Shown: positions 1 through 64,000 of the stretch, piece after piece
Numbering within the stretch: position 1 is the stretch's first letter
Layout: each line of letters starts with the position of its first letter
Source: an uncultured delta proteobacterium
GTDB lineage: Bacteria; Myxococcota; Myxococcia; Myxococcales; Anaeromyxobacteraceae
Reading direction: 5' to 3'
Length of the DNA: 64,000 bases
NCBI GenBank assembly: GCA_963828255.1
Contig: CAWHDZ010000026.1
Span: forward strand, 1 to 64,000
Notes under the pieces: model-generated
Databases searched by the model: none
What the model was told of the DNA's origin: nothing
The model's input: the letters and a program-made list of their open reading frames with translations, nothing else
Position numbers and translations under genes: made by a program

Positions 1-1
1 G

Positions 2-547
2 GGTGACCTGGGTCGGGGCCGGCTGGGTCACCCCAAGGAGGGGTTCAACTGGCTGAACCACGACAGGAATGTCGCTGGGCGCCGCCACCGTTGTCGCAGG
101 AGGCGGCAACACAGTCGGCGACGCAGCAACCTTCGTCACGACGTCCCTCGAGGGCGGCCGCTCCATCGGCCGGATCGCGGCCGCCAGCTCGGCGGCCTCG
201 CGCCGGGAAAGGTGGAAGAATCGAGGCAGCACCTCGGCTGAGTTCTCGGTCGTGAGCACCTTCGCGACCTCCCCGACGCTGGTGACGCAAAGACGCCCGT
301 CCCGCAGCGGCGCCACCACCTCCGGGTGCTTCTGGATCAGTTCCGCAGCCACCTTCCGGTAGTGGGCCGATCCCTTCGCGAGATGGAGCTCGCGGTGCAG
401 GAACCAGAAGAGGCCCGAATACCCGAGCTCCGCCCATGCCCGCTGCCGGTCGAAGTCGGCGAGGGCCACGAGGAACTCGGCCATGGAATCGTGCTCCCGC
501 GAGAGGAGCTCGGCCAGGCGGCCGGCGAGATCACGTGCATTGCTCAT
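2..547 (-). CDS. N-terminal part of a putative HNH-endonuclease-family protein (runs off the window edge; absent from ORF track)
   Basis: Hand-translated from ATG at 547: MSNARDLAGRLAELLSREHDSMAEFLVALADFDRQRAWAELGYSGLFWFLHRELHLAKGSAHYRKVAAELIQKHPEVVAPLRDGRLC..., open to position 2. From memory it resembles the N-terminus of multicopy myxobacterial HNH proteins; the HNH domain is not in the window. Confidence 0.65.
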   Translation of the reverse strand, partial: MSNARDLAGRLAELLSREHDSMAEFLVALADFDRQRAWAELGYSGLFWFLHRELHLAKGSAHYRKVAAELIQKHPEVVAPLRDGRLCVTSVGEVAKVLTTENSAEVLPRFFHLSRREAAELAAAIRPMERPPSRDVVTKVAASPTVLPPPATTVAAPSDIPVVVQPVEPLLGVTQPAPTQVT

Positions 548-678
548 GCGTTCAGTGTCGCATCGATCTCTGACATCGCGCGAGACGGCGAACCGGTTGA
601 TTCACCATGCGTGGATTGGCCGCACGTGACTCCGGCTCCACCACCCTGCTAGCCTCCTTCCTTCCCCGGAGGAACCCC

Positions 679-3606
679 TTGCCCGGGAGCGAAGACAAGC
701 GCGACGGCGCAAAGGCACCGAGCGCCGGTGAACCCGGCCCGCTCTCCCGCCTCATCCGGGAGCTGGCCGACGCCCCCGGGGAGGAGGTCCTGGAGGCCTG
801 GAAGAGCGAGCTCCAGCCCGGCGATCGGGTGGGCCGCTTCGAGATCCGGCGCGAGGTGGGGCGGGGCGGCTTCGGGGCGGTCCACGAGGCCTTCGACACC
901 GAGCTGAACCGGGTCGTCGCGGTGAAGGCGCTCCGCCTGTCCCGCTCCCGGAAGGAGCTCTCCTCCGACTGGATGAAGAGGGAGGCCGAGGCCGTGGCGC
1001 GCCTCGACCACCCCTGTATCGTCACCCTGTTCGACGTCGGCACCTGCCCCTCCGGGCCCTACCTCGTGATGGAGCTCCTTCGCGGGAAGACCCTGGCGCA
1101 ACGCCTGGACGACGGGCCCATCCCCACCGGAGAAGCGCTGCGCATCTCCGAGGAGATGGCCCGCGGGCTTGCGCACGCCCACGAGCGGGGGGTGCTGCAC
1201 CGGGACCTCAAGCCGGCCAACGTCTTCCTCTGCGACGACGGCCGGGTGAAGCTGCTCGACTTCGGTCTCGCCCACCTGCTCGGCAAGCCGGGCGAGGCGA
1301 GCGGCGGGACGCCCGCGTACATGGCGCCGGAGCAGGCGCGGGGCGGAGAGATCGATGCGCGGGCCGACGTCTTCGCGGCGGCGGTGACGCTGCGGGAGAT
1401 GGTGACCGGGAGGCGCGAGCCGGGGGTCGGCGCGTCCATTCCACGGGCGCTCGCCCGGGTGCTCGATTGCGGTGCCTCCCCGAACCGGGAGGACCGGCCA
1501 CGGGACGGGACCGCCTGGCGGGACGAGATCCGGGAGTTCCAGCGATCCCGCGCGCGACCGCGAACGGTCCGGCGGGTCGCCGGGCTCGTGCTGGCCGGGC
1601 TGCTGCTCGGAGCCGCCGTGGCGGGCATGGTCCTGGAGCGCAGGTCGGCCGGCCGGATCCTCGGTCTCGCGTCGGCCCCCGGAGAGCGCATCCCCATCGC
1701 AGTCGCCGACGTGGTGAACGAGACCGGCGAGAAGGAGCTCGACGTCCTCTCCGGCCTCCTCGTCACCTCCCTCGAGCAGTCGCGCCGGCTCACGGTGATG
1801 ACGCAGGCCCGGGTGCTCGACCTCGCGAGCCGGGCCGGCCGCCGGGACGCGGTCCGGGTCGACGAGACCATCGGGCGAGAGGTCGGAAAGGCCCACGGCA
1901 TCCGGGCGCTGCTCCTCCCCGCCATCCGGCGGCTGGGGACGACCTACTCGCTGGAGATGCGGGTCATCGACCCCGAGCGGGACGAGCACCTCTTCACGCT
2001 GAGCGACCGGGCCACTTCAAAGGAGGCGCTCCTCGACCTCCTCGACCGGCTCTCGGAGCGGACCCGGGCGGGACTGGGGGAGGGAATGGACGAGGTGAGC
2101 CGGGCGAGCGTGCAACTCGGCGAGTCGGTCACCCGCAGCGTCGAGGCCTACCAGCACTACCTCGCCGGACTGGAGGGCTGGCACCGGGACGGAATGAGGG
2201 CGATCGGCCTGCGTGAGTTCCAGGAGGCGCTTCGACTCGATCCGGGCTTCGCGGCAGCACACGGCGAGCTCGCCGAGCTCTTGCAGCATGGCTACCGGCA
2301 GCCCGATCGGGCCGCTTCCCATTGGCGCGCCGCCAACGACCTCCTCCAGCGGATGCCGGAGAAGGAACGGCTCCTCCTCCGCCTCAAGCGGGCGCACCGC
2401 TCGCCAACGCTCGAACACTTCAGTCGCGAGGAGGCCCTCCGCTTGGGAGATGAGATCCTCGCTCGATTCCCTGACGACAAGTTCGCCGTCACCTCGGCGG
2501 CCGAGGCATTCGAGTCCTTCGAGTTGCAGGCGCGGTCGGAGAAGGCGCTCCGTCGGGCCCTGGAACTCGACCCCGGATACTTCTGGGCGGCCGACTCACT
2601 CGCCGACCAGCTGGCTGCCCTGCCGTCAGATGCCCTGAGTGTCGCCCGGACTGCCGTCGCCGTCCGGCGGAACCCTGCGAACCTCAGCATCCTTGCCGGC
2701 GCGCAATGGGCCGCGGGAGACGATGCGGGGGCCGCGTCCACGGCGCGGGAAATCCTGCGCTCCGAGGGTGGAAGGAATTCGCTGATCGCTGCTCGGGCCT
2801 GCAACACACTGTACGAGATGGGCGCGGGAGACGAGTGCATCCCGCTGTGGACGCACATGATCGAAGATGGCGAGAACGACATGGAGCGCAGTTACGCCTC
2901 GTTCGAGCTCATGAAGTCGCTTGCCCACCAGGGCCGGATCCGGGACGCGCTCCGGATCGCAACCACCGCCCCGGACCTGGCCGGCCCGGCTCCGCCCGAG
3001 TTGCTCGCAAACATTCATCAAGTCGGACGCTCCCGGCTGGAGTCTCCCCAGGCCATCGCGCCGGCACGGCGCATCTCCAATCCCCAGCTCCGACGGAACT
3101 TCCTATCCTGGCTGGGTGCGGGGGACGAGGCCGAGCAGATCACGACGTCCCTGGGGGGCAAGGGCTTCGAGGTGGTCGAGAAGGTGAACAGCGCCATCGA
3201 TCTGGTGCGCCGGGGCCAGCCGGCCGCGGCTGAGCCGATCGTTCGAGCGGTCAGGACGGAGATCAGTCGACGGTGGTACTCGAGCAGCCTGTTCGGCATC
3301 GCGGCGTTCCATGCAGAGATTCTGCTCGCGGTCGGTCGCGACGCCGACGCCGCAGGGATCTGGCCCTCGCCGCTTCCCTGCCGTTGCACGGACCAGATGG
3401 ACCACGCGGTGCAGTATCCACGTTTGGCGATCCACCGCGCCCATGCCATGGAGCGGCTCGGCCGTCGCGCCGACGCCCTGCGGGAGCTGGACGGTGTGAT
3501 CGCCTTCTGGAAGGAGGCCGACTCCGACCTCCCACTCCTCGTCGAGGCGAAGTCCATGCGCGCGCGGCTGGCGAGGAGCGCCGTCGTCGATGGAGTGAGG
3601 CCGTGA
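679..3606 (+). CDS. Ser/Thr protein kinase with TM helix and TolB-N-like/TPR C-terminal region
   Basis: GRGGFG, VAVK, HRDLKPAN, DFG, GTPAYMAPE; hydrophobic VAGLVLAGLLLGAAVAGMVL; TPR-like helices. TTG start at 679 follows GGAGG (668-672). Confidence 0.9.
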   Translation: MPGSEDKRDGAKAPSAGEPGPLSRLIRELADAPGEEVLEAWKSELQPGDRVGRFEIRREVGRGGFGAVHEAFDTELNRVVAVKALRLSRSRKELSSDWMKREAEAVARLDHPCIVTLFDVGTCPSGPYLVMELLRGKTLAQRLDDGPIPTGEALRISEEMARGLAHAHERGVLHRDLKPANVFLCDDGRVKLLDFGLAHLLGKPGEASGGTPAYMAPEQARGGEIDARADVFAAAVTLREMVTGRREPGVGASIPRALARVLDCGASPNREDRPRDGTAWRDEIREFQRSRARPRTVRRVAGLVLAGLLLGAAVAGMVLERRSAGRILGLASAPGERIPIAVADVVNETGEKELDVLSGLLVTSLEQSRRLTVMTQARVLDLASRAGRRDAVRVDETIGREVGKAHGIRALLLPAIRRLGTTYSLEMRVIDPERDEHLFTLSDRATSKEALLDLLDRLSERTRAGLGEGMDEVSRASVQLGESVTRSVEAYQHYLAGLEGWHRDGMRAIGLREFQEALRLDPGFAAAHGELAELLQHGYRQPDRAASHWRAANDLLQRMPEKERLLLRLKRAHRSPTLEHFSREEALRLGDEILARFPDDKFAVTSAAEAFESFELQARSEKALRRALELDPGYFWAADSLADQLAALPSDALSVARTAVAVRRNPANLSILAGAQWAAGDDAGAASTAREILRSEGGRNSLIAARACNTLYEMGAGDECIPLWTHMIEDGENDMERSYASFELMKSLAHQGRIRDALRIATTAPDLAGPAPPELLANIHQVGRSRLESPQAIAPARRISNPQLRRNFLSWLGAGDEAEQITTSLGGKGFEVVEKVNSAIDLVRRGQPAAAEPIVRAVRTEISRRWYSSSLFGIAAFHAEILLAVGRDADAAGIWPSPLPCRCTDQMDHAVQYPRLAIHRAHAMERLGRRADALRELDGVIAFWKEADSDLPLLVEAKSMRARLARSAVVDGVRP

Positions 3607-6368
3607 AGGAGCCCGCCGCCGGTAGCCCCGGCCCGCTCTCCCGGATCCTCGGGGAACTCGCGGCCGCTCCCGGAGACGGGCTTCTCGAGGCCTGGCAGGA
3701 GGAGCTGCGTCCGGGCGACCGTCTCGACCGCTTCGAGATCCGGCGCGAGGTGGGGCGGGGCGGCTTCGGCGCAGTCTTCGAGGCCTGGGACGGCGAGCTG
3801 GGGCGGGCGGTGGCCATCAAGACCTTGCGCCCTGGCCGGACGCGGAAGGAGCTCTCGGCGGGATGGATCCGCAGGGAGGCCGAGGCGGTGGCGCGGCTCG
3901 GCCACCCCGGGATCGTCACCATCCACGACGTCTGCAACTGCTCGGCCGGGCCGTATCTCGTGATGGAACTGCTCCGGGGGCGCACGCTGGCCCAGCGGCT
4001 CGAGGAGGGCACGCTCCCGGCGCTGGAGGCGGAGCGGATCGCCGCGGAGATGGGGATGGCGCTCGCCCACGCGCACGGACGCGGCGTGCTGCACCGCGAT
4101 CTCAAGCCGGCCAACGTCTTCCTCTGCGACGACGGCGGGGTGAAGCTCCTCGATTTCGGGCTCGCCCACCTCCTCGGGACGCCTCAGGACGGCGGAGGGG
4201 GAACCCCAGCATACATGGCGCCGGAACAGGCCCGGGGCGATGCGATCGACGAGCGGGCCGACGTCTTCGCGGCCGGAAGGGTGCTGGAAGAGATGCTCGG
4301 GGAGCACCCATCACGGCGGCTTTCGGAGGCGGTCGCGGCCGCCACCGCGCCGGATCGCGAGGCGCGCCCGAGGGACGGCAAGGCCTGGCTGGACCTGCTC
4401 CAGCACAACCGACGCGCCGCCGAACGTGGCGCCCGCACCCGGAAGCTCGCGTGGATGGCGGCCGGGCTCCTGGCCCTCGCTGCGGGGATCGCCGGTGTGG
4501 CGACCTGGCAGGAGCGCAGGGCCCACGACCTCGTCGATGCGGCAGGGCGGATCACCGTGGCGGTGGCCGACTTCCAGAACGCGACCCGCGACCCGGACCT
4601 GGACGGGCTCTCGGGCCTCCTCGTCACGTCCCTCGAGCAGTCCCGGAAGCTCCGGGTGCTCACGCGCGGGCGGCTCATCGAGCTCATCCGGCAGATGGGG
4701 CTCGATCGCGGCCAGCGGATCGACGAGGCGCTGGCCCGGGAGGTGGGAAAGAAGGCGGGCGTGCGCGTGCTCCTGCTCGCATCCGTGCAGAAGCTCGGGG
4801 AGACGTACGTGGCGGAATTGCGAGCCATCGACCCGGAGCGTGATGCCTACCTCTTCACCCTCCAGGAGAAGGCTATCGGGAAGGAGGGGCTGCTCCCCCT
4901 CATCGACCGGCTCTCCGACCGGGCCCGCGTGGAACTCCGGGAGGGGCAGGCCGACGTGAAGGCGAGCGAGGTGAACGTCGCCGAGGCGGTGACGCCCAGC
5001 CTGGAGGCCTACCGGCACTACTTCCGGGGGCTGGAGCGGAGCGCCCGCCTCGACGACGACGGCGCGCTGGCCGAGTTCAAGGCAGCGCTCGCCATGGAGC
5101 CCCGCTTCGCGCTCGCGGAGCTGGAGATCGCCCAGCTCGACACTCTTTACGGCAGGGACGGCGACCCGGCCTTCCAGCGGGCGTCCGCACACGCGGAGAC
5201 ACTGCCGGTGAAGGAGCGCGAGCTCGTCCGTGCGGAGATCGCTCTCCACGCGGGCAGGAGGGCCGACGCGGTCGCCATCCTCGAGCCCCTGGCCCTGCGC
5301 TTCCCCGACGATCGATTCGTCGCCCGTGCCGCCGGAGGCGCGGCGGGGTGCCCCGAGGGCATGGCCCACCGGCGGAGGGCGCTCGCGCTCGCGCCCGACT
5401 GGGACCGGGCCCGGCTCGACCTCCTGAACTGCCTCCTGTGGCAGGGGAAGTCGGAGGAGGCGATCGCCGAGGCAGAGGGCGCGGAGCAGGCCCGCCCGAC
5501 CAGCTCGAGCGCGACGGCCGTCGCCCTGGCGCGCTACGAGTCGGGCGACGTCGACGGGGCCATCGCCGCGGCCCGGCGCGCCGGCGAGCGCGGGCATACC
5601 AACTGGAGCCGGGGCATCCTGATCTCGGCGCTGGCCACGCGCGGCGCCTTCGACGAGGCGGCGACGGAAGCGAGAGGCCTCTCCGGGGAGATGAAGAACA
5701 TGCAGTGTGTCGTGCACGCCGAGATGGGGCAGCTCGGAGCCTGCCTGACCATCGGAGACGACATCGTCCGTGCGAACGGAACCTGGCCCGGAGGCCTCCG
5801 CAACCGTCGCGCTGCAATCGCCGTGGCCCGGGGCCGGGCACCCCCCGGGGACTCGCCGTCCGCAATCGCCCTGGACGGGTGGTGGGGCCCCTTCACGGTC
5901 ATGCTCATTCGGGACCCGGACGAACTCGCGGCCGCCGCCCAGGCCACCGGGAACGAGACGGCGATCGGCCAGATGTACAGGGCCCTGCTGGCCGGGGAGC
6001 GTGGGGACGTCGCGGGGGCCCTCGCGCAGCTTCCCGTCGAGGGAAGGGTCCTCGGGGACCTCCAGCTCTACTACCGGGGAATCTACGCCTCGGAACTCGG
6101 CCGCGACGCCGAAGCGATCGCCGCGTTCGCCCAGCTGGAGAAGAGGAACATCTCCTACTTCGCCAACGTCTACCGGGCCTTCCTCCTGGCCCGCGGCCGC
6201 TACCTCACCGCCCTTTCCCTCGAACGCATGGGCCGCCGCGACGAGGCCCGCGCGGTGCTCGCGAAGCAGCTCGACCGCTGGAAGGACGCGGACCCCGACC
6301 TCCCGCTCCTCGCCGAGATGAAAACCCTTTGCCGGAAAGTCGCCTGCCAGCCAGGAGCCTCCCCGTGA
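3603..6368 (+). CDS. Ser/Thr protein kinase with TM helix and TPR region (tandem paralog)
   Basis: Same kinase motifs; GTG start overlaps the previous TGA (GTGA); TM LAWMAAGLLALAAGIAGVATW. Confidence 0.9.
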   Translation: MKEPAAGSPGPLSRILGELAAAPGDGLLEAWQEELRPGDRLDRFEIRREVGRGGFGAVFEAWDGELGRAVAIKTLRPGRTRKELSAGWIRREAEAVARLGHPGIVTIHDVCNCSAGPYLVMELLRGRTLAQRLEEGTLPALEAERIAAEMGMALAHAHGRGVLHRDLKPANVFLCDDGGVKLLDFGLAHLLGTPQDGGGGTPAYMAPEQARGDAIDERADVFAAGRVLEEMLGEHPSRRLSEAVAAATAPDREARPRDGKAWLDLLQHNRRAAERGARTRKLAWMAAGLLALAAGIAGVATWQERRAHDLVDAAGRITVAVADFQNATRDPDLDGLSGLLVTSLEQSRKLRVLTRGRLIELIRQMGLDRGQRIDEALAREVGKKAGVRVLLLASVQKLGETYVAELRAIDPERDAYLFTLQEKAIGKEGLLPLIDRLSDRARVELREGQADVKASEVNVAEAVTPSLEAYRHYFRGLERSARLDDDGALAEFKAALAMEPRFALAELEIAQLDTLYGRDGDPAFQRASAHAETLPVKERELVRAEIALHAGRRADAVAILEPLALRFPDDRFVARAAGGAAGCPEGMAHRRRALALAPDWDRARLDLLNCLLWQGKSEEAIAEAEGAEQARPTSSSATAVALARYESGDVDGAIAAARRAGERGHTNWSRGILISALATRGAFDEAATEARGLSGEMKNMQCVVHAEMGQLGACLTIGDDIVRANGTWPGGLRNRRAAIAVARGRAPPGDSPSAIALDGWWGPFTVMLIRDPDELAAAAQATGNETAIGQMYRALLAGERGDVAGALAQLPVEGRVLGDLQLYYRGIYASELGRDAEAIAAFAQLEKRNISYFANVYRAFLLARGRYLTALSLERMGRRDEARAVLAKQLDRWKDADPDLPLLAEMKTLCRKVACQPGASP

Positions 6369-7186
6369 TCCCCCTCCTCCGCATCGCCGGCCTCGTCGCC
6401 CTCCTCCTCCTGGCCCTCCTCGCGGTCGCCTTCCTGGCCCAGCGCCATCTCCTCTATTTCCCGACCCGGTACGACCTGGCCGCCGCCACTGGTTCTGCCA
6501 GCCAGGCAGGGCTGGACGCCTGGAAGGACCACTCCGGCGCATTCGTCGGCTGGCGAGCGCCCCATCCCGGCGGCGCCCCCGTGGCCCGCGCCATCGTCCT
6601 CCACGGCAACGCCGGCACGGCCCTCGACCGCACCTACCTGCGCGACGTCCTGCAGGCGCCCGGCCTGCCGCCCCTCGACGTCCACTTCATGGAGTACCCG
6701 GGCTACGGCCCCCGGGAGGGCTCACCTTCCGAGGAGACCATCCTGGCCGCGACCGTCGACGCCATCGACCTCCTCGGCACCGACCTCCCTCTGCTCCTCG
6801 TCGGCGAATCCCTGGGCAGCGCCGCCGCAGCGCTCGCCGCGGCGGAACGACCGGAGGTGGCAGGACTCCTGCTCATCACCCCGGTCTCGAGCGTCACCGC
6901 GCTCGCCCGCCGCCACTACCCGTTCGTCCCCTCCGGCCTGGTCCGCGACACCTTCCGCGCCGATCACGCGCTCCCCCGCTACGGCGGCAAGGTCGCCTTC
7001 CTCCTCGCGGGCCGCGACGAGGTGGCCCCGCCGGACCTGGCCCGTTCCCTCTTCGACGCCTACCCGGGCCCGAAGCGGCTCTGGGAGCAACCGGGAGCGA
7101 CCCACAACACCCTTCCGTACCGCCCCCGCGATTTCCTCTGGAGCGAGATCACCGGCTTCCTGCTGGGCTACACTCCGCCCCGATGA
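6365..7186 (+). CDS. Alpha/beta hydrolase (ABHD13/BEM46-like) with N-terminal anchor
   Basis: QRHLLYFP, HGNAG, EYPGYG, nucleophile elbow GESLG, catalytic D (GRDEV) and H (GATHN); GTGA overlap. Confidence 0.88.
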   Translation: MIPLLRIAGLVALLLLALLAVAFLAQRHLLYFPTRYDLAAATGSASQAGLDAWKDHSGAFVGWRAPHPGGAPVARAIVLHGNAGTALDRTYLRDVLQAPGLPPLDVHFMEYPGYGPREGSPSEETILAATVDAIDLLGTDLPLLLVGESLGSAAAALAAAERPEVAGLLLITPVSSVTALARRHYPFVPSGLVRDTFRADHALPRYGGKVAFLLAGRDEVAPPDLARSLFDAYPGPKRLWEQPGATHNTLPYRPRDFLWSEITGFLLGYTPPR

Positions 7187-7674
7187 CCGCCCTCGCCCGC
7201 TTCAAGTCCCCGGTCGGGACCCTCTCGGTGGAGGCCACCGACGACGGGGTCTGCAGCGTCCGCTTCGGCGGCCGCGACGGGGTGCGCCCGCCCATCAGCA
7301 AGAAGACCCGCCACAACCTGGAGGCCGGGCTCCAGGCCCTGGCCGACTACTTCTCCGGCCAGCCACCGCTCATGCCGCCCCTCGACCTTCACGGCACCGA
7401 GCACCAGCGAATCGTCTGGGAGGCGCTCCAGGGCGTCCCCTGGGGCGAGACCATCACCTACGGTGAACTGGCCGAGCGCCTCGGCGGTCGCGGGGCCCGG
7501 GCCGTGGGCCACGCCAACGCCCGCAATCCCGTGGCCATCCTGGTCCCCTGCCACCGGGTGGTGGCCGCCGGCGGAGGCCTGGGCGGTTACGCAGGCGGCA
7601 CGGACAAGAAGGCCTGGCTCCTCGCACACGAGGCCGCCCACGGGCCCGTGCTGCGGTCGCCGCGCAAGGCCTGA
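7183..7674 (+). CDS. ogt: Methylated-DNA-protein-cysteine methyltransferase
   Basis: PCHRV active site, TYGELA, RAVG, GGYAGG. Confidence 0.93.
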   Translation: MTALARFKSPVGTLSVEATDDGVCSVRFGGRDGVRPPISKKTRHNLEAGLQALADYFSGQPPLMPPLDLHGTEHQRIVWEALQGVPWGETITYGELAERLGGRGARAVGHANARNPVAILVPCHRVVAAGGGLGGYAGGTDKKAWLLAHEAAHGPVLRSPRKA

Positions 7675-7684
7675 GGAGGTTTCG

Positions 7685-8128
7685 ATGCGCGCCGTCGTCG
7701 CGATCCTGGGGATGCTTCTGGTCGCCGCGGATCCGCCGCCGGGCGCTCCGCCGCCTGGCGGGGCCACGCTGGTCGTCGAGGTCGAGGGGCTGAAGGACGA
7801 CCGCGGCAAGGTCCACGCGTCGCTCCACGCCTCGGAGGACGGATTTCCCACGAAGCCCGAGAAGGCGCTCCGGCAGGTGGACGTCAAGATCGAGGGCGGC
7901 CGCGCCCGCGTGGTCTTCGAGGGGATCCCGCCGGGCGGATACGCCGTCGCCGCCTACCACGACGAGAACGGCGACGGGAAGCTCGACACCGGGTTCCTGG
8001 GAATTCCCAGCGAGGGGCTGGCCTCCTCCAACGACGCCAAGGGATTCATGGGTCCGCCCAGCTTCGAGAAGGCCCGCGTCGAGGTCGGGCCGGGCGAGAA
8101 CCGCATCACGGTCCGCGTCAGCTACTAA
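7685..8128 (+). CDS. DUF2141-family secreted protein
   Basis: Signal peptide; YAVAAYHDENGDGKLDTGFLGIPSEG..SN...GPPSF motif; GGAGG upstream. Confidence 0.85.
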   Translation: MRAVVAILGMLLVAADPPPGAPPPGGATLVVEVEGLKDDRGKVHASLHASEDGFPTKPEKALRQVDVKIEGGRARVVFEGIPPGGYAVAAYHDENGDGKLDTGFLGIPSEGLASSNDAKGFMGPPSFEKARVEVGPGENRITVRVSY

Positions 8129-8226
8129 ACGTTCACTTTCCGTTGCGGAAGAGTTCACGCCGAATCCGTTGCGCGGCGACGCCGCGCGTCACATCCAAGC
8201 GTCCTCACCCGCACCAGGAGGTCCCG

Positions 8227-8412
8227 ATGAAGACCGCACTCCGCATCGCCGCCGCCCTCGCCGTCGTCGCCTTCGCGACCCCGGCCCTCGCCTGCTCCGA
8301 GCAGAAGAGCACCACCGCCTCGAGCGAGAAGAGCGAAGCCTCGAAGAAGCAGGCCAGCGTCGCCAAGGCCGAGAAGCAGGCCGCCGTGAAGACCTCGCCC
8401 GCGACCCGGTAG
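8227..8412 (+). CDS. Small secreted hypothetical protein (61 aa)
   Basis: AGGAGG SD; signal peptide MKTALRIAAALAVVAFATPALA, then Cys and a K/S/A-rich tail. Confidence 0.7.
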   Translation: MKTALRIAAALAVVAFATPALACSEQKSTTASSEKSEASKKQASVAKAEKQAAVKTSPATR

Positions 8413-8453
8413 CGCCCGCCCGGCCTGGCCGGCCCGGTCCGTCGGCAGGACCG

Positions 8454-9554
8454 CTACTGCCTCGTCCGGTAGTGCTTCGCGAAGTCCAGGAAGAGGTCGC
8501 TGGGGGTCTGGTCGAACCCGAGAGGCTGCATGAGCAGCAGCCATCCGACCAGCAGGGCCCGGGCCGTCGAGGCGGCCCGGGCTCCCAGCACCCCCACCGA
8601 GAGCGGCGCGAAGAGGAGCACCGCACCGTGCCACCAGTCGTAGATGTCGGTGAGCGCGAGCCCCAGCGCCGAGAGCACCAGGCCCGCCGCCAGCGGCCCC
8701 CCGTACCACCAGGAGGCGGCGGCGGCCGCGCCGCTCGCCGCCACCACCGCCCAGAACCTGGCCCCATGTCCAATGACTCCCAGTGAAGGGTGGAGCGTGT
8801 CGAGGTAGAGCTTGGTCACCGGCCACTGGAGCAGGAAGGTCCCCACCACCACCAGGCCGGCCGCGGCGACCACCGCGATGGCGGTCCAGGGGCGCCGCCC
8901 GCGCGGCTCCCGGAGCCCCTGCCAGAGCGCCACCGCCCCCAGCGGCACGAGCGCGACGGCGCGGAAGTGGAGCATCCCGGCGCAGGCGAGCCAGAGCAGC
9001 GCCGCCCCGGGGCGCCGGCGGTGCACCTCCCGCATGGCCATGGCCCCCGCGCCCAGGAAGGCCGGGTCGTAGAAGCCCTGCAGCGCGAGGCGGATCAGGT
9101 AGACCCATGCGATCATCCCGACCACCGCGCGCGCCCCTGGCGCCAGGTCGGCGAGCAGCAGGAACATGGCGAGCATGGCCAGGTGGGCGACGACGAGCAT
9201 CCACAGGACCCCCACGCGGCCGAACGTCTCCTGCGTCATGGGCACGAACCGGCCGACGAGCGCAGTCGGCAGGAAGACCGCGAACATCCCCGGCGGGTAG
9301 TTCACCGGCATCCGGGGCCAGGCCCCGGACTGCTGGGGATACTGGACTCCCCGCGACGACTCGGCGAGCGGCAGGCGGTAGGCGTCGATCCCGCGGTGGA
9401 GGAAGACCCAGGTGGCGTGGGCGTGGTGCAGGTGGTCGGTGTAGCCCGCCGACAGGTCGCCGTAGGGGCTCTGGTTGGTGAGGGGGACGAGCGCGGTGAG
9501 CCCCAGGGAGACTGCGACCAGCGCGAAGAGCGCGCGGCGCGGCGGCTTCTCCAT
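8454..9554 (-). CDS. Polytopic membrane protein, GT-C (GT87/DUF2029-like) glycosyltransferase candidate
   Basis: Many TM segments; first-loop Asp (YTDH) and NYPPG motif. Confidence 0.55.
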   Translation of the reverse strand: MEKPPRRALFALVAVSLGLTALVPLTNQSPYGDLSAGYTDHLHHAHATWVFLHRGIDAYRLPLAESSRGVQYPQQSGAWPRMPVNYPPGMFAVFLPTALVGRFVPMTQETFGRVGVLWMLVVAHLAMLAMFLLLADLAPGARAVVGMIAWVYLIRLALQGFYDPAFLGAGAMAMREVHRRRPGAALLWLACAGMLHFRAVALVPLGAVALWQGLREPRGRRPWTAIAVVAAAGLVVVGTFLLQWPVTKLYLDTLHPSLGVIGHGARFWAVVAASGAAAAASWWYGGPLAAGLVLSALGLALTDIYDWWHGAVLLFAPLSVGVLGARAASTARALLVGWLLLMQPLGFDQTPSDLFLDFAKHYRTRQ

Positions 9555-9557
9555 GGC

Positions 9558-10508
9558 TCAGATCCGCTCGGCGCTCACCAGCATGTTGTCGCCCAGGTTC
9601 ACCGGCACCGGCCACGCGGTGGGGATGACGCGGGAGAGCGCGCGGGCCACCGGCGCGAACGCAGGGAAGCTGGCCCCGACCTTCCGGAGCAGGTAGCCGG
9701 CCGAGACCGTGTGGCTGTAGGTCCCCACGTCGAGCACGCGGAAGCCGGCCTCCTCGAGCAGGGCCGAGATGGTGGGCCGGTCGAAGTAGACGAGATGCAT
9801 GTCCATGAGCCAGGGCCAGCGGGCGCCGAGCAGGCGGGCCACCAGGCTGCCCGTGTCGATGGTGGAGAGGTGGAGGCGCCCCCCGGGCACGAGCAGCATG
9901 CGGGCCGCCGCCAGCTCCTCCCGCGGGTCGGGGAGGTGCTCGACCACGTCCCACATGGTGAGCACGTGGTACCGGTCGGCCGAGTTGGCCCGGACCTCGA
10001 GCGGCTCGCCGTGGACGGTGAATCCCTGGGCGCGGGCCAGCCCGGCCGCCCAGCGGGAGAGCTCGAGACCCTCGGCGCGGAAGCCGCGTTCCCGGGCGAC
10101 CTCGAGGAAATAGCCGCAGTAGGCTCCCACGTCGAGGAGGCGGCGGCCGCCGGCCGGCCCCAGCGACCGGATCACCTTCCGGAAGGTGAGGATGCGGTTG
10201 TCCCGCTCGGCCATGTAGAGGGGGTCGACGACCCCGCCGTAGGCCTCCTCCAGCGCCTCGTCGGCGGGCATGGGCCACTGGAAGAGCAGGCCGCAGTCGT
10301 CGCAGCCGTAGATGGGCGGGTGGTGGCGGTGCCCGAAACTCGTGCAGCGCCAGGCGCCGGGGTCGAGCGTGACCATCTCGCCCCGGGCCGGGAAGCGGAG
10401 CGACAGGCGCGCGTCGCCGCAGAGGATGCAGCGGGCGGGCACGGGCAGCAGGGAGCGAACCGGCTCCCGGGCGATGGCGGTGGACTCCCTCACGAGGGGC
10501 GACCTCAT
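9558..10508 (-). CDS. Class I SAM-dependent methyltransferase with N-terminal Cys pairs
   Basis: CILC...CDDC, LLDVGAYCG, WDVVEHLPDP, HLVYF. Confidence 0.88.
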   Translation of the reverse strand: MRSPLVRESTAIAREPVRSLLPVPARCILCGDARLSLRFPARGEMVTLDPGAWRCTSFGHRHHPPIYGCDDCGLLFQWPMPADEALEEAYGGVVDPLYMAERDNRILTFRKVIRSLGPAGGRRLLDVGAYCGYFLEVARERGFRAEGLELSRWAAGLARAQGFTVHGEPLEVRANSADRYHVLTMWDVVEHLPDPREELAAARMLLVPGGRLHLSTIDTGSLVARLLGARWPWLMDMHLVYFDRPTISALLEEAGFRVLDVGTYSHTVSAGYLLRKVGASFPAFAPVARALSRVIPTAWPVPVNLGDNMLVSAERI

Positions 10509-10585
10509 AACACCGCTGGCCGGGGGGCGCCAACTGCCCTTGCCGCCCCCCGGCTCCCTGCTAGAGTCGCGGGAGGAGGAAGCAC

Positions 10586-11830
10586 ATGACATCGGTCCTG
10601 GCGATGATCCTGGCGGGCGGCGAGGGACGGCGCCTCGACCCGCTGACCCGCGAGCGCGCCAAGCCGGCCGTGCCGTTCGGCGGCCGCTACCGCATCATCG
10701 ATTTCGTCCTCTCCAACTTCGCCAACTCGGGCGTGGTCCGGATGAAGGTGCTGGTCCAGTACAAGTCCGACTCCCTCAACACCCACGTGCAGCGTGCCTG
10801 GCGGCTCACCTCGCTCCTCAACGAGTACGTGGAGATCGTGCCGGCCCAGATGCGCTACGGGCCCAAGTGGTTCGAGGGCTCGGCCGACGCCATCTACCAG
10901 AACCTGAACATCATCACCGACGAGGAGCCGGAGCACACCTTCGTCTTCGGCGCCGACCATGTCTACCGAATGGACGTGCGCCAGATGCTCGACTACCACA
11001 CCGACAACCAGTCGGACCTGACCGTGGCGGCCATCCCGGTGCCGCGGGCCCTGGCATCCGAGTGCGGGATCATCGAGATGGCCGCCGACGGCCGGATGGT
11101 CGGCTTCGTCGAGAAGCCCCGGCCCGGCACCGAGAAGACCATGCCGGGCGACGACACCCGCTGCCTGGCCTCCATGGGCAACTACCTCTTCCGCACCGAC
11201 GCGCTGGTGCAGGAGATCGTCCGCGACGCCGGTGACGCCACCTCGGCCCACGACTTCGGCAAGTCCATCGTCACCTCGATGCACTCCCGCAAGCGGGTCT
11301 TCGTCTACGACTTCATGACCAACAAGGTTCCGGGCCAGTCGGAGAAGGAGCGGGGCTACTGGCGCGACGTGGGGAGCCTGGACGCCTACTACCAGGCCAA
11401 CATGGACCTGGTGGACGTGGACCCGGTCTTCTCCCTCTACAACTTCGACTGGCCAATATTCACCATCCGTTACAACTATCCCCCGGCCAAGTTCGTCTTC
11501 AACAACGAGAAGGACCGGCGCGTCGGCCATGCCACCGACTCGCTCATCTCCGAGGGCTGCATCGTCTCGGGCGGCCACGTCCACCACTCCATCGTCTCGC
11601 CCCGGGTCCGCATCAACAGCTACTCCTACGTGGAGGGCTGCATCCTCTTCGAGGACGTGACCGTGGGGCGGCACAGCAAGATCCGGCGCGCCATCATCGA
11701 CAAGCACGTGGACATCCCCCCCGGGACGGTCATCGGGTTCGACCCCGAGGAGGACAAGGCGCGCTTCCAGGTGACCGAGAGCGGCATCGTGGTCATCCCC
11801 AAGGGGATGCGGATCGAGCCGAGGGGCTAG
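10586..11830 (+). CDS. glgC: Glucose-1-phosphate adenylyltransferase
   Basis: [49 protein letters not shown]. Confidence 0.97.
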
Positions 11831-11852
11831 TTTCCGGTTACAACAGGGGGCG

Positions 11853-13222
11853 ATGACGACCCTCCTCGCCCTCCTCGCCGGCGCCGCGCTTTCGGCAGCC
11901 CCCTCCGCCGTCCCCTCCGTCCCCTTCCAGCAGTTCAAGCTGCCGAACGGGCTCAACGTCATCCTCTCCGAGGACCACACCGCGCCGCTGGTGGGCGTGG
12001 ACGTCCTCTACGACGTGGGCTCGAAAAACGAGAAGCCGGGGCGCACCGGCTTCGCCCACCTCTACGAGCACCTCATGTTCCAGGGCACCGCCAACCTCCC
12101 CAAGGGGGAGGCCGACCGGCTCGTCGAGGCGGCCGGGGGCTCCGGGAACGCCTCCACCAGCATGGACCGCACCCAGTACTGGGAGCAGGCCCCCTCGAAC
12201 GCGCTGGAGCAGATGCTCTTCATCCAGTCGGAGCGCATGGGCACCTCCTGCCCACGCTCGACCAGGCCAAGCTCGACAACCAGCGCGAGGTGGTCCGCAA
12301 CGAGCGGCGAGAGCGCTACGAGATGAAGCCCTACGGGCTCGCCATGAAGACCCTGCTCGAGAACCTCTGGAACCCCGAGTTCCCGTACCACTGGCAGACC
12401 ATCGGCACCCACGAGGACCTGCAAGCCGCCTCGCTCGCCGACGTGAAGGAGTTCTTCCAGCGCTGGTACGGCCCCGGGAACGCCTCGCTCGCCATCGTCG
12501 GCGACATCGACCCGGTGAGGACCCGGGCCCTCGTCGAGAGGTACTTCGGCGGGATCCCGCGGGCCGACCCGCCGAGGCGCGAGGTGGCGCCCCCCATCCC
12601 CCTCGCCGCCGAGAAGCGGGTGACGATCCAGGACGCGGTCCAGCTCCCCCGCCTCTACCTGGCCTGGCAGACGCCCGCGGCTTACGCGGGCGGCTCCGCC
12701 GCGCTCGAGCTTCTCGGCGACATCCTCTCGAGCGGCAAGTCGAGCCGGCTCCAGAAGCGGCTGGTGATGGAGGAGCGGATCGCCCAGAGCGCCATGGCAG
12801 TGCAACAGTCGGAGGCCCTGGCCGGGACGTTCTTCGTCGTCGTCACTCCCAAGCCCGGGACCCGGGTCGACAAGCTCCGGGCCGCGGTGGACGAGGAGAT
12901 CGCCCGCATCGCACAGGACGGCCCCACCGCCGAGGAGCTGCAGCGGGCCAAGAACCGCATCGAGGCGCAGGTGATCTTCTCGCTCGAGCCGGTGGGCGGG
13001 TTCGGCGGACGAGCCTCCCACCTGAACGAGTATTTCTGGGATCGTGGGGACCCCGGATACCTGGGAAAGGACCTGGAGCGCTACCGGGCCGTGACCCCGG
13101 CCGACGTGCGCGACGCAGCCGCGACCTGGCTCGCCCACCCGCGGAGGGTCACCCTGACCGTCATGCCGCAGGTCCCCACGCCCCTTCCCCCCACGCCGTC
13201 GCCCGCGAAGGAGGTCCGCTGA
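11853..13222 (+). pseudogene. M16 (pitrilysin-like) zinc peptidase, catalytic subunit, split by a 1-bp frameshift near 12241 (likely sequencing error)
   Basis: HLYEH (HxxEH) motif in ORF 11853-12326. Adding one base at ATGGG^CAC restores ERMGHLLPTLDQAKLDNQREVVRNERR and continues into ORF 12290-13222. Confidence 0.85.
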
Positions 13223-14685
13223 TGCGCGCCCGGAATCCCGCAGCGCTCCTCGCGCTCCTCGCGTTCACCGCCTGCGCCACCGCCCCGGGCCGCCCGGATG
13301 CCCAGGCGGCGCCTGTCACCCCTCCCCCGTCGGCCAGCACCCCGGGAGGCAGGGTCCCGCCGCTCGGCATCGCCCCCGACCTGAAGCTCCCGGCCCAGCA
13401 GAAGTTCCGGCTTGGCAACGGGCTCTCGGTCCGGCTCGTCGAGTACCACCGCCTGCCCATCGTCGCCTTCCAGCTCGTGATGCTCGAGGCCGGTGCGGCG
13501 CGCGATCCGGCCGACCTCCCCGGCGTGGCCGGGTTCACTGCGGCGATGGTGACCGAGGGCACGAAGACCCGCTCGGCCTTCCAGCTCTCCGACGAACTGG
13601 GCTTCCTGGGGGCGAGCCTCGGCGCCGGCGCCGGCATGGATGCCTCCTACGTCTCCGGCTACGGCCTCTCCCGCGACCTGCCCCGGCTGCTCGCCCTGCT
13701 CGCCGACGTCACCATGAACCCGTCCTTCCCGGACTCCGACTTCTTCAGGGTCCAGGACCAGCGGCGGGTCGGGCTGCTCCAGCAGCGGGACCAGCCCGGC
13801 ATGATCGCCCCGAAGACCTTCGGGAAGCTCTTCTGGGGAGATCACCCCTACGGCCACTGGATCAGCGGCACCGAGGCGTCGGTCGTGAAGACCCGCCCGG
13901 ACGACCTGGCCCGGTTCCACGCCGAGCACTGGCGCCCCGGGGCAGCGGAGATCGTGGTCGTCGGCGACGTGGATGCCGCCTCGCTGCGGGCCGCCCTCGA
14001 AGGCGCCTTCGAGGGCTGGAAGGGGAGCGACCCGGTCAGGCCCCTGCCGGCCGAGGCCCCCACGCCGACCCGCAAGGCGGTGCTGGTCGAGAAGCCCAAG
14101 GCCTCCCAGACCTTCCTCATCCTGGGGATGCCCGGGATCGCCCGGGACGATCCGGACCACGTCGTGGCCCAGGTGCTCTTCCAGGTGCTGGGCGGCGGCT
14201 CCTCCTCGCGCCTCTTCCGCGAGCTCCGGGAGGACAAGGGCTACACCTACGGGCTGTCGGCCCGCGAGTCCTCGCAGCGCCTCGGTGGCGTCTCCTACGT
14301 CGGCGGAGGCGTGCGCGCCGACGCCACGCGCCAGGCCATCCAGGACCTCCTCGGCCAGGTGAAGGCGCTGCGCGAAGTGCCGGTGCCGGGGGCCGAGCTC
14401 GCCGACGCCCGCAACGGCATCATCCTCGGCCTGCCCGGGGACTTCGCCACCGCTGCCGGGATCGCCGGGAGGATGGCCGAGCAGGTGGTCTACTCCCTGC
14501 CCGACGACCACTGGTCCACCTACCCGGCCCGGGTCCGGGCGGTGTCCCCCGCCGACGTCCAGCGGGTGGCCCGGCGCGTCCTCGACGTGGACCGGCTCTG
14601 CACGGTCATGGTGGGCGATCCGGAGTCGGTGAAGCCCCAGCTCGAGGGGCTGCCGCTCGGCGACGTGGAGGTCCGCAAGCCGTGA
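13222..14685 (+). CDS. M16 peptidase, non-catalytic partner subunit (lipoprotein-like signal)
   Basis: LGNGL, HPYG, LGGGSSSRLFRELREDKGYTYG; lacks HxxEH; FTAC lipobox-like; coupled to the upstream gene. Confidence 0.88.
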   Translation: MRARNPAALLALLAFTACATAPGRPDAQAAPVTPPPSASTPGGRVPPLGIAPDLKLPAQQKFRLGNGLSVRLVEYHRLPIVAFQLVMLEAGAARDPADLPGVAGFTAAMVTEGTKTRSAFQLSDELGFLGASLGAGAGMDASYVSGYGLSRDLPRLLALLADVTMNPSFPDSDFFRVQDQRRVGLLQQRDQPGMIAPKTFGKLFWGDHPYGHWISGTEASVVKTRPDDLARFHAEHWRPGAAEIVVVGDVDAASLRAALEGAFEGWKGSDPVRPLPAEAPTPTRKAVLVEKPKASQTFLILGMPGIARDDPDHVVAQVLFQVLGGGSSSRLFRELREDKGYTYGLSARESSQRLGGVSYVGGGVRADATRQAIQDLLGQVKALREVPVPGAELADARNGIILGLPGDFATAAGIAGRMAEQVVYSLPDDHWSTYPARVRAVSPADVQRVARRVLDVDRLCTVMVGDPESVKPQLEGLPLGDVEVRKP

Positions 14686-15599
14686 GGGTGCTCCAGAACG
14701 AGTTCTCCTGGTCCAAGTCGCGCCACGAGAAGTTCGCCGAGTGCCCCCGGGCCTACTGGTTCCACTACTACGGGTCCTGGGGCGGCTGGGAGGCATCCTC
14801 CGGACCGGCGACGCGCGAGCTCTACGTCCTGAAGAACCTCTCCTCCCGCTGGCAGTGGGCGGGGTCGGTGGTCCACGAGGCCATCCGGCACATGCTCAAC
14901 CGCTCCCGCTTCACCGGGGACCCGAAGTCGCTCGACCGGCTCCTCGAGGAGACCCGGCAGCGCTCCCGGACCCAGTTCGCCGCCTCCCGCGGCAAGGGCT
15001 ACTGGCGCGATCCCAAGCGCATCCCGGGCCTCCTCGAGCACGAGTACGCCGAGCCGGTCGGGCCGGAGGAGTGGAAGCGCATCTGGGACGAGGTCATCGA
15101 GGGGTCGATCCAGGCCTTCTACGCGAGCCAGACCTTCGAGCGGATCCGCGCCATCCCGGCGGCGCGCTGGCTCACCGTCGACGAGCTCGACTCCTGGAGC
15201 TTCGAGGGCACCAAGGTCTGGGTGGCCATCGACTTCGCCTACCGGGACGACGACGACCGGGTCCACGTGCTCGACTGGAAGACCGGCAAGGAGCGCGGCG
15301 CCGACCACATGCAGGTGGCCCAGTACGTCCTCTACGCGCAGCGCAAGTGGCAGGTGGCCCCCGAATCGGTGGTGGGCGGGCTGGTCTACCTCGGGGCCGG
15401 TGCAGACCGGGTGGACGTGGCGGTGGACGAGCCGGCGCTCGAGGCGGCCCAGGCCCGCATGCGGGAGAGCATCGCCGGGATGAAGGAGCGGCTCGACGAC
15501 CCGGTCCGCAACGCGGCGTCGAGGGAGCGCTTCCCCCAGATCGAGGACCACGCCGCCTGCCGCCGCTGCCCGTTCCGCCGGCCCTGCGGACGGATGTGA
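14682..15599 (+). CDS. PD-(D/E)XK nuclease family protein (RecB/Cas4-like)
   Basis: CPRAYW, IDF..., LDWKTG, Q..Y, C-terminal CRRCPFRRPC. Confidence 0.85.
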   Translation: MRVLQNEFSWSKSRHEKFAECPRAYWFHYYGSWGGWEASSGPATRELYVLKNLSSRWQWAGSVVHEAIRHMLNRSRFTGDPKSLDRLLEETRQRSRTQFAASRGKGYWRDPKRIPGLLEHEYAEPVGPEEWKRIWDEVIEGSIQAFYASQTFERIRAIPAARWLTVDELDSWSFEGTKVWVAIDFAYRDDDDRVHVLDWKTGKERGADHMQVAQYVLYAQRKWQVAPESVVGGLVYLGAGADRVDVAVDEPALEAAQARMRESIAGMKERLDDPVRNAASRERFPQIEDHAACRRCPFRRPCGRM

Positions 15600-15619
15600 C
15601 GGGCTGATCCTCCGGGCGC

Positions 15620-16777
15620 TCACCCCTTGTCGGGACGCGCCCAGAGGTCGGCCATGAACGGTGCGCCGCTGACCGGGATCCAGCCGCCCCCCTCCGGACG
15701 GAGCACGGCGTGCACCTTGAGCGGCTGGTGGCTGGTGCGCGGGTCGAGCTCGTGGTGGAGCGGCAGGTTGAAGTAGTAGAGCCGCGTCCCGTTGCCGAAG
15801 CGGAGCCGGCAGACGGGGGCCCCGTGGAAGTCGTCGGTGGTGAACTCCGGCGCCACCACCCGGGCCAGCCGGTGGCGCGGACCGAGGATCACCGAGGAGG
15901 CGCCGAACCCCGTCGGGCACGCTTCGCCGATCTCGCTCTCGTTGGAGCTGTTGGCGAAGACGGTGATGGTGTCCCGCACGCCCGGGGTGTCCTCCAGGTA
16001 CTCGCCGTAGAAGCCGGAGAGCACGTCGCGGTAGGAGCGGTGGTCGGGCTTGGGGTTGCACTGCAGCACGAAGAGCGCGTCGAGGGTGCGGCGGGCGCCG
16101 AAGTACTGCTGGTTGGCGTGGTCCACGATGCGCCGGATGTTGGACCCGTAGAGGTCCCGGTACAGGTAGTCGAGGCAGACCAGCACCATGAAGTGGAAGA
16201 AGGCGGGCTGGGCCCGGAACCACCAGAAGTGGCGTCCCCGGTAGAGGTCGTCGGACTTGTCGAGGAACTCCTCGGCGCGGAAAGGGTGGCTCTTGGCCTC
16301 GAAGAAGACCCGCACCCGCCCGCTCGCCTCCTTCACCGCCACGCAGCACCAGTTCACCGGGATGTCCGGCAGGGCCCCGGCGGAGAGGTCGTGCTCGACC
16401 GCCGGGATGGCGCGCCGGTTGTCGTCGCCGAAGCGGCGCAGGGTGTCGAGGTAGTCGCGCAGCGAGACGTGCTCCAGCCCGAACATGGTCACGGTGTTGG
16501 GGCGGAACCGCTCCTCCACGGCCTCGAGGACGTCGTCGAGGCGGGCGGCCGGGACCGCGGCCTCGGGGAACAGGAGGAAGTGGAGCTTCTGGAAGCGCTG
16601 GTCCCTGGCCACGAGGTCGAGCACCGTCGACACGTACCGCCAGTGCGCCTCGCGGTCGGAGAGCGCGAAGCCGGTCTCCGAGGCGCGGAGCCGGACCGGG
16701 ACCTGGGCCACCAGGCAGTGGAGGTGGCTGCCCAGGGCGTAGTCGAGGTTGACCTCGGTCTCCAGGATCTGGATCAC
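15620..16777 (-). CDS. Hypothetical protein with carbon-nitrogen hydrolase (nitrilase)-like motifs
   Basis: LLFPE, EAKSHPF and VLVCLDY give an E-K-C triad in the expected order; GTG start at 16777; strong GC3 coding pattern. Confidence 0.65.
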   Translation of the reverse strand: MIQILETEVNLDYALGSHLHCLVAQVPVRLRASETGFALSDREAHWRYVSTVLDLVARDQRFQKLHFLLFPEAAVPAARLDDVLEAVEERFRPNTVTMFGLEHVSLRDYLDTLRRFGDDNRRAIPAVEHDLSAGALPDIPVNWCCVAVKEASGRVRVFFEAKSHPFRAEEFLDKSDDLYRGRHFWWFRAQPAFFHFMVLVCLDYLYRDLYGSNIRRIVDHANQQYFGARRTLDALFVLQCNPKPDHRSYRDVLSGFYGEYLEDTPGVRDTITVFANSSNESEIGEACPTGFGASSVILGPRHRLARVVAPEFTTDDFHGAPVCRLRFGNGTRLYYFNLPLHHELDPRTSHQPLKVHAVLRPEGGGWIPVSGAPFMADLWARPDKG

Positions 16778-16848
16778 CGCGTCCGATCGAACCACCTCGG
16801 GGGAACGATGTCGACCGGACGGAAGGGTCCAGGAGGGGCGTCCCGGCG

Positions 16849-17454
16849 CTACAGCGCGAACCCGGCCGCCACCTGCGGCACCCAGTAGGCGCAGACGCCG
16901 GTGCAGTTGGTGAACACCCGCTCGTAGGCGATCCCCAGCAGGAACGTGGCCGGCCCCACCGAGGCGAAGGAGAAGCCACCCCGCGCCCCCCAGGCGTCCT
17001 GGGGCAGGAAGCCGCCGGAGACGAACCAGTGGGCGTAGTAGCCGCCCACGAACGGCACCACCCCGCCCGGGACCGGGAGGAACCAGTCGATCCCCGGCTT
17101 CACCATGAACACGGACTGTGAACTCCCGAAGGCGACTCCCAGGTCCAGGGTGGGGAGGAGCCCTCCCACGACGAAGTACCCGACACCCGCGCCCAGGCTC
17201 ACCGAACCCTGGCCGTAGGCGAAGGCGGCTCCGAGCGTCCCCCAGACGCGCAACCGGCGCAGCGACCACTCCGGGACCGACTCCTGGGCCGGCGGCAGCG
17301 CACCCGGCCGGGGCGGCGGCTCGGGAACCGGCTCGACCTCCTCCACCGGCGGGGGCAACGGGGGGGGCGGCTGCGACGGCCCCACGTACTGGGCGCGCGC
17401 CAGCCCGGGACAGAGGGAGAGGGCGATGAGGAGGGCCAGGAGCGGGCGCCGCAT
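16849..17454 (-). CDS. Secreted/outer-membrane protein with Pro-rich linker and small beta-barrel-like C-terminus
   Basis: Signal peptide, PPPP linker, alternating amphipathic strands ending AGFAL. Confidence 0.6.
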   Translation of the reverse strand: MRRPLLALLIALSLCPGLARAQYVGPSQPPPPLPPPVEEVEPVPEPPPRPGALPPAQESVPEWSLRRLRVWGTLGAAFAYGQGSVSLGAGVGYFVVGGLLPTLDLGVAFGSSQSVFMVKPGIDWFLPVPGGVVPFVGGYYAHWFVSGGFLPQDAWGARGGFSFASVGPATFLLGIAYERVFTNCTGVCAYWVPQVAAGFAL

Positions 17455-17472
17455 GGGACCCAGTCTATCCGC

Positions 17473-19193
17473 TCAGGGGACCAGCCGCGCCTCGATCCAC
17501 CCCCGCAGCGCGTTCACCACCCAGAGCCGCCGCGCCCGCGCGAGGTCGCCGGGGTGGAGCCACCCCTCCCGCACCTCCCCGCGCGCGAGCAACCCCTCGC
17601 GGAACACGCCGGGGAGGAGCCCGGCGTCGAGCGGTGGGGTGAGCCGCTCTCCGTCGATCTCCGCCACCAGGTTGGTGAAGGTGCCCTCGGTGACCTCCCC
17701 CTCGCGGTTCAGGAGGAGAACGTCGAAGGCGTCCGGCCGCTCGGCGCGTCGCCGCTCGTACGGGGCGCGCCGGGTGGTCTTGTGGAAGAGCGCCGGATCG
17801 CGCCGGTCCACCGGCTCGACGGAGAAGGCCACCGGGACGGGCCCGGGCGCAGGCTCCGGGAGGGGCGCCCGCTCCACCGTGGCCTCGCCTGCCGGGGAGA
17901 CGAGGAGCCGCAGGCGCGCGTCGCCCGTCTCGGTCTCGATCCGTTTCCGCACCGCCTCGAGGTCGAGGGGGATGCCGTGGTGGCGTGCCGAGCCGGAGAG
18001 GCGCGCCAGGTGGCCGTCGAGCAGCCCGACCCGACCCCCCTCGAGCCGCATGGTCTCGAGCAGGGTGGGCAGCCCGGGCTCCGACTCGAGGATCCGGGTC
18101 TTGGCCAGGGCCTCGTCCCATTCGGCGGCCGGGTCGGAGTCCCAGGTGATTCCACCGCCGGTGCCGTAGAGCGCCGCGCCGGTGGCCAGGTCCACCTCGG
18201 CGGTGCGGATGGCCACGTTGAAGCACGCGTCGCCTCCCGGGGCGATGGCCCCCACCGCGCCGCAGTAGACGCCGCGGGGGGAACGCTCCAGCCCGGCGAC
18301 GAGCCGCATCGCGGCCACCTTGGGAGCGCCGGTGACCGACCCGCACGGGAAGGTGGCGCCGAAGAGCAGGGCCAGGTCGGCGCCGGGGCGCAGCCGCGCC
18401 GACACCGTGGAGGTGAGCTGCCACACGGTACGCAGCCGCTCCACCTCGAGGAGCGGCCCGGCCTCCACCGAGCCCACCACCGCCACGCGCCCCAGGTCGT
18501 TCCGGAGCAGGTCGGCGATCATGACGTTCTCCGCCCGGTCCTTCTCCGAGCCGAGGAGCCGGAGCCGCGCCGCCCGATCCTCCTCCGGCCATCGCCCGCG
18601 CCGCGCCGTTCCCTTCATGGGCGGGAGACCACCCGGTCGCCGCGCCGCAGGAGGAAGAGTTCGGGCGACGCCGAGATCACCGCGTGGGAGCCGGTCCGGA
18701 CGTAGGCGGCGTCCCCCGATCCCTGCGCGCCGCGAAGCCGCCGGTGGAGCGAGAGCGGGTCACCCTCCAGCCGGCCCCGCAAACGGAAGGTGAAGTTCAC
18801 CTGGTAGACCGCCCCGGCGGCGACGGCCTCCCGGATCGTCGCCACCGCCGAGGCGTGGTCGGCGGCGCGGAGCTCCGGGGCGGCGTCGACGATGCGCCCG
18901 TCGGCGGGGCCGGTCGGCGGCGCGGGAAGGGGCGCGTCGTGGACCCCGAACCAGGCGAGCGGGCCGGAGCCCGGCCGGACCCGGAGGGCCGGGTCGAATG
19001 CCGGGGCCGCCTCGTAGGCGACGAAGCCCACCACCCAGCGCCCGGCGAGGGCGGCCGCCTCCGCGGATCGCAGGGCCGGGACGACCTCGTCCAGGGCGCG
19101 GGCCTCGATCACAGCGTGCGGCGCCCCGAAGGCCAGGGGCCCCCAGCCCGACGAGTCGAGCTCGACGAGCGCATGGACGGGCGCGGCGATCAC
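17473..19193 (-). pseudogene. pabB: Aminodeoxychorismate synthase component I / ADC lyase fusion, split by a 1-bp frameshift near 18620 (likely sequencing error)
   Basis: N-part GFVAYE, YQVNFT, SASPELF...SRP; C-part MKGT, KDRAENVMIADLLRND, FPCGSVTGAPK, then a class IV aminotransferase domain (HKTT, EGTFTN, GLLPG). CGC-CCA-TGA should read CGC-CCC-ATG. Confidence 0.88.
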
Positions 19194-21457
19194 TTCCCGA
19201 TCCGTACACGGCGGGTGAATAGGGTCACGTCGCCCTCCTGCTGCGCCACCGCCCAGGGCGGGCGCGCAGCCGCCACGGCCGCGCCGGCCGGCGGCAGCCC
19301 CGGCGACTGGTCCGCGACCACCACCTCGAGCGGCCCGGGCCCGGACGCGCGGAGCTCCACCTCGACGCCCCCGGGGCGTGCCGGGAGCCGGTAGACCCAC
19401 CACCCGCCGTACCAGCGGGCCAGCTTGGGCACGGGGTCGGGGACGGCCGTGCCGTCGAAGGTGAAGGAGCGAACAATCACCGAGGGTGGAACCGCCACCT
19501 GCAGCTCGGGGGCCCCGCGCGGCGAGCGGAGCCGGGCGCGCCAGCGGACGGCGTCCCCCTCGCGCGCCGCCTCCAGCTCCTCCACCACCGGCCCCTCCAC
19601 CGGAAGCGGGGCCGCCGGAGCCTCGAAGGAAGGCCGGAGCGCGCCCCAGCCGAAGCGGACCCGGGCCGAGGGGGAGAAGGGTGCGGCCGCGCGGACCTGC
19701 TCGGGGAGGCGTCCCGTGTCCGCATGTGCGAGGACGCGGGCTGCGCCAGAGTCGGCGTCCTGGTGGAAGTAGACGATCACCCGCTCCGGCGCGTCGGCGT
19801 CGGCGACCGGGAGGAGGACCGCCACGGCGAGCGATACGGCCCCCATGGCGGCCGGGAGCGCCACGGCGAGGACGCGAACGCGGGACGAGGCAGCAGCGGC
19901 GAGGGGTGCGAGCGGCACGGCGACGAGCGCGACGGTGGCGGCCACCGCGGGGCCAGCCGCGTGCCCGAGAGCGGGGTAGAGCAGCCACGCCGGCGGGAGC
20001 AGCACGAGCCCCGCGGCGAGCAGGGTGGCGAGGTCGGCGAAGGCGCGTCCCGGATCCCCCGCACGACGGCCCGGGAGCCCCGCCACGCCGCCGGCGATCG
20101 ACGGCGCCAGGAGGAGGTACGAGGCGCCGGGAAGGGTCGCTGCCAGCGCCACCGCGCCCGCGGCGAGACCGAGGAGGATGCCCGGGCGGAGGCCCGCGCC
20201 GGCGCGCCGTCCCAGGACGGGCGCCGGCAGGAGGCCGCCGACGAGTCCGGCGAGGAGGAAGGAGGCGACGAGCGGCCCGGGACTCGCCACCCAGGGACGG
20301 AAGATCGGGTCGAGCCCGAGGGCGCGACCTGCACCGTACCCGAGGACGGCCGCCGCCCCGGCGGCCAGCGGAAGCGCCGCCACGCCGAGCGCGATCCGCC
20401 CCACCCCGGCGGCGCCGCTCCGGACGTCGGCCACTGCCGACGCCAGGGCGAGGAGGAGGGCGGCGAGGGCGAGCGGCAATGCCCACCCCTCCGGAAACCG
20501 GACCACCCAGCGACCGAGCACGTCGAACCAGACCGACTCGCCGCCCGGGGCGCCGGGCTCGGAGAACGCGCGCACCAGCGCGAGCGCGTTCTCCCCCTGG
20601 TGCTGCACCGAGCGTGAATCGAGGTGGGCCATGTCGTCGCGGGGCGTGTGGTACCGGACTGCACCGTCGATGAAGGCCAGGTTCGCGCCCGGGACGCCCA
20701 GGCGCCGCAGCACGGTCAGGTTCGTGTCGTTGGGGAGCAGCCGGTACACGGTGGAGAGGAGCGAGCTTCCCACCGGGCGCCGCGCCCCCGAGGCGAAGCG
20801 GCTCGCGACGGCCGCGCCCGACCCGGCGGTCTCGAAGAGCAGGCTCGGGCCACCGGTGCCACGCGATTCCAGGTTCACCACGGCGCCCACGCCGCGCGCC
20901 GCCGGGTCGAGGAGGAATGCCTCCGCGCCGCCCAGCCCCGACTCCTCGGCGTCGTCGACGAGCACGACCACGTCGGACGCCGCCGGCTCGGTCCGGAGCG
21001 CCCTCGCGATCTCGAGGGCGATGGCGACGCCCGAGCCGTCGTCGGCGGCGCCTGGCCCGGCAGGGACCGAATCGAGGTGCGCGGAGAGGAGCACCGCGGG
21101 GCCATCCCCGCGGCCCGGAAGCCGGGCGATGACGTTCGCGACCGGCGTGCAGGTGAGGTAGCGGTTGCAGGTCACCGACCGGGCGATCCGGGGCTCCACG
21201 CCGAGCTTCCGCAACTCCGCGGCGACCTGCTCGCGTACCCGCGCGTTGGCTTCCGTCCCGGCGGGGTGGGGAACGCCGTCGCCGGCGGCGTCGAGCACGC
21301 GACGCAGCTGCGAGAGCGCCCGCCCGGCCGAGAAGGCCTGGGCGGGAGCGGACGACGGAAGCGGTGCCGGGGGCTGGAGCCCGAGCCACGTCGCGGCGAG
21401 GACCGCTGCGAGGAGGAGGAGTCCCCAGGCGAAGGCGCGCCCGCGTGTCGGGGGCAT
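19190..21457 (-). CDS. M28 family metallopeptidase with multiple TM segments
   Basis: SAHLDSV, GAADDGSG, AEESGL, NLESRG, YHTPRD, followed by a TM region. Confidence 0.9.
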   Translation of the reverse strand: MPPTRGRAFAWGLLLLAAVLAATWLGLQPPAPLPSSAPAQAFSAGRALSQLRRVLDAAGDGVPHPAGTEANARVREQVAAELRKLGVEPRIARSVTCNRYLTCTPVANVIARLPGRGDGPAVLLSAHLDSVPAGPGAADDGSGVAIALEIARALRTEPAASDVVVLVDDAEESGLGGAEAFLLDPAARGVGAVVNLESRGTGGPSLLFETAGSGAAVASRFASGARRPVGSSLLSTVYRLLPNDTNLTVLRRLGVPGANLAFIDGAVRYHTPRDDMAHLDSRSVQHQGENALALVRAFSEPGAPGGESVWFDVLGRWVVRFPEGWALPLALAALLLALASAVADVRSGAAGVGRIALGVAALPLAAGAAAVLGYGAGRALGLDPIFRPWVASPGPLVASFLLAGLVGGLLPAPVLGRRAGAGLRPGILLGLAAGAVALAATLPGASYLLLAPSIAGGVAGLPGRRAGDPGRAFADLATLLAAGLVLLPPAWLLYPALGHAAGPAVAATVALVAVPLAPLAAAASSRVRVLAVALPAAMGAVSLAVAVLLPVADADAPERVIVYFHQDADSGAARVLAHADTGRLPEQVRAAAPFSPSARVRFGWGALRPSFEAPAAPLPVEGPVVEELEAAREGDAVRWRARLRSPRGAPELQVAVPPSVIVRSFTFDGTAVPDPVPKLARWYGGWWVYRLPARPGGVEVELRASGPGPLEVVVADQSPGLPPAGAAVAAARPPWAVAQQEGDVTLFTRRVRIGK

Positions 21458-21472
21458 GACCCGTCCTCCCGG

Positions 21473-21565
21473 CTACTGCCGGCTCGACGCGAGGATCGCC
21501 GCGACCACGGCGATCGCAGCCAAGAGGAGGATGGCCCCGACGGCCAGGATCGCCAGCTTCTTCAC
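21473..21565 (-). CDS. Putative 30-aa single-TM small protein
   Basis: GTG start overlaps the response regulator stop; MKKLAILAVGAILLLAAIAVVAAILASSRQ; AGGAG upstream. Confidence 0.5.
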   Translation of the reverse strand: MKKLAILAVGAILLLAAIAVVAAILASSRQ

Positions 21566-22932
21566 GGCGAGTCCTTCTCCTTGCCGGCCTCCACCAGGCC
21601 GAGGCGGGAGAGCTTCTCGTAGAGCGTGGAGCGGTGCAGACCGGAGAGCTCGGCGGCCTTGCCGACCGCTCCGCCGGCCTCGCGCAGCAGGTCCTCCAGG
21701 TACCTGCGCTCCCAGGCGTCCCGGGCGGCGCGGTAGCGCCCCTCCCCGGCGATCTCGGCGGCGCGGGCCGCGATCTCGGGCGGGAAGTCGGCGACGGCGA
21801 GGTGGTCGCCGCGCGCCAGCAGGAGCGCCCGCTCGATGGCGTGCTCCAGCTCGCGGATGTTCCCCGGCCAGGAGTGGTCGAGGAGGGCGCGCATCGCCTC
21901 CGCATCGGGCATGAGCGGCGGCCGGGAGAGGCGCACCGCGTGCTTCTGCACCATGTGCTCGACGAGGAGCGGGATGTCCTCGCGCCGCTCGCGCAAGGGC
22001 GGCAGCCGCATGGGGACGACGCGCAGCCGGTACCAGAGGTCCTCGCGGAACTTCCCCTCCTGCACCGCCTTCTTGAGATTCTCGTTGGTGGCCGCCACCA
22101 CCCGAACGTCGGCCTTCTGCGGCTTGCGGCTCCCCACCGGGATGAACTCGCCGTCCTGGAGGACGCGCAGGAGCTTGGGCTGGAGCAGCGGGGAGAGCAT
22201 GCCGATCTCGTCGAGGAAGAGCGTCCCCCCCTGGGCCTCGGCGAAGAACCCGGGACGGGCCTGGTCGGCGCCGGAGAAGGCCCCCTTCTCGTGCCCGAAG
22301 AGCTCGCTCTCGGCCAGGTTCTCCGGGATGGCGCTCATGTTGAGGGCCAGGTAGGGACCCTTCGAGCGGCCGGAGAGGCCGTGGATGGTCCGGGCCAGCA
22401 CGTCCTTGCCGGTCCCGCTCTCTCCCTCGATGAGCACCGGGACGTCGGACGGGGCGATGCGCTCGGCGATGGAGACGATCTCCTTCATCGCCTGGCTCTT
22501 GCCCACCATCCCCTGCACCGAGAAGGTTCCGGAGAGCTGCTGCTTGAGCCGGCGGTTCTCCCGCCGCAGCGAGCCGTGCTCGCCGGCCCGCTGCACCATC
22601 ACCTCGAGCTCCTCCGGGTCGAAGGGCTTCTTGAGGTAGTCGAAGGCTCCGGCCTTCATGGCCTCCACCGCGGTCTCCACCGTGGCGAATGCGGTCATGA
22701 TGATGACCGGGACCTCCGGGAGCTTGGCCTGGAAGCGCTTCAGCCCCTCGAGCCCGTCGATTCCAGGCATGCGCAGGTCGGTGACGATGACGTCGAACTC
22801 GGCGCGGTCGAGGGCCGGGAGCGCCTCGGCGACCGACCCGAAGTCGTAGACCTCGAAGCTGCGCGCGATGGCGCGCTTCACCATCTGCCGGGCCGAGTCG
22901 AGGTCGTCGATCACCATCACCTTCAGCTTCAT
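21562..22932 (-). CDS. Sigma54-dependent response regulator (REC-AAA+-Fis HTH)
   Basis: IDD, TDLRMP, KPF, GESGTGKD, ESELFGHEKGAFSGA, LFLDEIG, WPGNIRELE, HTH. Confidence 0.95.
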   Translation of the reverse strand: MKLKVMVIDDLDSARQMVKRAIARSFEVYDFGSVAEALPALDRAEFDVIVTDLRMPGIDGLEGLKRFQAKLPEVPVIIMTAFATVETAVEAMKAGAFDYLKKPFDPEELEVMVQRAGEHGSLRRENRRLKQQLSGTFSVQGMVGKSQAMKEIVSIAERIAPSDVPVLIEGESGTGKDVLARTIHGLSGRSKGPYLALNMSAIPENLAESELFGHEKGAFSGADQARPGFFAEAQGGTLFLDEIGMLSPLLQPKLLRVLQDGEFIPVGSRKPQKADVRVVAATNENLKKAVQEGKFREDLWYRLRVVPMRLPPLRERREDIPLLVEHMVQKHAVRLSRPPLMPDAEAMRALLDHSWPGNIRELEHAIERALLLARGDHLAVADFPPEIAARAAEIAGEGRYRAARDAWERRYLEDLLREAGGAVGKAAELSGLHRSTLYEKLSRLGLVEAGKEKDSP

Positions 22933-24395
22933 GCCTTCCCCCTGGCCCCGGGCAGCCGGATGGTGAACGTGGCCCCCGCCCCGGGCTGGCTCTCCACCGA
23001 CACCGAGCCCCCGTGAGCCTCGATCGCCTGCCGCACGATGGCGAGGCCGAGCCCCGTGCCGGTGGCCTTGGTGGTGTAGAAGGGCTCGAAGACCTTTGCA
23101 CGGGTCTCTTCGTCCATCCCCGGACCGTCGTCCCACACCTGGACGACGAGGTCCTCCCCGGCCCGGTCCGCCGAGTACCGGATCACCCCGCCGCCGCCCG
23201 GCTGCAGGGCCTGGATGGCGTTCAGCCCCAGGTTCATGAAGGCCTGGCGCAGGAGCTCCGGGTCGATGCGGATCTCCGGCGCGTCCGGGGCGTAGCGCAG
23301 CTCCACCGCCACCGAGGCGGCCTTGGCGGCCGGCCCGAGCACCTCCACCACCTCGGCGAGCACCGGCTCGGCCGACTGGACATGGGCCTTCCCCGGCCGG
23401 GCCCGCGCGAAGACCAGGAAGCGCTCCAGGAGACCCGCGGAGCGGACCACCTCCCGCTTCACCGCCTCCAGGTCGGGGCGGTTCGGGTGCCCCTCGGGCA
23501 GCTCGCGGAGCGCCACGGCGTTGAAGCCGCGAATCACGTTGAGTGAATTGCCCAGCTCGTGGGCGAAGCCGGCGGCGATGCCGCCCAGGGTGGCCAGCCG
23601 GTCGGCGCGCAGCACCTCCCGGGTCTTCTGCTCGACCCGCTCCTCCAGCGAGGCGATGAGCCGCTCGTTCTCCTGGCGCCGCTCCGAGAGCCGGAGCGAC
23701 ATGCGGTTCACCGCGGTCACGAGATCCGCCAGCTCCCGGTCGGGCGGCACGGGCAGCTGCAACCCGCTCTCCTGGCCGAGCATCTCGGCGGCCTCCACCA
23801 CCTGCTCGAGCGGCCGGGCGATGCGCATGAGGAAGTAGCTGGCCAGCATGAGGCCGACGGCGATCCAGAAGCCGGCCACGGCCGCCACGCCCCAGGCCAG
23901 GCGCCGCGCGTCTCCCACCACCTCGTCGTGCGAGTAGTCGAGGTAGAAGGCGCCCACCAGCTCCCCTTCCCGCAGGATCGGGGCGCTGGCCACGATGCCC
24001 TCCGGGTGGATCAGCCGCTGCAGTGCCTCGAGGGGGGTGGCCCCGGGCTGGAAGATGCTGGGTGGGGCGTTCCCCGGACAGGGCTCGTTTCGGACCGACG
24101 CGCAGGCCACCAGCGTGCCGCTCCGGTTCACCACCCAGACCCGGTCGAAGGGGCCGGCCCGGAGCACGCGCTGCACCAGGGCCTCGAGCGGCTCCTTTCC
24201 GCCCGGCTCGACGGAGGAGGGCAAGAGCCAGCGCGAGGCAGACGGTGCCGAGGAGGCGGCGATGGCGCTCCCCTCGCGGAGCAGCAGTTCCTGGCCGCGC
24301 AGGAGGTCCCGCCAGAGCGCCACCGCCGTCACCCCGGTGGTCGCGAAGACCACCAGGCCTGCGATGAGGACGAAGAGCTTGAGGCGGAGGGTCAC
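22929..24395 (-). CDS. Membrane sensor histidine kinase (HAMP)
   Basis: Two TMs, HAMP, H-box AHELGN, N-box, DDGPG, FEPFYTTK, GTGLGL. Confidence 0.93.
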   Translation of the reverse strand: MTLRLKLFVLIAGLVVFATTGVTAVALWRDLLRGQELLLREGSAIAASSAPSASRWLLPSSVEPGGKEPLEALVQRVLRAGPFDRVWVVNRSGTLVACASVRNEPCPGNAPPSIFQPGATPLEALQRLIHPEGIVASAPILREGELVGAFYLDYSHDEVVGDARRLAWGVAAVAGFWIAVGLMLASYFLMRIARPLEQVVEAAEMLGQESGLQLPVPPDRELADLVTAVNRMSLRLSERRQENERLIASLEERVEQKTREVLRADRLATLGGIAAGFAHELGNSLNVIRGFNAVALRELPEGHPNRPDLEAVKREVVRSAGLLERFLVFARARPGKAHVQSAEPVLAEVVEVLGPAAKAASVAVELRYAPDAPEIRIDPELLRQAFMNLGLNAIQALQPGGGGVIRYSADRAGEDLVVQVWDDGPGMDEETRAKVFEPFYTTKATGTGLGLAIVRQAIEAHGGSVSVESQPGAGATFTIRLPGARGKA

Positions 24396-24434
24396 TATCG
24401 AAGCCCGGGAGCGTTCGACTAGAATGCCACCCCG

Positions 24435-25325
24435 ATGCAGCGGAGGTACCTTTTTTACGTCTTCGTGGTGGTGGGGTGCCTCCTCCTCCTGGCCGCGGTG
24501 GCCGGGGCCTGGCGCCTCAAGCGCTTCGTCGACAACGACCCCCGCCTCTGCGCGCAGTGCCACCGGGCCAGCCCCGAATTCTCGCTCTGGGCCGGGGGCA
24601 CCCACAAGAGCGTGGCCTGCCAGCGCTGCCACCACTCCTCCCCGGAGCAGGGGCTCGCCATGCTGCGCGCCTTCGTGGCCGGCCGCTCGCCGGCGGGCAC
24701 GAAGACCCACGCGCCGGTGGAGATCGGCTCCTGCGCCTCCTGCCACCTCTCCCACGATGGAAACTGGCCCCAGGTCGGCAATTCCCGCGGCCACCGGATC
24801 CACTTCGAGGAGAAGAAGATCGCCTGCGTCGCCTGCCACGCCGAGGGGATGCACGGCTTCCACCCGCTCACCGAGAGCTGCCGGAAGTGCCACGGCGGGC
24901 ATACCGTGCGGGCGCAGGGCATGGCGAAGCTCCACTGCTTCGTCTGCCACGACTTCCTCTCGCCCGACCCGGGCCTCTTGCCCACCCGCCGCGACTGCCT
25001 GCGCTGCCACCGCTCCGAGGGGGTCCACCCGGCCCGCTTCTCCGACCTGGCGCCGATGCAGTTCGACTGCGGCACCTGCCACAAGCCGCACGCCGCCACG
25101 CCCCAGGAGGCGGTTGCGAGCTGCAAGGGGTGCCACGTGGTGGCGGAGACGGCGGGACAGCACGCCCGCCACCTGAAGCAGGCCTGCACCACCTGCCACG
25201 CCCCGCACCTCTGGACGGCGGGGCGCGCCGAATGCCTGGCCTGCCACGCCGCGGCCGACCGGCACGCCGACGGAAAGGGGTGCACCAGCTGCCACCTCTT
25301 CCGCTCGGTGCCCGCGGGGAAGTAG
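24435..25325 (+). CDS. Membrane-anchored dodecaheme cytochrome c (NapC/NirT-like N-terminus)
   Basis: N-terminal TM and 12 CxxCH motifs counted in 296 aa. Confidence 0.9.
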   Translation: MQRRYLFYVFVVVGCLLLLAAVAGAWRLKRFVDNDPRLCAQCHRASPEFSLWAGGTHKSVACQRCHHSSPEQGLAMLRAFVAGRSPAGTKTHAPVEIGSCASCHLSHDGNWPQVGNSRGHRIHFEEKKIACVACHAEGMHGFHPLTESCRKCHGGHTVRAQGMAKLHCFVCHDFLSPDPGLLPTRRDCLRCHRSEGVHPARFSDLAPMQFDCGTCHKPHAATPQEAVASCKGCHVVAETAGQHARHLKQACTTCHAPHLWTAGRAECLACHAAADRHADGKGCTSCHLFRSVPAGK

Positions 25326-25437
25326 ACGGGACGGGTCCACGGAGCGGGCGGCGGACGGTTATGCCGCCCTGCGTCTTGACGCAGGTGGACGAAATCCCGA
25401 ACCTCTCCGGACCGTCTCCAACGGAGGTCTTGCCCAC

Positions 25438-25758
25438 ATGCGCTTCATGGCACAGATCGTGACCCTCACCTCGTGGCTCATGATCTCGACCTTCGCCTTC
25501 CCGCAGAGCGGCCAGTCCTTCCTGCTCTGCTGGGTCGTGGCCCTGCTGGTCTCGGGGATCTCGATCGCCTCGCCGGGGAGGATGAACCTGCGTCTCGTCA
25601 TCTCGGGGCTGGCGTTCATCCTCTTCTGGTCGGCCATCCTGCTCCCCGACCTCTCCTTCGCGGCACGGGTGAGCAACGGCGCCGTCGGGGCGCTGCTCTT
25701 CCTGCTGGGGATCATCCCCTCGCCGCTGCGGCGGGACGAGGCCAGGTCCCGGGCGTAG
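25438..25758 (+). CDS. Small 4-TM membrane protein (SPW-repeat-like)
   Basis: Hydrophobic segments; GGAGG upstream. Confidence 0.65.
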   Translation: MRFMAQIVTLTSWLMISTFAFPQSGQSFLLCWVVALLVSGISIASPGRMNLRLVISGLAFILFWSAILLPDLSFAARVSNGAVGALLFLLGIIPSPLRRDEARSRA

Positions 25759-25848
25759 CGGTCCGGAACGTCCCCGGAAAGCAGGTCGGCCCCGGCCGTC
25801 CCTCGTGGAGGGAGCGGCCAGGGCCGGATGGGTCGTCCAGCGATTTGA

Positions 25849-27537
25849 CTACGGGTTCGGGTCCTTCTTCTTCTCGACCAGGTCCTCGTACTGCCCGCGG
25901 TGCTCCTCCTCGAGCATGGCGTGGCTCATCTTGCCGGTGAGCCAGACCCAGTTCATGGGGAAGATCGAGGGCTTCAGGTGCGCGTTGTAGAAGTGCACCA
26001 CGAAGAGGAAGAGCAGGGCCAGCGTGGCCTCCTCGCCGTGGATGATCTGGGCCGAGGTGAGGAGCCAGTGCGGCGCGTAGGAGGCGAAGAAGACCGGGAA
26101 CCAGAGCACGAACCCGGTGCCCACCATCATGATCATGCCCCAGAACACCGCCCAGTAATCGAACTTCTCCAGGTAGCTGTACTTGCCGTAGGCGGGGCGT
26201 TCGCCGCCGGCCAGCATGTAGCGGATGTTGGCGCGGATCTCGCCGACGTCGCGCGGGCCGGGGAGCATCGAGAAGGCCAGCGTGCGCCGGGCCCCGTGCA
26301 GCACGAGGTAGAGGAGGTGGTAGGCGCCGGAGATGATGATCATCACCGCGGCGATGCGGTGCAGGAGCGCCGCCCCGTGGGGCCCACCGAAGAGCGCCAG
26401 GATCTTCCGCGAGGTCTCGATGGCCTCGGGGGAACCGGCGCCGCGCAGCGGCCACCCGGTCAGGCCGAGGAGGATGACGCCCACCAGCATGAGCCAGTGC
26501 TGGGCGCGCTGGTGGATGTCGAAGCGCTGGACGAACTGCGACTCCTTGGCCGGGTCGTGCACGCGCCCGGCCTTCTTCATCCGGATCTTGTGGCGGATCT
26601 CGGCGAACAGGTCGAGGGCCACGTGGCCGGCGAAGAAGATCAGGGTGAGGGCGGCCAGCCAGGAGAAGACAACGTGGAGGAAGTGGGGGATCTTGCTCTC
26701 GCTGTGCGCGGGGTCGTTGTGGGCGATGAGCTTGGCGAAGTTGTCGTTGGCCCCGGCGTGGCAGCGGCCGCAGGTCATGGCGCGGTTCGTCCCGGCGACG
26801 GGGGAGGCCGGGTCGGTCTTGGCCAGGATCTTGTGGGCGTTGGGGCGGAGCACGCCCTTCGCGTCCTTCTCGGCGGCGCCGTGGCAGTCGGCGCAGGCGG
26901 GGGCCAGCGCCGAGCCGGTGTTGACCAGCCGGCCGTGGATCGAGTCGTGGAAGGTGACCACCACGTCGCTCTTCAGCCCGGCCTTCTCGACGTAGACGGG
27001 GTCGGCATGGCACTTCTCGCAGCGCTCGGAGATGGCGCGGGCGCCGGTGGCGAACGCGGCGCCGGCCTTGGCGGGGGTGGCCACCCCCTTCACGATCTCG
27101 TGGACCGCGCCGTGGCAGCTCGCGCAGGTGGGGCCGGCCACCTTGGCGTCGCCCTTCGTCCACTTTCCGTGAACGGAGGCGGCCACCTGCTCGACCACCT
27201 CGGCGTGGCAGTTGCCGCAGGCCAGGTAGGCCCGCGGGGCGGTGCTGGCCTTGAGCGCATCGAAGCGGGCCACCAGCGCGGCGTCGGCGCCGGCGAGCGG
27301 AGCCAGCTCGTGCGGCCCGGGGGCCTGGTAGTCGGCGTGGCAGTCGGTGCATCCGAAGGAGGCGTGGACCGACTTGGCGAACTCGGCGGGCCGGACGCCG
27401 GCCTCGCCGGGCTTCGAGGCCACGTGGCAGTCGAAGCAGGCCTGGTTGGGGTCGGGCGCGGCCGCCTTGGCGGGAGCGTCGGCCGCGGCGGCGGCCATCG
27501 GGAACGTCAGGAGCAGCGACAGGAGGAGGGTCTTCAT
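25849..27537 (-). CDS. Multiheme cytochrome c fused to cytochrome b (CbcL-like architecture)
   Basis: Signal peptide, 7 CxxCH, then an FdnI/cyt-b-type domain (HQRAQHW, LHR, KYSYLEKFDYW, IHGEEA, VHFY). Confidence 0.88.
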   Translation of the reverse strand: MKTLLLSLLLTFPMAAAAADAPAKAAAPDPNQACFDCHVASKPGEAGVRPAEFAKSVHASFGCTDCHADYQAPGPHELAPLAGADAALVARFDALKASTAPRAYLACGNCHAEVVEQVAASVHGKWTKGDAKVAGPTCASCHGAVHEIVKGVATPAKAGAAFATGARAISERCEKCHADPVYVEKAGLKSDVVVTFHDSIHGRLVNTGSALAPACADCHGAAEKDAKGVLRPNAHKILAKTDPASPVAGTNRAMTCGRCHAGANDNFAKLIAHNDPAHSESKIPHFLHVVFSWLAALTLIFFAGHVALDLFAEIRHKIRMKKAGRVHDPAKESQFVQRFDIHQRAQHWLMLVGVILLGLTGWPLRGAGSPEAIETSRKILALFGGPHGAALLHRIAAVMIIISGAYHLLYLVLHGARRTLAFSMLPGPRDVGEIRANIRYMLAGGERPAYGKYSYLEKFDYWAVFWGMIMMVGTGFVLWFPVFFASYAPHWLLTSAQIIHGEEATLALLFLFVVHFYNAHLKPSIFPMNWVWLTGKMSHAMLEEEHRGQYEDLVEKKKDPNP

Positions 27538-27589
27538 TTGCATTAGGTCCGGAGGGAGGCCCCGTGCAGGGGGTGTGCCGGAGCGGCGC

Positions 27590-27630
27590 AGGATAAAGGT
27601 TTGGATTTCAAAAGCATTGCGCTGGATCAG
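27590..27630 (-). promoter_or_regulatory. Putative FNR/CRP-family class II promoter of the cytochrome c/b gene
   Basis: TTGCG-N4-ATCAG (27617-27630) is centred about 41 bp upstream of the start site predicted from a TATCCT -10 (27595-27590). Confidence 0.45.
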
Positions 27631-27673
27631 ATCTGGCACTCGCGCACGCATTGCGTTTACAGGGGGGGGACGC

Positions 27674-27711
27674 AAAAGGAAATGCGGCCCCGGAGTCGCC
27701 TCCGGGACCGC
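27674..27711 (-). terminator. Rho-independent terminator
   Basis: Minus strand GCGGTCCCGGAG-GCGA-CTCCGGGGCCGC followed by ATTTCCTTTT. Confidence 0.75.
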
Positions 27712-27740
27712 GCGTCTCCCCGAATCCCCGCAGGGAAAGC

Positions 27741-28046
27741 TCAGGCCTTCGTCTCCTGGCTGGCGACCTTGGCAGGCGTCACGGAGGTGGTCAGGACGCC
27801 GATTGCGGCGCCGGCGACCGCGCCGCCGACCGCGAAGAGGGAGCCGACGCCCAGGGCGCCCATCACCATGCCGAACATGATGAGCGAGCGGACGAGGAAG
27901 GTGGGCTGCACGGGCGTCCCGAAGATCCCGCCGGCCAGCAGCACGCCCGCGTAGCCGCCGTAGAGCAGGGCCGGGAGGAGCGCGATGGCGAGGAAGAGGG
28001 CCAGGCCGACTGCGGCGCCGATGATGCTGGGGGTCTTGCGGTTCAT
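27741..28046 (-). CDS. Small hydrophobic membrane protein
   Basis: MNRKTPSIIGAAVGLALFLAIALLP...; GGAG SD; followed by a terminator. Confidence 0.8.
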   Translation of the reverse strand: MNRKTPSIIGAAVGLALFLAIALLPALLYGGYAGVLLAGGIFGTPVQPTFLVRSLIMFGMVMGALGVGSLFAVGGAVAGAAIGVLTTSVTPAKVASQETKA

Positions 28047-28095
28047 GGTGTTCTCCGTGGGTTCGTCGTTTGGGTTGATGGACGAGGGGAGCGAC

Positions 28096-28111
28096 TGCAC
28101 CCGGTCTGCCA
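28096..28111 (-). promoter_or_regulatory. Putative sigma54 -24/-12 promoter
   Basis: Minus strand TGGCAGACCGGGTGCA (GG-N10-GC), about 50 bp upstream of the ATG at 28046. Confidence 0.55.
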
Positions 28112-28416
28112 GGTGGGCGGCAGCCTGATTCCGGGGGGTTGGCGGGGTGGGGTGTCGGGGAATTCAGACTTCACGTCCCGAGGCTCCGACAAAGCAGCGA
28201 GGCCTTCAGGCCGAGCAGGCTTCTTCCGAGGATTCACTCACCTTCGGCGAAGGACCGCCCATCCCGCCCTGGCGACAATCATGCATCCGAAGCGCCGTAC
28301 GGGGGAGGCGGTCGCCCGCTACGTTCGCGGCAAGGAGGAGTCCGGAGATGGTGGAGGAGATCCGGAGACGGTTCCGGAGGTGAGGGTGGTTCTTGCGCGG
28401 CATGAACGCCGCGCTG

Positions 28417-31264
<2,848 letters not shown>

Positions 31265-31291
31265 GGAGCCTCTCGGGCGGTGCGAGGAGCC

Positions 31292-31738
31292 TTACCCCTC
31301 GGCCTCGACCTTGACCTTCACCTTGCCGACCACGTCGGAGTGGAGCTTCACGCCCACCTCGAAGTCGCCGAGCGCCTTGAGGGGCTCGGCGAGGTCGATG
31401 GCGCGACGGTCGATCTGGACGCCGCGTCCGGCGAGCGCCTCGGCGAGGTCCATGGCGGTGACGGAGCCGTACAGCTTGTCCTGCTCGCCCACCTTGCGCT
31501 TGAACGAGAGCGGGGTCTCGGAGAGCCGCCTTGCGACGGCCTCGGCGCTGGCCTTGAGCTTCGCGGCCTTGGCCGCGGCCACCGACTTCTGGTGCTCCAC
31601 TTCCCGGATGTTCTTGGGGTTGGCGAGGACCGCCAGGCCGCGGGGGATGAGGAAGTTCCGCCCGTAGCCGGGCTTCACCTCGACGAGCTCGCCGCCCTTG
31701 CCAAGGTTGTACACGTCTTCTCGGAGGATGAGCTTCAT
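31292..31738 (-). CDS. rplI: 50S ribosomal protein L9
   Basis: [34 protein letters not shown]. Confidence 0.97.
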
Positions 31739-31747
31739 GTCTCGCTC

Positions 31748-32185
<438 letters not shown>

Positions 32186-32187
32186 GG

Positions 32188-32643
32188 CTATTCCTCTCCC
32201 CGGTCGTCGGCGACGGGATCGAACGGTTCCTCGCCGCGTTCACCGCGCTCGCCGAACTCGGGGCGCGGGCGCTCCTCCTCGACCGGCGCGACCACCACGT
32301 CGGCCTCGACCTGCCGCGCCTCGAGGTCGATGTCGTCGGCGACGCGGATCGACTCGAACTTGGTGACGACGTCGAGCATCTTGAGATTCCGCTCGAACTC
32401 GGCGACCAGGCCCGGCTTGCCCAGGTACAGGCAGTGAATGTAGAGCGCCTTCTGCAGCTTCGCGACCGGGAAGGCGGTCTTGCGACGCCCCTGGTTCGTG
32501 AAGCGGATCACCTTGCCACCCTCGCGGCTCACCACCGCGCGGAGGCGCTCCTTGATCTCTTCCACCTGCTCGTCCGGGGTCTCCGGCTTGATCAGGTAGG
32601 TGGTCTCGTACTCGCGAACGAGACGCTTCTGGATTTCGGCCAT
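32188..32643 (-). CDS. rpsF: 30S ribosomal protein S6
   Basis: [20 protein letters not shown]; position upstream of rpsR and rplI. Confidence 0.92.
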
Positions 32644-32651
32644 TCTTGAAA

Positions 32652-32695
32652 CTCCCCTCGGATTCGTGCAGCGGCGGTTCACCCGCCGCGAGGAG
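32652..32695 (-). promoter_or_regulatory. Putative S6:S18 autoregulatory leader RNA
   Basis: CTCCTCG can pair with the SD region CGAGGGGAG, enclosing hairpin GCGGCGG-GTGAA-CCGCCGC, with CCG just before the SD. Confidence 0.5.
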
Positions 32696-32738
32696 CCCGT
32701 GAAACCTGTCTCCCCGGAGCCCAATGCCCCGGGGCCAC

Positions 32739-33317
32739 TCACTCCGCCGGCGACTTCCGGCGGTTGAACTCGTTCATGGCCTTCGCGGCCCCATCCAGAA
32801 GCACCGACCTCGCCGCCGCCGCCCCCCGCTCCACCACGTCCACCACGTCGCGGTCCTCGGCGCGCGGGAAGCGCCCCAGGACCCAGTCGGCGGGGTCCAC
32901 CTGAACCGGCGGCCGCCCCACCCCCACGCGCACCCGGGCGTAGTCCGGGCTGCCCACGTGGGCGTTCACGCTCTTCAGGCCGTTGTGGCCTCCATGCCCG
33001 CCGCCCACCTTCACCTGCACCCGGAACGAATCGAGCTCCAGGTCGTCGTGCACCACCACCAGGTCGGCCGGCGGGAGCTTCCAGAACCGCATCGCGGCTC
33101 CGACCGCCTCGCCCGAGTGGTTCATGTACGTCTGCGGCTTCACGATCCAGAACCGCTCGCCGCCCGCCACCGCCTCCGCGACCTCCGCCCCGAACTTGCG
33201 AAGCGTGAAACTGGCCCCGGTCATCCGGGCCACCTCGTCGGCCACGAGGAATCCAACGTTGTGCCGGGTCCGAGCGTAGTCGGGACCGGGGTTGCCGAGG
33301 CCCACGAGCAGCTTCAA
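32739..33317 (-). CDS. pth: Peptidyl-tRNA hydrolase
   Basis: [35 protein letters not shown]. Confidence 0.97.
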
Positions 33318-33326
33318 GCGTGGGCC

Positions 33327-34055
33327 CTACTTCTTGCCGCCGCCCTTTGCGTCGCCCGGCTTGCCCGGAGCCGGAGCAGCACCCGGTGCGGCGCCCGGAG
33401 CCGCGCCAGGGGCGGCTCCCGGAGCAGCGCCAGCGGCGGCGGCACCCTCGACGGCGCCCGCGACGGCGGTGGGAGCAGCGACCACCTCCTCCTTCTCGGG
33501 CACGGCGACGTAGGCGATGACGTAGTCGGTGGCGTACTTGATCTTCGCGCCCTGGGGCGACTTCAGCTCCGACACGTGGAGCGAGTGGCCGATCTTGATG
33601 GGGGTGACGTCGACCTCGATCTGCACCGGGATGCTCTCGGGCAGCGCCTCGACCGTGACCTCGTGGGTGGAGACGGAGAGGATGCCGCCGGCGGCGACGC
33701 CCTCGGCCCTGCCGGTGGTGACGACCGGGACCTTGACCAGCACGGGCTTGTCGAGGGCCACCTCGAGGAAGTCGGCGTGGAGGAGCCTGCGGCTGACCGG
33801 GTCGACCTGGTAGTCCTTGAAGAGGACCTTCTTCACGCCGCTCTCGAGCTGGAGCGTGATGAGGGTGTTCCGCTTGTGCGGGGTGGCGATCGCCTTCATC
33901 ACCGCGCCCGGGTCCACCGAGACCGGGGTGGGCTTGGCCTGGAGGCCGTAGACGACCGCGGGGATGAGGCCGCCCTGGCGCAGGCGGCGGGCCGGGCCCT
34001 TGCCGTTTCCGGTGCGGGACTGGGCGGCGAGGAGATTCTGGACGTTATCGGACAT
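33327..34055 (-). CDS. rplY: 50S ribosomal protein L25/Ctc with AAPG-repeat tail
   Basis: GKGPARRLR, IPAVVYG, HADF. Confidence 0.95.
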   Translation of the reverse strand: MSDNVQNLLAAQSRTGNGKGPARRLRQGGLIPAVVYGLQAKPTPVSVDPGAVMKAIATPHKRNTLITLQLESGVKKVLFKDYQVDPVSRRLLHADFLEVALDKPVLVKVPVVTTGRAEGVAAGGILSVSTHEVTVEALPESIPVQIEVDVTPIKIGHSLHVSELKSPQGAKIKYATDYVIAYVAVPEKEEVVAAPTAVAGAVEGAAAAGAAPGAAPGAAPGAAPGAAPAPGKPGDAKGGGKK

Positions 34056-34149
34056 TGATTCCTCCCAACGGACTCCGCGGCCGATCCGGCGCGCGAGGGG
34101 CTGGTGGTGGAAAATCCCCGGCCCTGGGTGAAGATGGATTGAGGGGCGG

Positions 34150-34178
34150 CTTTTAGCCGCAAACCCCGGTCCCGTCAA
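34150..34178 (-). promoter_or_regulatory. Putative sigma70 promoter for the rplY-pth-rpsF-rpsR-rplI genes
   Basis: TTGACG-N17-TAAAAG on the minus strand. Confidence 0.55.
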
Positions 34179-34188
34179 GGGGTTCGGA

Positions 34189-35142
34189 TCAGACGAAGAG
34201 GCTGGAGAGCGAGTCGGAGCTCTGGATCCGCCGGATCGCCTCGGCGAGGAGCCGGGCCGAGCTGACCTGCTGGATCTTGGGGCAGGCCTGGGCCTGGGGG
34301 GAGAGAGGGATGGAGTCGGTGACCACCACCGACTCGATGGGGCTCTTCGCGATGCGGTCCACCGCCGGCCCGGACAGGACCGCGTGGGTGGCGTAGGCGT
34401 AGACCTTGAGGGCGCCCTTCTCCTTGATGGCGGCGGCGGCCTGGGTGAGCGTCCCGGCCGTGTCGATCATGTCGTCGAGCAGGATGGCCACCTTGCCGGA
34501 GACGTCGCCGATGACGTTCATGATCTCGGCGACGTTGGCCTTGGTGCGCCGCTTGTCGACGATGCCCAGCGCGGCGCCCATGCGCTTCGAGTAGGCGCGG
34601 GCGCGCTCCACGCCGCCGGCGTCGGGCGAGACGATGATCAGGTTCTCGCTGTCGGTGAACTGCCGCTTCATGTGCTCGAGCATGATGGGCGCGGCGTAGA
34701 GGTGGTCGAAGGGGATGTTGAAGAACCCCTGGATCTGCCCGGCGTGCATGTCCATCGAGACCACGCGGGTGACGCCGGCCGCCTCGATGAGGTCGGCCAC
34801 GAGCTTGGCGGTGATGGGGACGCGCGGCGCCACCTTGCGGTCCTGCCGCGCGTATCCGTAGTAGGGGATGACCGCGCAGATGGAGCCGGCCGACGAGCGC
34901 TTGAGCGCGTCGGCCATGATGAGGAGCTCCATGAGATTGTGGTTGGCGTTGGGGCTCGTGGACTGGATGATGAAGGTGTCGGTGCCGCGGACGTTCTCGC
35001 CGATCTCGACCTGGATCTCGCCGTCGGAGAACGCGCCCACGCTGGCGGCGGAGAGCTCGCGTCCGAGGTTCTGCACGACCGCCTTGGCCAGCGCCGGGTT
35101 CGAGTTGCCGGCGAAGACCTTGTAGAAGTTCGGGTTGCCCAT
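34189..35142 (-). CDS. prs: Ribose-phosphate pyrophosphokinase
   Basis: [31 protein letters not shown]. Confidence 0.97.
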
Positions 35143-35172
35143 GAGGGGCGCTTTATACCGCGCCGGCGGCGA

Positions 35173-35469
35173 CTAGGCGATGCCGTCGGCGTCGGCCGGG
35201 TGGGTCGCCGGCCCGCGGGCCAGTTCCCGGTCGTACTCCGACAGGATGATCCGCTCCATCCGGTCCCGGGTCTCGGTGTTGAGCGGATGGGCGATGTCCT
35301 TGAAGGTCCCGTCCTTGCGCCGCTTGGCGGGCATGGCCACGAAGAGTCCGGTGGTCCCCTGGATGACCTTCAGCCCCCGCACCACGAAGCAGCGGTCGAG
35401 GGTGATGGTGACGTAGGCCTTCAGCTTGTCCTCGTCGACCGGGAAGATGCGGACCTCGGTGATCTCCAT
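35173..35469 (-). CDS. spoVG: SpoVG-family nucleic-acid-binding regulator
   Basis: MEITEVRI, LKAYVTIT, GLFVAMP, FKDIAHP. Confidence 0.95.
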   Translation of the reverse strand: MEITEVRIFPVDEDKLKAYVTITLDRCFVVRGLKVIQGTTGLFVAMPAKRRKDGTFKDIAHPLNTETRDRMERIILSEYDRELARGPATHPADADGIA

Positions 35470-36332
35470 GGTACGGCTCCCCGCATCCGCTCAAGCGAGC
35501 GCGCAACGATGACGTCCACTTCCCGGCCTTCGAGCCGACGTCCGGCGAGACCTCTCGCCGCGGCCCGAGCCGATCGGAGATCGGCGTATGATCCGACGAC
35601 CGTCGGCCCGCTTCCTGACATCATAGGCGTACTCCCACCCACCTCTTCAAGCCACCCCAGGAGCGTTCCGAGCGACGGGTGGCGTGCGACGCAGGGCGCC
35701 ATGAGGTCGTTCTCGGGGCGGCGGGACGACGCCCTGCCGCGCCGCGGCATACCGGCCCCGCGGTCCAGGTCGAGCCAGCGGTAGGCGTCCCCGGCCCGGA
35801 TCGCCAGGGCGGGATCGCGCGGGTAGAGGAGCACGAGGTGGAGGGGCGCCACGCGGGCCGGCCGGAGCCGCTCCCCGCGCCCTCCGGCCCAGGCAGGGCC
35901 GGAACCCAGGAAGAAGGGGACGTCCGAGCCGATCCCGAGGGCCACCTCGGCGAGCAACCCCCGGTCGCGGACCCGAAAGGCCCGGGCCAGGCAGCGAAGC
36001 GTGGCCGCCGCGTCGGCGCTCCCGCCCCCCAGCCCGGCGACGACCGGGATGCGCTTCCCGATGCGGATGTCGATCCGGTCACGGCGCCCCAGCCGCTCCC
36101 GCAACGCCGAGGCGGCGCGGGCGGCGAGGTTTTCCTCCCCGTCCAGGTCGGGGCGCCCGGGGCAGCGGCAGGTGACCGGGCCAGGGCGGCCCCCCACCGT
36201 GACGCGGACCTCGTCGGCGAGGTCGAGCGGCACGAAGAGGGTCGAGATCTCGTGGAAGCCGTCGGGGCGGGGCGGACCCACCCGCAGGACCAGGTTCACC
36301 TTGGCGTGGGCCGGGCAGCGGAGGCGGATCAC
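35421..36332 (-). CDS. ispE: 4-diphosphocytidyl-2-C-methyl-D-erythritol kinase
   Basis: AKVNL, KRIPVVAGLGGGSADAA, GSDVPFF, MSGSG. Confidence 0.95.
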   Translation of the reverse strand: MIRLRCPAHAKVNLVLRVGPPRPDGFHEISTLFVPLDLADEVRVTVGGRPGPVTCRCPGRPDLDGEENLAARAASALRERLGRRDRIDIRIGKRIPVVAGLGGGSADAAATLRCLARAFRVRDRGLLAEVALGIGSDVPFFLGSGPAWAGGRGERLRPARVAPLHLVLLYPRDPALAIRAGDAYRWLDLDRGAGMPRRGRASSRRPENDLMAPCVARHPSLGTLLGWLEEVGGSTPMMSGSGPTVVGSYADLRSARAAARGLAGRRLEGREVDVIVARSLERMRGAVPWRSPRSASSRSTRTS

Positions 36333-36435
36333 TCCCCGTTCCTAGCACGAGGAGGGCGCTTGCCGCCCCCGCGCCCGGGGGACTAGGCTGCCCGCCCATG
36401 CAAGGCCCCTACGTCGGCGTGGTGGAGGAGTAGCC

Positions 36436-37155
36436 GTGGCCGAGGAGAAGCGTCCCGCGCCGCGGCGCAGCCCGGTCCTGCCCCTGCTCCTCGCGGTGGG
36501 GCTCGCCGTCGCGGTGGCGTGGCTGCTCGCCGAGCGGAACGCCCGCCAGTGGTGGATCGTCCCGGAGGACGGGAAGGTGGTGGTGAAGAAGGGGGTCCTC
36601 TTCGTCACCGGGAAGACCGCCTTCCAGTCGGCCGACCCCGAGACCGCCCGGACCTACGCGCCGATCCCGGCGCCGCAGGGGGGCGCCGCGGCCGCCGAGA
36701 CCGCCTACGAGGACCGGGCCGAGCTCGACCAGGCGCTCTTCGAGCTCCTGGCCGGCTGGGCCAAGTCAGACATCCAGTCGCAGCAGATGGAGCGCATGGA
36801 GCGGGCGCGCGGCTACCTGGGGCGGGCCTCCCGCCTGGCAGGGCTCTCGCCCGCGCAGCGGGAGCAGTTGCGCGTCCTGCAGGCCGAGACCGCCTTCCAG
36901 GAGGCGGTCGAGCACCTGACGCAGGGAGCGAACGCGCTGCGGCGCGCCCTCGAGGGGCTCAAGCTCGCGGCCGAGGCCCGCGGTCCGGTGGCGGCCGAGG
37001 CGGCGGCGCTGGAGAAGGCGCTCGAGCCGGTGGCCGCCTCGACCGGGCAGCTCATGCTCGAGGCCAGCCGCTTCGCGGCCGAGCGCTACCTCCCGTCGCC
37101 CCGGGCCCCGGGCGTCCCCGGCGTGCCTGCGCCCACCGGCCCCGCGCCGCGCTGA
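36436..37155 (+). CDS. Hypothetical membrane-anchored helical protein
   Basis: N-terminal TM, GGAGG SD, good coding bias. Confidence 0.7.
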   Translation: MAEEKRPAPRRSPVLPLLLAVGLAVAVAWLLAERNARQWWIVPEDGKVVVKKGVLFVTGKTAFQSADPETARTYAPIPAPQGGAAAAETAYEDRAELDQALFELLAGWAKSDIQSQQMERMERARGYLGRASRLAGLSPAQREQLRVLQAETAFQEAVEHLTQGANALRRALEGLKLAAEARGPVAAEAAALEKALEPVAASTGQLMLEASRFAAERYLPSPRAPGVPGVPAPTGPAPR

Positions 37156-37170
37156 GGTATCGTGCCGACC

Positions 37171-39324
37171 ATGAAGCCGGTCCGGCTGGCCATCCTCTGG
37201 CACATGCACCAGCCGCTCTACCGGGAGCCGGCCACGGGCACCTACGTGCTCCCCTGGGTGCGGCTCCACGCCACCCGGGCCTACGCCGACATGGCCTGGA
37301 TCCTGGAGCGCCACCCCGGGGTCCGGGTGACGGTGAACTTCACGCCGGTCCTGCTCGACCAGCTCGAGGACTACGTGGCCGGCCGGGCCCGCGACGCCAT
37401 CCTGGAGATCTCGGCCCGCGACCCGGCCGACCTCTCCCCGGAGGAGCGCCGCCGGCTGCTCCACTCCTTCTTCATGGTGGACTGGGACCGCTCGGTGCGC
37501 CCGGTGCCGCGCTACCTCGAGCTGCTCGAGAAGCGCGGGCGCGACCTGGCCCGGGTGGACCTGGACGAGGTGGTGCCGGAATTCACTTTAGGTGAATATC
37601 GCGACCTCCAGGTCCACTTCAACCTGGCCTGGATGGGTTTCGGGGCGCTGGAGGACGACCCGGCGCTGCGCGAGCTCGCCCGGCGCGGCCGCGACTTCGA
37701 GGCCGCCGACGTGGAGCTGGTCCTGGAAGCCCAGCGCAGGGTGCTCGCCGGCGTCCTGCCGCGCTGGCGGGCGCTCCTCGAGCGTGGCCAGGTGGAGCTC
37801 TCCACCACGCCCCACCACCACCCCATCCTGCCGCTGGTCTGCGACAGCGACGCGGCCGCCCGGGCGCTCCCCGGAGTGGCCCTGCCGCCCCGCTTCGCCT
37901 GGCCGGACGACGCCCGGCGCCAGACCGCCGACGCGCTCGCGGGCCACGCCCGGCGCTTCGGCCGTCCCGCAGCCGGGATGTGGCCGGCGGAGGGGTCGGT
38001 CTCGCCCGAGGCCCTCGCGATCCTGGCCGGCGAGGGGGTGGCCTGGACCGCCTCCGACGAGGCGGTGCTGCTCCGGTCGCTTCCCCCGGGCAGCCCGCGG
38101 GCCCTCTCGCTCTACCGCCCGTGGCGCGCCGCCGCCGGCGACCGGGAGATCGCCATGCTCTTCCGGGACCGGGGGATCTCCGACCTGGTGGGGTTCAGCT
38201 ACGCCCGGCAGCCGGCCGACGTGGCCGCGGCCGATTTCACCAATCGTGTGGTGGAGGCCGGCGAGGCCTGGCGGCGCGACGGCGGCCGGGGGCCGGCCAC
38301 GGTGGGGGTCTTCCTCGACGGCGAGAACCCCTGGGAGCGCTACGTGCGTTCCGGCCATGACTTCCTCGAAGCGCTCTACCGCTCCCTCGGGACGGACCCC
38401 CGGGTGCAGACGGTGACCATGTCCGAGGCGGTGGCCGGTGCGGAGGGGCCGCCCATCGTCCGCATCCACTCGGGATCGTGGATCGAGGCCTCCTACCGCA
38501 TCTGGATCGGCCACCGGGAGGACCGGCTGGCCTGGACGGCGCTGGGGCGGGCCCGCGAGGCGGTGGAGAAGGCGAAGCTGGCGGGCGCGCCCGCCGACAA
38601 GGTCGAGCACGCCCTGCGCCACCTGATGGCCGCCGAGGGTTCCGACTGGTACTGGTGGTACGGGGAGGACTTCTCCACCGAGAACGCCGCCGAGTTCGAC
38701 GCCCTCTTCCGCGGCCACGTGCTGCGGGCCTGCGAGCTGCTCGACCTGGCGCCGCCGCAGGAGGTGCTGCAGCCCATCAAGCCCGCCGGGCGGGGCGCCC
38801 TGGAGGCCAAGGCGCTGCGCGAGCCGACGGCCCTGCTCCGTCCAATCATCGACGGGCGCGACCCGGACTTCTTCGAGTGGCATGGGGCCGGCCTGCACCG
38901 GCCCGGCCGCGGCCGCGGGTCGATGTTCGGCGGGGCCCCGACCTTCTCGGCCCTTTACTGGGGCTTCGACGAGGCGAACCTCTTCCTGCGGCTCGATCCC
39001 GACCCCGAGGCGCAGTCTCCAGACCGCGTCCGGGTGACCCTGCTCGGTCCGCTCGGCCCCTCACGCCTGGAGTTCCCGGTGGTGAAGGACGGCGTCCCGC
39101 GCCCCGTGCTGCGCAACGGCGACGAGGTCGGCCGGGCCGTCCTGCTCAAGGTCCTGGAGGTGGAGATCCCGTTCGCGCCGCTCGGCATCCTCCAGGGCGA
39201 CGAATTGGTGATGTCGGTCGAGGCGCTCTCGGGCGAGGTCGAGCTGGAGCGCATCCCCCGGTCCGGGTACCTGCCCCTCTCGGTGCCGGGCGCCGATTTC
39301 GAGCGGATCCACTGGCGCGTGTGA
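37171..39324 (+). CDS. Glycoside hydrolase family 57 (amylopullulanase-like)
   Basis: WHMHQP, HPILP, WPAEG, LDGENPW, AEGSDWYWW. Confidence 0.93.
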   Translation: MKPVRLAILWHMHQPLYREPATGTYVLPWVRLHATRAYADMAWILERHPGVRVTVNFTPVLLDQLEDYVAGRARDAILEISARDPADLSPEERRRLLHSFFMVDWDRSVRPVPRYLELLEKRGRDLARVDLDEVVPEFTLGEYRDLQVHFNLAWMGFGALEDDPALRELARRGRDFEAADVELVLEAQRRVLAGVLPRWRALLERGQVELSTTPHHHPILPLVCDSDAAARALPGVALPPRFAWPDDARRQTADALAGHARRFGRPAAGMWPAEGSVSPEALAILAGEGVAWTASDEAVLLRSLPPGSPRALSLYRPWRAAAGDREIAMLFRDRGISDLVGFSYARQPADVAAADFTNRVVEAGEAWRRDGGRGPATVGVFLDGENPWERYVRSGHDFLEALYRSLGTDPRVQTVTMSEAVAGAEGPPIVRIHSGSWIEASYRIWIGHREDRLAWTALGRAREAVEKAKLAGAPADKVEHALRHLMAAEGSDWYWWYGEDFSTENAAEFDALFRGHVLRACELLDLAPPQEVLQPIKPAGRGALEAKALREPTALLRPIIDGRDPDFFEWHGAGLHRPGRGRGSMFGGAPTFSALYWGFDEANLFLRLDPDPEAQSPDRVRVTLLGPLGPSRLEFPVVKDGVPRPVLRNGDEVGRAVLLKVLEVEIPFAPLGILQGDELVMSVEALSGEVELERIPRSGYLPLSVPGADFERIHWRV
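37581..37597. repeat. Best copy of the dispersed palindrome RTTCAC-N5-GTGAAY
   Basis: ATTCAC-TTTAG-GTGAAT; about 18 related copies in the window (see findings). Confidence 0.65.
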
Positions 39325-39355
39325 TCGGCCGGGACATCGGATAAGGTCCGCCACC

Positions 39356-40549
39356 GTGAAACGCCAGGCCTCTCTCGGCATCCTCTTCCTCGTGGTCTTC
39401 GTGGACCTGCTCGGGTTCGGGATGGTCATCCCGGTGATGCCGATCTACGCCGAGCACCTGGGCGCCTCGGAGGCCGCCACCGGCTGGCTCAGCACCGGCT
39501 ACTCCCTCATGCAGTTCGTCTTCGCGCCCATCTGGGGGCGCCTCTCCGACCGGGTGGGGAGGAGGCCGGTGCTTCTCGTCTCCATCGCCATGACCGCGCT
39601 GGCCTTCTTGCTCTACGGGGTGGCGGCCAGCTTCGCCGTGCTCCTCGTGTCGCGCCTCTTCGCCGGCGCCGCCACCGCCAACATCGCCATCGCCCAGGCC
39701 TACGTGGCCGACGTGACCACCCCGGAGGGACGGGCCAGGGGCATGGGCATGATCGGCGCAGCCTTCGGGCTGGGGTTCGTCTTCGGGCCGGCGGTGGGCG
39801 GGCTGCTCGCCGGGTACTCGCTGGCCGCACCGGGGCTCGCCGCCGCCGCGCTCTCGCTCGTCAACCTGGTGGCGGCCTTCTTCCTCCTCCCCGAGCCATC
39901 GCAGCACGTGGCGGCCACCCGGTCCCGCGGCCGGTTCGAGGCGCTCCTCGGCGAGCTCCGGAAGCCCGGGATCCGCCGGATCCTCTTCATCTACCTGGTC
40001 GTCACCCTCGCCTTCAGCGCCATGGAGGCCACCTACGCCTTCCTGGCCCAGCGCCGCTTCGGCCTCGGCGAGCGGCACGTGGGGTGGGTCTTCGCCTACA
40101 TCGGGGTGATCGTGGTGCTGGTGCAGGGAGGGCTCATCGGGCCGCTCACCCGGCGCTTCGGCGAGAAGCGGCTCCTCGTGGCCGGGTCCCTTCTCCAGGC
40201 CGTGGCGCTGGCCGCGCTGCCCTTCGCGAACGGCGTGTCCGGGTTGCTCCTCGCCAGTGCGCCGCTGGCCCTCGGGTCGGGGCTCTCGAGCCCCAGCATC
40301 ATGTCGATGCTCTCCCGGCTCAGCCGGGCCGAGGACCAGGGTGGCACGCTCGGCATCGGCCAGTCGGCGTCGGCGCTGGGGCGGATCATCGGCCCGCTTG
40401 CCGGGACGACCTCCTTCTCGGCCTGGCACGCCGCCCCCTACCTGGGGGGCGCCGCGCTCATGGTCATGGGCGCGGCCGTGGCCGCCACCGTCTCCGTGCC
40501 GAAGGGCGGCGATGGGCCCGCCCGGGGCGCGGTGACGCCCTCGTCATGA
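39356..40549 (+). CDS. MFS transporter (TetA/DHA1-like)
   Basis: GRLSDRVGRRPVL, GFVFGPAVGG, 12 TMs. Confidence 0.92.
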   Translation: MKRQASLGILFLVVFVDLLGFGMVIPVMPIYAEHLGASEAATGWLSTGYSLMQFVFAPIWGRLSDRVGRRPVLLVSIAMTALAFLLYGVAASFAVLLVSRLFAGAATANIAIAQAYVADVTTPEGRARGMGMIGAAFGLGFVFGPAVGGLLAGYSLAAPGLAAAALSLVNLVAAFFLLPEPSQHVAATRSRGRFEALLGELRKPGIRRILFIYLVVTLAFSAMEATYAFLAQRRFGLGERHVGWVFAYIGVIVVLVQGGLIGPLTRRFGEKRLLVAGSLLQAVALAALPFANGVSGLLLASAPLALGSGLSSPSIMSMLSRLSRAEDQGGTLGIGQSASALGRIIGPLAGTTSFSAWHAAPYLGGAALMVMGAAVAATVSVPKGGDGPARGAVTPSS

Positions 40550-40563
40550 GGTAGACTCCGCGC

Positions 40564-41559
40564 ATGCCCGAGCTGCGGAGGGACCCGATCGTCGGGCGCT
40601 GGGTGATCATCGCCACCGAGCGCGCGCGCCGCCCGAACCAGTTCCGCCGCGCGGAGGATCCGCCCGGAGGTCTCTGCCCCTTCTGCCCCGGCCACGAGGA
40701 CAAGACGCCCGCGGAGGTCTACGTGTCGGGACGCCCCGCCGTCCCGGCCAACACGACGGGCTGGAAGGTGCGCGTCGTTCCCAACCGCTACCCGGCCCTC
40801 ATGATCGAGGGAGACCTGGATCGCGAGGCGGTCGGCATCTACGACCAGATGAACGGCGTCGGGGCGCACGAGGTGGTGATCGAGACGCCCGACCACGCGC
40901 GCGACCTCTCCGAGCTCTCCGACGCCGAGGTCACCGAGGTCCTCTTCGCCTTCAAGGCCCGGGTCCTGGATCTCAAGAACGACCAGCGCTTCCGCTACAT
41001 CCTGATCTTCAAGAACCACGGCTCGGCGGCCGGGGCGACGCTGGAGCACACCCACAGCCAGCTCATCGCGCTGCCGGTGACGCCGCGGCAGGTGGCCGAC
41101 GAGATCGACGGCGCCAGGCGCCACCACGAGCACCGCGAGCGCTGCATCTACTGCGACATCGTCGGGCAGGAGCGCAAGGACCGGTCCCGGCTGGTGTTCG
41201 AGAACGAGGAGTTCGTGGTCTTCGAGCCCTGGGCGCCGCGCAGCCCCTTCGAGACCTGGATCGTGCCGCGCCGCCACGAGTCCAACTTCGAGGCCGAGCC
41301 CAAGGAGCGGCTGGCCTTCGCCGCCCAGGCGCTGCGGGTCACGCTCGCCAAGCTCATGACGGGGCTGGGGCGTCCGGCCTACAACTTCATGGTGCACTCG
41401 AACCCGCTCCGCGAACCCTCCACCGCCTCCTACCACTGGCACATCGAGGTGGTCCCCGCGCTCACCCAGGTGGCCGGCTTCGAGTGGGGCAGCGGCTTCC
41501 ACATCAACCCGGTCCCGCCCGAGGAGGCGGCCGATTTCCTCCGAAAGGTCGCCGTCTAG
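40564..41559 (+). CDS. galT: Galactose-1-phosphate uridylyltransferase family (HIT)
   Basis: CPFCPG, NRYP, GATLEHTHSQ, YHWH. Confidence 0.9.
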   Translation: MPELRRDPIVGRWVIIATERARRPNQFRRAEDPPGGLCPFCPGHEDKTPAEVYVSGRPAVPANTTGWKVRVVPNRYPALMIEGDLDREAVGIYDQMNGVGAHEVVIETPDHARDLSELSDAEVTEVLFAFKARVLDLKNDQRFRYILIFKNHGSAAGATLEHTHSQLIALPVTPRQVADEIDGARRHHEHRERCIYCDIVGQERKDRSRLVFENEEFVVFEPWAPRSPFETWIVPRRHESNFEAEPKERLAFAAQALRVTLAKLMTGLGRPAYNFMVHSNPLREPSTASYHWHIEVVPALTQVAGFEWGSGFHINPVPPEEAADFLRKVAV

Positions 41560-41572
41560 CCCGGCCCACCCC

Positions 41573-43012
41573 ATGGACGTCCTCTTCGTCTCCTCCGAGG
41601 TTGCCCCCTTCTCCAAGACCGGCGGGCTGGGCGACGTCGCCGCCTCCCTGCCCGGCGCGCTCTCCGCCCGTGGCCACCGGGTGGCGGTGGTCACGCCCCG
41701 CTACGGCGGGATCGACCCGCAGCGGCACGGGTTCACCTGGCTTCCCACCGCGCTGGAGGCCCGCGGCGAGCACTGCGGGCTGTGGCTCAAGAAGGGCGGG
41801 CCGGGTACACCAGAGGTGTACCTCCTGGAGCACGACCTCTTCTATGGATTCCGCCAGAACCCCTACGGCGACGGCGGGGGCGACTTCCCGGACAACCCGG
41901 CCCGCTTCGCGTTCCTGGCCCGGGCCGCGCTCGAGCTTCCGCGGGCGCTCCGGTTCCGGCCGGCGGTGGTCCACTTCAACGACTGGCAGACGGCGCTCGG
42001 CCCATGGTTCCTGCGCGCCGAGCACCACGACGACCCGTGGCTCTCCGGGGCGCGCAGCGTCTACACCATCCACAACCTGGCCTACCAGGGCATGTTCCCG
42101 AAGTCGTTCATGGACGTCCTCGGGCTCCCCTGGTCGATCTTCCGTCTCGACCGCGGGGTCGAGTTCCACGATCAGCTCAACTTCATGAAGGCCGGGCTCT
42201 CCTTCGCCGACGCCCTCACCACCGTCTCGCCCAACTACGCCCGCGAGGTCCTCACCGTCGAGGGCGGCTACGGCCTCGACACCGTGCTGCGCAGCCGCAG
42301 CGGCGACCTCTTCGGGATCCTGAACGGCATCGACGACAAGGAGTGGAACCCGGCCCACGACCCGCACCTCCCGGTCCACTACGACTGGCGCGACCTGCGC
42401 GGCAAGGTCCGGGTCAAGGCGGCCCTGCAGGCCGAGCTCGGACTCCCGGTGAAGCCGCACGTCCCTCTGGTCGGCCTGGTGGGGCGGCTCGCCGACCAGA
42501 AGGGCATCGACCTCCTGGCGGCGGCCACGCCGGCGCTGCTCCGCTCCGACGCCCAGTTCGCCCTGCTGGGCAGCGGGCAGCGGGAGTTCGAGGAGTTCTT
42601 CGCCTGGGTGGGACGCGAGCGGCCCGACCGCTTCGCGGCCCGCATCGGCTTCGACGAGGGGATGGCCCACCGCATCGAGGCCGGCGCCGACCTCTTCCTC
42701 ATGCCCAGCCGGTTCGAGCCCTGCGGGCTGAACCAGATGTACAGCCTGCGCTACGGCACGCCGCCGGTGGCGCGTGCGGTGGGCGGGCTCGTGGACACGG
42801 TGGAGGACTATGACGGGTGGAAGCGGGGGAACGGCTTCCTCTTCGGCCCGCTCGACCCGGTGGCGCTGGTGGTGGCGACGCGGCGCGCCCTCGACGTCTG
42901 GCGCGACGTGCGCGCCTGGCGGGGGATCCAGGAGCGCGGGATGGAGATCGACTTCTCCTGGGGGAGGAGCGCGGAGCGGTACGAGGCGCTGTACCGGGGG
43001 CTGGCGGAGTAA
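41573..43012 (+). CDS. glgA: Glycogen synthase
   Basis: KTGGLGDV, NDWQT, TIHNLAYQG, PSRFEPCGLNQ. Confidence 0.96.
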   Translation: MDVLFVSSEVAPFSKTGGLGDVAASLPGALSARGHRVAVVTPRYGGIDPQRHGFTWLPTALEARGEHCGLWLKKGGPGTPEVYLLEHDLFYGFRQNPYGDGGGDFPDNPARFAFLARAALELPRALRFRPAVVHFNDWQTALGPWFLRAEHHDDPWLSGARSVYTIHNLAYQGMFPKSFMDVLGLPWSIFRLDRGVEFHDQLNFMKAGLSFADALTTVSPNYAREVLTVEGGYGLDTVLRSRSGDLFGILNGIDDKEWNPAHDPHLPVHYDWRDLRGKVRVKAALQAELGLPVKPHVPLVGLVGRLADQKGIDLLAAATPALLRSDAQFALLGSGQREFEEFFAWVGRERPDRFAARIGFDEGMAHRIEAGADLFLMPSRFEPCGLNQMYSLRYGTPPVARAVGGLVDTVEDYDGWKRGNGFLFGPLDPVALVVATRRALDVWRDVRAWRGIQERGMEIDFSWGRSAERYEALYRGLAE

Positions 43013-43040
43013 CGTCCGCCCCCCAAGCGGCGCGCTGCTC

Positions 43041-43274
43041 TCAGCCGCCCCGGCGCCTCGACGGCGACGCCATCAGCCGGAAGAAGGCCCGGTCATCGGC
43101 CCGCTCGGCCCGGTAGGGCTGGTCGAGGTACAGCCAGTATCCCGTCCCGTCCTGCTCCACCGCATCCGGGTGGCGCTGGAGGAGGAACCACAGGCCTGTC
43201 TCGGTGACCGTCGGAACGCCGTCGCGCACGACGTGGATGAGCCCCCAGGGAGCCCACGGGTTTGTGTCCCACAT
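43041..43274 (-). CDS. Small hypothetical protein (about 77 aa)
   Basis: MWDTNPWAPWGLIHVVRDGVPTVTETGLWFLLQRHP...; protein-like composition; fills the gap between convergent genes. Confidence 0.5.
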   Translation of the reverse strand: MWDTNPWAPWGLIHVVRDGVPTVTETGLWFLLQRHPDAVEQDGTGYWLYLDQPYRAERADDRAFFRLMASPSRRRGG

Positions 43275-43339
43275 GGCGTTGGCGATTAGCACGTGGACGC
43301 CGCCCCGGCAACGTCCGTCGGGGCGCGCCTGTCCCCCGG

Positions 43340-44542
43340 TCACTCCAGTCCGCGGGACCGCAACCCCTCGTCGCTCTCCCCGTGCAGGTGCCCGAGCTCG
43401 TGCAGGAGCGTGACCCGCACCTGCTCGGAGAGCTGCGCCCGGTCCCGGGCGAAGCGAAGCAGGTTGCGCCGGTAGAGCACGATGGAGCGGCAATCCGGCC
43501 CCTCCCGGGCCAGGCAGGGCTCGCCGAGCGACGGCCCCCGGAAGAGCCCCAGGATCGACGGCGAGAGCGGCGGCTCCACCGCCGTGAGGTCCGCATAGGC
43601 GGGGATCTCCTCCACCTCGACCGGCACCCCGGCGAGCGCCGCGCGCTCGCCCTCGGGCAGCTCGGAGAGCGCCCGGCGAAGCTCGGCCTCGAAGGCGGCC
43701 CGCGAGAGGTCCACCGGCGGCCGGAGGTCTCGCGGCGCGAGCCTCGCCGCCCGCCCGAGCAGCTCGTGCGCCCGACGCTCCTCGCCGGCCCGCTCGGCGA
43801 GCAGCCCCAGGTGGTGCAGCGCCCACGGGTCCCTGGGCGACTGCCGGAGCACCCGCTCGAAGGCCCGCCGCGCCGGGGCGAAGCGGCAGAGCTCGAAGAG
43901 GGCCACGCCGCGCTCGTAGTGTGCGTCCACGTCGCGCGGGTCGAGGGCCACCGCGCTCTCGAGGTGCCTGAGCGCCTCCCGGCTGCGCCCCAGCTCGTTC
44001 CCGGCCATTCCGGCGAGCACGAGCAGGCGCGTCACGAGCGACCGGTCGGCGCGCGGCCCGGAGGTGGCGCGCTCGGCGCCGCGCAGCGCCAGGTCGAGCC
44101 CCGCCTCCAGCGAGTCACGGTCGCCGAAGTGGGTGACGTGGAGATCGGCGGCGACGAGGAGGGTGGCCGGGTCGTCCGGGTCGGCCGCCAGCAACCGGGA
44201 GAGCGCCGCGCGGGCGTCGGCGTCACGGTCGAGCGCGGCCAGCGCCAGTGCCCTCTCGCGCAGCGGCGCGCGGTCGCGCGGATCGCCCGCCAGCGCCTCG
44301 TCGGCGCAGGCGAGCGCCGCCTCGTGGTGGGCGCCCTCCCGTGCGCGGGTCGCCGCCTGCGTGAGCTCGCCCGAGGTCGGGTTCTCGTGGCCGGGCAGGC
44401 AGGGGCCGGGCGGTTCGCGGACCGGGGCCTGCGCCTCGGCCGGCGTCGGGGAGGCGCGGCCGCCTCGCGCGCCGTCGTCCTGCTCCGGAGCCCGTGCCGT
44501 GCAGGCGCCGGCGACGAGAAGGGCGGCGAACGCGATCCGCAT
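43340..44542 (-). CDS. Lipoprotein with TPRs and C-terminal minimal zincin (Zincin_1) metalloprotease
   Basis: VAGAC lipobox, TPR repeats, LGLFRG, IVLYRRN, HELGH. Confidence 0.85.
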   Translation of the reverse strand: MRIAFAALLVAGACTARAPEQDDGARGGRASPTPAEAQAPVREPPGPCLPGHENPTSGELTQAATRAREGAHHEAALACADEALAGDPRDRAPLRERALALAALDRDADARAALSRLLAADPDDPATLLVAADLHVTHFGDRDSLEAGLDLALRGAERATSGPRADRSLVTRLLVLAGMAGNELGRSREALRHLESAVALDPRDVDAHYERGVALFELCRFAPARRAFERVLRQSPRDPWALHHLGLLAERAGEERRAHELLGRAARLAPRDLRPPVDLSRAAFEAELRRALSELPEGERAALAGVPVEVEEIPAYADLTAVEPPLSPSILGLFRGPSLGEPCLAREGPDCRSIVLYRRNLLRFARDRAQLSEQVRVTLLHELGHLHGESDEGLRSRGLE

Positions 44543-44550
44543 GGGTCCCC

Positions 44551-45666
44551 TCACCGGACCGGTCCCCGGGGCGCGAGGCGCGAGGGAGCGAACGGGGCGA
44601 GATCCACCGGCGTGGGGCGGCCGAGGACCGCCGCGCTCACCGCGTCGGCCGTCACCGGGGTGAGCAGCACGCCGTTGCGGTAGTGGCCGGTGGCGTAGAA
44701 GAGCCCGGGGACGCGTCCCGGACCGAGGATGGGCAGCCCGTCCGGCGTGGCCGGCCGGAAGTTGGACCAGGTCTCCACGACCGGCGCCCCGGCGAGCCCC
44801 GGCGCGACCTCCACCGCGAGCTGAAGCACGTGCAGGAGGCCCCCCGCGGTCACCGCCTTCTCGAAGCCCGCCTCCTCCATGGTGGAGCCGCAGAGGATGC
44901 GCCCGTCCGGCCGCGGGACCAGGTAGCCCTTGTCGGAGAAGACCACGCGGGAGAGCAGGGGAGGGCGCGTGTCCAGCACCGCGATCTGCCCGCGCACCGG
45001 CCGGACCGCACCCGCCGGAAGGTCGTTGCCGGCCACCTGCATCGACCAGGCCCCGGCTGCGAGCACCACCGCGCCGGCCGGGATGCGCCCCGACTCGTGA
45101 TCCACGCCGACCACCCGCCCGCCCTCGACGGCGATGCCCCGGACCTGCCCCTGCACGAAGCGGGCGCCGGCGCGGGCCGCGGCGACGTGCAGCGCGCGGC
45201 CGAGCAGCCTCGGATCGACCGAGGCCTCCCCGGGGAACCAGATCCCGCCGCGGGTCTCGGGCGAGAGCCCCGGCTCGAGCCGCCGGACGGCGTCGCCGTC
45301 GAGCACCGACACCTCGAGGCCGGCCCGCTCGAGCATGGCCGCGCGGGCGGCCAGCACCGGCGTGAAGCGGTCGTCCACCGACACCTCGAGCGTGCCGCCG
45401 CCGCGGAAGCCCACCCAGGAGCCGGAGAGCTGCTCCACCTCCGTGGCGAAGTCCCTCCAGCGGGAGAGCGACTGCACGCACAGATCGTGGAAGGGTCCCG
45501 GCTCCGCCTCCACCCCGGGCGAGAGGATCCCGCCCGCGGCGCTGGAGGCCTCCGCGCCGGGGATGCTGCGCTCGAGCACCACGACGCCCAGCCCGGCCTG
45601 GGCGAGGCGCAGGGCCACGCCGCAGCCCTGGAGGCCCGCGCCGACGAGGACGACGTCCGTGCTCAT
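44551..45666 (-). CDS. thiO: Glycine oxidase
   Basis: VGAGLQG, ASSAAGGIL, RPVRGQ, RPATPDGLPILG, GHYRNGVLL. Confidence 0.88.
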   Translation of the reverse strand: MSTDVVLVGAGLQGCGVALRLAQAGLGVVVLERSIPGAEASSAAGGILSPGVEAEPGPFHDLCVQSLSRWRDFATEVEQLSGSWVGFRGGGTLEVSVDDRFTPVLAARAAMLERAGLEVSVLDGDAVRRLEPGLSPETRGGIWFPGEASVDPRLLGRALHVAAARAGARFVQGQVRGIAVEGGRVVGVDHESGRIPAGAVVLAAGAWSMQVAGNDLPAGAVRPVRGQIAVLDTRPPLLSRVVFSDKGYLVPRPDGRILCGSTMEEAGFEKAVTAGGLLHVLQLAVEVAPGLAGAPVVETWSNFRPATPDGLPILGPGRVPGLFYATGHYRNGVLLTPVTADAVSAAVLGRPTPVDLAPFAPSRLAPRGPVR

Positions 45667-45726
45667 GCTCCGCACCGTATCGCCGCGCGGGAGCGCGGCC
45701 AAGGGCCGATGCGGCCGACCCCTGGG

Positions 45727-46344
45727 CTACTTGGCCTCGAGCCCGTGCAGCAGCACGTCGCTCACCAGCGCCTTCCAGGAGTCGCTCGACGGGGCGCCGC
45801 CCTCGAAGAAGGAGTGGGTCGATTCGTGGGCCGCGGCGACCAGCGCCGCGAACCCGGCCACGGCCAGGACCGCCATCTCCGGGTCCACCCCGGCCCGCAG
45901 CGCGTGGCCGTTGCCCTGGCGCATCACCTCGGTGAGGCGCCGCATCGGCATGACCACGCTCGGATCGGAGGCCACGATCTCGCGGAGGAACGGCCCGCCG
46001 TCGAGCAGCTCGCGGATCACGATCTGGCTCGCCTCGGGGTCCTTCATGCGCGTCTCGAGGTAGGCCGAGACGACGCCGTGGGCGCCGCCGCTGGTCTCGA
46101 TCTGCCCGGCGATCTCCTTCGCCCCTTCCGTCCAGATGGACTTGAGGATCTCGACGTAGAGCGCCCGCTTCGACGCCCAGTGCCGGTAGAGGAGCGCGAC
46201 GTTGCAGCCGGCCCGCTTGGCGATGCCCTGGACCCGCGCACCGTGGTAGCCCCGGCTGGAGAATTCGGTTCGCGCCGCCGCCCACAGCCGGGAGGCAATC
46301 CGTCCACCGGGCGCAGCAGCCGTCGTCGTTGCCTGGGTTTCCAT
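45727..46344 (-). CDS. TetR/AcrR family regulator
   Basis: F..RGYHGARVQGIAKRAGCNVALLYRHWASKRAL. Confidence 0.9.
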   Translation of the reverse strand: METQATTTAAAPGGRIASRLWAAARTEFSSRGYHGARVQGIAKRAGCNVALLYRHWASKRALYVEILKSIWTEGAKEIAGQIETSGGAHGVVSAYLETRMKDPEASQIVIRELLDGGPFLREIVASDPSVVMPMRRLTEVMRQGNGHALRAGVDPEMAVLAVAGFAALVAAAHESTHSFFEGGAPSSDSWKALVSDVLLHGLEAK

Positions 46345-46532
46345 GGGCGACCTCCTGAATGAGAAGACGTTCATCTCGATGGGTAAATGACTTGAATCAA
46401 GATGGACTCATGAAGTCTACAATAAACCGTTCCAGGCGCAAGTCGGGACCCATCCGGGTGCTATCACCCGGCCAGGTCTCCTCCGACCCCCTGGGGTCCG
46501 GCCCCGCGGAGGCCGGTGATAAAGAGGATGGG

Positions 46533-47789
46533 ATGCGGTCCATCCTCCACCTCGACCTCGACGCCTTCTTCGCCTCGGTCGAGCAGCTCGACGATCCGGG
46601 GCTCCGGGGGCGGCCGGTCATCGTGGGGGGGACCTCGGGGCGAGGGGTGGTCTGCGCCGCCAGCTACGAGGCGCGCCGTTCCGGGGTGCGCTCCGCCATG
46701 CCCACCGCGGAGGCCCGCCGCCGCTGCCCCGCCGGTGTCTTCCTCCCCCCGCGCTTCGAGCGCTACGGGGAGCTGTCCCGCCAGGTCTTCGGCATCTACC
46801 GCCGCTACACGCCTCTCGTCGAGCCGCTCTCCCTCGACGAGGCCTTCCTCGACGTGACCCGCAGCCGCGCCCTTCACGGGGAGCCCGGGCACATTGCACG
46901 AAAGGTGAAGGACGAGGTCCGGGAGGGGACGGGCCTCACCGTCTCGGCCGGCGTGGCCGACTGCAAGATGGCGGCGAAGATCGCCTCCGACCTGGGGAAG
47001 CCCGACGGGCTGGTGGCCGTGCCCCCCGGGACCACCGCAGCGTTCCTGGAGCCGCTCCCGGTCTCGCGCCTGTGGGGGGTGGGGAAGGTCACCGGGCAGG
47101 CCCTGCGCGCGCTCGGGATCGCCACCATCGGGGAGCTGGCCCGCTTCCCGGAGCAGGTCCTGGTGGAGCGGTTCGGCTCGCAGGGCGCCCACATGCGCGC
47201 CCTCTCCCGCGGCGACGACCCGCGCCCCGTCGTCCCCGACGAGGAGGCCCACTCGGTCGGGGCCGAGGACACCTTCGAGCGCGACCTCCTGGGGGAGGCG
47301 GCGCTGCTCCCGCAGCTGCTCGACCAGAGCGTGCGCGTGGCCCGGAGGCTCCGGGAGGCGGGGTTGCGCGGCCGGGTCGTGACGCTCAAGGTGAAATTCG
47401 CCGACTTCGAGCAGCTCACCCGCCGCTCCACGCTGCCCCACCCCACCGACGACGGCGGGGAGATCTACCGGTCGATCCGGGAGGACCTGGCCCGGGCCGG
47501 GCTCGACCGGCCGGTTCGGCTCACCGGGGTGACGGTGTCGGGGTTCGACGCCGGGGAAGCTCCGAAGGACCAGCTCGGGCTCTTCGGAGGGGAGCCGGAG
47601 ACGGCCCCGAGGGAGGGGGAGGGGAAGCGCGAGGCGCTCAACGCAGCTCTGGACGCCCTGGCCAACCGCTTCGGCGAGGGGGCGGTGAAGCCGGCCACCC
47701 TGGTGGAGCGGGAGCCCGAGACGCTGCGCGCCCGGATCCGCTGGCCCACCCGTGGCGGCAAGGGCGGCGCCGGGCCTGGACCGACCTAG
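46533..47789 (+). CDS. dinB: DNA polymerase IV
   Basis: HLDLDAFFASVE, ASYEAR, SLDEAFLD, KPDGL. Confidence 0.96.
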   Translation: MRSILHLDLDAFFASVEQLDDPGLRGRPVIVGGTSGRGVVCAASYEARRSGVRSAMPTAEARRRCPAGVFLPPRFERYGELSRQVFGIYRRYTPLVEPLSLDEAFLDVTRSRALHGEPGHIARKVKDEVREGTGLTVSAGVADCKMAAKIASDLGKPDGLVAVPPGTTAAFLEPLPVSRLWGVGKVTGQALRALGIATIGELARFPEQVLVERFGSQGAHMRALSRGDDPRPVVPDEEAHSVGAEDTFERDLLGEAALLPQLLDQSVRVARRLREAGLRGRVVTLKVKFADFEQLTRRSTLPHPTDDGGEIYRSIREDLARAGLDRPVRLTGVTVSGFDAGEAPKDQLGLFGGEPETAPREGEGKREALNAALDALANRFGEGAVKPATLVEREPETLRARIRWPTRGGKGGAGPGPT

Positions 47790-48224
47790 CTAGAACGGCA
47801 GGAGCGAGCGCCCCATGCCGAGGAGCGGCCAGGGAACGGCCAGCACCGCGACGACCAGGGCGGCCAGGTAGAACCGGTAGGCGGTCCGCCAGCGCCCGGC
47901 GTCGTCGAGCATGCGCCGCGACTTCACGCTCCCGATGTGGACGAGCGCCACCACGGCGATGCCCGCCAGCGGATGGACGAAGGTCCAGTAGTGGGAGCGC
48001 CCCCCGGCGGTGATGGCGTTGGGGGAGAGCCAGAGCCACATCGCGAGGCCGAGGAGGAGCTGGAGGTCCGCCACCGCGGCCAGCACCACGCCGGGGACGC
48101 GAGCCTTCCGGGTGAAGGCCCGCCCGTCGTGGAGGCCAGCCCGGGCCGAGAAGGCGGCCCAGGCGGCGGCGGCCAGCACGGCCCAGCGGAGGATGGAGTG
48201 TGCGAACAGGACGACGAGGAGCAT
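47790..48224 (-). CDS. 4-TM membrane protein with His residues in TM segments
   Basis: HSILRW, DLQLLLGL, HP, HIG. Confidence 0.7.
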   Translation of the reverse strand: MLLVVLFAHSILRWAVLAAAAWAAFSARAGLHDGRAFTRKARVPGVVLAAVADLQLLLGLAMWLWLSPNAITAGGRSHYWTFVHPLAGIAVVALVHIGSVKSRRMLDDAGRWRTAYRFYLAALVVAVLAVPWPLLGMGRSLLPF

Positions 48225-48249
48225 GGGCGGCCTCTCTGATGTTCCTGCG

Positions 48250-48630
48250 CTAGTGGTGCATGGGCGGCGGCCCCGCGATGCGGCGGATCCGGTCGAGGAT
48301 CTCCTCCATCCCGACGCTCTTCGGGATGAAGCCCTGGACCCCCAGCAGCTCCGATTCCCACTCGTAGCCGTAGGCGGACAGGATGAGGACGGGGATGTGG
48401 GCGGTGGACTGCTCCTTGCGCATGCGCTCGACGACGCCCCAGCCGTCGAGGACCGGCATCTTGAGGTCGAGGAGGACGACGCCGGGGGTCTCGACCGCGA
48501 TGCGACGGAGGGCCAGCTCGCCGTTTCCGGCCTGCTCCACCGGGTAGCCAGCCTCGGAGAGCACTTCGCAGAGAGCCTCGCGGAAGTCGTCGTCGTCGTC
48601 GACGACCAGGATGGCCTGCCCCGGGGTCAC
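48250..48630 (-). CDS. Single-domain response regulator
   Basis: ILVVDDD, LLDLKMPVLDG, ILSA, K; GTGA overlap. Confidence 0.9.
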   Translation of the reverse strand: MTPGQAILVVDDDDDFREALCEVLSEAGYPVEQAGNGELALRRIAVETPGVVLLDLKMPVLDGWGVVERMRKEQSTAHIPVLILSAYGYEWESELLGVQGFIPKSVGMEEILDRIRRIAGPPPMHH

Positions 48631-49601
48631 GCCGCCACCTCGGGGGCGCCCTGGAGCGTGGCCACGATCTCGGAGGCCACGCGGCGCGCCTCGTCGAGAC
48701 GGTCGGGGTCGAGCGACACCGCGCCCACCACCGGGTGACCGCCGCCGCCGTAGCGCTCGCAGATGCGGGAGATGTCGTGGGCCCGCGGGGGGCGCGCCCA
48801 GGGATTGGAGCCCACCGAAACCTTGGAGCGCTTGGCGTCGTGCGAGACCGTGACGGTGTAGCGGGCCTCCGGGAAGAGCCAGTAGAGGACGAACTTGTTG
48901 CCGGTCTCGAGCCCGGCGGCGGCCAGGTCGAGGAAGGCCACGCCCCCCTCGACGCGCGCAGCGGCCCTGACCGCGTCGATGGAGCGGAAGTGGCGTTCCA
49001 GGACCGGAGCCAGGGGGCCCTCGATCCAGGGCTCGGCAGCCACCTCGCCGAGGGGGCGCGTGCGCAGCGCCACGATGAGCTTCCCGGGGGCGGCGGGATC
49101 GCGGGTGGCCTCGAGGAAGGTCATGATGCGCAGCGCGGGCTCCGCCAGCTTCACCGCCATCTCGGCCGAGGGGAAGGCGGCCGCATCGATCACGTCGGCC
49201 CATCGGACCAGCTCGGCCAGATCGGGGGCCTCGAACCCGAATCGCTCCCGGGTCACCCGGGAGATGAAGCCGGTGCAGGAGGGGGCCTTCGGGTCCCAGA
49301 AGCGCTGCCCGGACCGATCGGCCTCGTAGTGGGCACGGTCGGAGGCCGGCTGGAAGGCGCTCTGGTGGTGGTCGAACCACCAGTCGAGGCGGGGGGACGG
49401 GGAGTAGCGGAAGTCCACGATCGCGTTCAGATCGGCCCGGAAGGCGTCCGCCGGGATGGCGCCCGCCGCCTGGTGCTGCAACGGGACGTGCTCGATGGCG
49501 CGGAGGCCGGGGCCCAGGCGGGCCTGGAGGAAGCGCCCCAGCAGCGCCGCCGAGGCGCAGCCGTCGAAGCAGTTGGCGTGGTAAAGAATGCGGGCGTCCA
49601 T
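48627..49601 (-). CDS. DHH/DHHA1 phosphoesterase
   Basis: [20 protein letters not shown]. Confidence 0.88.
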
Positions 49602-49705
49602 GCGGCGGGTCGGATCTAAGGGTTGCGGCAGGGCCCCGTCAACGAAAGCATCCACCCCCCCCTTCCGGTCGACGCGGCGAGGGGTGCGCGCTACACTCCG
49701 CGGCG

Positions 49706-50667
<962 letters not shown>

Positions 50668-50671
<4 letters not shown>

Positions 50672-51567
50672 GCCCGCGCCCCCCCGACGAGGTCCGCGGC
50701 TCCACGCAGACCCAGGTGGTGATCCTGACCGGCGTCTCGGGGTCGGGGAAGACCACCGCGCTGCGCGCCCTCGAGGACGGCGGCTTCTACTGCGTCGACA
50801 ACTTCCCCATCGTCTTCCTCGAGAAGCTGCTCGAGCTCTCCGGCCACACCGCCGGCGAGGTCTCCCGCATCGGCCTGGTGGTGGACGCTCGCGAGCAGCG
50901 CTTCCTGGCCGACGCCCCCCGGATCGTCGAGGACCTGCGCCGCAAGGGGGCCGACGTCACCGTCCTCTTCTTCGACTCCTCCGACGAGTCGCTCATCCGC
51001 CGCTACTCGGAGACCCGCCGCCGCCACCCGCTGGCCGGGGGCTCGGGCAGCGTCCCGGAGGGCATCGCCGCCGAGCGCAAGGCGCTCGAGCCCCTGCGCG
51101 CCGTGGCCGACGAGGTGGTGGACACCACGCGGCTCAACGTCCACGAGCTGAAGCGGCTTGTGCACAACCGCTTCGTGGGCGCCGGCGCCGACGCCATGGG
51201 CGTGACCCTGGTCTCCTTCGGGTTCCGCACCGGCATCCCCGCCCACGCCGACCTGGTCCTCGACGTGCGCTTCCTGCCCAACCCCTACTTCGTCCCCGAG
51301 CTGAAGCCCTTCCCGGGCACCGAGCCCAGGGTGCGCGACTTCGTCCTCGGGCAGGAGGACGCGCAGCGCTTCCTGGAGAAGGCCGAGGACCTGGCCGGAT
51401 TCCTCATCCCCCGCTACCGCGCCGAGGGGAAGACCTACCTGACCGTGGCCATCGGGTGCACCGGCGGGCGCCACCGCTCGGTGGCCATCGCGACCGAGCT
51501 GGCGGCCCGAATGGGCAAGCGCGGGATCCCGGTCCGGGTCTGGCACCGCGACGTTGACAAGGAGTGA
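50668..51567 (+). CDS. rapZ: RNase adapter RapZ (YvcJ)
   Basis: [39 protein letters not shown]. Confidence 0.95.
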
Positions 51568-51573
51568 ACGATC

Positions 51574-52014
51574 ATGATCGGGGTGGTGATCGCGACGCAC
51601 GGCAGGCTCGCGGAGGAGGCCCTGGCCTGCGCCGAGGGGATCGTCGGGGTGCTGCAGCGCGCCCGCGCCGTCTCGGTCTCCTCGGCCCTGCCGCTCGACG
51701 CCGCACGCGAGGCCATCGCCGCCGCCATCCGCGACGTGGAAGAAGGGGACGGGGTGCTCATCCTCACCGACATGCTGGGGGGAACGCCGGCCAACCTGGC
51801 GCTGGGCTTCCTCGGCGACCGCGTCGACGTCATCACCGGCGTGAACCTCCCCATGCTGCTCAAGCTCTCCACCTGCCGGACCCCCGAGGCCACGCTCCCC
51901 GACGTGGCCCGCCTCATCTGCGCCTACGGCCAGAAGAACGTCACGCTGGCGAGCGACCTGCTCCGGCCCAGGGGCGCCGCCGGCCCTGCGCCGGGGGGCG
52001 GAGGATCGGCATGA
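51574..52014 (+). CDS. PTS mannose-family EIIA
   Basis: ATHG, DMLGGTP, GVNLPML. Confidence 0.93.
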   Translation: MIGVVIATHGRLAEEALACAEGIVGVLQRARAVSVSSALPLDAAREAIAAAIRDVEEGDGVLILTDMLGGTPANLALGFLGDRVDVITGVNLPMLLKLSTCRTPEATLPDVARLICAYGQKNVTLASDLLRPRGAAGPAPGGGGSA

Positions 52015-52505
52015 TCGCGCTCGTCCGCATCGACGAGCGGCTGGTCCACGGGCAGGTGCTCGTGGGCTGGGTCCCGCACCTCGGCGCGCGGCGGGTGGTG
52101 GTCGCGGACGACGAGGCGGCCCGCAGCCCGCTGGCCCGGGCGGCCATGTCGCTGGCGCTCCCCCCTGGAGTGGAGGCGTCGGTGGATGCGCTGGGCGCGG
52201 TGGACTGGGAGGCGCTCGGGCGCTCCCCCGACCCGGTGCTGGTGGTGCTCCGCGACGTGGCCCTGGCCGAGCGGGCGCTCGCCGCCGGGCTCACCCCCGG
52301 GCGGGTCGCCGTCCTGAACGTCGGGAACGTCCACTACGCCGAGGGGCGGCGGCAGGTGACGCCGTCGGTCTTCCTCTCCGGGGCCGAGGTGGAGGGGCTG
52401 CGCCGGCTCGCCGCCGCCGGCTTCCGGGTCGAGATCCGGGCGGTCCCCCTCGACGCCCCCATCGACCTGGCCGAGATCGAGCGGCGCTGGGCCGCCGCCG
52501 GCTGA
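52011..52505 (+). CDS. PTS mannose/sorbose-family EIIB
   Basis: RIDERLVHGQV, NVGN. Confidence 0.92.
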   Translation: MIALVRIDERLVHGQVLVGWVPHLGARRVVVADDEAARSPLARAAMSLALPPGVEASVDALGAVDWEALGRSPDPVLVVLRDVALAERALAAGLTPGRVAVLNVGNVHYAEGRRQVTPSVFLSGAEVEGLRRLAAAGFRVEIRAVPLDAPIDLAEIERRWAAAG

Positions 52506-52520
52506 TAGGATCGGGAAAGC

Positions 52521-53216
52521 GTGGACTACCTCGTCGTCGCCGTGGTCGCCGGGCTCGCGGCGGTGGAGCGAAAGGGCTTCCTCCAGGCCATGCTCTCCCG
52601 CCCGGTGGCGCTCGCCCCCATCGTCGGGTTCGCCCTCGGCGACCTCCCGGGCGGCCTCCTGCTCGGCCCGCCGCTGGAGCTGCTCTGGCTGGGGGCGGTG
52701 AACATGGGCGCGTCGCTGCCGCCCAACGAGGCCCTCGCCACCACGGCCATCACCGGCGGTGCGGTGCTGGCCGGCGGGGCGCTCGGCACCGGGGTCACCC
52801 CCGCGGTGGCGGTGCTCGCGGTGGCGGCGGCGGGGATGATGGCCACGCTGGGGCGCACCACCGACCGGGCCATCGAGGAGTGGAACGTGCGGCTGGCCGC
52901 CCGGGCCGAGCTCCTGCTCGGGCGCGGGTTCCCCGCCGCCGCGATGCGCGAGAACCTCTACGGGCTGGCCGCGCCCTTCGCCGTGTCGGCGCTGCTCGCC
53001 CCCGCGGCCGCGGCGCTCGTGGCGCTCGTCGTCCCCGCCGTCCTGCGCGGGTTCCCCACCCTGAACGCCCCGCTCGGCTGGGGGTGGGCGGCGCTCCTGG
53101 GGCTGGCCGCCGCCGCCGGCGCGCGGGCCTTCCGCAGCGCGCGGGGCATCGGCCTCTTCGCCGGGGCCGCAGCGGTCACCCTCGCGGTGGGCTGGCTCCT
53201 GGGAGGGACCCGGTGA
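52521..53216 (+). CDS. PTS mannose-family EIIC
   Basis: SRPV, ELLWLG...GASLPP, TM-rich. Confidence 0.88.
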   Translation: MDYLVVAVVAGLAAVERKGFLQAMLSRPVALAPIVGFALGDLPGGLLLGPPLELLWLGAVNMGASLPPNEALATTAITGGAVLAGGALGTGVTPAVAVLAVAAAGMMATLGRTTDRAIEEWNVRLAARAELLLGRGFPAAAMRENLYGLAAPFAVSALLAPAAAALVALVVPAVLRGFPTLNAPLGWGWAALLGLAAAAGARAFRSARGIGLFAGAAAVTLAVGWLLGGTR

Positions 53217-53974
53217 GCGTTCCCCCCGTCACCCTCCGTCGCGTCTTCTGGCGCTGCCTGTTCCTCCAGGCAGCCTGGAACCGGCGCGGCATGCAGAACC
53301 TGGGCTTCGCCTACGCCATCGACCCGGCGCTGCGACGTCTCTACGCCGATCCCGCCAAGCGCAACGAGGCGCTGCGGCGTCACCTGGCCACGTTCAACTG
53401 CCACCCCTACACGGCGGCCGCGATCGTCGGCGGGGCCATCCACCACGAGGAGCGGGTCGCGGCGGGCCAGGAGCCGCCCGGCGCGCCGCTCGCCTACAAG
53501 CAGGTGCTGCAGGGTCCGCTGGCCGCGGTGGGCGACGGCTTCTTCTGGTCCGGGCTCCGGCCGTTCTTCGGCGCGCTGGCGGCGGTGGGGACCCTGGCGC
53601 TGGGCTGGCCGGCGCTGGTGGCCGCGCTCGTCCTCTACAACGCGGTCCACCTCTGGCTGCGCTGGACCCTCTTCCGCGCCGGGTACCGCTCCGGCGACGA
53701 GGTGGTGGTGCGGCTCGCCGCGCTCTCGCTTCCCGCATGGGCCTCGCGCCTGCGCGACTGGGGCGCGGTGCTCTGCGGCGTGGCGGCGGGGGCAGGGGCG
53801 CTCTCCGCGGTGGGGCGGATCTCGCCCTGGGCCGGGGTGCTGGCGATCGCCGCGGCGGTGGCGGGCATCGTGGCCCTCGGGCTGCGGGCGCGGCTCCTGC
53901 CCACGGCCTACGCGGTGATGGCGGCGGGTTCGGCGGTGGGAGCGGCGACGCAGGTCTTCCGGGGAGGAAGATAG
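53213..53974 (+). CDS. PTS mannose-family EIID
   Basis: QAAWN..GMQNLGF, FNCHP, GPLAAVGD.FFW. Confidence 0.92.
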   Translation: MSVPPVTLRRVFWRCLFLQAAWNRRGMQNLGFAYAIDPALRRLYADPAKRNEALRRHLATFNCHPYTAAAIVGGAIHHEERVAAGQEPPGAPLAYKQVLQGPLAAVGDGFFWSGLRPFFGALAAVGTLALGWPALVAALVLYNAVHLWLRWTLFRAGYRSGDEVVVRLAALSLPAWASRLRDWGAVLCGVAAGAGALSAVGRISPWAGVLAIAAAVAGIVALGLRARLLPTAYAVMAAGSAVGAATQVFRGGR

Positions 53975-53977
53975 GAC

Positions 53978-54250
53978 ATGCACCGGATCGAGAGGACCTT
54001 CACCATCGTCAACTCGCTCGGGCTGCACGCGCGCCCCGCCGCGATGATCGTGCAGGCGGCCAACAAGTTCCGCTGCGACATCCAGTTCGAGAAGGACGGC
54101 CTGCAGATCAACGCCAAGAGCATCATGGGCGTGCTCACGCTGGCGGCCGGGAAGGGCTCCTCGGTGGTGGTGGTCTGCGAGGGCGAGGACGCCGAGGCGG
54201 CGCTGGCGACGCTGGCCAAGGTCTTCGAGTCGGGCTTCGGGGAGCGCTGA
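53978..54250 (+). CDS. ptsH: Phosphocarrier protein HPr
   Basis: GLHARPA (His15), NAKSIMGV (Ser46). Confidence 0.96.
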   Translation: MHRIERTFTIVNSLGLHARPAAMIVQAANKFRCDIQFEKDGLQINAKSIMGVLTLAAGKGSSVVVVCEGEDAEAALATLAKVFESGFGER

Positions 54251-54252
54251 CC

Positions 54253-56025
54253 ATGGCCTCGACCACGCTCCAGGGGCTTCCGGCCTCCCCCGGCATCGCG
54301 GTCGGGCGCTGCTGGACGGTGGACCGGCGCAAGGTCCGCACGCCGCGCCGCAACATCTCCGCCGAGGAGGTGGAGGCCGAGCTGGCCCGCCTGGAGGCGG
54401 CCATCGAGCTCTCGGTACGCCAGCTCGACGGCGTCAAGGCGCGGATGGAGAGCGCCGACGGGACCGAGCACCTGGCCATCCTCGAGGTCCACCGCGCCAT
54501 GCTGCGCGACCCCTCGCTCGTGGACGAGTCGCGCCGGCTGGTTCGCGAGGAGCGGGTCAACGTCGAGTGGGCGGTGAAGCGGACCATCCGCAAGATCAAG
54601 GGAGCCTTCTCCGAGGACGACGAGTTCTTCCGCGAGCGGCGCTCCGACGTCGACTACGTGGGCGAGCGCATCGTGAAGAACCTGCTCGGCCAGGGGGTGG
54701 ACGTCGTCGAGACCCCGCCGCCCGGCTCCATCGTGGTGGCCCGCGACCTCTCCCCCGCCGACACCGCCATCCTCTTCCACGATCGCAAGGTGGCCGGGCT
54801 GGTCACCGACGCCGGCGGCATCACCAGCCACACCGCCATCGTGGCCCGCGCGCTGGAGATCCCGGCCGTGGTCGGCGCCGGGAAGGCCACCACGACCGCC
54901 GAGCGGGGCGACTGGATCGTCGTGGACGGCGGCCGCGGCCTGGTGGTGGTGAACCCCAGCGCCGGGGAGCGGGCCGACTACGAGGCGGCGCGCATCCGCC
55001 AGATGGAGCGCGAGGCCGAGCTGGCCCGCCTGAAGGACCTCCCGGCCGAGACCGTGGACGGGGTCCGGCTCCGCATGCTCGGCAACATCGAGTTCGGCGA
55101 GGAGGTTCCCGGGCTCCTCTCCCATGGTGGCGAGGGGGTCGGGCTCTACCGCACCGAGTTCCTCTTCATGGGGCGCACCGAGCTGCCCACCGAGGAGGAC
55201 CACTACCGCGACTACCGCAACATCCTCGAGGCCATGGGCGGCCGTCCGGTCACCGTGCGCACCTTCGACCTGGGCGGAGACAAGCTCCCCTCGGGCCAGA
55301 GGGACCACTCGGAGAACCCGGCGCTGGGGTTGCGGGCGGTCCGCTACTGCCTGCGCCACCCCGACCTCTTCCACGCCCAGCTGCGCGCCGCGGTGCGCGC
55401 CGCCGCCCACGGGAACTTGAGGCTCATGTTCCCCATGGTGAGCGGCGTGGCCGAGGTGCGCGCCGCCAAGTGGATGCTCACCGAGGCCTTCGAGGAGGTG
55501 GTGGCCCAGGGGCTCGAGGCCCGCATGCCGCCGGTGGGGATCATGGTGGAGCTGCCCGCCGCGGCGGTGGTGGCCGACCGGCTGGCCCAGGAGGTGGACT
55601 TCCTCTCCATCGGCACGAACGACCTGATCCAGTACACCATCGGCGTGGACCGCCAGAACAAGGACGTGGCCTACCTCTACCAGCCGCTCCACCTGGCCGT
55701 GCTGCGCATGCTGCGCTCCATCACCGACGCGGCCCGGGCCGCCGGCAGGCCCGTCTCCATGTGCGGGGAGATGGCCGGCGAGCCGCTCTACACGCTGGTG
55801 CTCCTCGGCCTGGGCCTCGACGAGCTCTCCATGAACGGCCCCTCCATCCCGCTCGTGAAGCGGGTGATCCGCAGCGCCTCGGCGCGCGAGGGGCGAGAGC
55901 TGCTCGACCGCATCCTGGGGCTCAACGCCGCCGACGACATCGAGCGAGAGGTCCGCGCCGAGATGACCCGGCGCTTCCCCGGGCTGCTCGAGGGCGACGC
56001 CGCGGTGGGGCCGGTCAGCGGGTGA
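54253..56025 (+). CDS. ptsI: PTS enzyme I
   Basis: TSHTAI, GLYRTEFLF, SIGTNDLIQY, CGEMAG. Confidence 0.96.
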   Translation: MASTTLQGLPASPGIAVGRCWTVDRRKVRTPRRNISAEEVEAELARLEAAIELSVRQLDGVKARMESADGTEHLAILEVHRAMLRDPSLVDESRRLVREERVNVEWAVKRTIRKIKGAFSEDDEFFRERRSDVDYVGERIVKNLLGQGVDVVETPPPGSIVVARDLSPADTAILFHDRKVAGLVTDAGGITSHTAIVARALEIPAVVGAGKATTTAERGDWIVVDGGRGLVVVNPSAGERADYEAARIRQMEREAELARLKDLPAETVDGVRLRMLGNIEFGEEVPGLLSHGGEGVGLYRTEFLFMGRTELPTEEDHYRDYRNILEAMGGRPVTVRTFDLGGDKLPSGQRDHSENPALGLRAVRYCLRHPDLFHAQLRAAVRAAAHGNLRLMFPMVSGVAEVRAAKWMLTEAFEEVVAQGLEARMPPVGIMVELPAAAVVADRLAQEVDFLSIGTNDLIQYTIGVDRQNKDVAYLYQPLHLAVLRMLRSITDAARAAGRPVSMCGEMAGEPLYTLVLLGLGLDELSMNGPSIPLVKRVIRSASAREGRELLDRILGLNAADDIEREVRAEMTRRFPGLLEGDAAVGPVSG

Positions 56026-56057
56026 TCCCCGCCCCATCCTCCGGGTCGCCGGCGTCC

Positions 56058-56087
56058 TTGACACGTCCGTTCCAGCGGACGTAAGAC
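56058..56087 (+). promoter_or_regulatory. Putative metK promoter with a dyad in the spacer
   Basis: TTGACA-N18-TAAGAC; ACGTCCG-N6-CGGACGT inverted repeat at 56063-56082. Confidence 0.55.
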
Positions 56088-56111
56088 AGCCACCCTTCCC
56101 CCGGGAGAACC

Positions 56112-57269
56112 ATGCAGAAAGACTTCCTCTTCACCTCCGAGTCGGTGACCGAGGGCCATCCGGACAAGATGGCCGACCAGATCTCCGACGCCGTCCTCGA
56201 CGCCGTCCTGGCCCGCGACCCCAAGGGACGGGTGGCCTGCGAGACCCTGCTCAAGACCGGCTACGTCATGATCGCCGGCGAGATCACCACCAAGGCCCAC
56301 GTCGACTACCAGAAGCTGGCCCGCGACACGGTGAAGAGGATTGGATACACGCACAGTGACATGGGCTTCGACGGCCACACCTGCGCGGTGCTGGTCGCGG
56401 TGGACCAGCAGTCGCCCGACATCGGGCAGGGAGTGGACACCGGCGGCGCCGGCGACCAGGGGATGATGTTCGGCTACGCCTGCGACGAGACGCCCGAGCT
56501 CATGCCGGCGCCCATCCAGTACGCCCACCACCTCACCCGCGAGCTCTCCCGCGCGCGCCGCCGCGGCCTCGACTTCCTGCGCCCCGACGGCAAGGCGCAG
56601 GTGAGCGTCGAGTACCGGGACGGCAAGGTGGCGCGCATCGACACGGTGGTGGTCTCCAGCCAGCACTCCGACGCGGTCTCGAACAAGACCCTCCACGCCG
56701 CCGTGCGCGAGGAGGTCATCGCCCGGGCGCTTCCGAAGAAGCTCGTCGACCGCAAGACCCGGATCTTCATCAACCCCACCGGCCGCTTCGTCGTGGGCGG
56801 ACCCATGGGCGACACCGGCGTCACCGGCCGCAAGATCATCGTGGATACCTACGGCGGCATGGGGCGTCACGGCGGCGGGGCGTTCAGCGGCAAGGACCCC
56901 TCCAAGGTCGATCGCTCGGCCGCCTACATGGGGCGCTACATCGCCAAGAACGTGGTGGCGGCCGGCCTGGCCACCCGCTGCGAGGTGCAGGTGGCCTACG
57001 CCATCGGCGTGGCCGAGCCGGTCTCGGTGATGGTGGAGACCTTCGGGACCTCCACCGTCTCCGAGGAGGCGATCGCCGCTGCGGTCCGCGAGGTCTTCGG
57101 CCTCACCCCCGGCGAGATCATCCGGGGCCTCGACCTGCTCCGCCCCATCTACCAGGCCACCGCCGCCTACGGCCACTTCGGCCGCGAGGAGAAGGCCTTC
57201 ACCTGGGAGCGCACCGACAAGAAGGGCGCGCTCCAGGCCGCCGTCGGGCGCAAGGGCAAGCGCAGCTAG
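56112..57269 (+). CDS. metK: S-adenosylmethionine synthase
   Basis: [28 protein letters not shown]. Confidence 0.98.
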
Positions 57270-57296
57270 CCCGTTCTGGGGATCCGGGGAGCCGGC

Positions 57297-58169
57297 ATGG
57301 GACCTCTCGCCGCCCTCCTCCTCGGGATCGTCCAGGCGATCACCGAGTTCCTTCCGGTCAGCTCCACCGCCCACCTGCTGCTGGTCGGCGAGCTGCTCGG
57401 CGAGAGCCTGGGCGACGACAGGTTCCGGGCCTTCGTCACCATCATCCAGACCGGCACCACGCTGGCGGTGCTGGTCTACTTCCGGCAGGACCTCGGGCGC
57501 ATCACCGCGGCCTTCGTGCGCGGGCTCCGCGAGGGCCGGCCGCTCGGCACCTTCGAGGCGCGCCTGGCCTGGTACATCGCGCTCGGCACGGTCCCGGCGG
57601 CGGTGCTGGGCAAGCTCCTCGAGCGCCCCATCGAGGCGCTCGGCAACGGGGTCATCGCCTTCTCCCTCGTCTTCTGGGGCGTGGTCATGGCGCTCGCGGA
57701 GCGCTTCGCCTCCCACCGGCGCACCATGGAGGACGTCACGGCCCGCTCGGCGCTGGCCATCGGCATCGGCCAGGCGCTGGCGCTCGTGCCCGGGACGTCC
57801 CGTTCGGGGAGCACCATCACCACCGGGATGCTGCTCGGCTTCTCGCGCGAGGCCGCTGCCCGCTTCAGCTTCCTCCTCTCGGTCCCCATCATCCTGGGCG
57901 CCGGTGTCTACAAGCTCGCCAAGGCGCTGCCGGTCCTGCGCGACCAACCCTCCTGGCGCTCCGCCACGCTGATCGGGACGGCGGTCTCGGCGGTGGCGGG
58001 GTACCTGGTCATCGGCTGGCTGCTGCGCTACCTGCGCACGCGCACCACCTACCTGTTCGTGGCCTGGAGGATCGTGCTGGGCGTGCTGGTGGCCGTCCTG
58101 CTCTGGCAGGGCCTCCTCCCGGCCGAGGACGCGCCGGTTCCTCCTCCCCCGGCCGCCCGGATCCGATGA
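57297..58169 (+). CDS. uppP: Undecaprenyl-diphosphatase
   Basis: TEFLPVSSTAH, PGTSRSG, AARFSFLL. Confidence 0.95.
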   Translation: MGPLAALLLGIVQAITEFLPVSSTAHLLLVGELLGESLGDDRFRAFVTIIQTGTTLAVLVYFRQDLGRITAAFVRGLREGRPLGTFEARLAWYIALGTVPAAVLGKLLERPIEALGNGVIAFSLVFWGVVMALAERFASHRRTMEDVTARSALAIGIGQALALVPGTSRSGSTITTGMLLGFSREAAARFSFLLSVPIILGAGVYKLAKALPVLRDQPSWRSATLIGTAVSAVAGYLVIGWLLRYLRTRTTYLFVAWRIVLGVLVAVLLWQGLLPAEDAPVPPPPAARIR

Positions 58170-58762
58170 CCATCGAGGCGCTCCGGAGGGCGCTCGCCGG
58201 GCGCCCGTTCACGCTCCTCGACGTCGTCGCGCTCGAGCCGGCCTACCGCCATTCCATCGGAAAGCTCGCCGGGGCGGCAGTGCTGGTGCCGATCTTCACC
58301 CGCGACGGCGAGCCCCACGTCCTCATGACGCGACGGCGCGACGACCTCCGGCTCCACCCCGGCCAGATCTCCTTCCCCGGAGGGCGGATCGATCCGACCG
58401 ACAGGGACGCCCAGGCCGCCGCGCTCCGCGAGGCCGAGGAGGAGATCGGCCTCGCTCCCGCCGACGTGGAGGTGCTGGGAAGGCTCGGCGAGGCGCTGGT
58501 GGTGACGTCCGGGTTCCGCTTGACGCCCTGGGTGGGCCTCGTGCCATATCCGTACCCGTACGTCGCCCAGCCCGACGAGGTGGCCGGGCTGGTCGAGTTC
58601 TCCGTCGCCGACCTCCTCGCGCCGGGAAGTCATCGGGTCGAGGCCCGGGAGGCGTTCGGCATGGCGCACGAGGTCCACACCTTCGACGTCGGCGGGGAGG
58701 TCGTATGGGGCGCCACCGCGTGCATCCTCCACGAGCTCCTCGCCGTCTGGAGATCCGCATGA
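58166..58762 (+). CDS. Nudix CoA pyrophosphatase (NudL-like)
   Basis: HPGQISFPGG, ALREAEEEIG, VWGATA. Confidence 0.9.
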   Translation: MTIEALRRALAGRPFTLLDVVALEPAYRHSIGKLAGAAVLVPIFTRDGEPHVLMTRRRDDLRLHPGQISFPGGRIDPTDRDAQAAALREAEEEIGLAPADVEVLGRLGEALVVTSGFRLTPWVGLVPYPYPYVAQPDEVAGLVEFSVADLLAPGSHRVEAREAFGMAHEVHTFDVGGEVVWGATACILHELLAVWRSA

Positions 58763-59847
58763 AGCTCTTTCCCGTGGTGATGGCCGGCGGCAGCGGAACC
58801 CGGTTCTGGCCGCTCAGCCGCAAGAACCGCCCCAAGCAGTTCCTGCCCCTCGACGGCGACGAGCCGATGCTTGCCGCCACGGTCGAAAGGTTGCCCCCGC
58901 TGGCGCGCATCCAGGACACCTTCGTGGTCTGCGGACCGAACCACGCCGCCGCGGCGCGCCGCATCCTGCGCAAGCTCCCCAAGGACAACCTCATCGTCGA
59001 GCCCTGCCCGCGCAACACCGCTCCCTGCATCGGCCTGGCCGCGCTGCACGTCACGCGGCGCGATCCCAAGGGGGTGATGATCATGCTTCCGGCCGACCAC
59101 CACGTGGCCCGCCCCGAGGCCATGCGCGAGGCGCTCGCCGCCGGTGCGCAGCTGGCCTTCGAGGGGGCGGTGGCCACCATCGGCATCCGCCCCGACCGGC
59201 CCGAGACCGGCTACGGCTACCTCAAGGTGGGCGCCCGGCTGAAGGCGGTCGGGCGCGGCAAGAAGGCCTTCCACCCGTCGCGGGTGGAGCGCTTCGTCGA
59301 GAAGCCCGACGTGGTCACGGCCTCGCGCTACCTGGCCGAGGGGGGCTACCTCTGGAACTCGGGCATCTTCCTCTTCCGGGCCGACGTCATCCTCGAGGAG
59401 ATCCGGCGGGCCATGCCGGTGCTCGGCGAGCAGCTGGCGGTCATCGAGAAGGCGCTCGGCACCCCCTCCTACGGCCGCACGCTGGCCCGGGTCTTCCCGG
59501 CCGCCCCCTCCATCTCCATCGACTACGGCGTCATGGAGAAGAGCCAGCGCATCGCGGTGGTCCCGGCCGAGTTCGGCTGGAGCGACGTGGGGAGCTTCGC
59601 GGCCCTCTCGGAGGTGCGCGAGCTCGACGACCTCGGCAACGTGCTGCAGGGCGACGCCATCGTCATCGACGGCCACGACAACGTGGTGCTCGGGCACGGC
59701 AAGCGCCCGATCGCGGTGGTCGGGGTGGACGGGCTGGTCGTGGTCGACGCCGGCGACGCGGTCCTGGTGGTGCGCAAGGAGAAGGCCCAGGACGTGCGCA
59801 AGGCGGTCGAGGAGCTCAAGCGGCGCGGGCGCGGTTCGCTCCTCTAG
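58759..59847 (+). CDS. manC: Mannose-1-phosphate guanylyltransferase
   Basis: MAGGSGTRFWPLSR..PKQF, RNTAP, ETGYGY, FVEKP, WNSG, WSDVGS. Confidence 0.93.
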   Translation: MKLFPVVMAGGSGTRFWPLSRKNRPKQFLPLDGDEPMLAATVERLPPLARIQDTFVVCGPNHAAAARRILRKLPKDNLIVEPCPRNTAPCIGLAALHVTRRDPKGVMIMLPADHHVARPEAMREALAAGAQLAFEGAVATIGIRPDRPETGYGYLKVGARLKAVGRGKKAFHPSRVERFVEKPDVVTASRYLAEGGYLWNSGIFLFRADVILEEIRRAMPVLGEQLAVIEKALGTPSYGRTLARVFPAAPSISIDYGVMEKSQRIAVVPAEFGWSDVGSFAALSEVRELDDLGNVLQGDAIVIDGHDNVVLGHGKRPIAVVGVDGLVVVDAGDAVLVVRKEKAQDVRKAVEELKRRGRGSLL

Positions 59848-59878
59848 GCGGTCGGCGCCGGGCGCGAAGGGGGACGAC

Positions 59879-61249
59879 ATGGCGGCCATCTCGAAGACGA
59901 TCTTCCGCGAGTACGACATCCGCGGGCTGGTGGACCAGGACCTCACCGAGGACGCGGTGCTCCTCGTGGGGCGCGCGCTCGGCGCCGAGGTGCGCGAGCA
60001 GGGCGGCCGCCGGGTGGTCATGGGGCGCGACTGCCGGGAGAGCGGTCCACGCTTCGCGAGGGCGATGGCGGCGGGGCTGAACGCGGCCGGCGTGGACGTG
60101 ACCGATCTGGGGGTGGTGCCCACGCCGCTCACCTACTTCGCCGCGGCCACCCTTCCGGTGGACGGCCTGGTGATGATCACCGGCTCCCACAACCCGCCCG
60201 AGTACAACGGCCTCAAGGTCGGGGTGGGGAAGAACACGCTCCACGGCGACGGCATCCAGGCGCTCCTCCGGCGCATCACCGCGGACCGCTTCACGAGCGG
60301 GGAGGGCAAGGTCGAGGCCCACGACATCGTCACGCCCTACCTGGCCTACGTCCGCGGCAATCTGAAGCTCGGCCCCCGCAAGCTCAAGGTGGTGGTGGAC
60401 GCCGGGAACGGCACCGGCGGCGTCATCGCCGTGCCGCTCTTCCGCTCGCTGGGCGTCGAGGTGGTGCCGCTCTTCGAGGAGATGGACGGGCGCTTCCCGA
60501 ACCACCACCCGGACCCGACGGTGGAGAAGAACCTCGCGTTCCTCAAGGCCAAGGTGCTCGAGACCGGCGCCGACCTGGGGGTGGCCTACGACGGCGACGC
60601 CGACCGGGTGGGGGCCGTGGACGAGAAGGGAACGGTGCTGTGGGGCGACCAGCTCATGATCCTCTTCTCGCGGGCGGTGCTGGCCGAGAACCCCGGCGCG
60701 GCCATCGTCGGCGAGGTGAAGTGCTCGAAGACCCTCTACGACGACATCGCCGCCCGCGGCGGCCGGGGCATCATGTGGAAGGCCGGCCACAGCCTCATCA
60801 AGGCCAAGATGAAGGAGGAGGGGGCGCTGCTCGCCGGGGAGATGAGCGGGCACATCTTCTTCGCCCACCGCTGGTTCGGCTTCGACGACGGCATCTACTC
60901 GTCGGGCCGGCTGCTCGAGCTGGTCTCGCGCACCGACCGGCCGGTCTCGACGCTCCTCGCCGACGTGCCGAGGACCTTCTCGACGCCGGAGATCCGCTAC
61001 GACTGCCCGGAGGAGATCAAGTTCGAGCTGGTCCGCCTGGCGCAGGAGTGGTTCGCCTCCCGGCACGAGGCGGTGACCATCGACGGGGTCCGCGTGATCT
61101 TTTCCGACGGGTGGGGCCTGGTCCGCGCCTCCAACACCCAGCCGCTCCTCGTCCTCCGCTTCGAGGCCCTGACGGCCGGGAGGCTGGCCGAGATCCAGGC
61201 GCTGGTGACCTCGAAGGTGGATGAGCTGAAACGGCGTCTCGGCGCGTAG
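59879..61249 (+). CDS. Phosphomannomutase/phosphoglucomutase
   Basis: YDIRG, TGSHNP, DGDADR, GEMSGH, RASNT. Confidence 0.95.
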   Translation: MAAISKTIFREYDIRGLVDQDLTEDAVLLVGRALGAEVREQGGRRVVMGRDCRESGPRFARAMAAGLNAAGVDVTDLGVVPTPLTYFAAATLPVDGLVMITGSHNPPEYNGLKVGVGKNTLHGDGIQALLRRITADRFTSGEGKVEAHDIVTPYLAYVRGNLKLGPRKLKVVVDAGNGTGGVIAVPLFRSLGVEVVPLFEEMDGRFPNHHPDPTVEKNLAFLKAKVLETGADLGVAYDGDADRVGAVDEKGTVLWGDQLMILFSRAVLAENPGAAIVGEVKCSKTLYDDIAARGGRGIMWKAGHSLIKAKMKEEGALLAGEMSGHIFFAHRWFGFDDGIYSSGRLLELVSRTDRPVSTLLADVPRTFSTPEIRYDCPEEIKFELVRLAQEWFASRHEAVTIDGVRVIFSDGWGLVRASNTQPLLVLRFEALTAGRLAEIQALVTSKVDELKRRLGA

Positions 61250-61462
61250 CGCCGGGACGCAATGCCCGACGAAAGCCAAGCCCAGCAGCTTTTCCATGAC
61301 ATTGACGGCGAGTGAACACGCACTCAAGGTCATCGTTCACGCTTCGAGATTGACCCTCGGACCGATCGTCACGCCGCCTTCCCCGCTCGGCCCGGCACGA
61401 TCCAACCGGGTACATCGCCACCGATCTCCGGCGGTCACCGCAAGAAAATGTCGGCCGTATCC

Positions 61463-61491
61463 TTGCAAGGTCGATCTGCGTTCGCTAATCT
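61463..61491 (+). promoter_or_regulatory. Putative sigma70 promoter for the Lys-rich micro-ORF
   Basis: TTGCAA-N17-TAATCT. Confidence 0.6.
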
Positions 61492-61547
61492 GCACTCGTC
61501 TTCGTAGTGCGTCGTTGGTAGTTGACCAACTGTCAGGGAGGTAACAC

Positions 61548-61622
61548 ATGGCTGCCAAGAAGAAGGCTGTGAAGAAGGCTCCGGCGAAGAAGAAGGCTGT
61601 GAAGAAGGCCAAGAAGAAGTAA
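61548..61622 (+). CDS. 24-aa Lys/Ala-rich histone-H1-like micropeptide MAAKKKAVKKAPAKKKAVKKAKKK
   Basis: GGGAGG SD 7 nt before the ATG, TAA stop, upstream promoter; below the ORF-track size cut-off. Confidence 0.75.
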   Translation: MAAKKKAVKKAPAKKKAVKKAKKK

Positions 61623-61634
61623 CGATGCCTTCGT

Positions 61635-61683
61635 GGCGCGAGGAGACTCGCGCCGGGTCTTGCGGCCGCCTCCGGGCGGCCGC
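61635..61683 (+). terminator. Tandem GC-rich hairpins after the micro-ORF (terminator or processing/stability element)
   Basis: GGCGCGAG-GAGA-CTCGCGCC and GCGGCCGCC-TCCG-GGCGGCCGC; weak U-tract. Confidence 0.45.
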
Positions 61684-61700
61684 AGCCGTTTCGGGCTCCC

Positions 61701-63164
61701 GTGTCCCTGCGCTCCGGCGAGATCGCGCTCCTCATCGAGGAGCTCCGCCCCCTGGTGGGGTCGCGCGTCGACGCGGTGCGGGTTCACTCCGAGCGGCTCG
61801 TCACCCTGGAACTGCGCGGTCCGGCCGGCGACGCCACCCTGCTCCTCTCCGCCGAGCCGGACCTCACCCGCCTCCACGCCGCCACCTGGCGCCCCCCGTC
61901 CCATCCCGAGCCGCTGGCCTTCCAGGTCGCGCTGCGCCGCGAGATCAGTGGCGCCCGGCTCGCGTCCATCGAGGCTCCCGGCGGGGATCGGCTGGTGGCA
62001 TTGCGTTTCGAGCGCCCGGCCGGCCCCGTGTCGCTCCTGGCCGAGCTGACCGGGCGGAACGGAAACCTCCTCCTCGTGGACGGAGCCGGCGTCGTCCGGG
62101 CCATGGCAGGCCGGAACCTCTCCCAGCGCCGGGCGCTCCTGCCGGGCGCCCCGTACCTCCCGCCGGAGGCCCGGGAGGGGGACGGCGAGGCGCCCCGCTT
62201 CGCGCCGGTGGAGGGCGCGCCGTTTCCCGTCTCCGCCGCGGTCGAGGCCTTCTACCGGAGGCTCGAGGAGGAGCGCGCCCTCTCGGCCGCACGCCGCCGC
62301 CTGCGCGAGCCGCTGCGGGCGGGGGTGGCCCGGTCGCGCCGGGCGCTCGAGAAGCTCGCCGACGAGGCGGCGCGCGTACCCGCGGCCGAGGCCGACCGGC
62401 GCGCCGCCGACCTCCTCAAGCAGAACCTCCGCGCGGTCCCGCGCGGAGCCCGGGAGGTCGCCGTCACCGAGTGGACCGAGGACGGCCCCATCCACGTGAC
62501 GCTGGCCATCGACCCGGCGCTCACGCCGCGCGCCAACATGGAGCGCTTCTACCGGCGCTACCGGCGCATCGCCGAGAGCGCCGCCCGGGTCGAGGCCCGC
62601 GTCGGCGAGGTGAGGGCGAGGCTCGCGGCCACCGAGGCGCTGCTCGCCGAGCTCGAATCCGCCCCGCCCGAGGCGCTGCCGCGGCTCGAGCGGGAGGCAC
62701 GCAAGGTCGGCGCCGCACCGCGCGTGCAGCGCCCGCCCCGCCGGCGCGACGAGAAGCCGGCCGCTCCCTACCGGACCTTCCGGTCGGCAGCCGGCCTCCT
62801 CGTCCTGGTGGGGCGCGGCGCCGCCGAGAACGATCAGCTGACCGTGCGGGTGGCCAAGGGAAACGACGTCTGGCTTCACGCCCGCGGCCGCACCGGCGCC
62901 CACGTCGTCCTGCGGCTCCCCAAGGGGCGAGCCCCCGATCAGGAGAGCCTGCTCGACGCGGCCCACCTGGCCGCCCACTTCAGCGACGCCCGGGGGGAGG
63001 CCGCTCCCGAGGTGGTCTACACGCGCGTGAAGCACGTCCGGAAGGTGAAGGGGGCCGCCCCCGGGGCCGTGACCTACAGCCAGGAGAAGGGGATGGCGCT
63101 GCGGGTGGAGCCGTCGCGCCTCACGCGGCTCCTCCTGGGGGAGTCCGACGGGGAGCCTTCGTGA
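61701..63164 (+). CDS. rqcH: NFACT-family ribosome quality control protein (RqcH/FbpA-like)
   Basis: NFACT-N (DRLV, ELTGRNGNLLLVD), coiled coil, NFACT-R (VGRGAAENDQLT, DVWLHAR..GAHVV). Confidence 0.85.
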   Translation: MSLRSGEIALLIEELRPLVGSRVDAVRVHSERLVTLELRGPAGDATLLLSAEPDLTRLHAATWRPPSHPEPLAFQVALRREISGARLASIEAPGGDRLVALRFERPAGPVSLLAELTGRNGNLLLVDGAGVVRAMAGRNLSQRRALLPGAPYLPPEAREGDGEAPRFAPVEGAPFPVSAAVEAFYRRLEEERALSAARRRLREPLRAGVARSRRALEKLADEAARVPAAEADRRAADLLKQNLRAVPRGAREVAVTEWTEDGPIHVTLAIDPALTPRANMERFYRRYRRIAESAARVEARVGEVRARLAATEALLAELESAPPEALPRLEREARKVGAAPRVQRPPRRRDEKPAAPYRTFRSAAGLLVLVGRGAAENDQLTVRVAKGNDVWLHARGRTGAHVVLRLPKGRAPDQESLLDAAHLAAHFSDARGEAAPEVVYTRVKHVRKVKGAAPGAVTYSQEKGMALRVEPSRLTRLLLGESDGEPS

Positions 63165-63913
63165 GCGCGGCCAGGGGTCAGCTCGATCTCTCCTTCGACG
63201 CCCGCGAGGCGGGGAGGACGGACCGCGTCGCCGCCGCCGAGCGGCTGGCCGACGAGGTGGCCGCCCGCATCGGCGAGCCTGTCCGGCTCGTGGTGCACGA
63301 CAACCGGCACACCATGGTCTCCTTCCGCCGCGAGCGGACGGCCATCCAGCTCCGCGTCCACCACCTCTTCCTGGGCTGCCCTCCCGAGGTGACCGAGGCG
63401 CTGGCCGGGTTCGTCCGGCCGGAGCGGCGCGCCAGCCGCCGGGAAGCCTCGCGCGTCATCGACGGGTGGGTGCGGATCCACCGGGAGCGGATCTCCCCGC
63501 CGCGCACCGGGCGGCTCCATGCGCGCGGGCGGGTCCACGATCTGCAGGCCATCCTCGATCGCCTCAACGCCGATCACTTCGGCGGGTCGGTCGAGGCCAG
63601 GATCGGCTGGGGGCGGAGCGGGGCCCTGCCCGGGCGCACCTCCATCCGCACCGGGGTGTACCTGCACGCCGCCCGCGCCATCCGCATCCACCCCGCGCTC
63701 GACCGGGAGGAGGTGCCGGTCTTCTACGTGGAGTTCGTGGTCTTCCACGAGATGCTTCACCAGGTGGTCCCGCCGGCCGAGCGGGGGGGGCGCCGGAGCA
63801 TCCACGGCCGGGAGTTCCGGCGGCGGGAGCGGTCCTTTCCCGGGCAGGCCCGTGCGGCCGCCTGGGAGAAGGAGAACGTGCACCTCCTGCTGGCAAAACC
63901 GGGACGACGGTAG
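63161..63913 (+). CDS. SprT/YgjP-like zinc metallo-domain protein
   Basis: IRIHPALD, FVVFHEMLH (HExxH), IHG..F; GTGA overlap with rqcH. Confidence 0.75.
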   Translation: MSAARGQLDLSFDAREAGRTDRVAAAERLADEVAARIGEPVRLVVHDNRHTMVSFRRERTAIQLRVHHLFLGCPPEVTEALAGFVRPERRASRREASRVIDGWVRIHRERISPPRTGRLHARGRVHDLQAILDRLNADHFGGSVEARIGWGRSGALPGRTSIRTGVYLHAARAIRIHPALDREEVPVFYVEFVVFHEMLHQVVPPAERGGRRSIHGREFRRRERSFPGQARAAAWEKENVHLLLAKPGRR

Positions 63914-64000
63914 TCAGGCGGCCGTCGCCGGCTCGCGCCGCAGTCTCCGGCTGCGCATCCAGAGCGCGCCCACGAGAAGCGCGAGCGTCCCGAGCGACAC
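63914..64000 (-). CDS. C-terminal end of a membrane protein entering from the right edge
   Basis: ...VSLGTLALLVGALWMRSRRLRREPATAA-stop. Confidence 0.5.
   Translation of the reverse strand: MSLGTLALLVGALWMRSRRLRREPATAA

Follow-up and report, generated by a model that had tools for sequence, protein, structure and literature searches.

A palindrome scattered through unrelated genes

A gapped 17-bp palindrome recurs inside genes of unrelated function in the stretch analysed here (the window, 64 kb of DNA from a member of the Anaeromyxobacteraceae), raising the question of whether it is a selected DNA signal and, if so, which protein reads it and what for. The initial annotation had picked out 18 copies by eye as RTTCAC-N5-GTGAAY. 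All 18 sequences were found at the coordinates in Table 1, every one with z > 1 in a model fitted genome-wide, which recovers 18/18 and adds four. They are mostly intragenic, as described, with 16 of the 18 in coding DNA and those at 600 and 61301 intergenic. The rare-codon contexts quoted for GH57, metK, glgA and dinB proved correct, and the labels ogt, glgC, kinase, GH57, glgA and dinB match Pfam; mreB and metK are presumptive names from our own reading of the sequences.

Table 1. Palindromic sites in the window, with genomic context, model score and state in related genomes
Feature	Position	Context	z	Relatives
Site	600..616	intergenic, 71 bp before Ser/Thr kinase gene	2.8	
Site, added by model	5197..5213	within second kinase gene	3.5	
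Site	7452..7468	ogt	3.0	G011 kept, G020 lost
Site	8772..8788	gene 8454-9554(-)	4.5	G011 kept
Site	11458..11474	glgC	2.5	G011 kept, G020 and G055 lost
Site	17107..17123	gene 16849-17454(-)	1.7	
Site	19204..19220	3' end of M28 peptidase gene	4.7	
Site	19475..19491	M28 peptidase gene	1.8	
Site	20603..20619	M28 peptidase gene	3.5	
Site, added by model	21560..21576		1.7	
Site	23532..23548	histidine kinase gene	4.1	G011 and G020 without site
Site	27158..27174	cytochrome c/b gene	2.2	G011 decayed
Site	29038..29054	mreB (our reading)	1.4	G011 identical, G020 and G049 lost
Site, added by model	32423..32439		1.2	
Perfect site	37581..37597	GH57 gene	5.2	G011 both halves kept, spacer changed
Site	38235..38251	GH57 gene	3.0	G011 without site
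Site	41805..41821	glgA	1.1	G011 stronger (4.0)
Site, added by model	42438..42454	glgA	1.9	G011 kept
Site	46894..46910	dinB	3.3	G011 kept, G020 lost
Site	51553..51569	overlaps stop codon of RapZ-like gene	3.2	G011 kept
Site	56345..56361	metK (our reading)	4.4	G011 and G020 without site
Site	61301..61317	intergenic	5.3	G011 kept (6.6)

The form TNCAC-N5-GTGNA occurs exactly eight times in the window, as first counted, against 0.25 by shuffling (0/100 shuffles reach 8), and the 17-mer with at most two mismatches gives 13 matches against 1.9. Over the 4.3-Mb genome, coding sequence contains 58 copies of TTCAC-N5-GTGAA, where 12 codon shuffles give 0.3. The check proposed for the fixed 5-bp spacer, a comparison with neighbouring spacers in codon-shuffled controls, came out in its favour, N4 giving 10 against 7.4 and N6 2 against 0.3. 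The outer R...Y of the original pattern is not supported, the fitted consensus being (W)TTTCAC-T-N3-A-GTGAAA(W). C-N5-G was held constant in the model, since TTCAG, TTCAT and TTCAA partners show no excess. One perfect half with AC/GT opposite suffices (1230 against 147). Weights are graded and additive, A to G being tolerated if the remainder is perfect (47 against 3.9). The excess in coding DNA spans 12- to 190-fold, and the fitted model yields ~2,300 excess sites genome-wide (about 2,000 copies), mostly intragenic.

Genes were called with our own caller (3,893 genes, 87% coding), so genic and intergenic labels carry error, larger for the phage G317, of which 55% was called coding. The bin includes duplicated regions of a second, related organism (contamination 6.6%), which do not account for an excess found on all contigs; the excess is real and genome-wide. 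Literature searches returned no description of the motif for Myxococcota, and TCAC and GTGA are absent from the main text of PMC5217627.

Several identities were set aside. The window has no Rfam match to an RNA family. Mixed arms are themselves in excess (TTCAC x GTCAC, 102 against 2.6; GTCAC x GTCAC, 44 against 4.9), and this lack of arm covariation argues against a hairpin or cruciform. Recognition with graded weights is not strict, unlike a methyltransferase target.

Distribution along the chromosome

Sites are present on 40/40 contigs and are alike in both orientations, which excludes a polar signal such as Chi or KOPS. Across 67 windows of 50 kb their mean is 15.5 and variance 18.4, and on the closed chromosome G055 they continue all the way round. 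The initial annotation had compared them with matS, SBS and NBS, palindromes bound by dimers of MatP, SlmA and Noc, often intragenic and with a non-transcriptional role. The ori/ter density check does not sustain the analogy: those systems number their sites in tens, restricted to the terminus or absent from it, and their binders have other folds, whereas the ~2,300 sites here spread evenly, without regional preference.

A classical global regulon, the other role first suggested, fares no better. Density is 4.1 sites per 10 kb in intergenic and 3.0 in genic DNA, gaps between convergent genes are no poorer in sites than those between divergent genes (6.5 vs 4.6 per 10 kb), and no -10/-35 signal lies at a fixed distance from sites. 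In 195 orthologue pairs, 0/11 upstream sites of G020, a member of a sister genus, are shared with the source genome, G000. With neither promoter bias nor shared upstream sites, there is no shared regulon.

Sites avoid each other below 1 kb. Pair density over expectation is 0.19-0.29 at 25-100 bp, ~0.65 at 100-200 bp and ~0.85 at 200-1000 bp, against 0.8-2.1 for controls. Beyond 200 bp the avoidance operates mainly within genes (0.68-0.71) and weakly between them, which may mean that costs add up within a gene, not that nearby sites are redundant. Close pairs being depleted, tandem operator pairs were not seen; no clear second-site spacing stands out, apart from a small bump at 11 bp. Low-GC3 genes are site-poorer (1.9 vs 3.5 per 10 kb). 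The pilus cluster and some other core loci fall in long site-free gaps.

Selection on sites and their fate in relatives

The suggestion that synonymous positions are held for a DNA-level signal was borne out. A/T-ending codons make up 42% of codons in site arms and 5% elsewhere, and in orthologues arm A/T codons are retained in 39/100 and 19/28 cases against 21% and 16%, in agreement with the predicted synonymous conservation. Spacer and flank A/T codons beneath the same footprint are not retained (5/20, 1/9): the rare codons of sites are kept in relatives while spacers change. Protein sequence is also affected, peptide contexts able to spell a perfect site numbering 202 at N5 against 95-121 at four in-phase spacers.

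Sites nonetheless turn over. In G009, 49/80 sites are lost, and the window sites are kept in 14/23 comparisons with G011 and 0/12 with G020. Weaker sites are retained no better than pseudo-sites (35/87 vs 19/55), the z > 2 control comprising only nine. The genus of the source genome (g1) carries 103-268 half-sites per Mb and its sister genera 20-80, a density that differs tenfold between genera with nearly identical candidate binders. In 280 kb of G027 the count is 4 vs 0-7, which is no excess. G020 has 18/37 sites in intergenic DNA, which is ~10% of the total; its control spacers are likewise intergenic-rich (13/23).

A small XRE protein as candidate binder

Binders were sought among the HTH_3, TrmB and ParB families. 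The half-site recalls parS, but motif-rich genomes mostly encode one ParB, with an ordinary parS beside parA, so a ParB/Noc-like binder was rejected. No TrmB match in G000 exceeds the cut-off, and the motif's likeness to TGM is tentative. For an SOS box read by LexA, the best scores before lexA, recA and uvrA are -2.4 to -7.3. A screen for autoregulation via clustered promoter sites led to a DUF72-like gene, not to a regulator.

The candidate binder is encoded by two HTH_3 genes outside the window, G000:C15:38612-38821(-) and C40:13459-13692(-). They encode a basic XRE protein of 69 residues and a 77-residue paralogue, both consisting of the HTH only (pI 10.6-10.7; HTH_3 74.7 bits vs a cut-off of 23). 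The predicted XRE fold has five helices (pLDDT 95), and the nearest structures are the controller (C) proteins C.AhdI (TM 0.86, 44% identity) and C.BclI. XRE is present in 35/36 family genomes, with 96-100% identity within g1, where the orthologue median is 84%. We take its neighbours to be peroxiredoxin, glycosyltransferase and MoeA-like genes.

A site with z > 0 lies upstream of 27/29 parsed XRE orthologues, including 16/18 outside g1, although kin are not independent. The same holds for 13/19 order-wide homologues, 3/3 of the f3 paralogue and 11/16 second paralogues, whereas random genes have one in 2-9% of cases (four relatives) or 14% (G000). A further, longer paralogue has an upstream site in only 2/6 cases, and 6/19 order-wide homologues have none, including 4/4 of family f6. 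The upstream site could also serve another regulator. In the Myxococcus xanthus Q1D8U7 cluster it appears decayed; the locus tag of Q1D8U7 is, at a guess, Mxan_2711. A Mxan_2711 mutant is listed as 'Like WT' for rippling.

In C proteins the AC-N5-GT box is read by a T or S and an R of helix 3 and the loop; in C.Esp1396I, T36 and R46 read GTC and R35 reads the outer TG (PMC3351150). At the corresponding positions, with XRE aligned to C.AhdI, it has the nearly invariant S34 for T36, the invariant R44 for R46 and V33 in place of R35. Taken with the upstream sites, this residue pattern makes it very probable that XRE binds the palindrome. By analogy with C proteins it likely forms a dimer, which lends support to the dimeric binder first envisaged.

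Sites in phages

Many phages encode the same recognition helix. Of ten such phages, six carry 92-393 half-sites per Mb and four are at background density, G318 having none. In the 58.6 kb of G317 there are 54 sites, where control spacers give 3-9; this is three times as dense as in the host, and structural genes are included. G320 has 17 vs 2-5, G321 16 vs 3-8 and, in G000, the prophage at C23 has 10 vs 0-3. The 67 terminase-relative viral loci show no excess (84 vs 89). An integrase query against viral contigs found no relative, and a capsid query only copies of G317. An unrelated phage XRE with the helix SVSYLSMLE has a site of z 7.3 at -72.

What the sites may be for

We tentatively propose, as a reading just short of probable, that a small basic XRE dimer has the palindrome as its operator and acts in g1 as a sequence-specific nucleoid protein. 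The dimer would dock every 2-3 kb as a nucleoid-like coat rather than as a promoter switch. Ancestrally the factor may have regulated its own gene and had few sites, the condition of G027. In g1, each bound site would have brought a small benefit reaching ~1 kb, sites spreading first into free intergenic DNA, the state of G020, and then into genes, with rare codons and some altered residues as the price. The benefit would be architectural, given that C-protein dimers bend DNA by 40-50 degrees, and resident phages would share it. G027 (no sites), G020 (some, half intergenic) and g1 (thousands, intragenic) would then form a natural experiment in the conversion of a regulator into a nucleoid protein. 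Against this, the presence of XRE does not track the lattice: G027 has the protein without the excess, so the lattice is dispensable there, which is odd for a structural role.

It is possible, though unlikely, that a putative defence or silencing machine recognises DNA as self by the XRE bound to it every few kb, with phages copying both sites and protein to get past it. An equally doubtful form of this idea has a C-protein-like factor turned self-mark, g1 cells licensing DNA by its density of bound XRE. A self-mark would fit the tenfold density range between genera with the same protein, the site-rich G317, G320, G321 and C23 prophage beside terminase-relative loci with no excess, the many phages that encode the helix and the poverty of low-GC3 genes. 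It fits less well with the four XRE phages at background density and with the gaps that take in the pilus cluster and other core loci, and the longer XRE homologues (five matches) include no fusion. If true, selection would have rewritten codons and residues proteome-wide so that a site is never more than a few kb away, and phages would be engaged in an arms race via the sites and the same helix.

The sites could instead be inert decoys that titrate host XRE, as a buffer or DNA-content sensor, or absorb repressive phage copies. Their transcriptionally neutral positions and the existence of phage XRE homologues agree with this, and a Caulobacter phage encodes an XRE that binds at sites of the host's own XREs, repressing host genes (PMC10688885). 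We nevertheless consider a sink improbable: it needs numbers, not spacing, leaves the avoidance up to 1 kb and the costly coding positions unexplained, and would have G317 titrate its own protein.

We give little credence to a very large regulon, in which XRE would be a global regulator working at promoters and, inside genes, through roadblock or antisense control. The intergenic sites of G020, avoidance that is strongest inside a gene and the 202-1094 peaks of Caulobacter XREs (PMC10688885) speak for it. However, the G020 control spacers show the same intergenic bias, targets are not common to genera, sites are as dense between convergent as between divergent genes, and mreB and metK contain sites.

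Another protein, or a drive process such as an uptake sequence or methylation ratchet, might make the lattice, the XRE gene being merely one target. XRE presence is no predictor of density, and copy number, even spacing and residue effects resemble those of uptake sequences. Yet a methylase site would hardly have graded additive weights, arms without covariation form no hairpin, the footprint accompanies the helix into an unrelated phage, and ParB, TrmB and LexA fail as binders, making this highly improbable. That bound sites are unselected and only shielded from mutation or conversion toward high GC is scarcely credible: arm A/T bases are lost more slowly, but spacer and flank codons in the same footprint are not retained, and an estimated ~threefold slower loss cannot yield a 12- to 190-fold excess or the extra peptide contexts.

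Comparison with known systems

DNA uptake sequences and the cyanobacterial HIP1 occur in thousands of copies in genes, are over-evenly spaced and shape codons and residues. In copy number within genes, evenness of spacing and residue effects the lattice matches uptake sequences; it differs from both in being a gapped degenerate palindrome with a candidate cytoplasmic HTH binder and no receptor or methylase link. The noted resemblance to the Streptomyces BldD box (TNAC-N5-GTNA) extends to the same AC-N5-GT geometry and an XRE fold. BldD has in addition a C-terminal c-di-GMP domain and promoter sites, whereas the 69- and 77-residue proteins lack that domain and boxes here are not promoter-located.

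C.AhdI, C.BclI and C.Esp1396I (PDB 1y7y, 2b5a, 3clc) are likewise stand-alone five-helix XRE proteins of ~70 residues, and their boxes have the AC-T-N3-A-GT geometry with an operator before the own gene (PMC3351150). Their outer bases are G where TTC is found here, their genes are R-M-linked whereas XRE does not adjoin R-M genes, and they use two operators at one promoter rather than thousands of single sites in genes. The Caulobacter proteins RtrA, RtrB, CdxA and CdxB and the phiCbK protein TgrL offer paralogous host XREs with hundreds of sites, a strong and a weak half-site and a phage copy of the same specificity; in the part of PMC10688885 that describes them they are promoter repressors with peaks from overexpression, and a selected intragenic lattice is not described. 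CdbA of M. xanthus is also a sequence-specific, DNA-bending nucleoid protein, with >500 sites, but has a ribbon-helix-helix fold, a GC-rich direct repeat and an intergenic bias (PMC7156744).

Bacterial transcription factor sites inside genes are generally held to be unselected noise, and intragenic PhoB sites in Escherichia coli, without evident regulation or conservation, were judged so (PMC9934606). The intragenic sites described here, by contrast, are strongly over-represented and partly conserved: one operator, up to 190-fold in excess in genes, bends codon use and protein sequence. The phage parallel links the lattice to host-virus conflict. A candidate operator is thereby supplied for an unstudied order-wide regulator (the M. 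xanthus Q1D8U7 cluster), and the proposal is directly testable, since it names a protein, comes with a weight model and has site-poorer relatives of cultured type. An arm-swapped motif in G125 is a separate matter, its 40 copies being two fixed sequences, often at contig ends, that are likely the ends of mobile elements.

Evidence for a selected palindrome

The gapped palindrome around TTCAC-N5-GTGAA is a real, selected, genome-wide feature of the genome under study (G000; 4.31 Mb, 40 contigs, 71% GC; Anaeromyxobacteraceae, judging by what its close homologues are called), with a well-supported candidate binder protein. All 18 sites listed in the initial annotation were found at their coordinates, 16 of them within coding DNA, and the eight exact TNCAC-N5-GTGNA matches of the window (G000:C26:1-64000) were confirmed against a chance expectation of 0.25. 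Among all gapped 4-mer palindromes in G000, the strongest outlier is TCAC-N5-GTGA, whose 305 copies compare with a median of 16.5 for spacers sharing its codon phase. The codon-shuffle comparison that the annotation had proposed, run as 12 synonymous-codon shuffles on our own gene calls, gave 0.3 copies of TTCAC-N5-GTGAA (58 before shuffling), 28 of TCAC-N5-GTGA (273 before) and 80 of the one-sided TTCAC-N5-GT (994 before); at spacers other than N5, shuffling altered counts by at most about 1.6-fold where these were sizeable. Half-sites are additive (one perfect half with any NNNAC as partner, 1230 versus 147), near-perfect halves pair with one another, and the arms do not covary. A mixture model fitted against spacers 8, 11 and 14 gave the consensus (W)TTTCAC-T-N3-A-GTGAAA(W), which lends no support to the outer R...Y of the 17-mer first described. 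The model estimates about 2,350 excess sites in G000, with 1,342 versus 127 scoring z>1.

The proposed selection on synonymous sites is borne out, as third positions are A or T in 42% of cases in site arms versus 5% elsewhere. In codon alignments, 31 of 80 G000 sites survive in 400 kb sampled from the relative G009, 12 of 22 in 80 kb from G011, and 1 of 55 in 480 kb from G020, a more distant genome. The suggested orthologue comparison gave the same answer: A/T-ending synonymous arm codons were retained in 39/100 and 19/28 cases, versus 21% and 16% elsewhere, while those of the spacer and flanks showed no extra retention. Weak sites are retained no better than pseudo-sites, from which z>2 sites alone differ (43/97 versus 0/9). 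At N5, peptide contexts compatible with a perfect site are twice as frequent (202 versus 95-121), so residues have been altered too. On these comparisons, the sites appear to be gained and slowly lost under weak selection, their positions not being fixed.

Site density is similar across 40/40 contigs and both orientations, with 4.1 intergenic and 3.0 genic sites per 10 kb. Counts in 50-kb windows (n=67) are near Poisson and sites run all the way round the closed chromosome of the relative G055, so the suggested analogy with matS, SBS or NBS was not upheld. Relative to expectation, site pairs are reduced to 0.19-0.29 for separations of 25-100 bp, to about 0.65 for 100-200 bp and to 0.85 for 200-1000 bp, unlike control pseudo-sites, which mostly cluster. 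Avoidance beyond 200 bp is chiefly between sites within one gene and may therefore reflect redundancy or cumulative cost.

The candidate binding protein

ParB, TrmB and LexA each failed as binder. Of 25 HTH_3 matches in G000, two are stand-alone basic proteins with the common helix SVSY(V/I)SMLERG, here termed XRE: a first of 69 residues (contig C15) and a second paralogue of 77 (C40). Two sites precede the first gene, at distances of 7 and 205 bp. Its product is present in 35/36 family genomes, at 96-100% identity inside the genus, and a z>0 site lies upstream in 27/29 parsed loci (30 in all, one unparsed), including 16/18 outside the genus. Homologues across the order carry the helix SVSFLSMIERG, and 13/19 have an upstream TTTCAC-N5-GT site, in both site-rich and site-poor genomes (one locus of 30 unparsed); those lacking it are four of the large family f6, G314 and G044. 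Among random genes the corresponding frequency is 2-9% for relatives and 14% for G000. In a phage, an unrelated XRE carrying SVSYLSMLE is preceded at -72 by a site close to the consensus. M. xanthus has its homologue in the Q1D8U7 cluster.

The closest structures to the 69-residue XRE are C.AhdI and C.BclI. In the box of C.Esp1396I, GACT...AGTC, GTC is read by T36 and R46 and the outer TG by R35, and the dimer bends the DNA by 40-50 degrees (PMC3351150). Matched by spacing, S34 and R44 of XRE would correspond to T36 and R46, with V33 in place of R35, which would account for why AC/GT is fixed in the core and T and A are preferred inside it. The putative recognition resembles that of C-proteins, but by the membership tests applied the palindrome system itself is not a C-protein system. 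The suggested resemblance to the BldD box extends to the AC-N5-GT geometry and the XRE fold; membership of the BldD system was excluded by these tests. They also excluded the matS/SBS/NBS, parS, TrmB and SOS systems.

Distribution among relatives

All 13 further genomes in the genus contain perfect sites, with 3-159 copies apiece. Across 301 phylum genomes, a tally counting the unpublished G215 as one row, at least 17 perfect sites were found outside the genus in G037, G049, G301, G059, G055, G273 and G042 only, and f6 has 0-12 copies. Half-site densities, calculated by hand, range from 103 to 268 per Mb within the genus and from 20 to 80 across the family's 23 remaining genomes. In 480 kb of G020 there are 37 sites versus 5-11, and 18 of the 37 lie between genes; intergenic sites are as dense there as in G000, genic ones about sevenfold sparser. 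Orthologous genes hold 61 sites in G000 versus 6 in G020, and 48 versus 1 in G027; no upstream site is common to G000 and either relative (0/11 and 0/3).

G027 shows no site excess (280 kb) yet encodes XRE, so something else determines site number. The second paralogue (L233, L226-L228, L230, L232, L316) has a lysine/arginine-rich N-terminal arm in 7/7 genomes examined from the genus and 0/9 other family genomes, and XRE of the site-rich G037 has a basic C-terminal tail. Such an arm or tail is one lead on site number, in too few lineages for a test. G003 and G034 have additional XRE copies with variant helices (L242, L243, L245), located in regions of lower GC. In G125, AAGTG-N5-CACTT occurs 40 times (L092-L094) with nearly fixed spacers, many copies at contig ends; these are likely mobile-element ends.

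Possible function

As the most likely reading, though at somewhat below even probability, we propose that an autoregulated XRE has turned into a sequence-specific DNA coat. Each bound dimer would confer a small local benefit; with a larger benefit, sites would occupy free DNA first and genes afterwards.

Viral contigs carry the same XRE helix, at 11 and 25 loci. Ten XRE-encoding viral records have 393, 164, 136, 110, 101, 92, 36, 25, 16 and 0 half-sites per Mb, and the 25 loci pooled have 85 sites versus about 47 (hand sum), several having none or one; in 67 control viral loci, sites are not in excess (84 versus 89). In the tailed phage G317 (58.6 kb), 54 sites were counted versus 3-9, with more even spacing than expected at random (CV 0.78). 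Along with XRE and its site lattice, G317 (L246-L248) carries a DNA methyltransferase and proteins resembling Ku and exonuclease VIII. A self-mark that phages have copied is conceivable but rather unlikely, and a decoy sink is improbable.

A huge regulon seems quite improbable: no fixed-distance promoter element relative to sites was found in G000, and convergent gaps are no poorer in sites than divergent ones. Another binder or a drive is very unlikely, and mutational shielding scarcely credible.

Uptake sequences and HIP1 leave a genome footprint that acts like that of the palindrome lattice. The Caulobacter Rtr/Cdx/TgrL set combines XRE paralogues with phage copies as here (PMC10688885). 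CdbA binds a direct repeat (PMC7156744), and intragenic PhoB sites are unconserved (PMC9934606). As the annotation supposed, the openly accessible literature searched contained no description of the palindrome in Myxococcota.

Long syntenic blocks duplicated at 83-90% identity in the G000 bin (C6/C10, C29/C31, C23/C40, C4/C10), two oriC/parAB regions included, represent a second related organism.

Individual loci and their site content
Feature	Location	Observation
Partial prophage	G000:C23:73833-87089	Integrase, terminase; contig end; 10 sites versus 0-3, denser than chromosome
Divergent gap	G000:C7:110842-112649	Between genes reading as DUF72-like and lytic-transglycosylase-like; three sites (z 4.0, 3.9, 0.4); genome's densest promoter cluster of sites
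oriC copies	G000:C6:30921; G000:C10:19313	Both keep a site immediately upstream of dnaA
Lower-GC island	G000:C8:144281-162777	No sites; integrase and genes reading as a restriction-modification system
Sites in G049	L107:13195-14024; L109:16813-17941; L200:16555-17053	Near-perfect and intragenic; in contrast to G000, seemingly clustered, one gene containing three
First XRE gene	L115:1700-1780 (orthologues L116-L144)	Apparently leaderless; putative operator covers start region in g1 (genus of G000) and genera g6, g10, g11 but lies ~75 bp upstream in genera g7, g8, g9

Follow-up and report, generated by a model that had tools for sequence, protein, structure and literature searches.

A conserved lysine-rich mini-gene upstream of rqcH in Myxococcota: a probable histone H1-tail-like polycation

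The mini-gene and its surrounding signals

The window, that is, the whole stretch of DNA analysed here, comprises 64,000 nt from an uncultured delta proteobacterium (GCA_963828255.1 CAWHDZ010000026.1:1-64000) and belongs to a genome of 4.3 Mb with 71% GC, the assembly of which is 6.6% contaminated. Protein comparison places the order as Myxococcales: RqcH of another genome of the order has 97% identity to that of Citreicoccus inhibens and 76-82% to those of Myxococcus and Corallococcus. GC content and genome size would suggest an Anaeromyxobacter-like family. All features described below lie on the plus strand. The mini-gene is a Lys/Ala-rich ORF of 24 aa (61548-61622) coding for MAAKKKAVKKAPAKKKAVKKAKKK, a peptide with a net charge of +13 that, judged by its sequence, is likely a histone H1-tail-like polycation. 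Its upstream neighbour is a phosphomannomutase/phosphoglucomutase gene (59879-61249; Pfam PGM_PMM I-IV), and downstream lies a gene for an rqcH-type NFACT protein of 487 aa with a GTG start at 61701 (61701-63164; PF05833 NFACT_N and PF05670 NFACT-R). A SprT-like gene (63161-63913; PF10263, E 4.5e-5, under the cut-off) overlaps the rqcH stop, and a similar SprT-like gene is also located 3' of rqcH in M. xanthus.

The initial annotation described an ORF with 13 Lys, all encoded by AAG, and a doubled KKKAVKKA, which is present as claimed. No other ORF of 12-150 aa that starts with ATG reaches 50% Lys in the whole 4.3-Mb genome. The exclusive use of AAG was rejected as a signal: according to codon norms from 2410 crudely picked genes, AAG makes up 98.1% of the Lys codons of the genome, giving P(13/13) = 0.78. 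In addition, GCT encodes 4 of the 7 Ala residues of the mini-gene vs 2.8% genome-wide, and its stop is TAA vs 2.4% of genome stops. These features may be marks of high expression, and weak ones, because the HU and CSP control genes use GCT for only 4 of 52 Ala codons and TAA for 1 of 6 stops.

A housekeeping-sigma promoter is predicted at 61463-61491 (-35 TTGCAA at 61463-61468, a 17-nt spacer, and -10 TAATCT at 61486-61491), with a transcript start near 61498. The sigma70-like promoter proposed earlier stands in so far as the TTGnnn-17/18-TAnnnT layout is repeated in the leaders of relatives; as a consensus match it scores 7/12. The consensus promoter and terminator scan of the window did not call it and called nothing else around the mini-gene. 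This silence was not taken as absence, because the HU gene and one CSP gene of the same genome share the short T tail, both ending in a similar GC hairpin followed by GCATTTCC. Among 12 same-genus loci the promoter shows 85-100% nucleotide identity, while identity just upstream is 51-69% in 11 loci and 86% in the closest one. Similarly, promoter, leader, ORF, and 3' region are 72-100% identical in the genus vs 51-69% just upstream (11 of 12 loci).

The 5' leader (61498-61547, ~50 nt) is 88-100% identical within the genus and contains the palindrome GTTGGT..ACCAAC (61514-61530) and the Shine-Dalgarno (SD) sequence AGGGAGGT (61535-61542). The strong SD reported before was confirmed, with GGAGG at 61537-61541, 6 nt 5' of the ATG. 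An SD is also present in 43 orthologous ORFs, a set that was itself chosen with an SD filter. The leader hairpin GTTGGT-AGTTG-ACCAAC could not be upheld: the leader folds within the range of shuffled sequences (z -1.22; 23 of 200 shuffles fold equally well), and the probability predicted for the named pairing is 0.00 in the window and does not exceed 0.26 in any of 12 relatives. The palindrome was therefore rejected as a structural element. Three weak Rfam matches, all far below their gathering scores, were likewise rejected.

Three consecutive hairpins had been placed between the ORF and rqcH, and the first two are better than all 200 shuffles. Hairpin 1 (61635-61654; z -5.06) occurs in the genus and some relatives, is missing from several same-family loci, and is not a family-wide element. 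Hairpin 2 with its short T tail (61660-61693, core 61662-61683; z -5.9) is predicted to be both an intrinsic terminator and a 3' stabiliser of the mini-gene RNA. It is the only one retained across the family, its stem core being found, nearly invariant, in 31 same-family loci. A dispersed repeat was considered and rejected, since hairpin 2 is single copy in the genome. More widely, a hairpin of -15 kcal/mol or lower with a TTT tail lies in the ORF-rqcH interval at 56 of 63 loci; the other 7 include all 4 loci of family f8. The third hairpin (61684-61697; -5.9 kcal/mol) does no better than shuffled sequence (z -0.74; 43 of 200 as good), overlaps the terminator tail, and has a 3' arm that varies among relatives, and it is probably not a real element. 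The rqcH GTG was said to have no obvious SD, which is true in the window and does not extend to the family, for an SD-like G-rich word follows the T tail and precedes rqcH in 21 of 31 same-family loci. Together with the absence of TAnnnT from the ORF-rqcH gap in 27 of these 31, this fits a supply of rqcH by leak. In several families with long ORFs, a -10-like box was seen by eye just 5' of the rqcH start.

Conservation and expression in Myxococcota

The initial annotation placed the peptide upstream of rqcH, and this synteny is conserved. A Lys-rich ORF ends at most 300 nt before rqcH in 62 of 84 Myxococcota loci, covering 10 of 15 families and some loci outside the class; the 84 are those in which the rqcH N-terminus could be placed (the same-family loci L026, L027, L029, and L030, which lack it, and two f18 loci were dropped), those outside the order being the ones with coordinates in the phylum profile search, a non-random sample. 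Kin are not independent. The ORF is present in 33/33 loci of the window's own family, and in the other families in 4/5 (f3), 1/4 (f4), 1/1 (f2), 1/1 (f9), 3/5 (f6), 4/4 (f8), 3/3 (f16), 10/12 (f14), and 2/2 (f20). One f14 locus (L175) codes for an atypical protein of 318 aa. In named Myxococcaceae, a set that overlaps f6 and had two further loci without upstream DNA, a Lys/Ala-rich ORF lies upstream of rqcH in 31 of 32 loci. The relatives' loci share the promoter motif, the SD, and the GC hairpin along with the mini-gene, and their upstream neighbour varies, by eye, from the phosphomannomutase of the window to a sugar-kinase-like or a divergent ExbB-like gene. A nucleoid gene standing alone would hardly require this linkage, which extends across classes of the phylum despite the changing neighbour.

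The two genes also occur separately. In 22 of the 84 loci rqcH lacks the upstream mini-gene, including 0/10 in f12 and 0/1 each in f23, f13, and f24; in f10, a Lys-rich ORF lies 577 nt upstream of rqcH. A pattern search of 5 f12 genomes gave one Lys-rich ORF of 44 aa (L202, G079) among 20 loci of 24 matches, and the same kind of search, with a narrow pattern, did not find the mini-gene in G060, G056, G039, G046, and G058, where rqcH has no upstream ORF. Conversely, three f5 genomes (G040, G052, and G057) carry a Lys-rich ORF of 26-27 aa that shares the promoter layout and SD and is surrounded by different genes, orthology being judged here by sequence type and promoter layout. In 4 f5 genomes, 69-97% complete, rqcH was not found with a protein query and two Pfam models, which gave weak matches under the cut-off. 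At 3 loci of rqcH-less genomes the mini-gene is not beside the SprT-like gene; it was found elsewhere by pattern search.

Transcription was examined in M. xanthus, a member of another family than the window, using three raw-read RNA-seq runs from one study. The reads were mostly at least 99% alike to the M. xanthus locus (L117), where a C-to-T cluster stands at 2815-2822, and their strand was assigned on the assumption that the libraries were stranded in the customary way. At positions 2606-2656 of this locus, sense depth climbs from 32-54 to more than 1000; it reaches a plateau of 2411-4109 over the ORF (2664-2903), while depth over rqcH is 27-61 with an antisense depth of 24-46, near background. 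The ORF to rqcH ratio is 40-, 60-, and 150-fold in the three runs, corresponding to a read-through of at most 0.7-2.5%, or 0.1-0.6% with antisense depth subtracted. Read 5' ends accumulate at 2606/2608, which is 24-26 nt downstream of the -10 box of TTGACA-17-TACCAT, and 3' ends at 2942/2943, stopping 2-3 nt short of the hairpin at 2945-2975. Ends obtained from cDNA libraries usually fall within those of the true transcript. Both accumulations are internal to the predicted ends, and these positions therefore set bounds to the transcript without mapping it. The M. xanthus counterpart is thus a strongly transcribed short RNA of its own, with coverage ending at the foot of the hairpin.

A family of probable Hc2-like polycations

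At the same locus, 62 distinct peptides range from 18 to 202 aa, those of the window's own family from 18 to 42 aa. The N-terminus is mostly MAAKK (45 of the 62), and the C-termini comprise 27 different tetrapeptides. Lys makes up 37% and Ala 31% of the residues in 43 ORFs; Asp and Glu together account for 1%, and Phe, Trp, Tyr, Leu, and Ile for 0.2%, in the 62 distinct peptides. Basic residues recur with a period of five: the Lys/Arg autocorrelation at lag 5 is 0.42 vs -0.02 +/- 0.02 in 200 shuffles, and 0.37 in the window peptide. Lys runs are no longer than three in 41 of 43 ORFs, which use 713 AAG and 5 AAA codons.

Similar sequences are known from Hc2 and its relatives, which are built of pentamers with two basic residues and owe their size to the number of repeats, as described in the accessible part of Klint et al. 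(PMC2848022). Compared with this description, the mini-gene shares with Chlamydia Hc2 (HctB), Bordetella BpH1, and the Burkholderia Hc2-like proteins the free-standing pentamer repeats of Lys, Ala, Thr, Pro, and Val; likewise, its peptides are almost devoid of acidic residues and vary in size with repeat number. However, the known Hc2-like members have 149-237 aa (Hc2 itself 165-237), compared with 24 aa in the window and 18-42 aa in its family, and common ancestry cannot be shown for sequences of such low complexity. Linkage to rqcH is a feature of the mini-gene, none being described for Hc2-like proteins in the accessible part of PMC2848022. When 8 orthologs were compared with Pfam HC2 (PF07382), 2 passed the cut-off of 40 bits (55.6 and 46.4 bits, both ~200 aa) and 5 others matched below it; these matches show no ancestry, because they follow from composition. 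The M. xanthus form of 79 aa matched neither HC2 nor any other Pfam family, the window 24-mer had no match in Pfam or NCBIfam, and none of the 8 orthologs exceeded any NCBIfam cut-off (including NF038052 and NF038053).

None of 18 peptides was found in a collection of 15 billion proteins that does contain M. xanthus RqcH from the same contig, an absence that may partly reflect a filter on short or low-complexity sequence. The ESM Atlas contains the M. xanthus 79-aa sequence. Its top cluster there (0.95, Myxococcota) bears the automatic name 'Excinuclease ABC subunit A family protein', regarded here as erroneous, and has no Pfam family. The same resource also gives an HC2 cluster at 0.88, which serves as a lead only.

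Disordered basic repeats of Lys, Ala, and Pro also form the KPAA tails of Pseudomonas AlgP and PhaF and the H1-/HMGA-like tail of myxobacterial CarD; these are tails on folded domains, whereas the mini-gene would be a tail as an entire protein. In the accessible part of one report, KPAA peptides bind DNA in vitro and AlgP associates with the nucleoid and with polyphosphate granules (PMC9239181), and in that of another a basic disordered H1 tail can substitute for the DNA-binding domain of CarD in M. xanthus (PMC8156234).

Taken together, the product is probably, with a likelihood of roughly two in three, an abundant, disordered, histone H1-tail-like polycation whose charge would let it bind DNA or other polyanions, as judged by analogy with the proteins above. 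The unannotated H1- or protamine-like micropeptide suggested initially is favoured by conservation, composition, the pentamer period, and repeat-driven length, as well as by the HC2 matches of two long orthologs and the abundant RNA in M. xanthus. The promoter at 61463-61491 would give a short RNA from about 61498, which the strong SD would cause to be heavily translated, and the GC hairpin at 61662-61683 would halt most polymerases and shield the 3' end. The peptide, with pairs and triplets of Lys spaced by Ala, Val, or Pro at a five-residue period, may then work in the manner of Chlamydia Hc2, Bordetella BpH1, or the AlgP tail. Against this reading, the 24-mer is far shorter than Hc2, and binding to RNA, ribosomes, or polyphosphate could equally be its role.

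The literature search, with subscription papers and supplements outside its scope, gave no description of the mini-gene. The class itself is known from the Hc2-like proteins, and what appears to be new is a minimal form of 24 aa that fails the family score. If the H1-like reading is true, M. xanthus and many other Myxococcota hold a strongly transcribed H1-like gene that is largely missing from protein collections and whose peptide would likely be destroyed in trypsin proteomics. It would also offer nucleoid research a direct and easy subject in a host amenable to genetics, and the range of lengths found in nature, from 18 to 202 aa, poses the question of how short an H1-like tail can get.

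The linkage to rqcH

The product of rqcH is related to the B. subtilis RqcH of known structure (PDB 7as8 and 7aqc; E 6e-49). Of 61 genomes of the order, 53 yielded rqcH, and in the phylum as a whole 119 of 151 genomes have it with a score over the Pfam cut-off. Compared with B. subtilis RqcH, the window protein keeps the NFACT-N domain with the DR and E-x-x-G-R motifs, the coiled-coil/M region, and NFACT-R. However, the NFACT_N match is split (7-165 and 281-449), with residues 166-280 of the model unmatched and ~19 residues in their place, and ~59 residues separate the aligned blocks vs ~142 in B. subtilis RqcH, which makes the protein ~83 aa shorter in the HhH region. This looks like an internal deletion where HhH is expected. 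B. subtilis RqcH has HhH between NFACT-N and the coiled coil, as given in the accessible part of PMC8012679, and the window protein is apparently without it. No stand-alone S4 (RqcP-like) protein was seen among the PF01479 matches, the only model used, namely 7 of the window genome itself and 30 of 34 matches read in 5 relatives. The accessible part of the same work describes contacts of NFACT-N and HhH with peptidyl-tRNA and a requirement for RqcP in B. subtilis tailing (PMC8012679).

These observations bear on another reading, in which the peptide, as an abundant polycation, binds ribosomes or tRNA and takes part in the process that RqcH serves, for example by providing basic contacts for an HhH-less RqcH without an evident RqcP. 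The linkage to rqcH across 10 of 15 families, the shortened HhH region, and the lack of a stand-alone S4 protein among the PF01479 matches all point in this direction. Nevertheless, this reading is unlikely: a binding pocket fits badly with a length of 18-202 aa and no fixed motif beyond MAAKK, and mini-gene RNA exceeds that of rqcH by 40-150:1 in M. xanthus. In addition, the mini-gene is kept where rqcH was not found and is absent upstream of rqcH in 22 of 84 loci (all 10 of f12 among them), and the peptides match no ribosomal-protein family in Pfam or NCBIfam. Small basic ribosomal proteins of the bS22/AURKAIP1, bTHX, and eL41 types are of fixed length and conserved, whereas the mini-gene product varies tenfold and gave no such match (Pfam and NCBIfam, E 0.1). 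The accessible text of a survey of rescue factors in 72 Myxococcota genomes contains nothing on the mini-gene ORF (PMC11633108). A broader proposal appears equally doubtful, namely that an unannotated, very abundant, phylum-wide polycation of at least 18 residues is both a major chromatin protein and part of a remodelled rescue module, retained next to rqcH either because it replaces tRNA/rRNA contacts lost with HhH and RqcP or because the terminator leak determines the level of RqcH.

With the H1-like polycation as the preferred product, the arrangement of the two genes resembles an operon in which an internal terminator steps expression down from an abundant small gene, as in rpsU-dnaG. The locus likewise has a strong promoter, a small gene, a terminator, and a low-level gene; it differs in that the first gene is an unannotated polycation and the read-through is known from M. 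xanthus, as an upper bound. It is likely that rqcH is fed by weak read-through past the mini-gene terminator. With rqcH 18 nt past the hairpin and no TAnnnT between them, a small leak would give a fixed step-down and no switch. If so, the locus illustrates a likely supply of rqcH by weak read-through, and it also flags a form of RqcH that seems to be without the HhH region.

The initial annotation further proposed a stalling-sensitive leader coupling rqcH to translation stress, in which slow translation of Lys/Ala codons alters read-through of the hairpin and raises rqcH. Ribosome-mediated attenuators and arrest-peptide leaders of this type include trpL, hisL, SecM, and MifM, and the mini-gene likewise consists of a short ORF, a hairpin, and a T tail upstream of a gene; the order promoter, ORF, terminator, rqcH is that of an attenuator. 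The gap without TAnnnT in 27 of 31 same-family loci also means that rqcH likely depends on read-through. Unlike those leaders, however, the mini-gene has no predicted antiterminator, arrest motif, or fixed spacing and is not confined to rqcH. Forbidding the hairpin costs 21-27.5 kcal/mol in 31/31 same-family loci. With the ribosome represented as a masked footprint, the predicted probability of the hairpin stays at 0.95 or more with the ribosome mid-ORF and at 0.75 or more with the ribosome at the stop, each in 30 of 31 loci. With no ribosome and in the exact register, it is 0.03-0.67 in four loci, and L021 is low in all three states. No fixed arrest sequence is seen: the stop-to-rqcH gap is 52-236 nt, the peptide has 18-202 aa, and its C-terminus varies. 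Moreover, 41 of 43 ORFs have no Lys run beyond three, and few Lys codons are AAA (5 vs 713 AAG). According to the accessible part of Koutmou et al. (PMC4363877), ribosome sliding needs runs of A, and iterated AAG, like AAA, slows E. coli ribosomes in vitro; slow translation of the mini-gene is thus possible, and a way to pass it on to rqcH is missing. Given also that the mini-gene persists without a detected rqcH in f5 and that rqcH occurs without the mini-gene, the stalling leader is improbable.

Least probable is a short structured regulatory RNA with an incidental reading frame. In its favour, conservation of the leader and 3' region within the genus equals or exceeds that of the ORF, the RNA is abundant in M. 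xanthus, and the family shows almost no variation in the hairpin stem. Against it, no Rfam match came near its gathering score, the leader fold is not shared, and the frame stays open, with its SD and ATG, over lengths of 18 to 202 codons that change in frame; this is so in GC-rich genomes and also in AT-rich ones, where AAA codons appear too. In three same-length ORFs of the genus, 7 synonymous changes stand against 3 non-synonymous ones, the latter being one shared change.

Hairpins flanking the mini-gene

In other genera of the window's family, a clear leader stem whose loop varies, GTCCATTC..GAATGGAC, lies directly 5' of the SD sequence of the mini-gene, the Lys/Ala-rich ORF upstream of rqcH (loci L016-L019, L022, L053, L150, and L154). 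The window's genus differs from them in this respect, as its leader is without the clear pre-SD stem, which is possibly a 5' stabiliser in the other genera. The stem base of the terminator-like hairpin 2 (61662-61683), CGGCC..GGCCG or close to that, was found again across classes, while the AT-rich family f16 has GGGCAGC..GCTGCCC instead. Judging from these sequences, the constancy of the stem base is greater than a terminator would need.

RqcH domains and candidate partner proteins

The Pfam NFACT_N match to RqcH, in the window (61701-63164) and in Myxococcota generally, was split in two, with model positions ~166-280 missing. Sequence comparison showed that the stretch of the HhH region is ~83 aa shorter in the window's RqcH than in that of B. 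subtilis, and the HhH region appears to be absent from RqcH of the window and of Myxococcota generally. An RqcP-type stand-alone S4 protein was not found with the PF01479 profile in the window's genome (G000) and five relatives (G020, G149, G128, G088, and G100), in which all 7 matches and 30 of 34 matches were read, respectively; those read in the six genomes resembled, as judged by eye, uS4, pseudouridine synthases, TlyA-like proteins, and TyrRS. Genes for uS4-like and bS21-like proteins are each present twice in G000 (contigs C23/C40 and C17/C18), consistent with this assembly's 6.6% contamination.

Other basic ORFs and tails

Four further small basic ORFs (36-111 aa) with SD-like leaders were located on the plus strand of G000 (C31:85144, C19:64782, C7:204158, and C40:141149), and these are possibly likewise unannotated. 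MAAKK-type basic N-terminal tails like that of the mini-gene peptide, fused to further sequence, were present in three other Myxococcales proteins (L093, G048:C35:447030; L095, G053:C134:300521; L090, G051:C213:50579), one of which presumably carries a SWIB/MDM2-type domain by its look. A Lys/Val-rich ORF of 44 aa (L202, G079:C18:23631) is divergent from a gene that by eye is RNase E/G-like, in a family whose rqcH has no mini-gene ORF upstream.

C-to-T changes in M. xanthus reads

Six C-to-T changes were clustered at 2815-2822 of L117, inside the M. xanthus mini-gene, in RNA-seq reads. Of the sense reads, 1-10% carried them, with 17-57 start sites; none of the 25-63 antisense reads in each run did. 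The cluster may originate from a library artefact, an admixture of converted molecules, or RNA deamination. Loose read ends were also observed near L117:2757.
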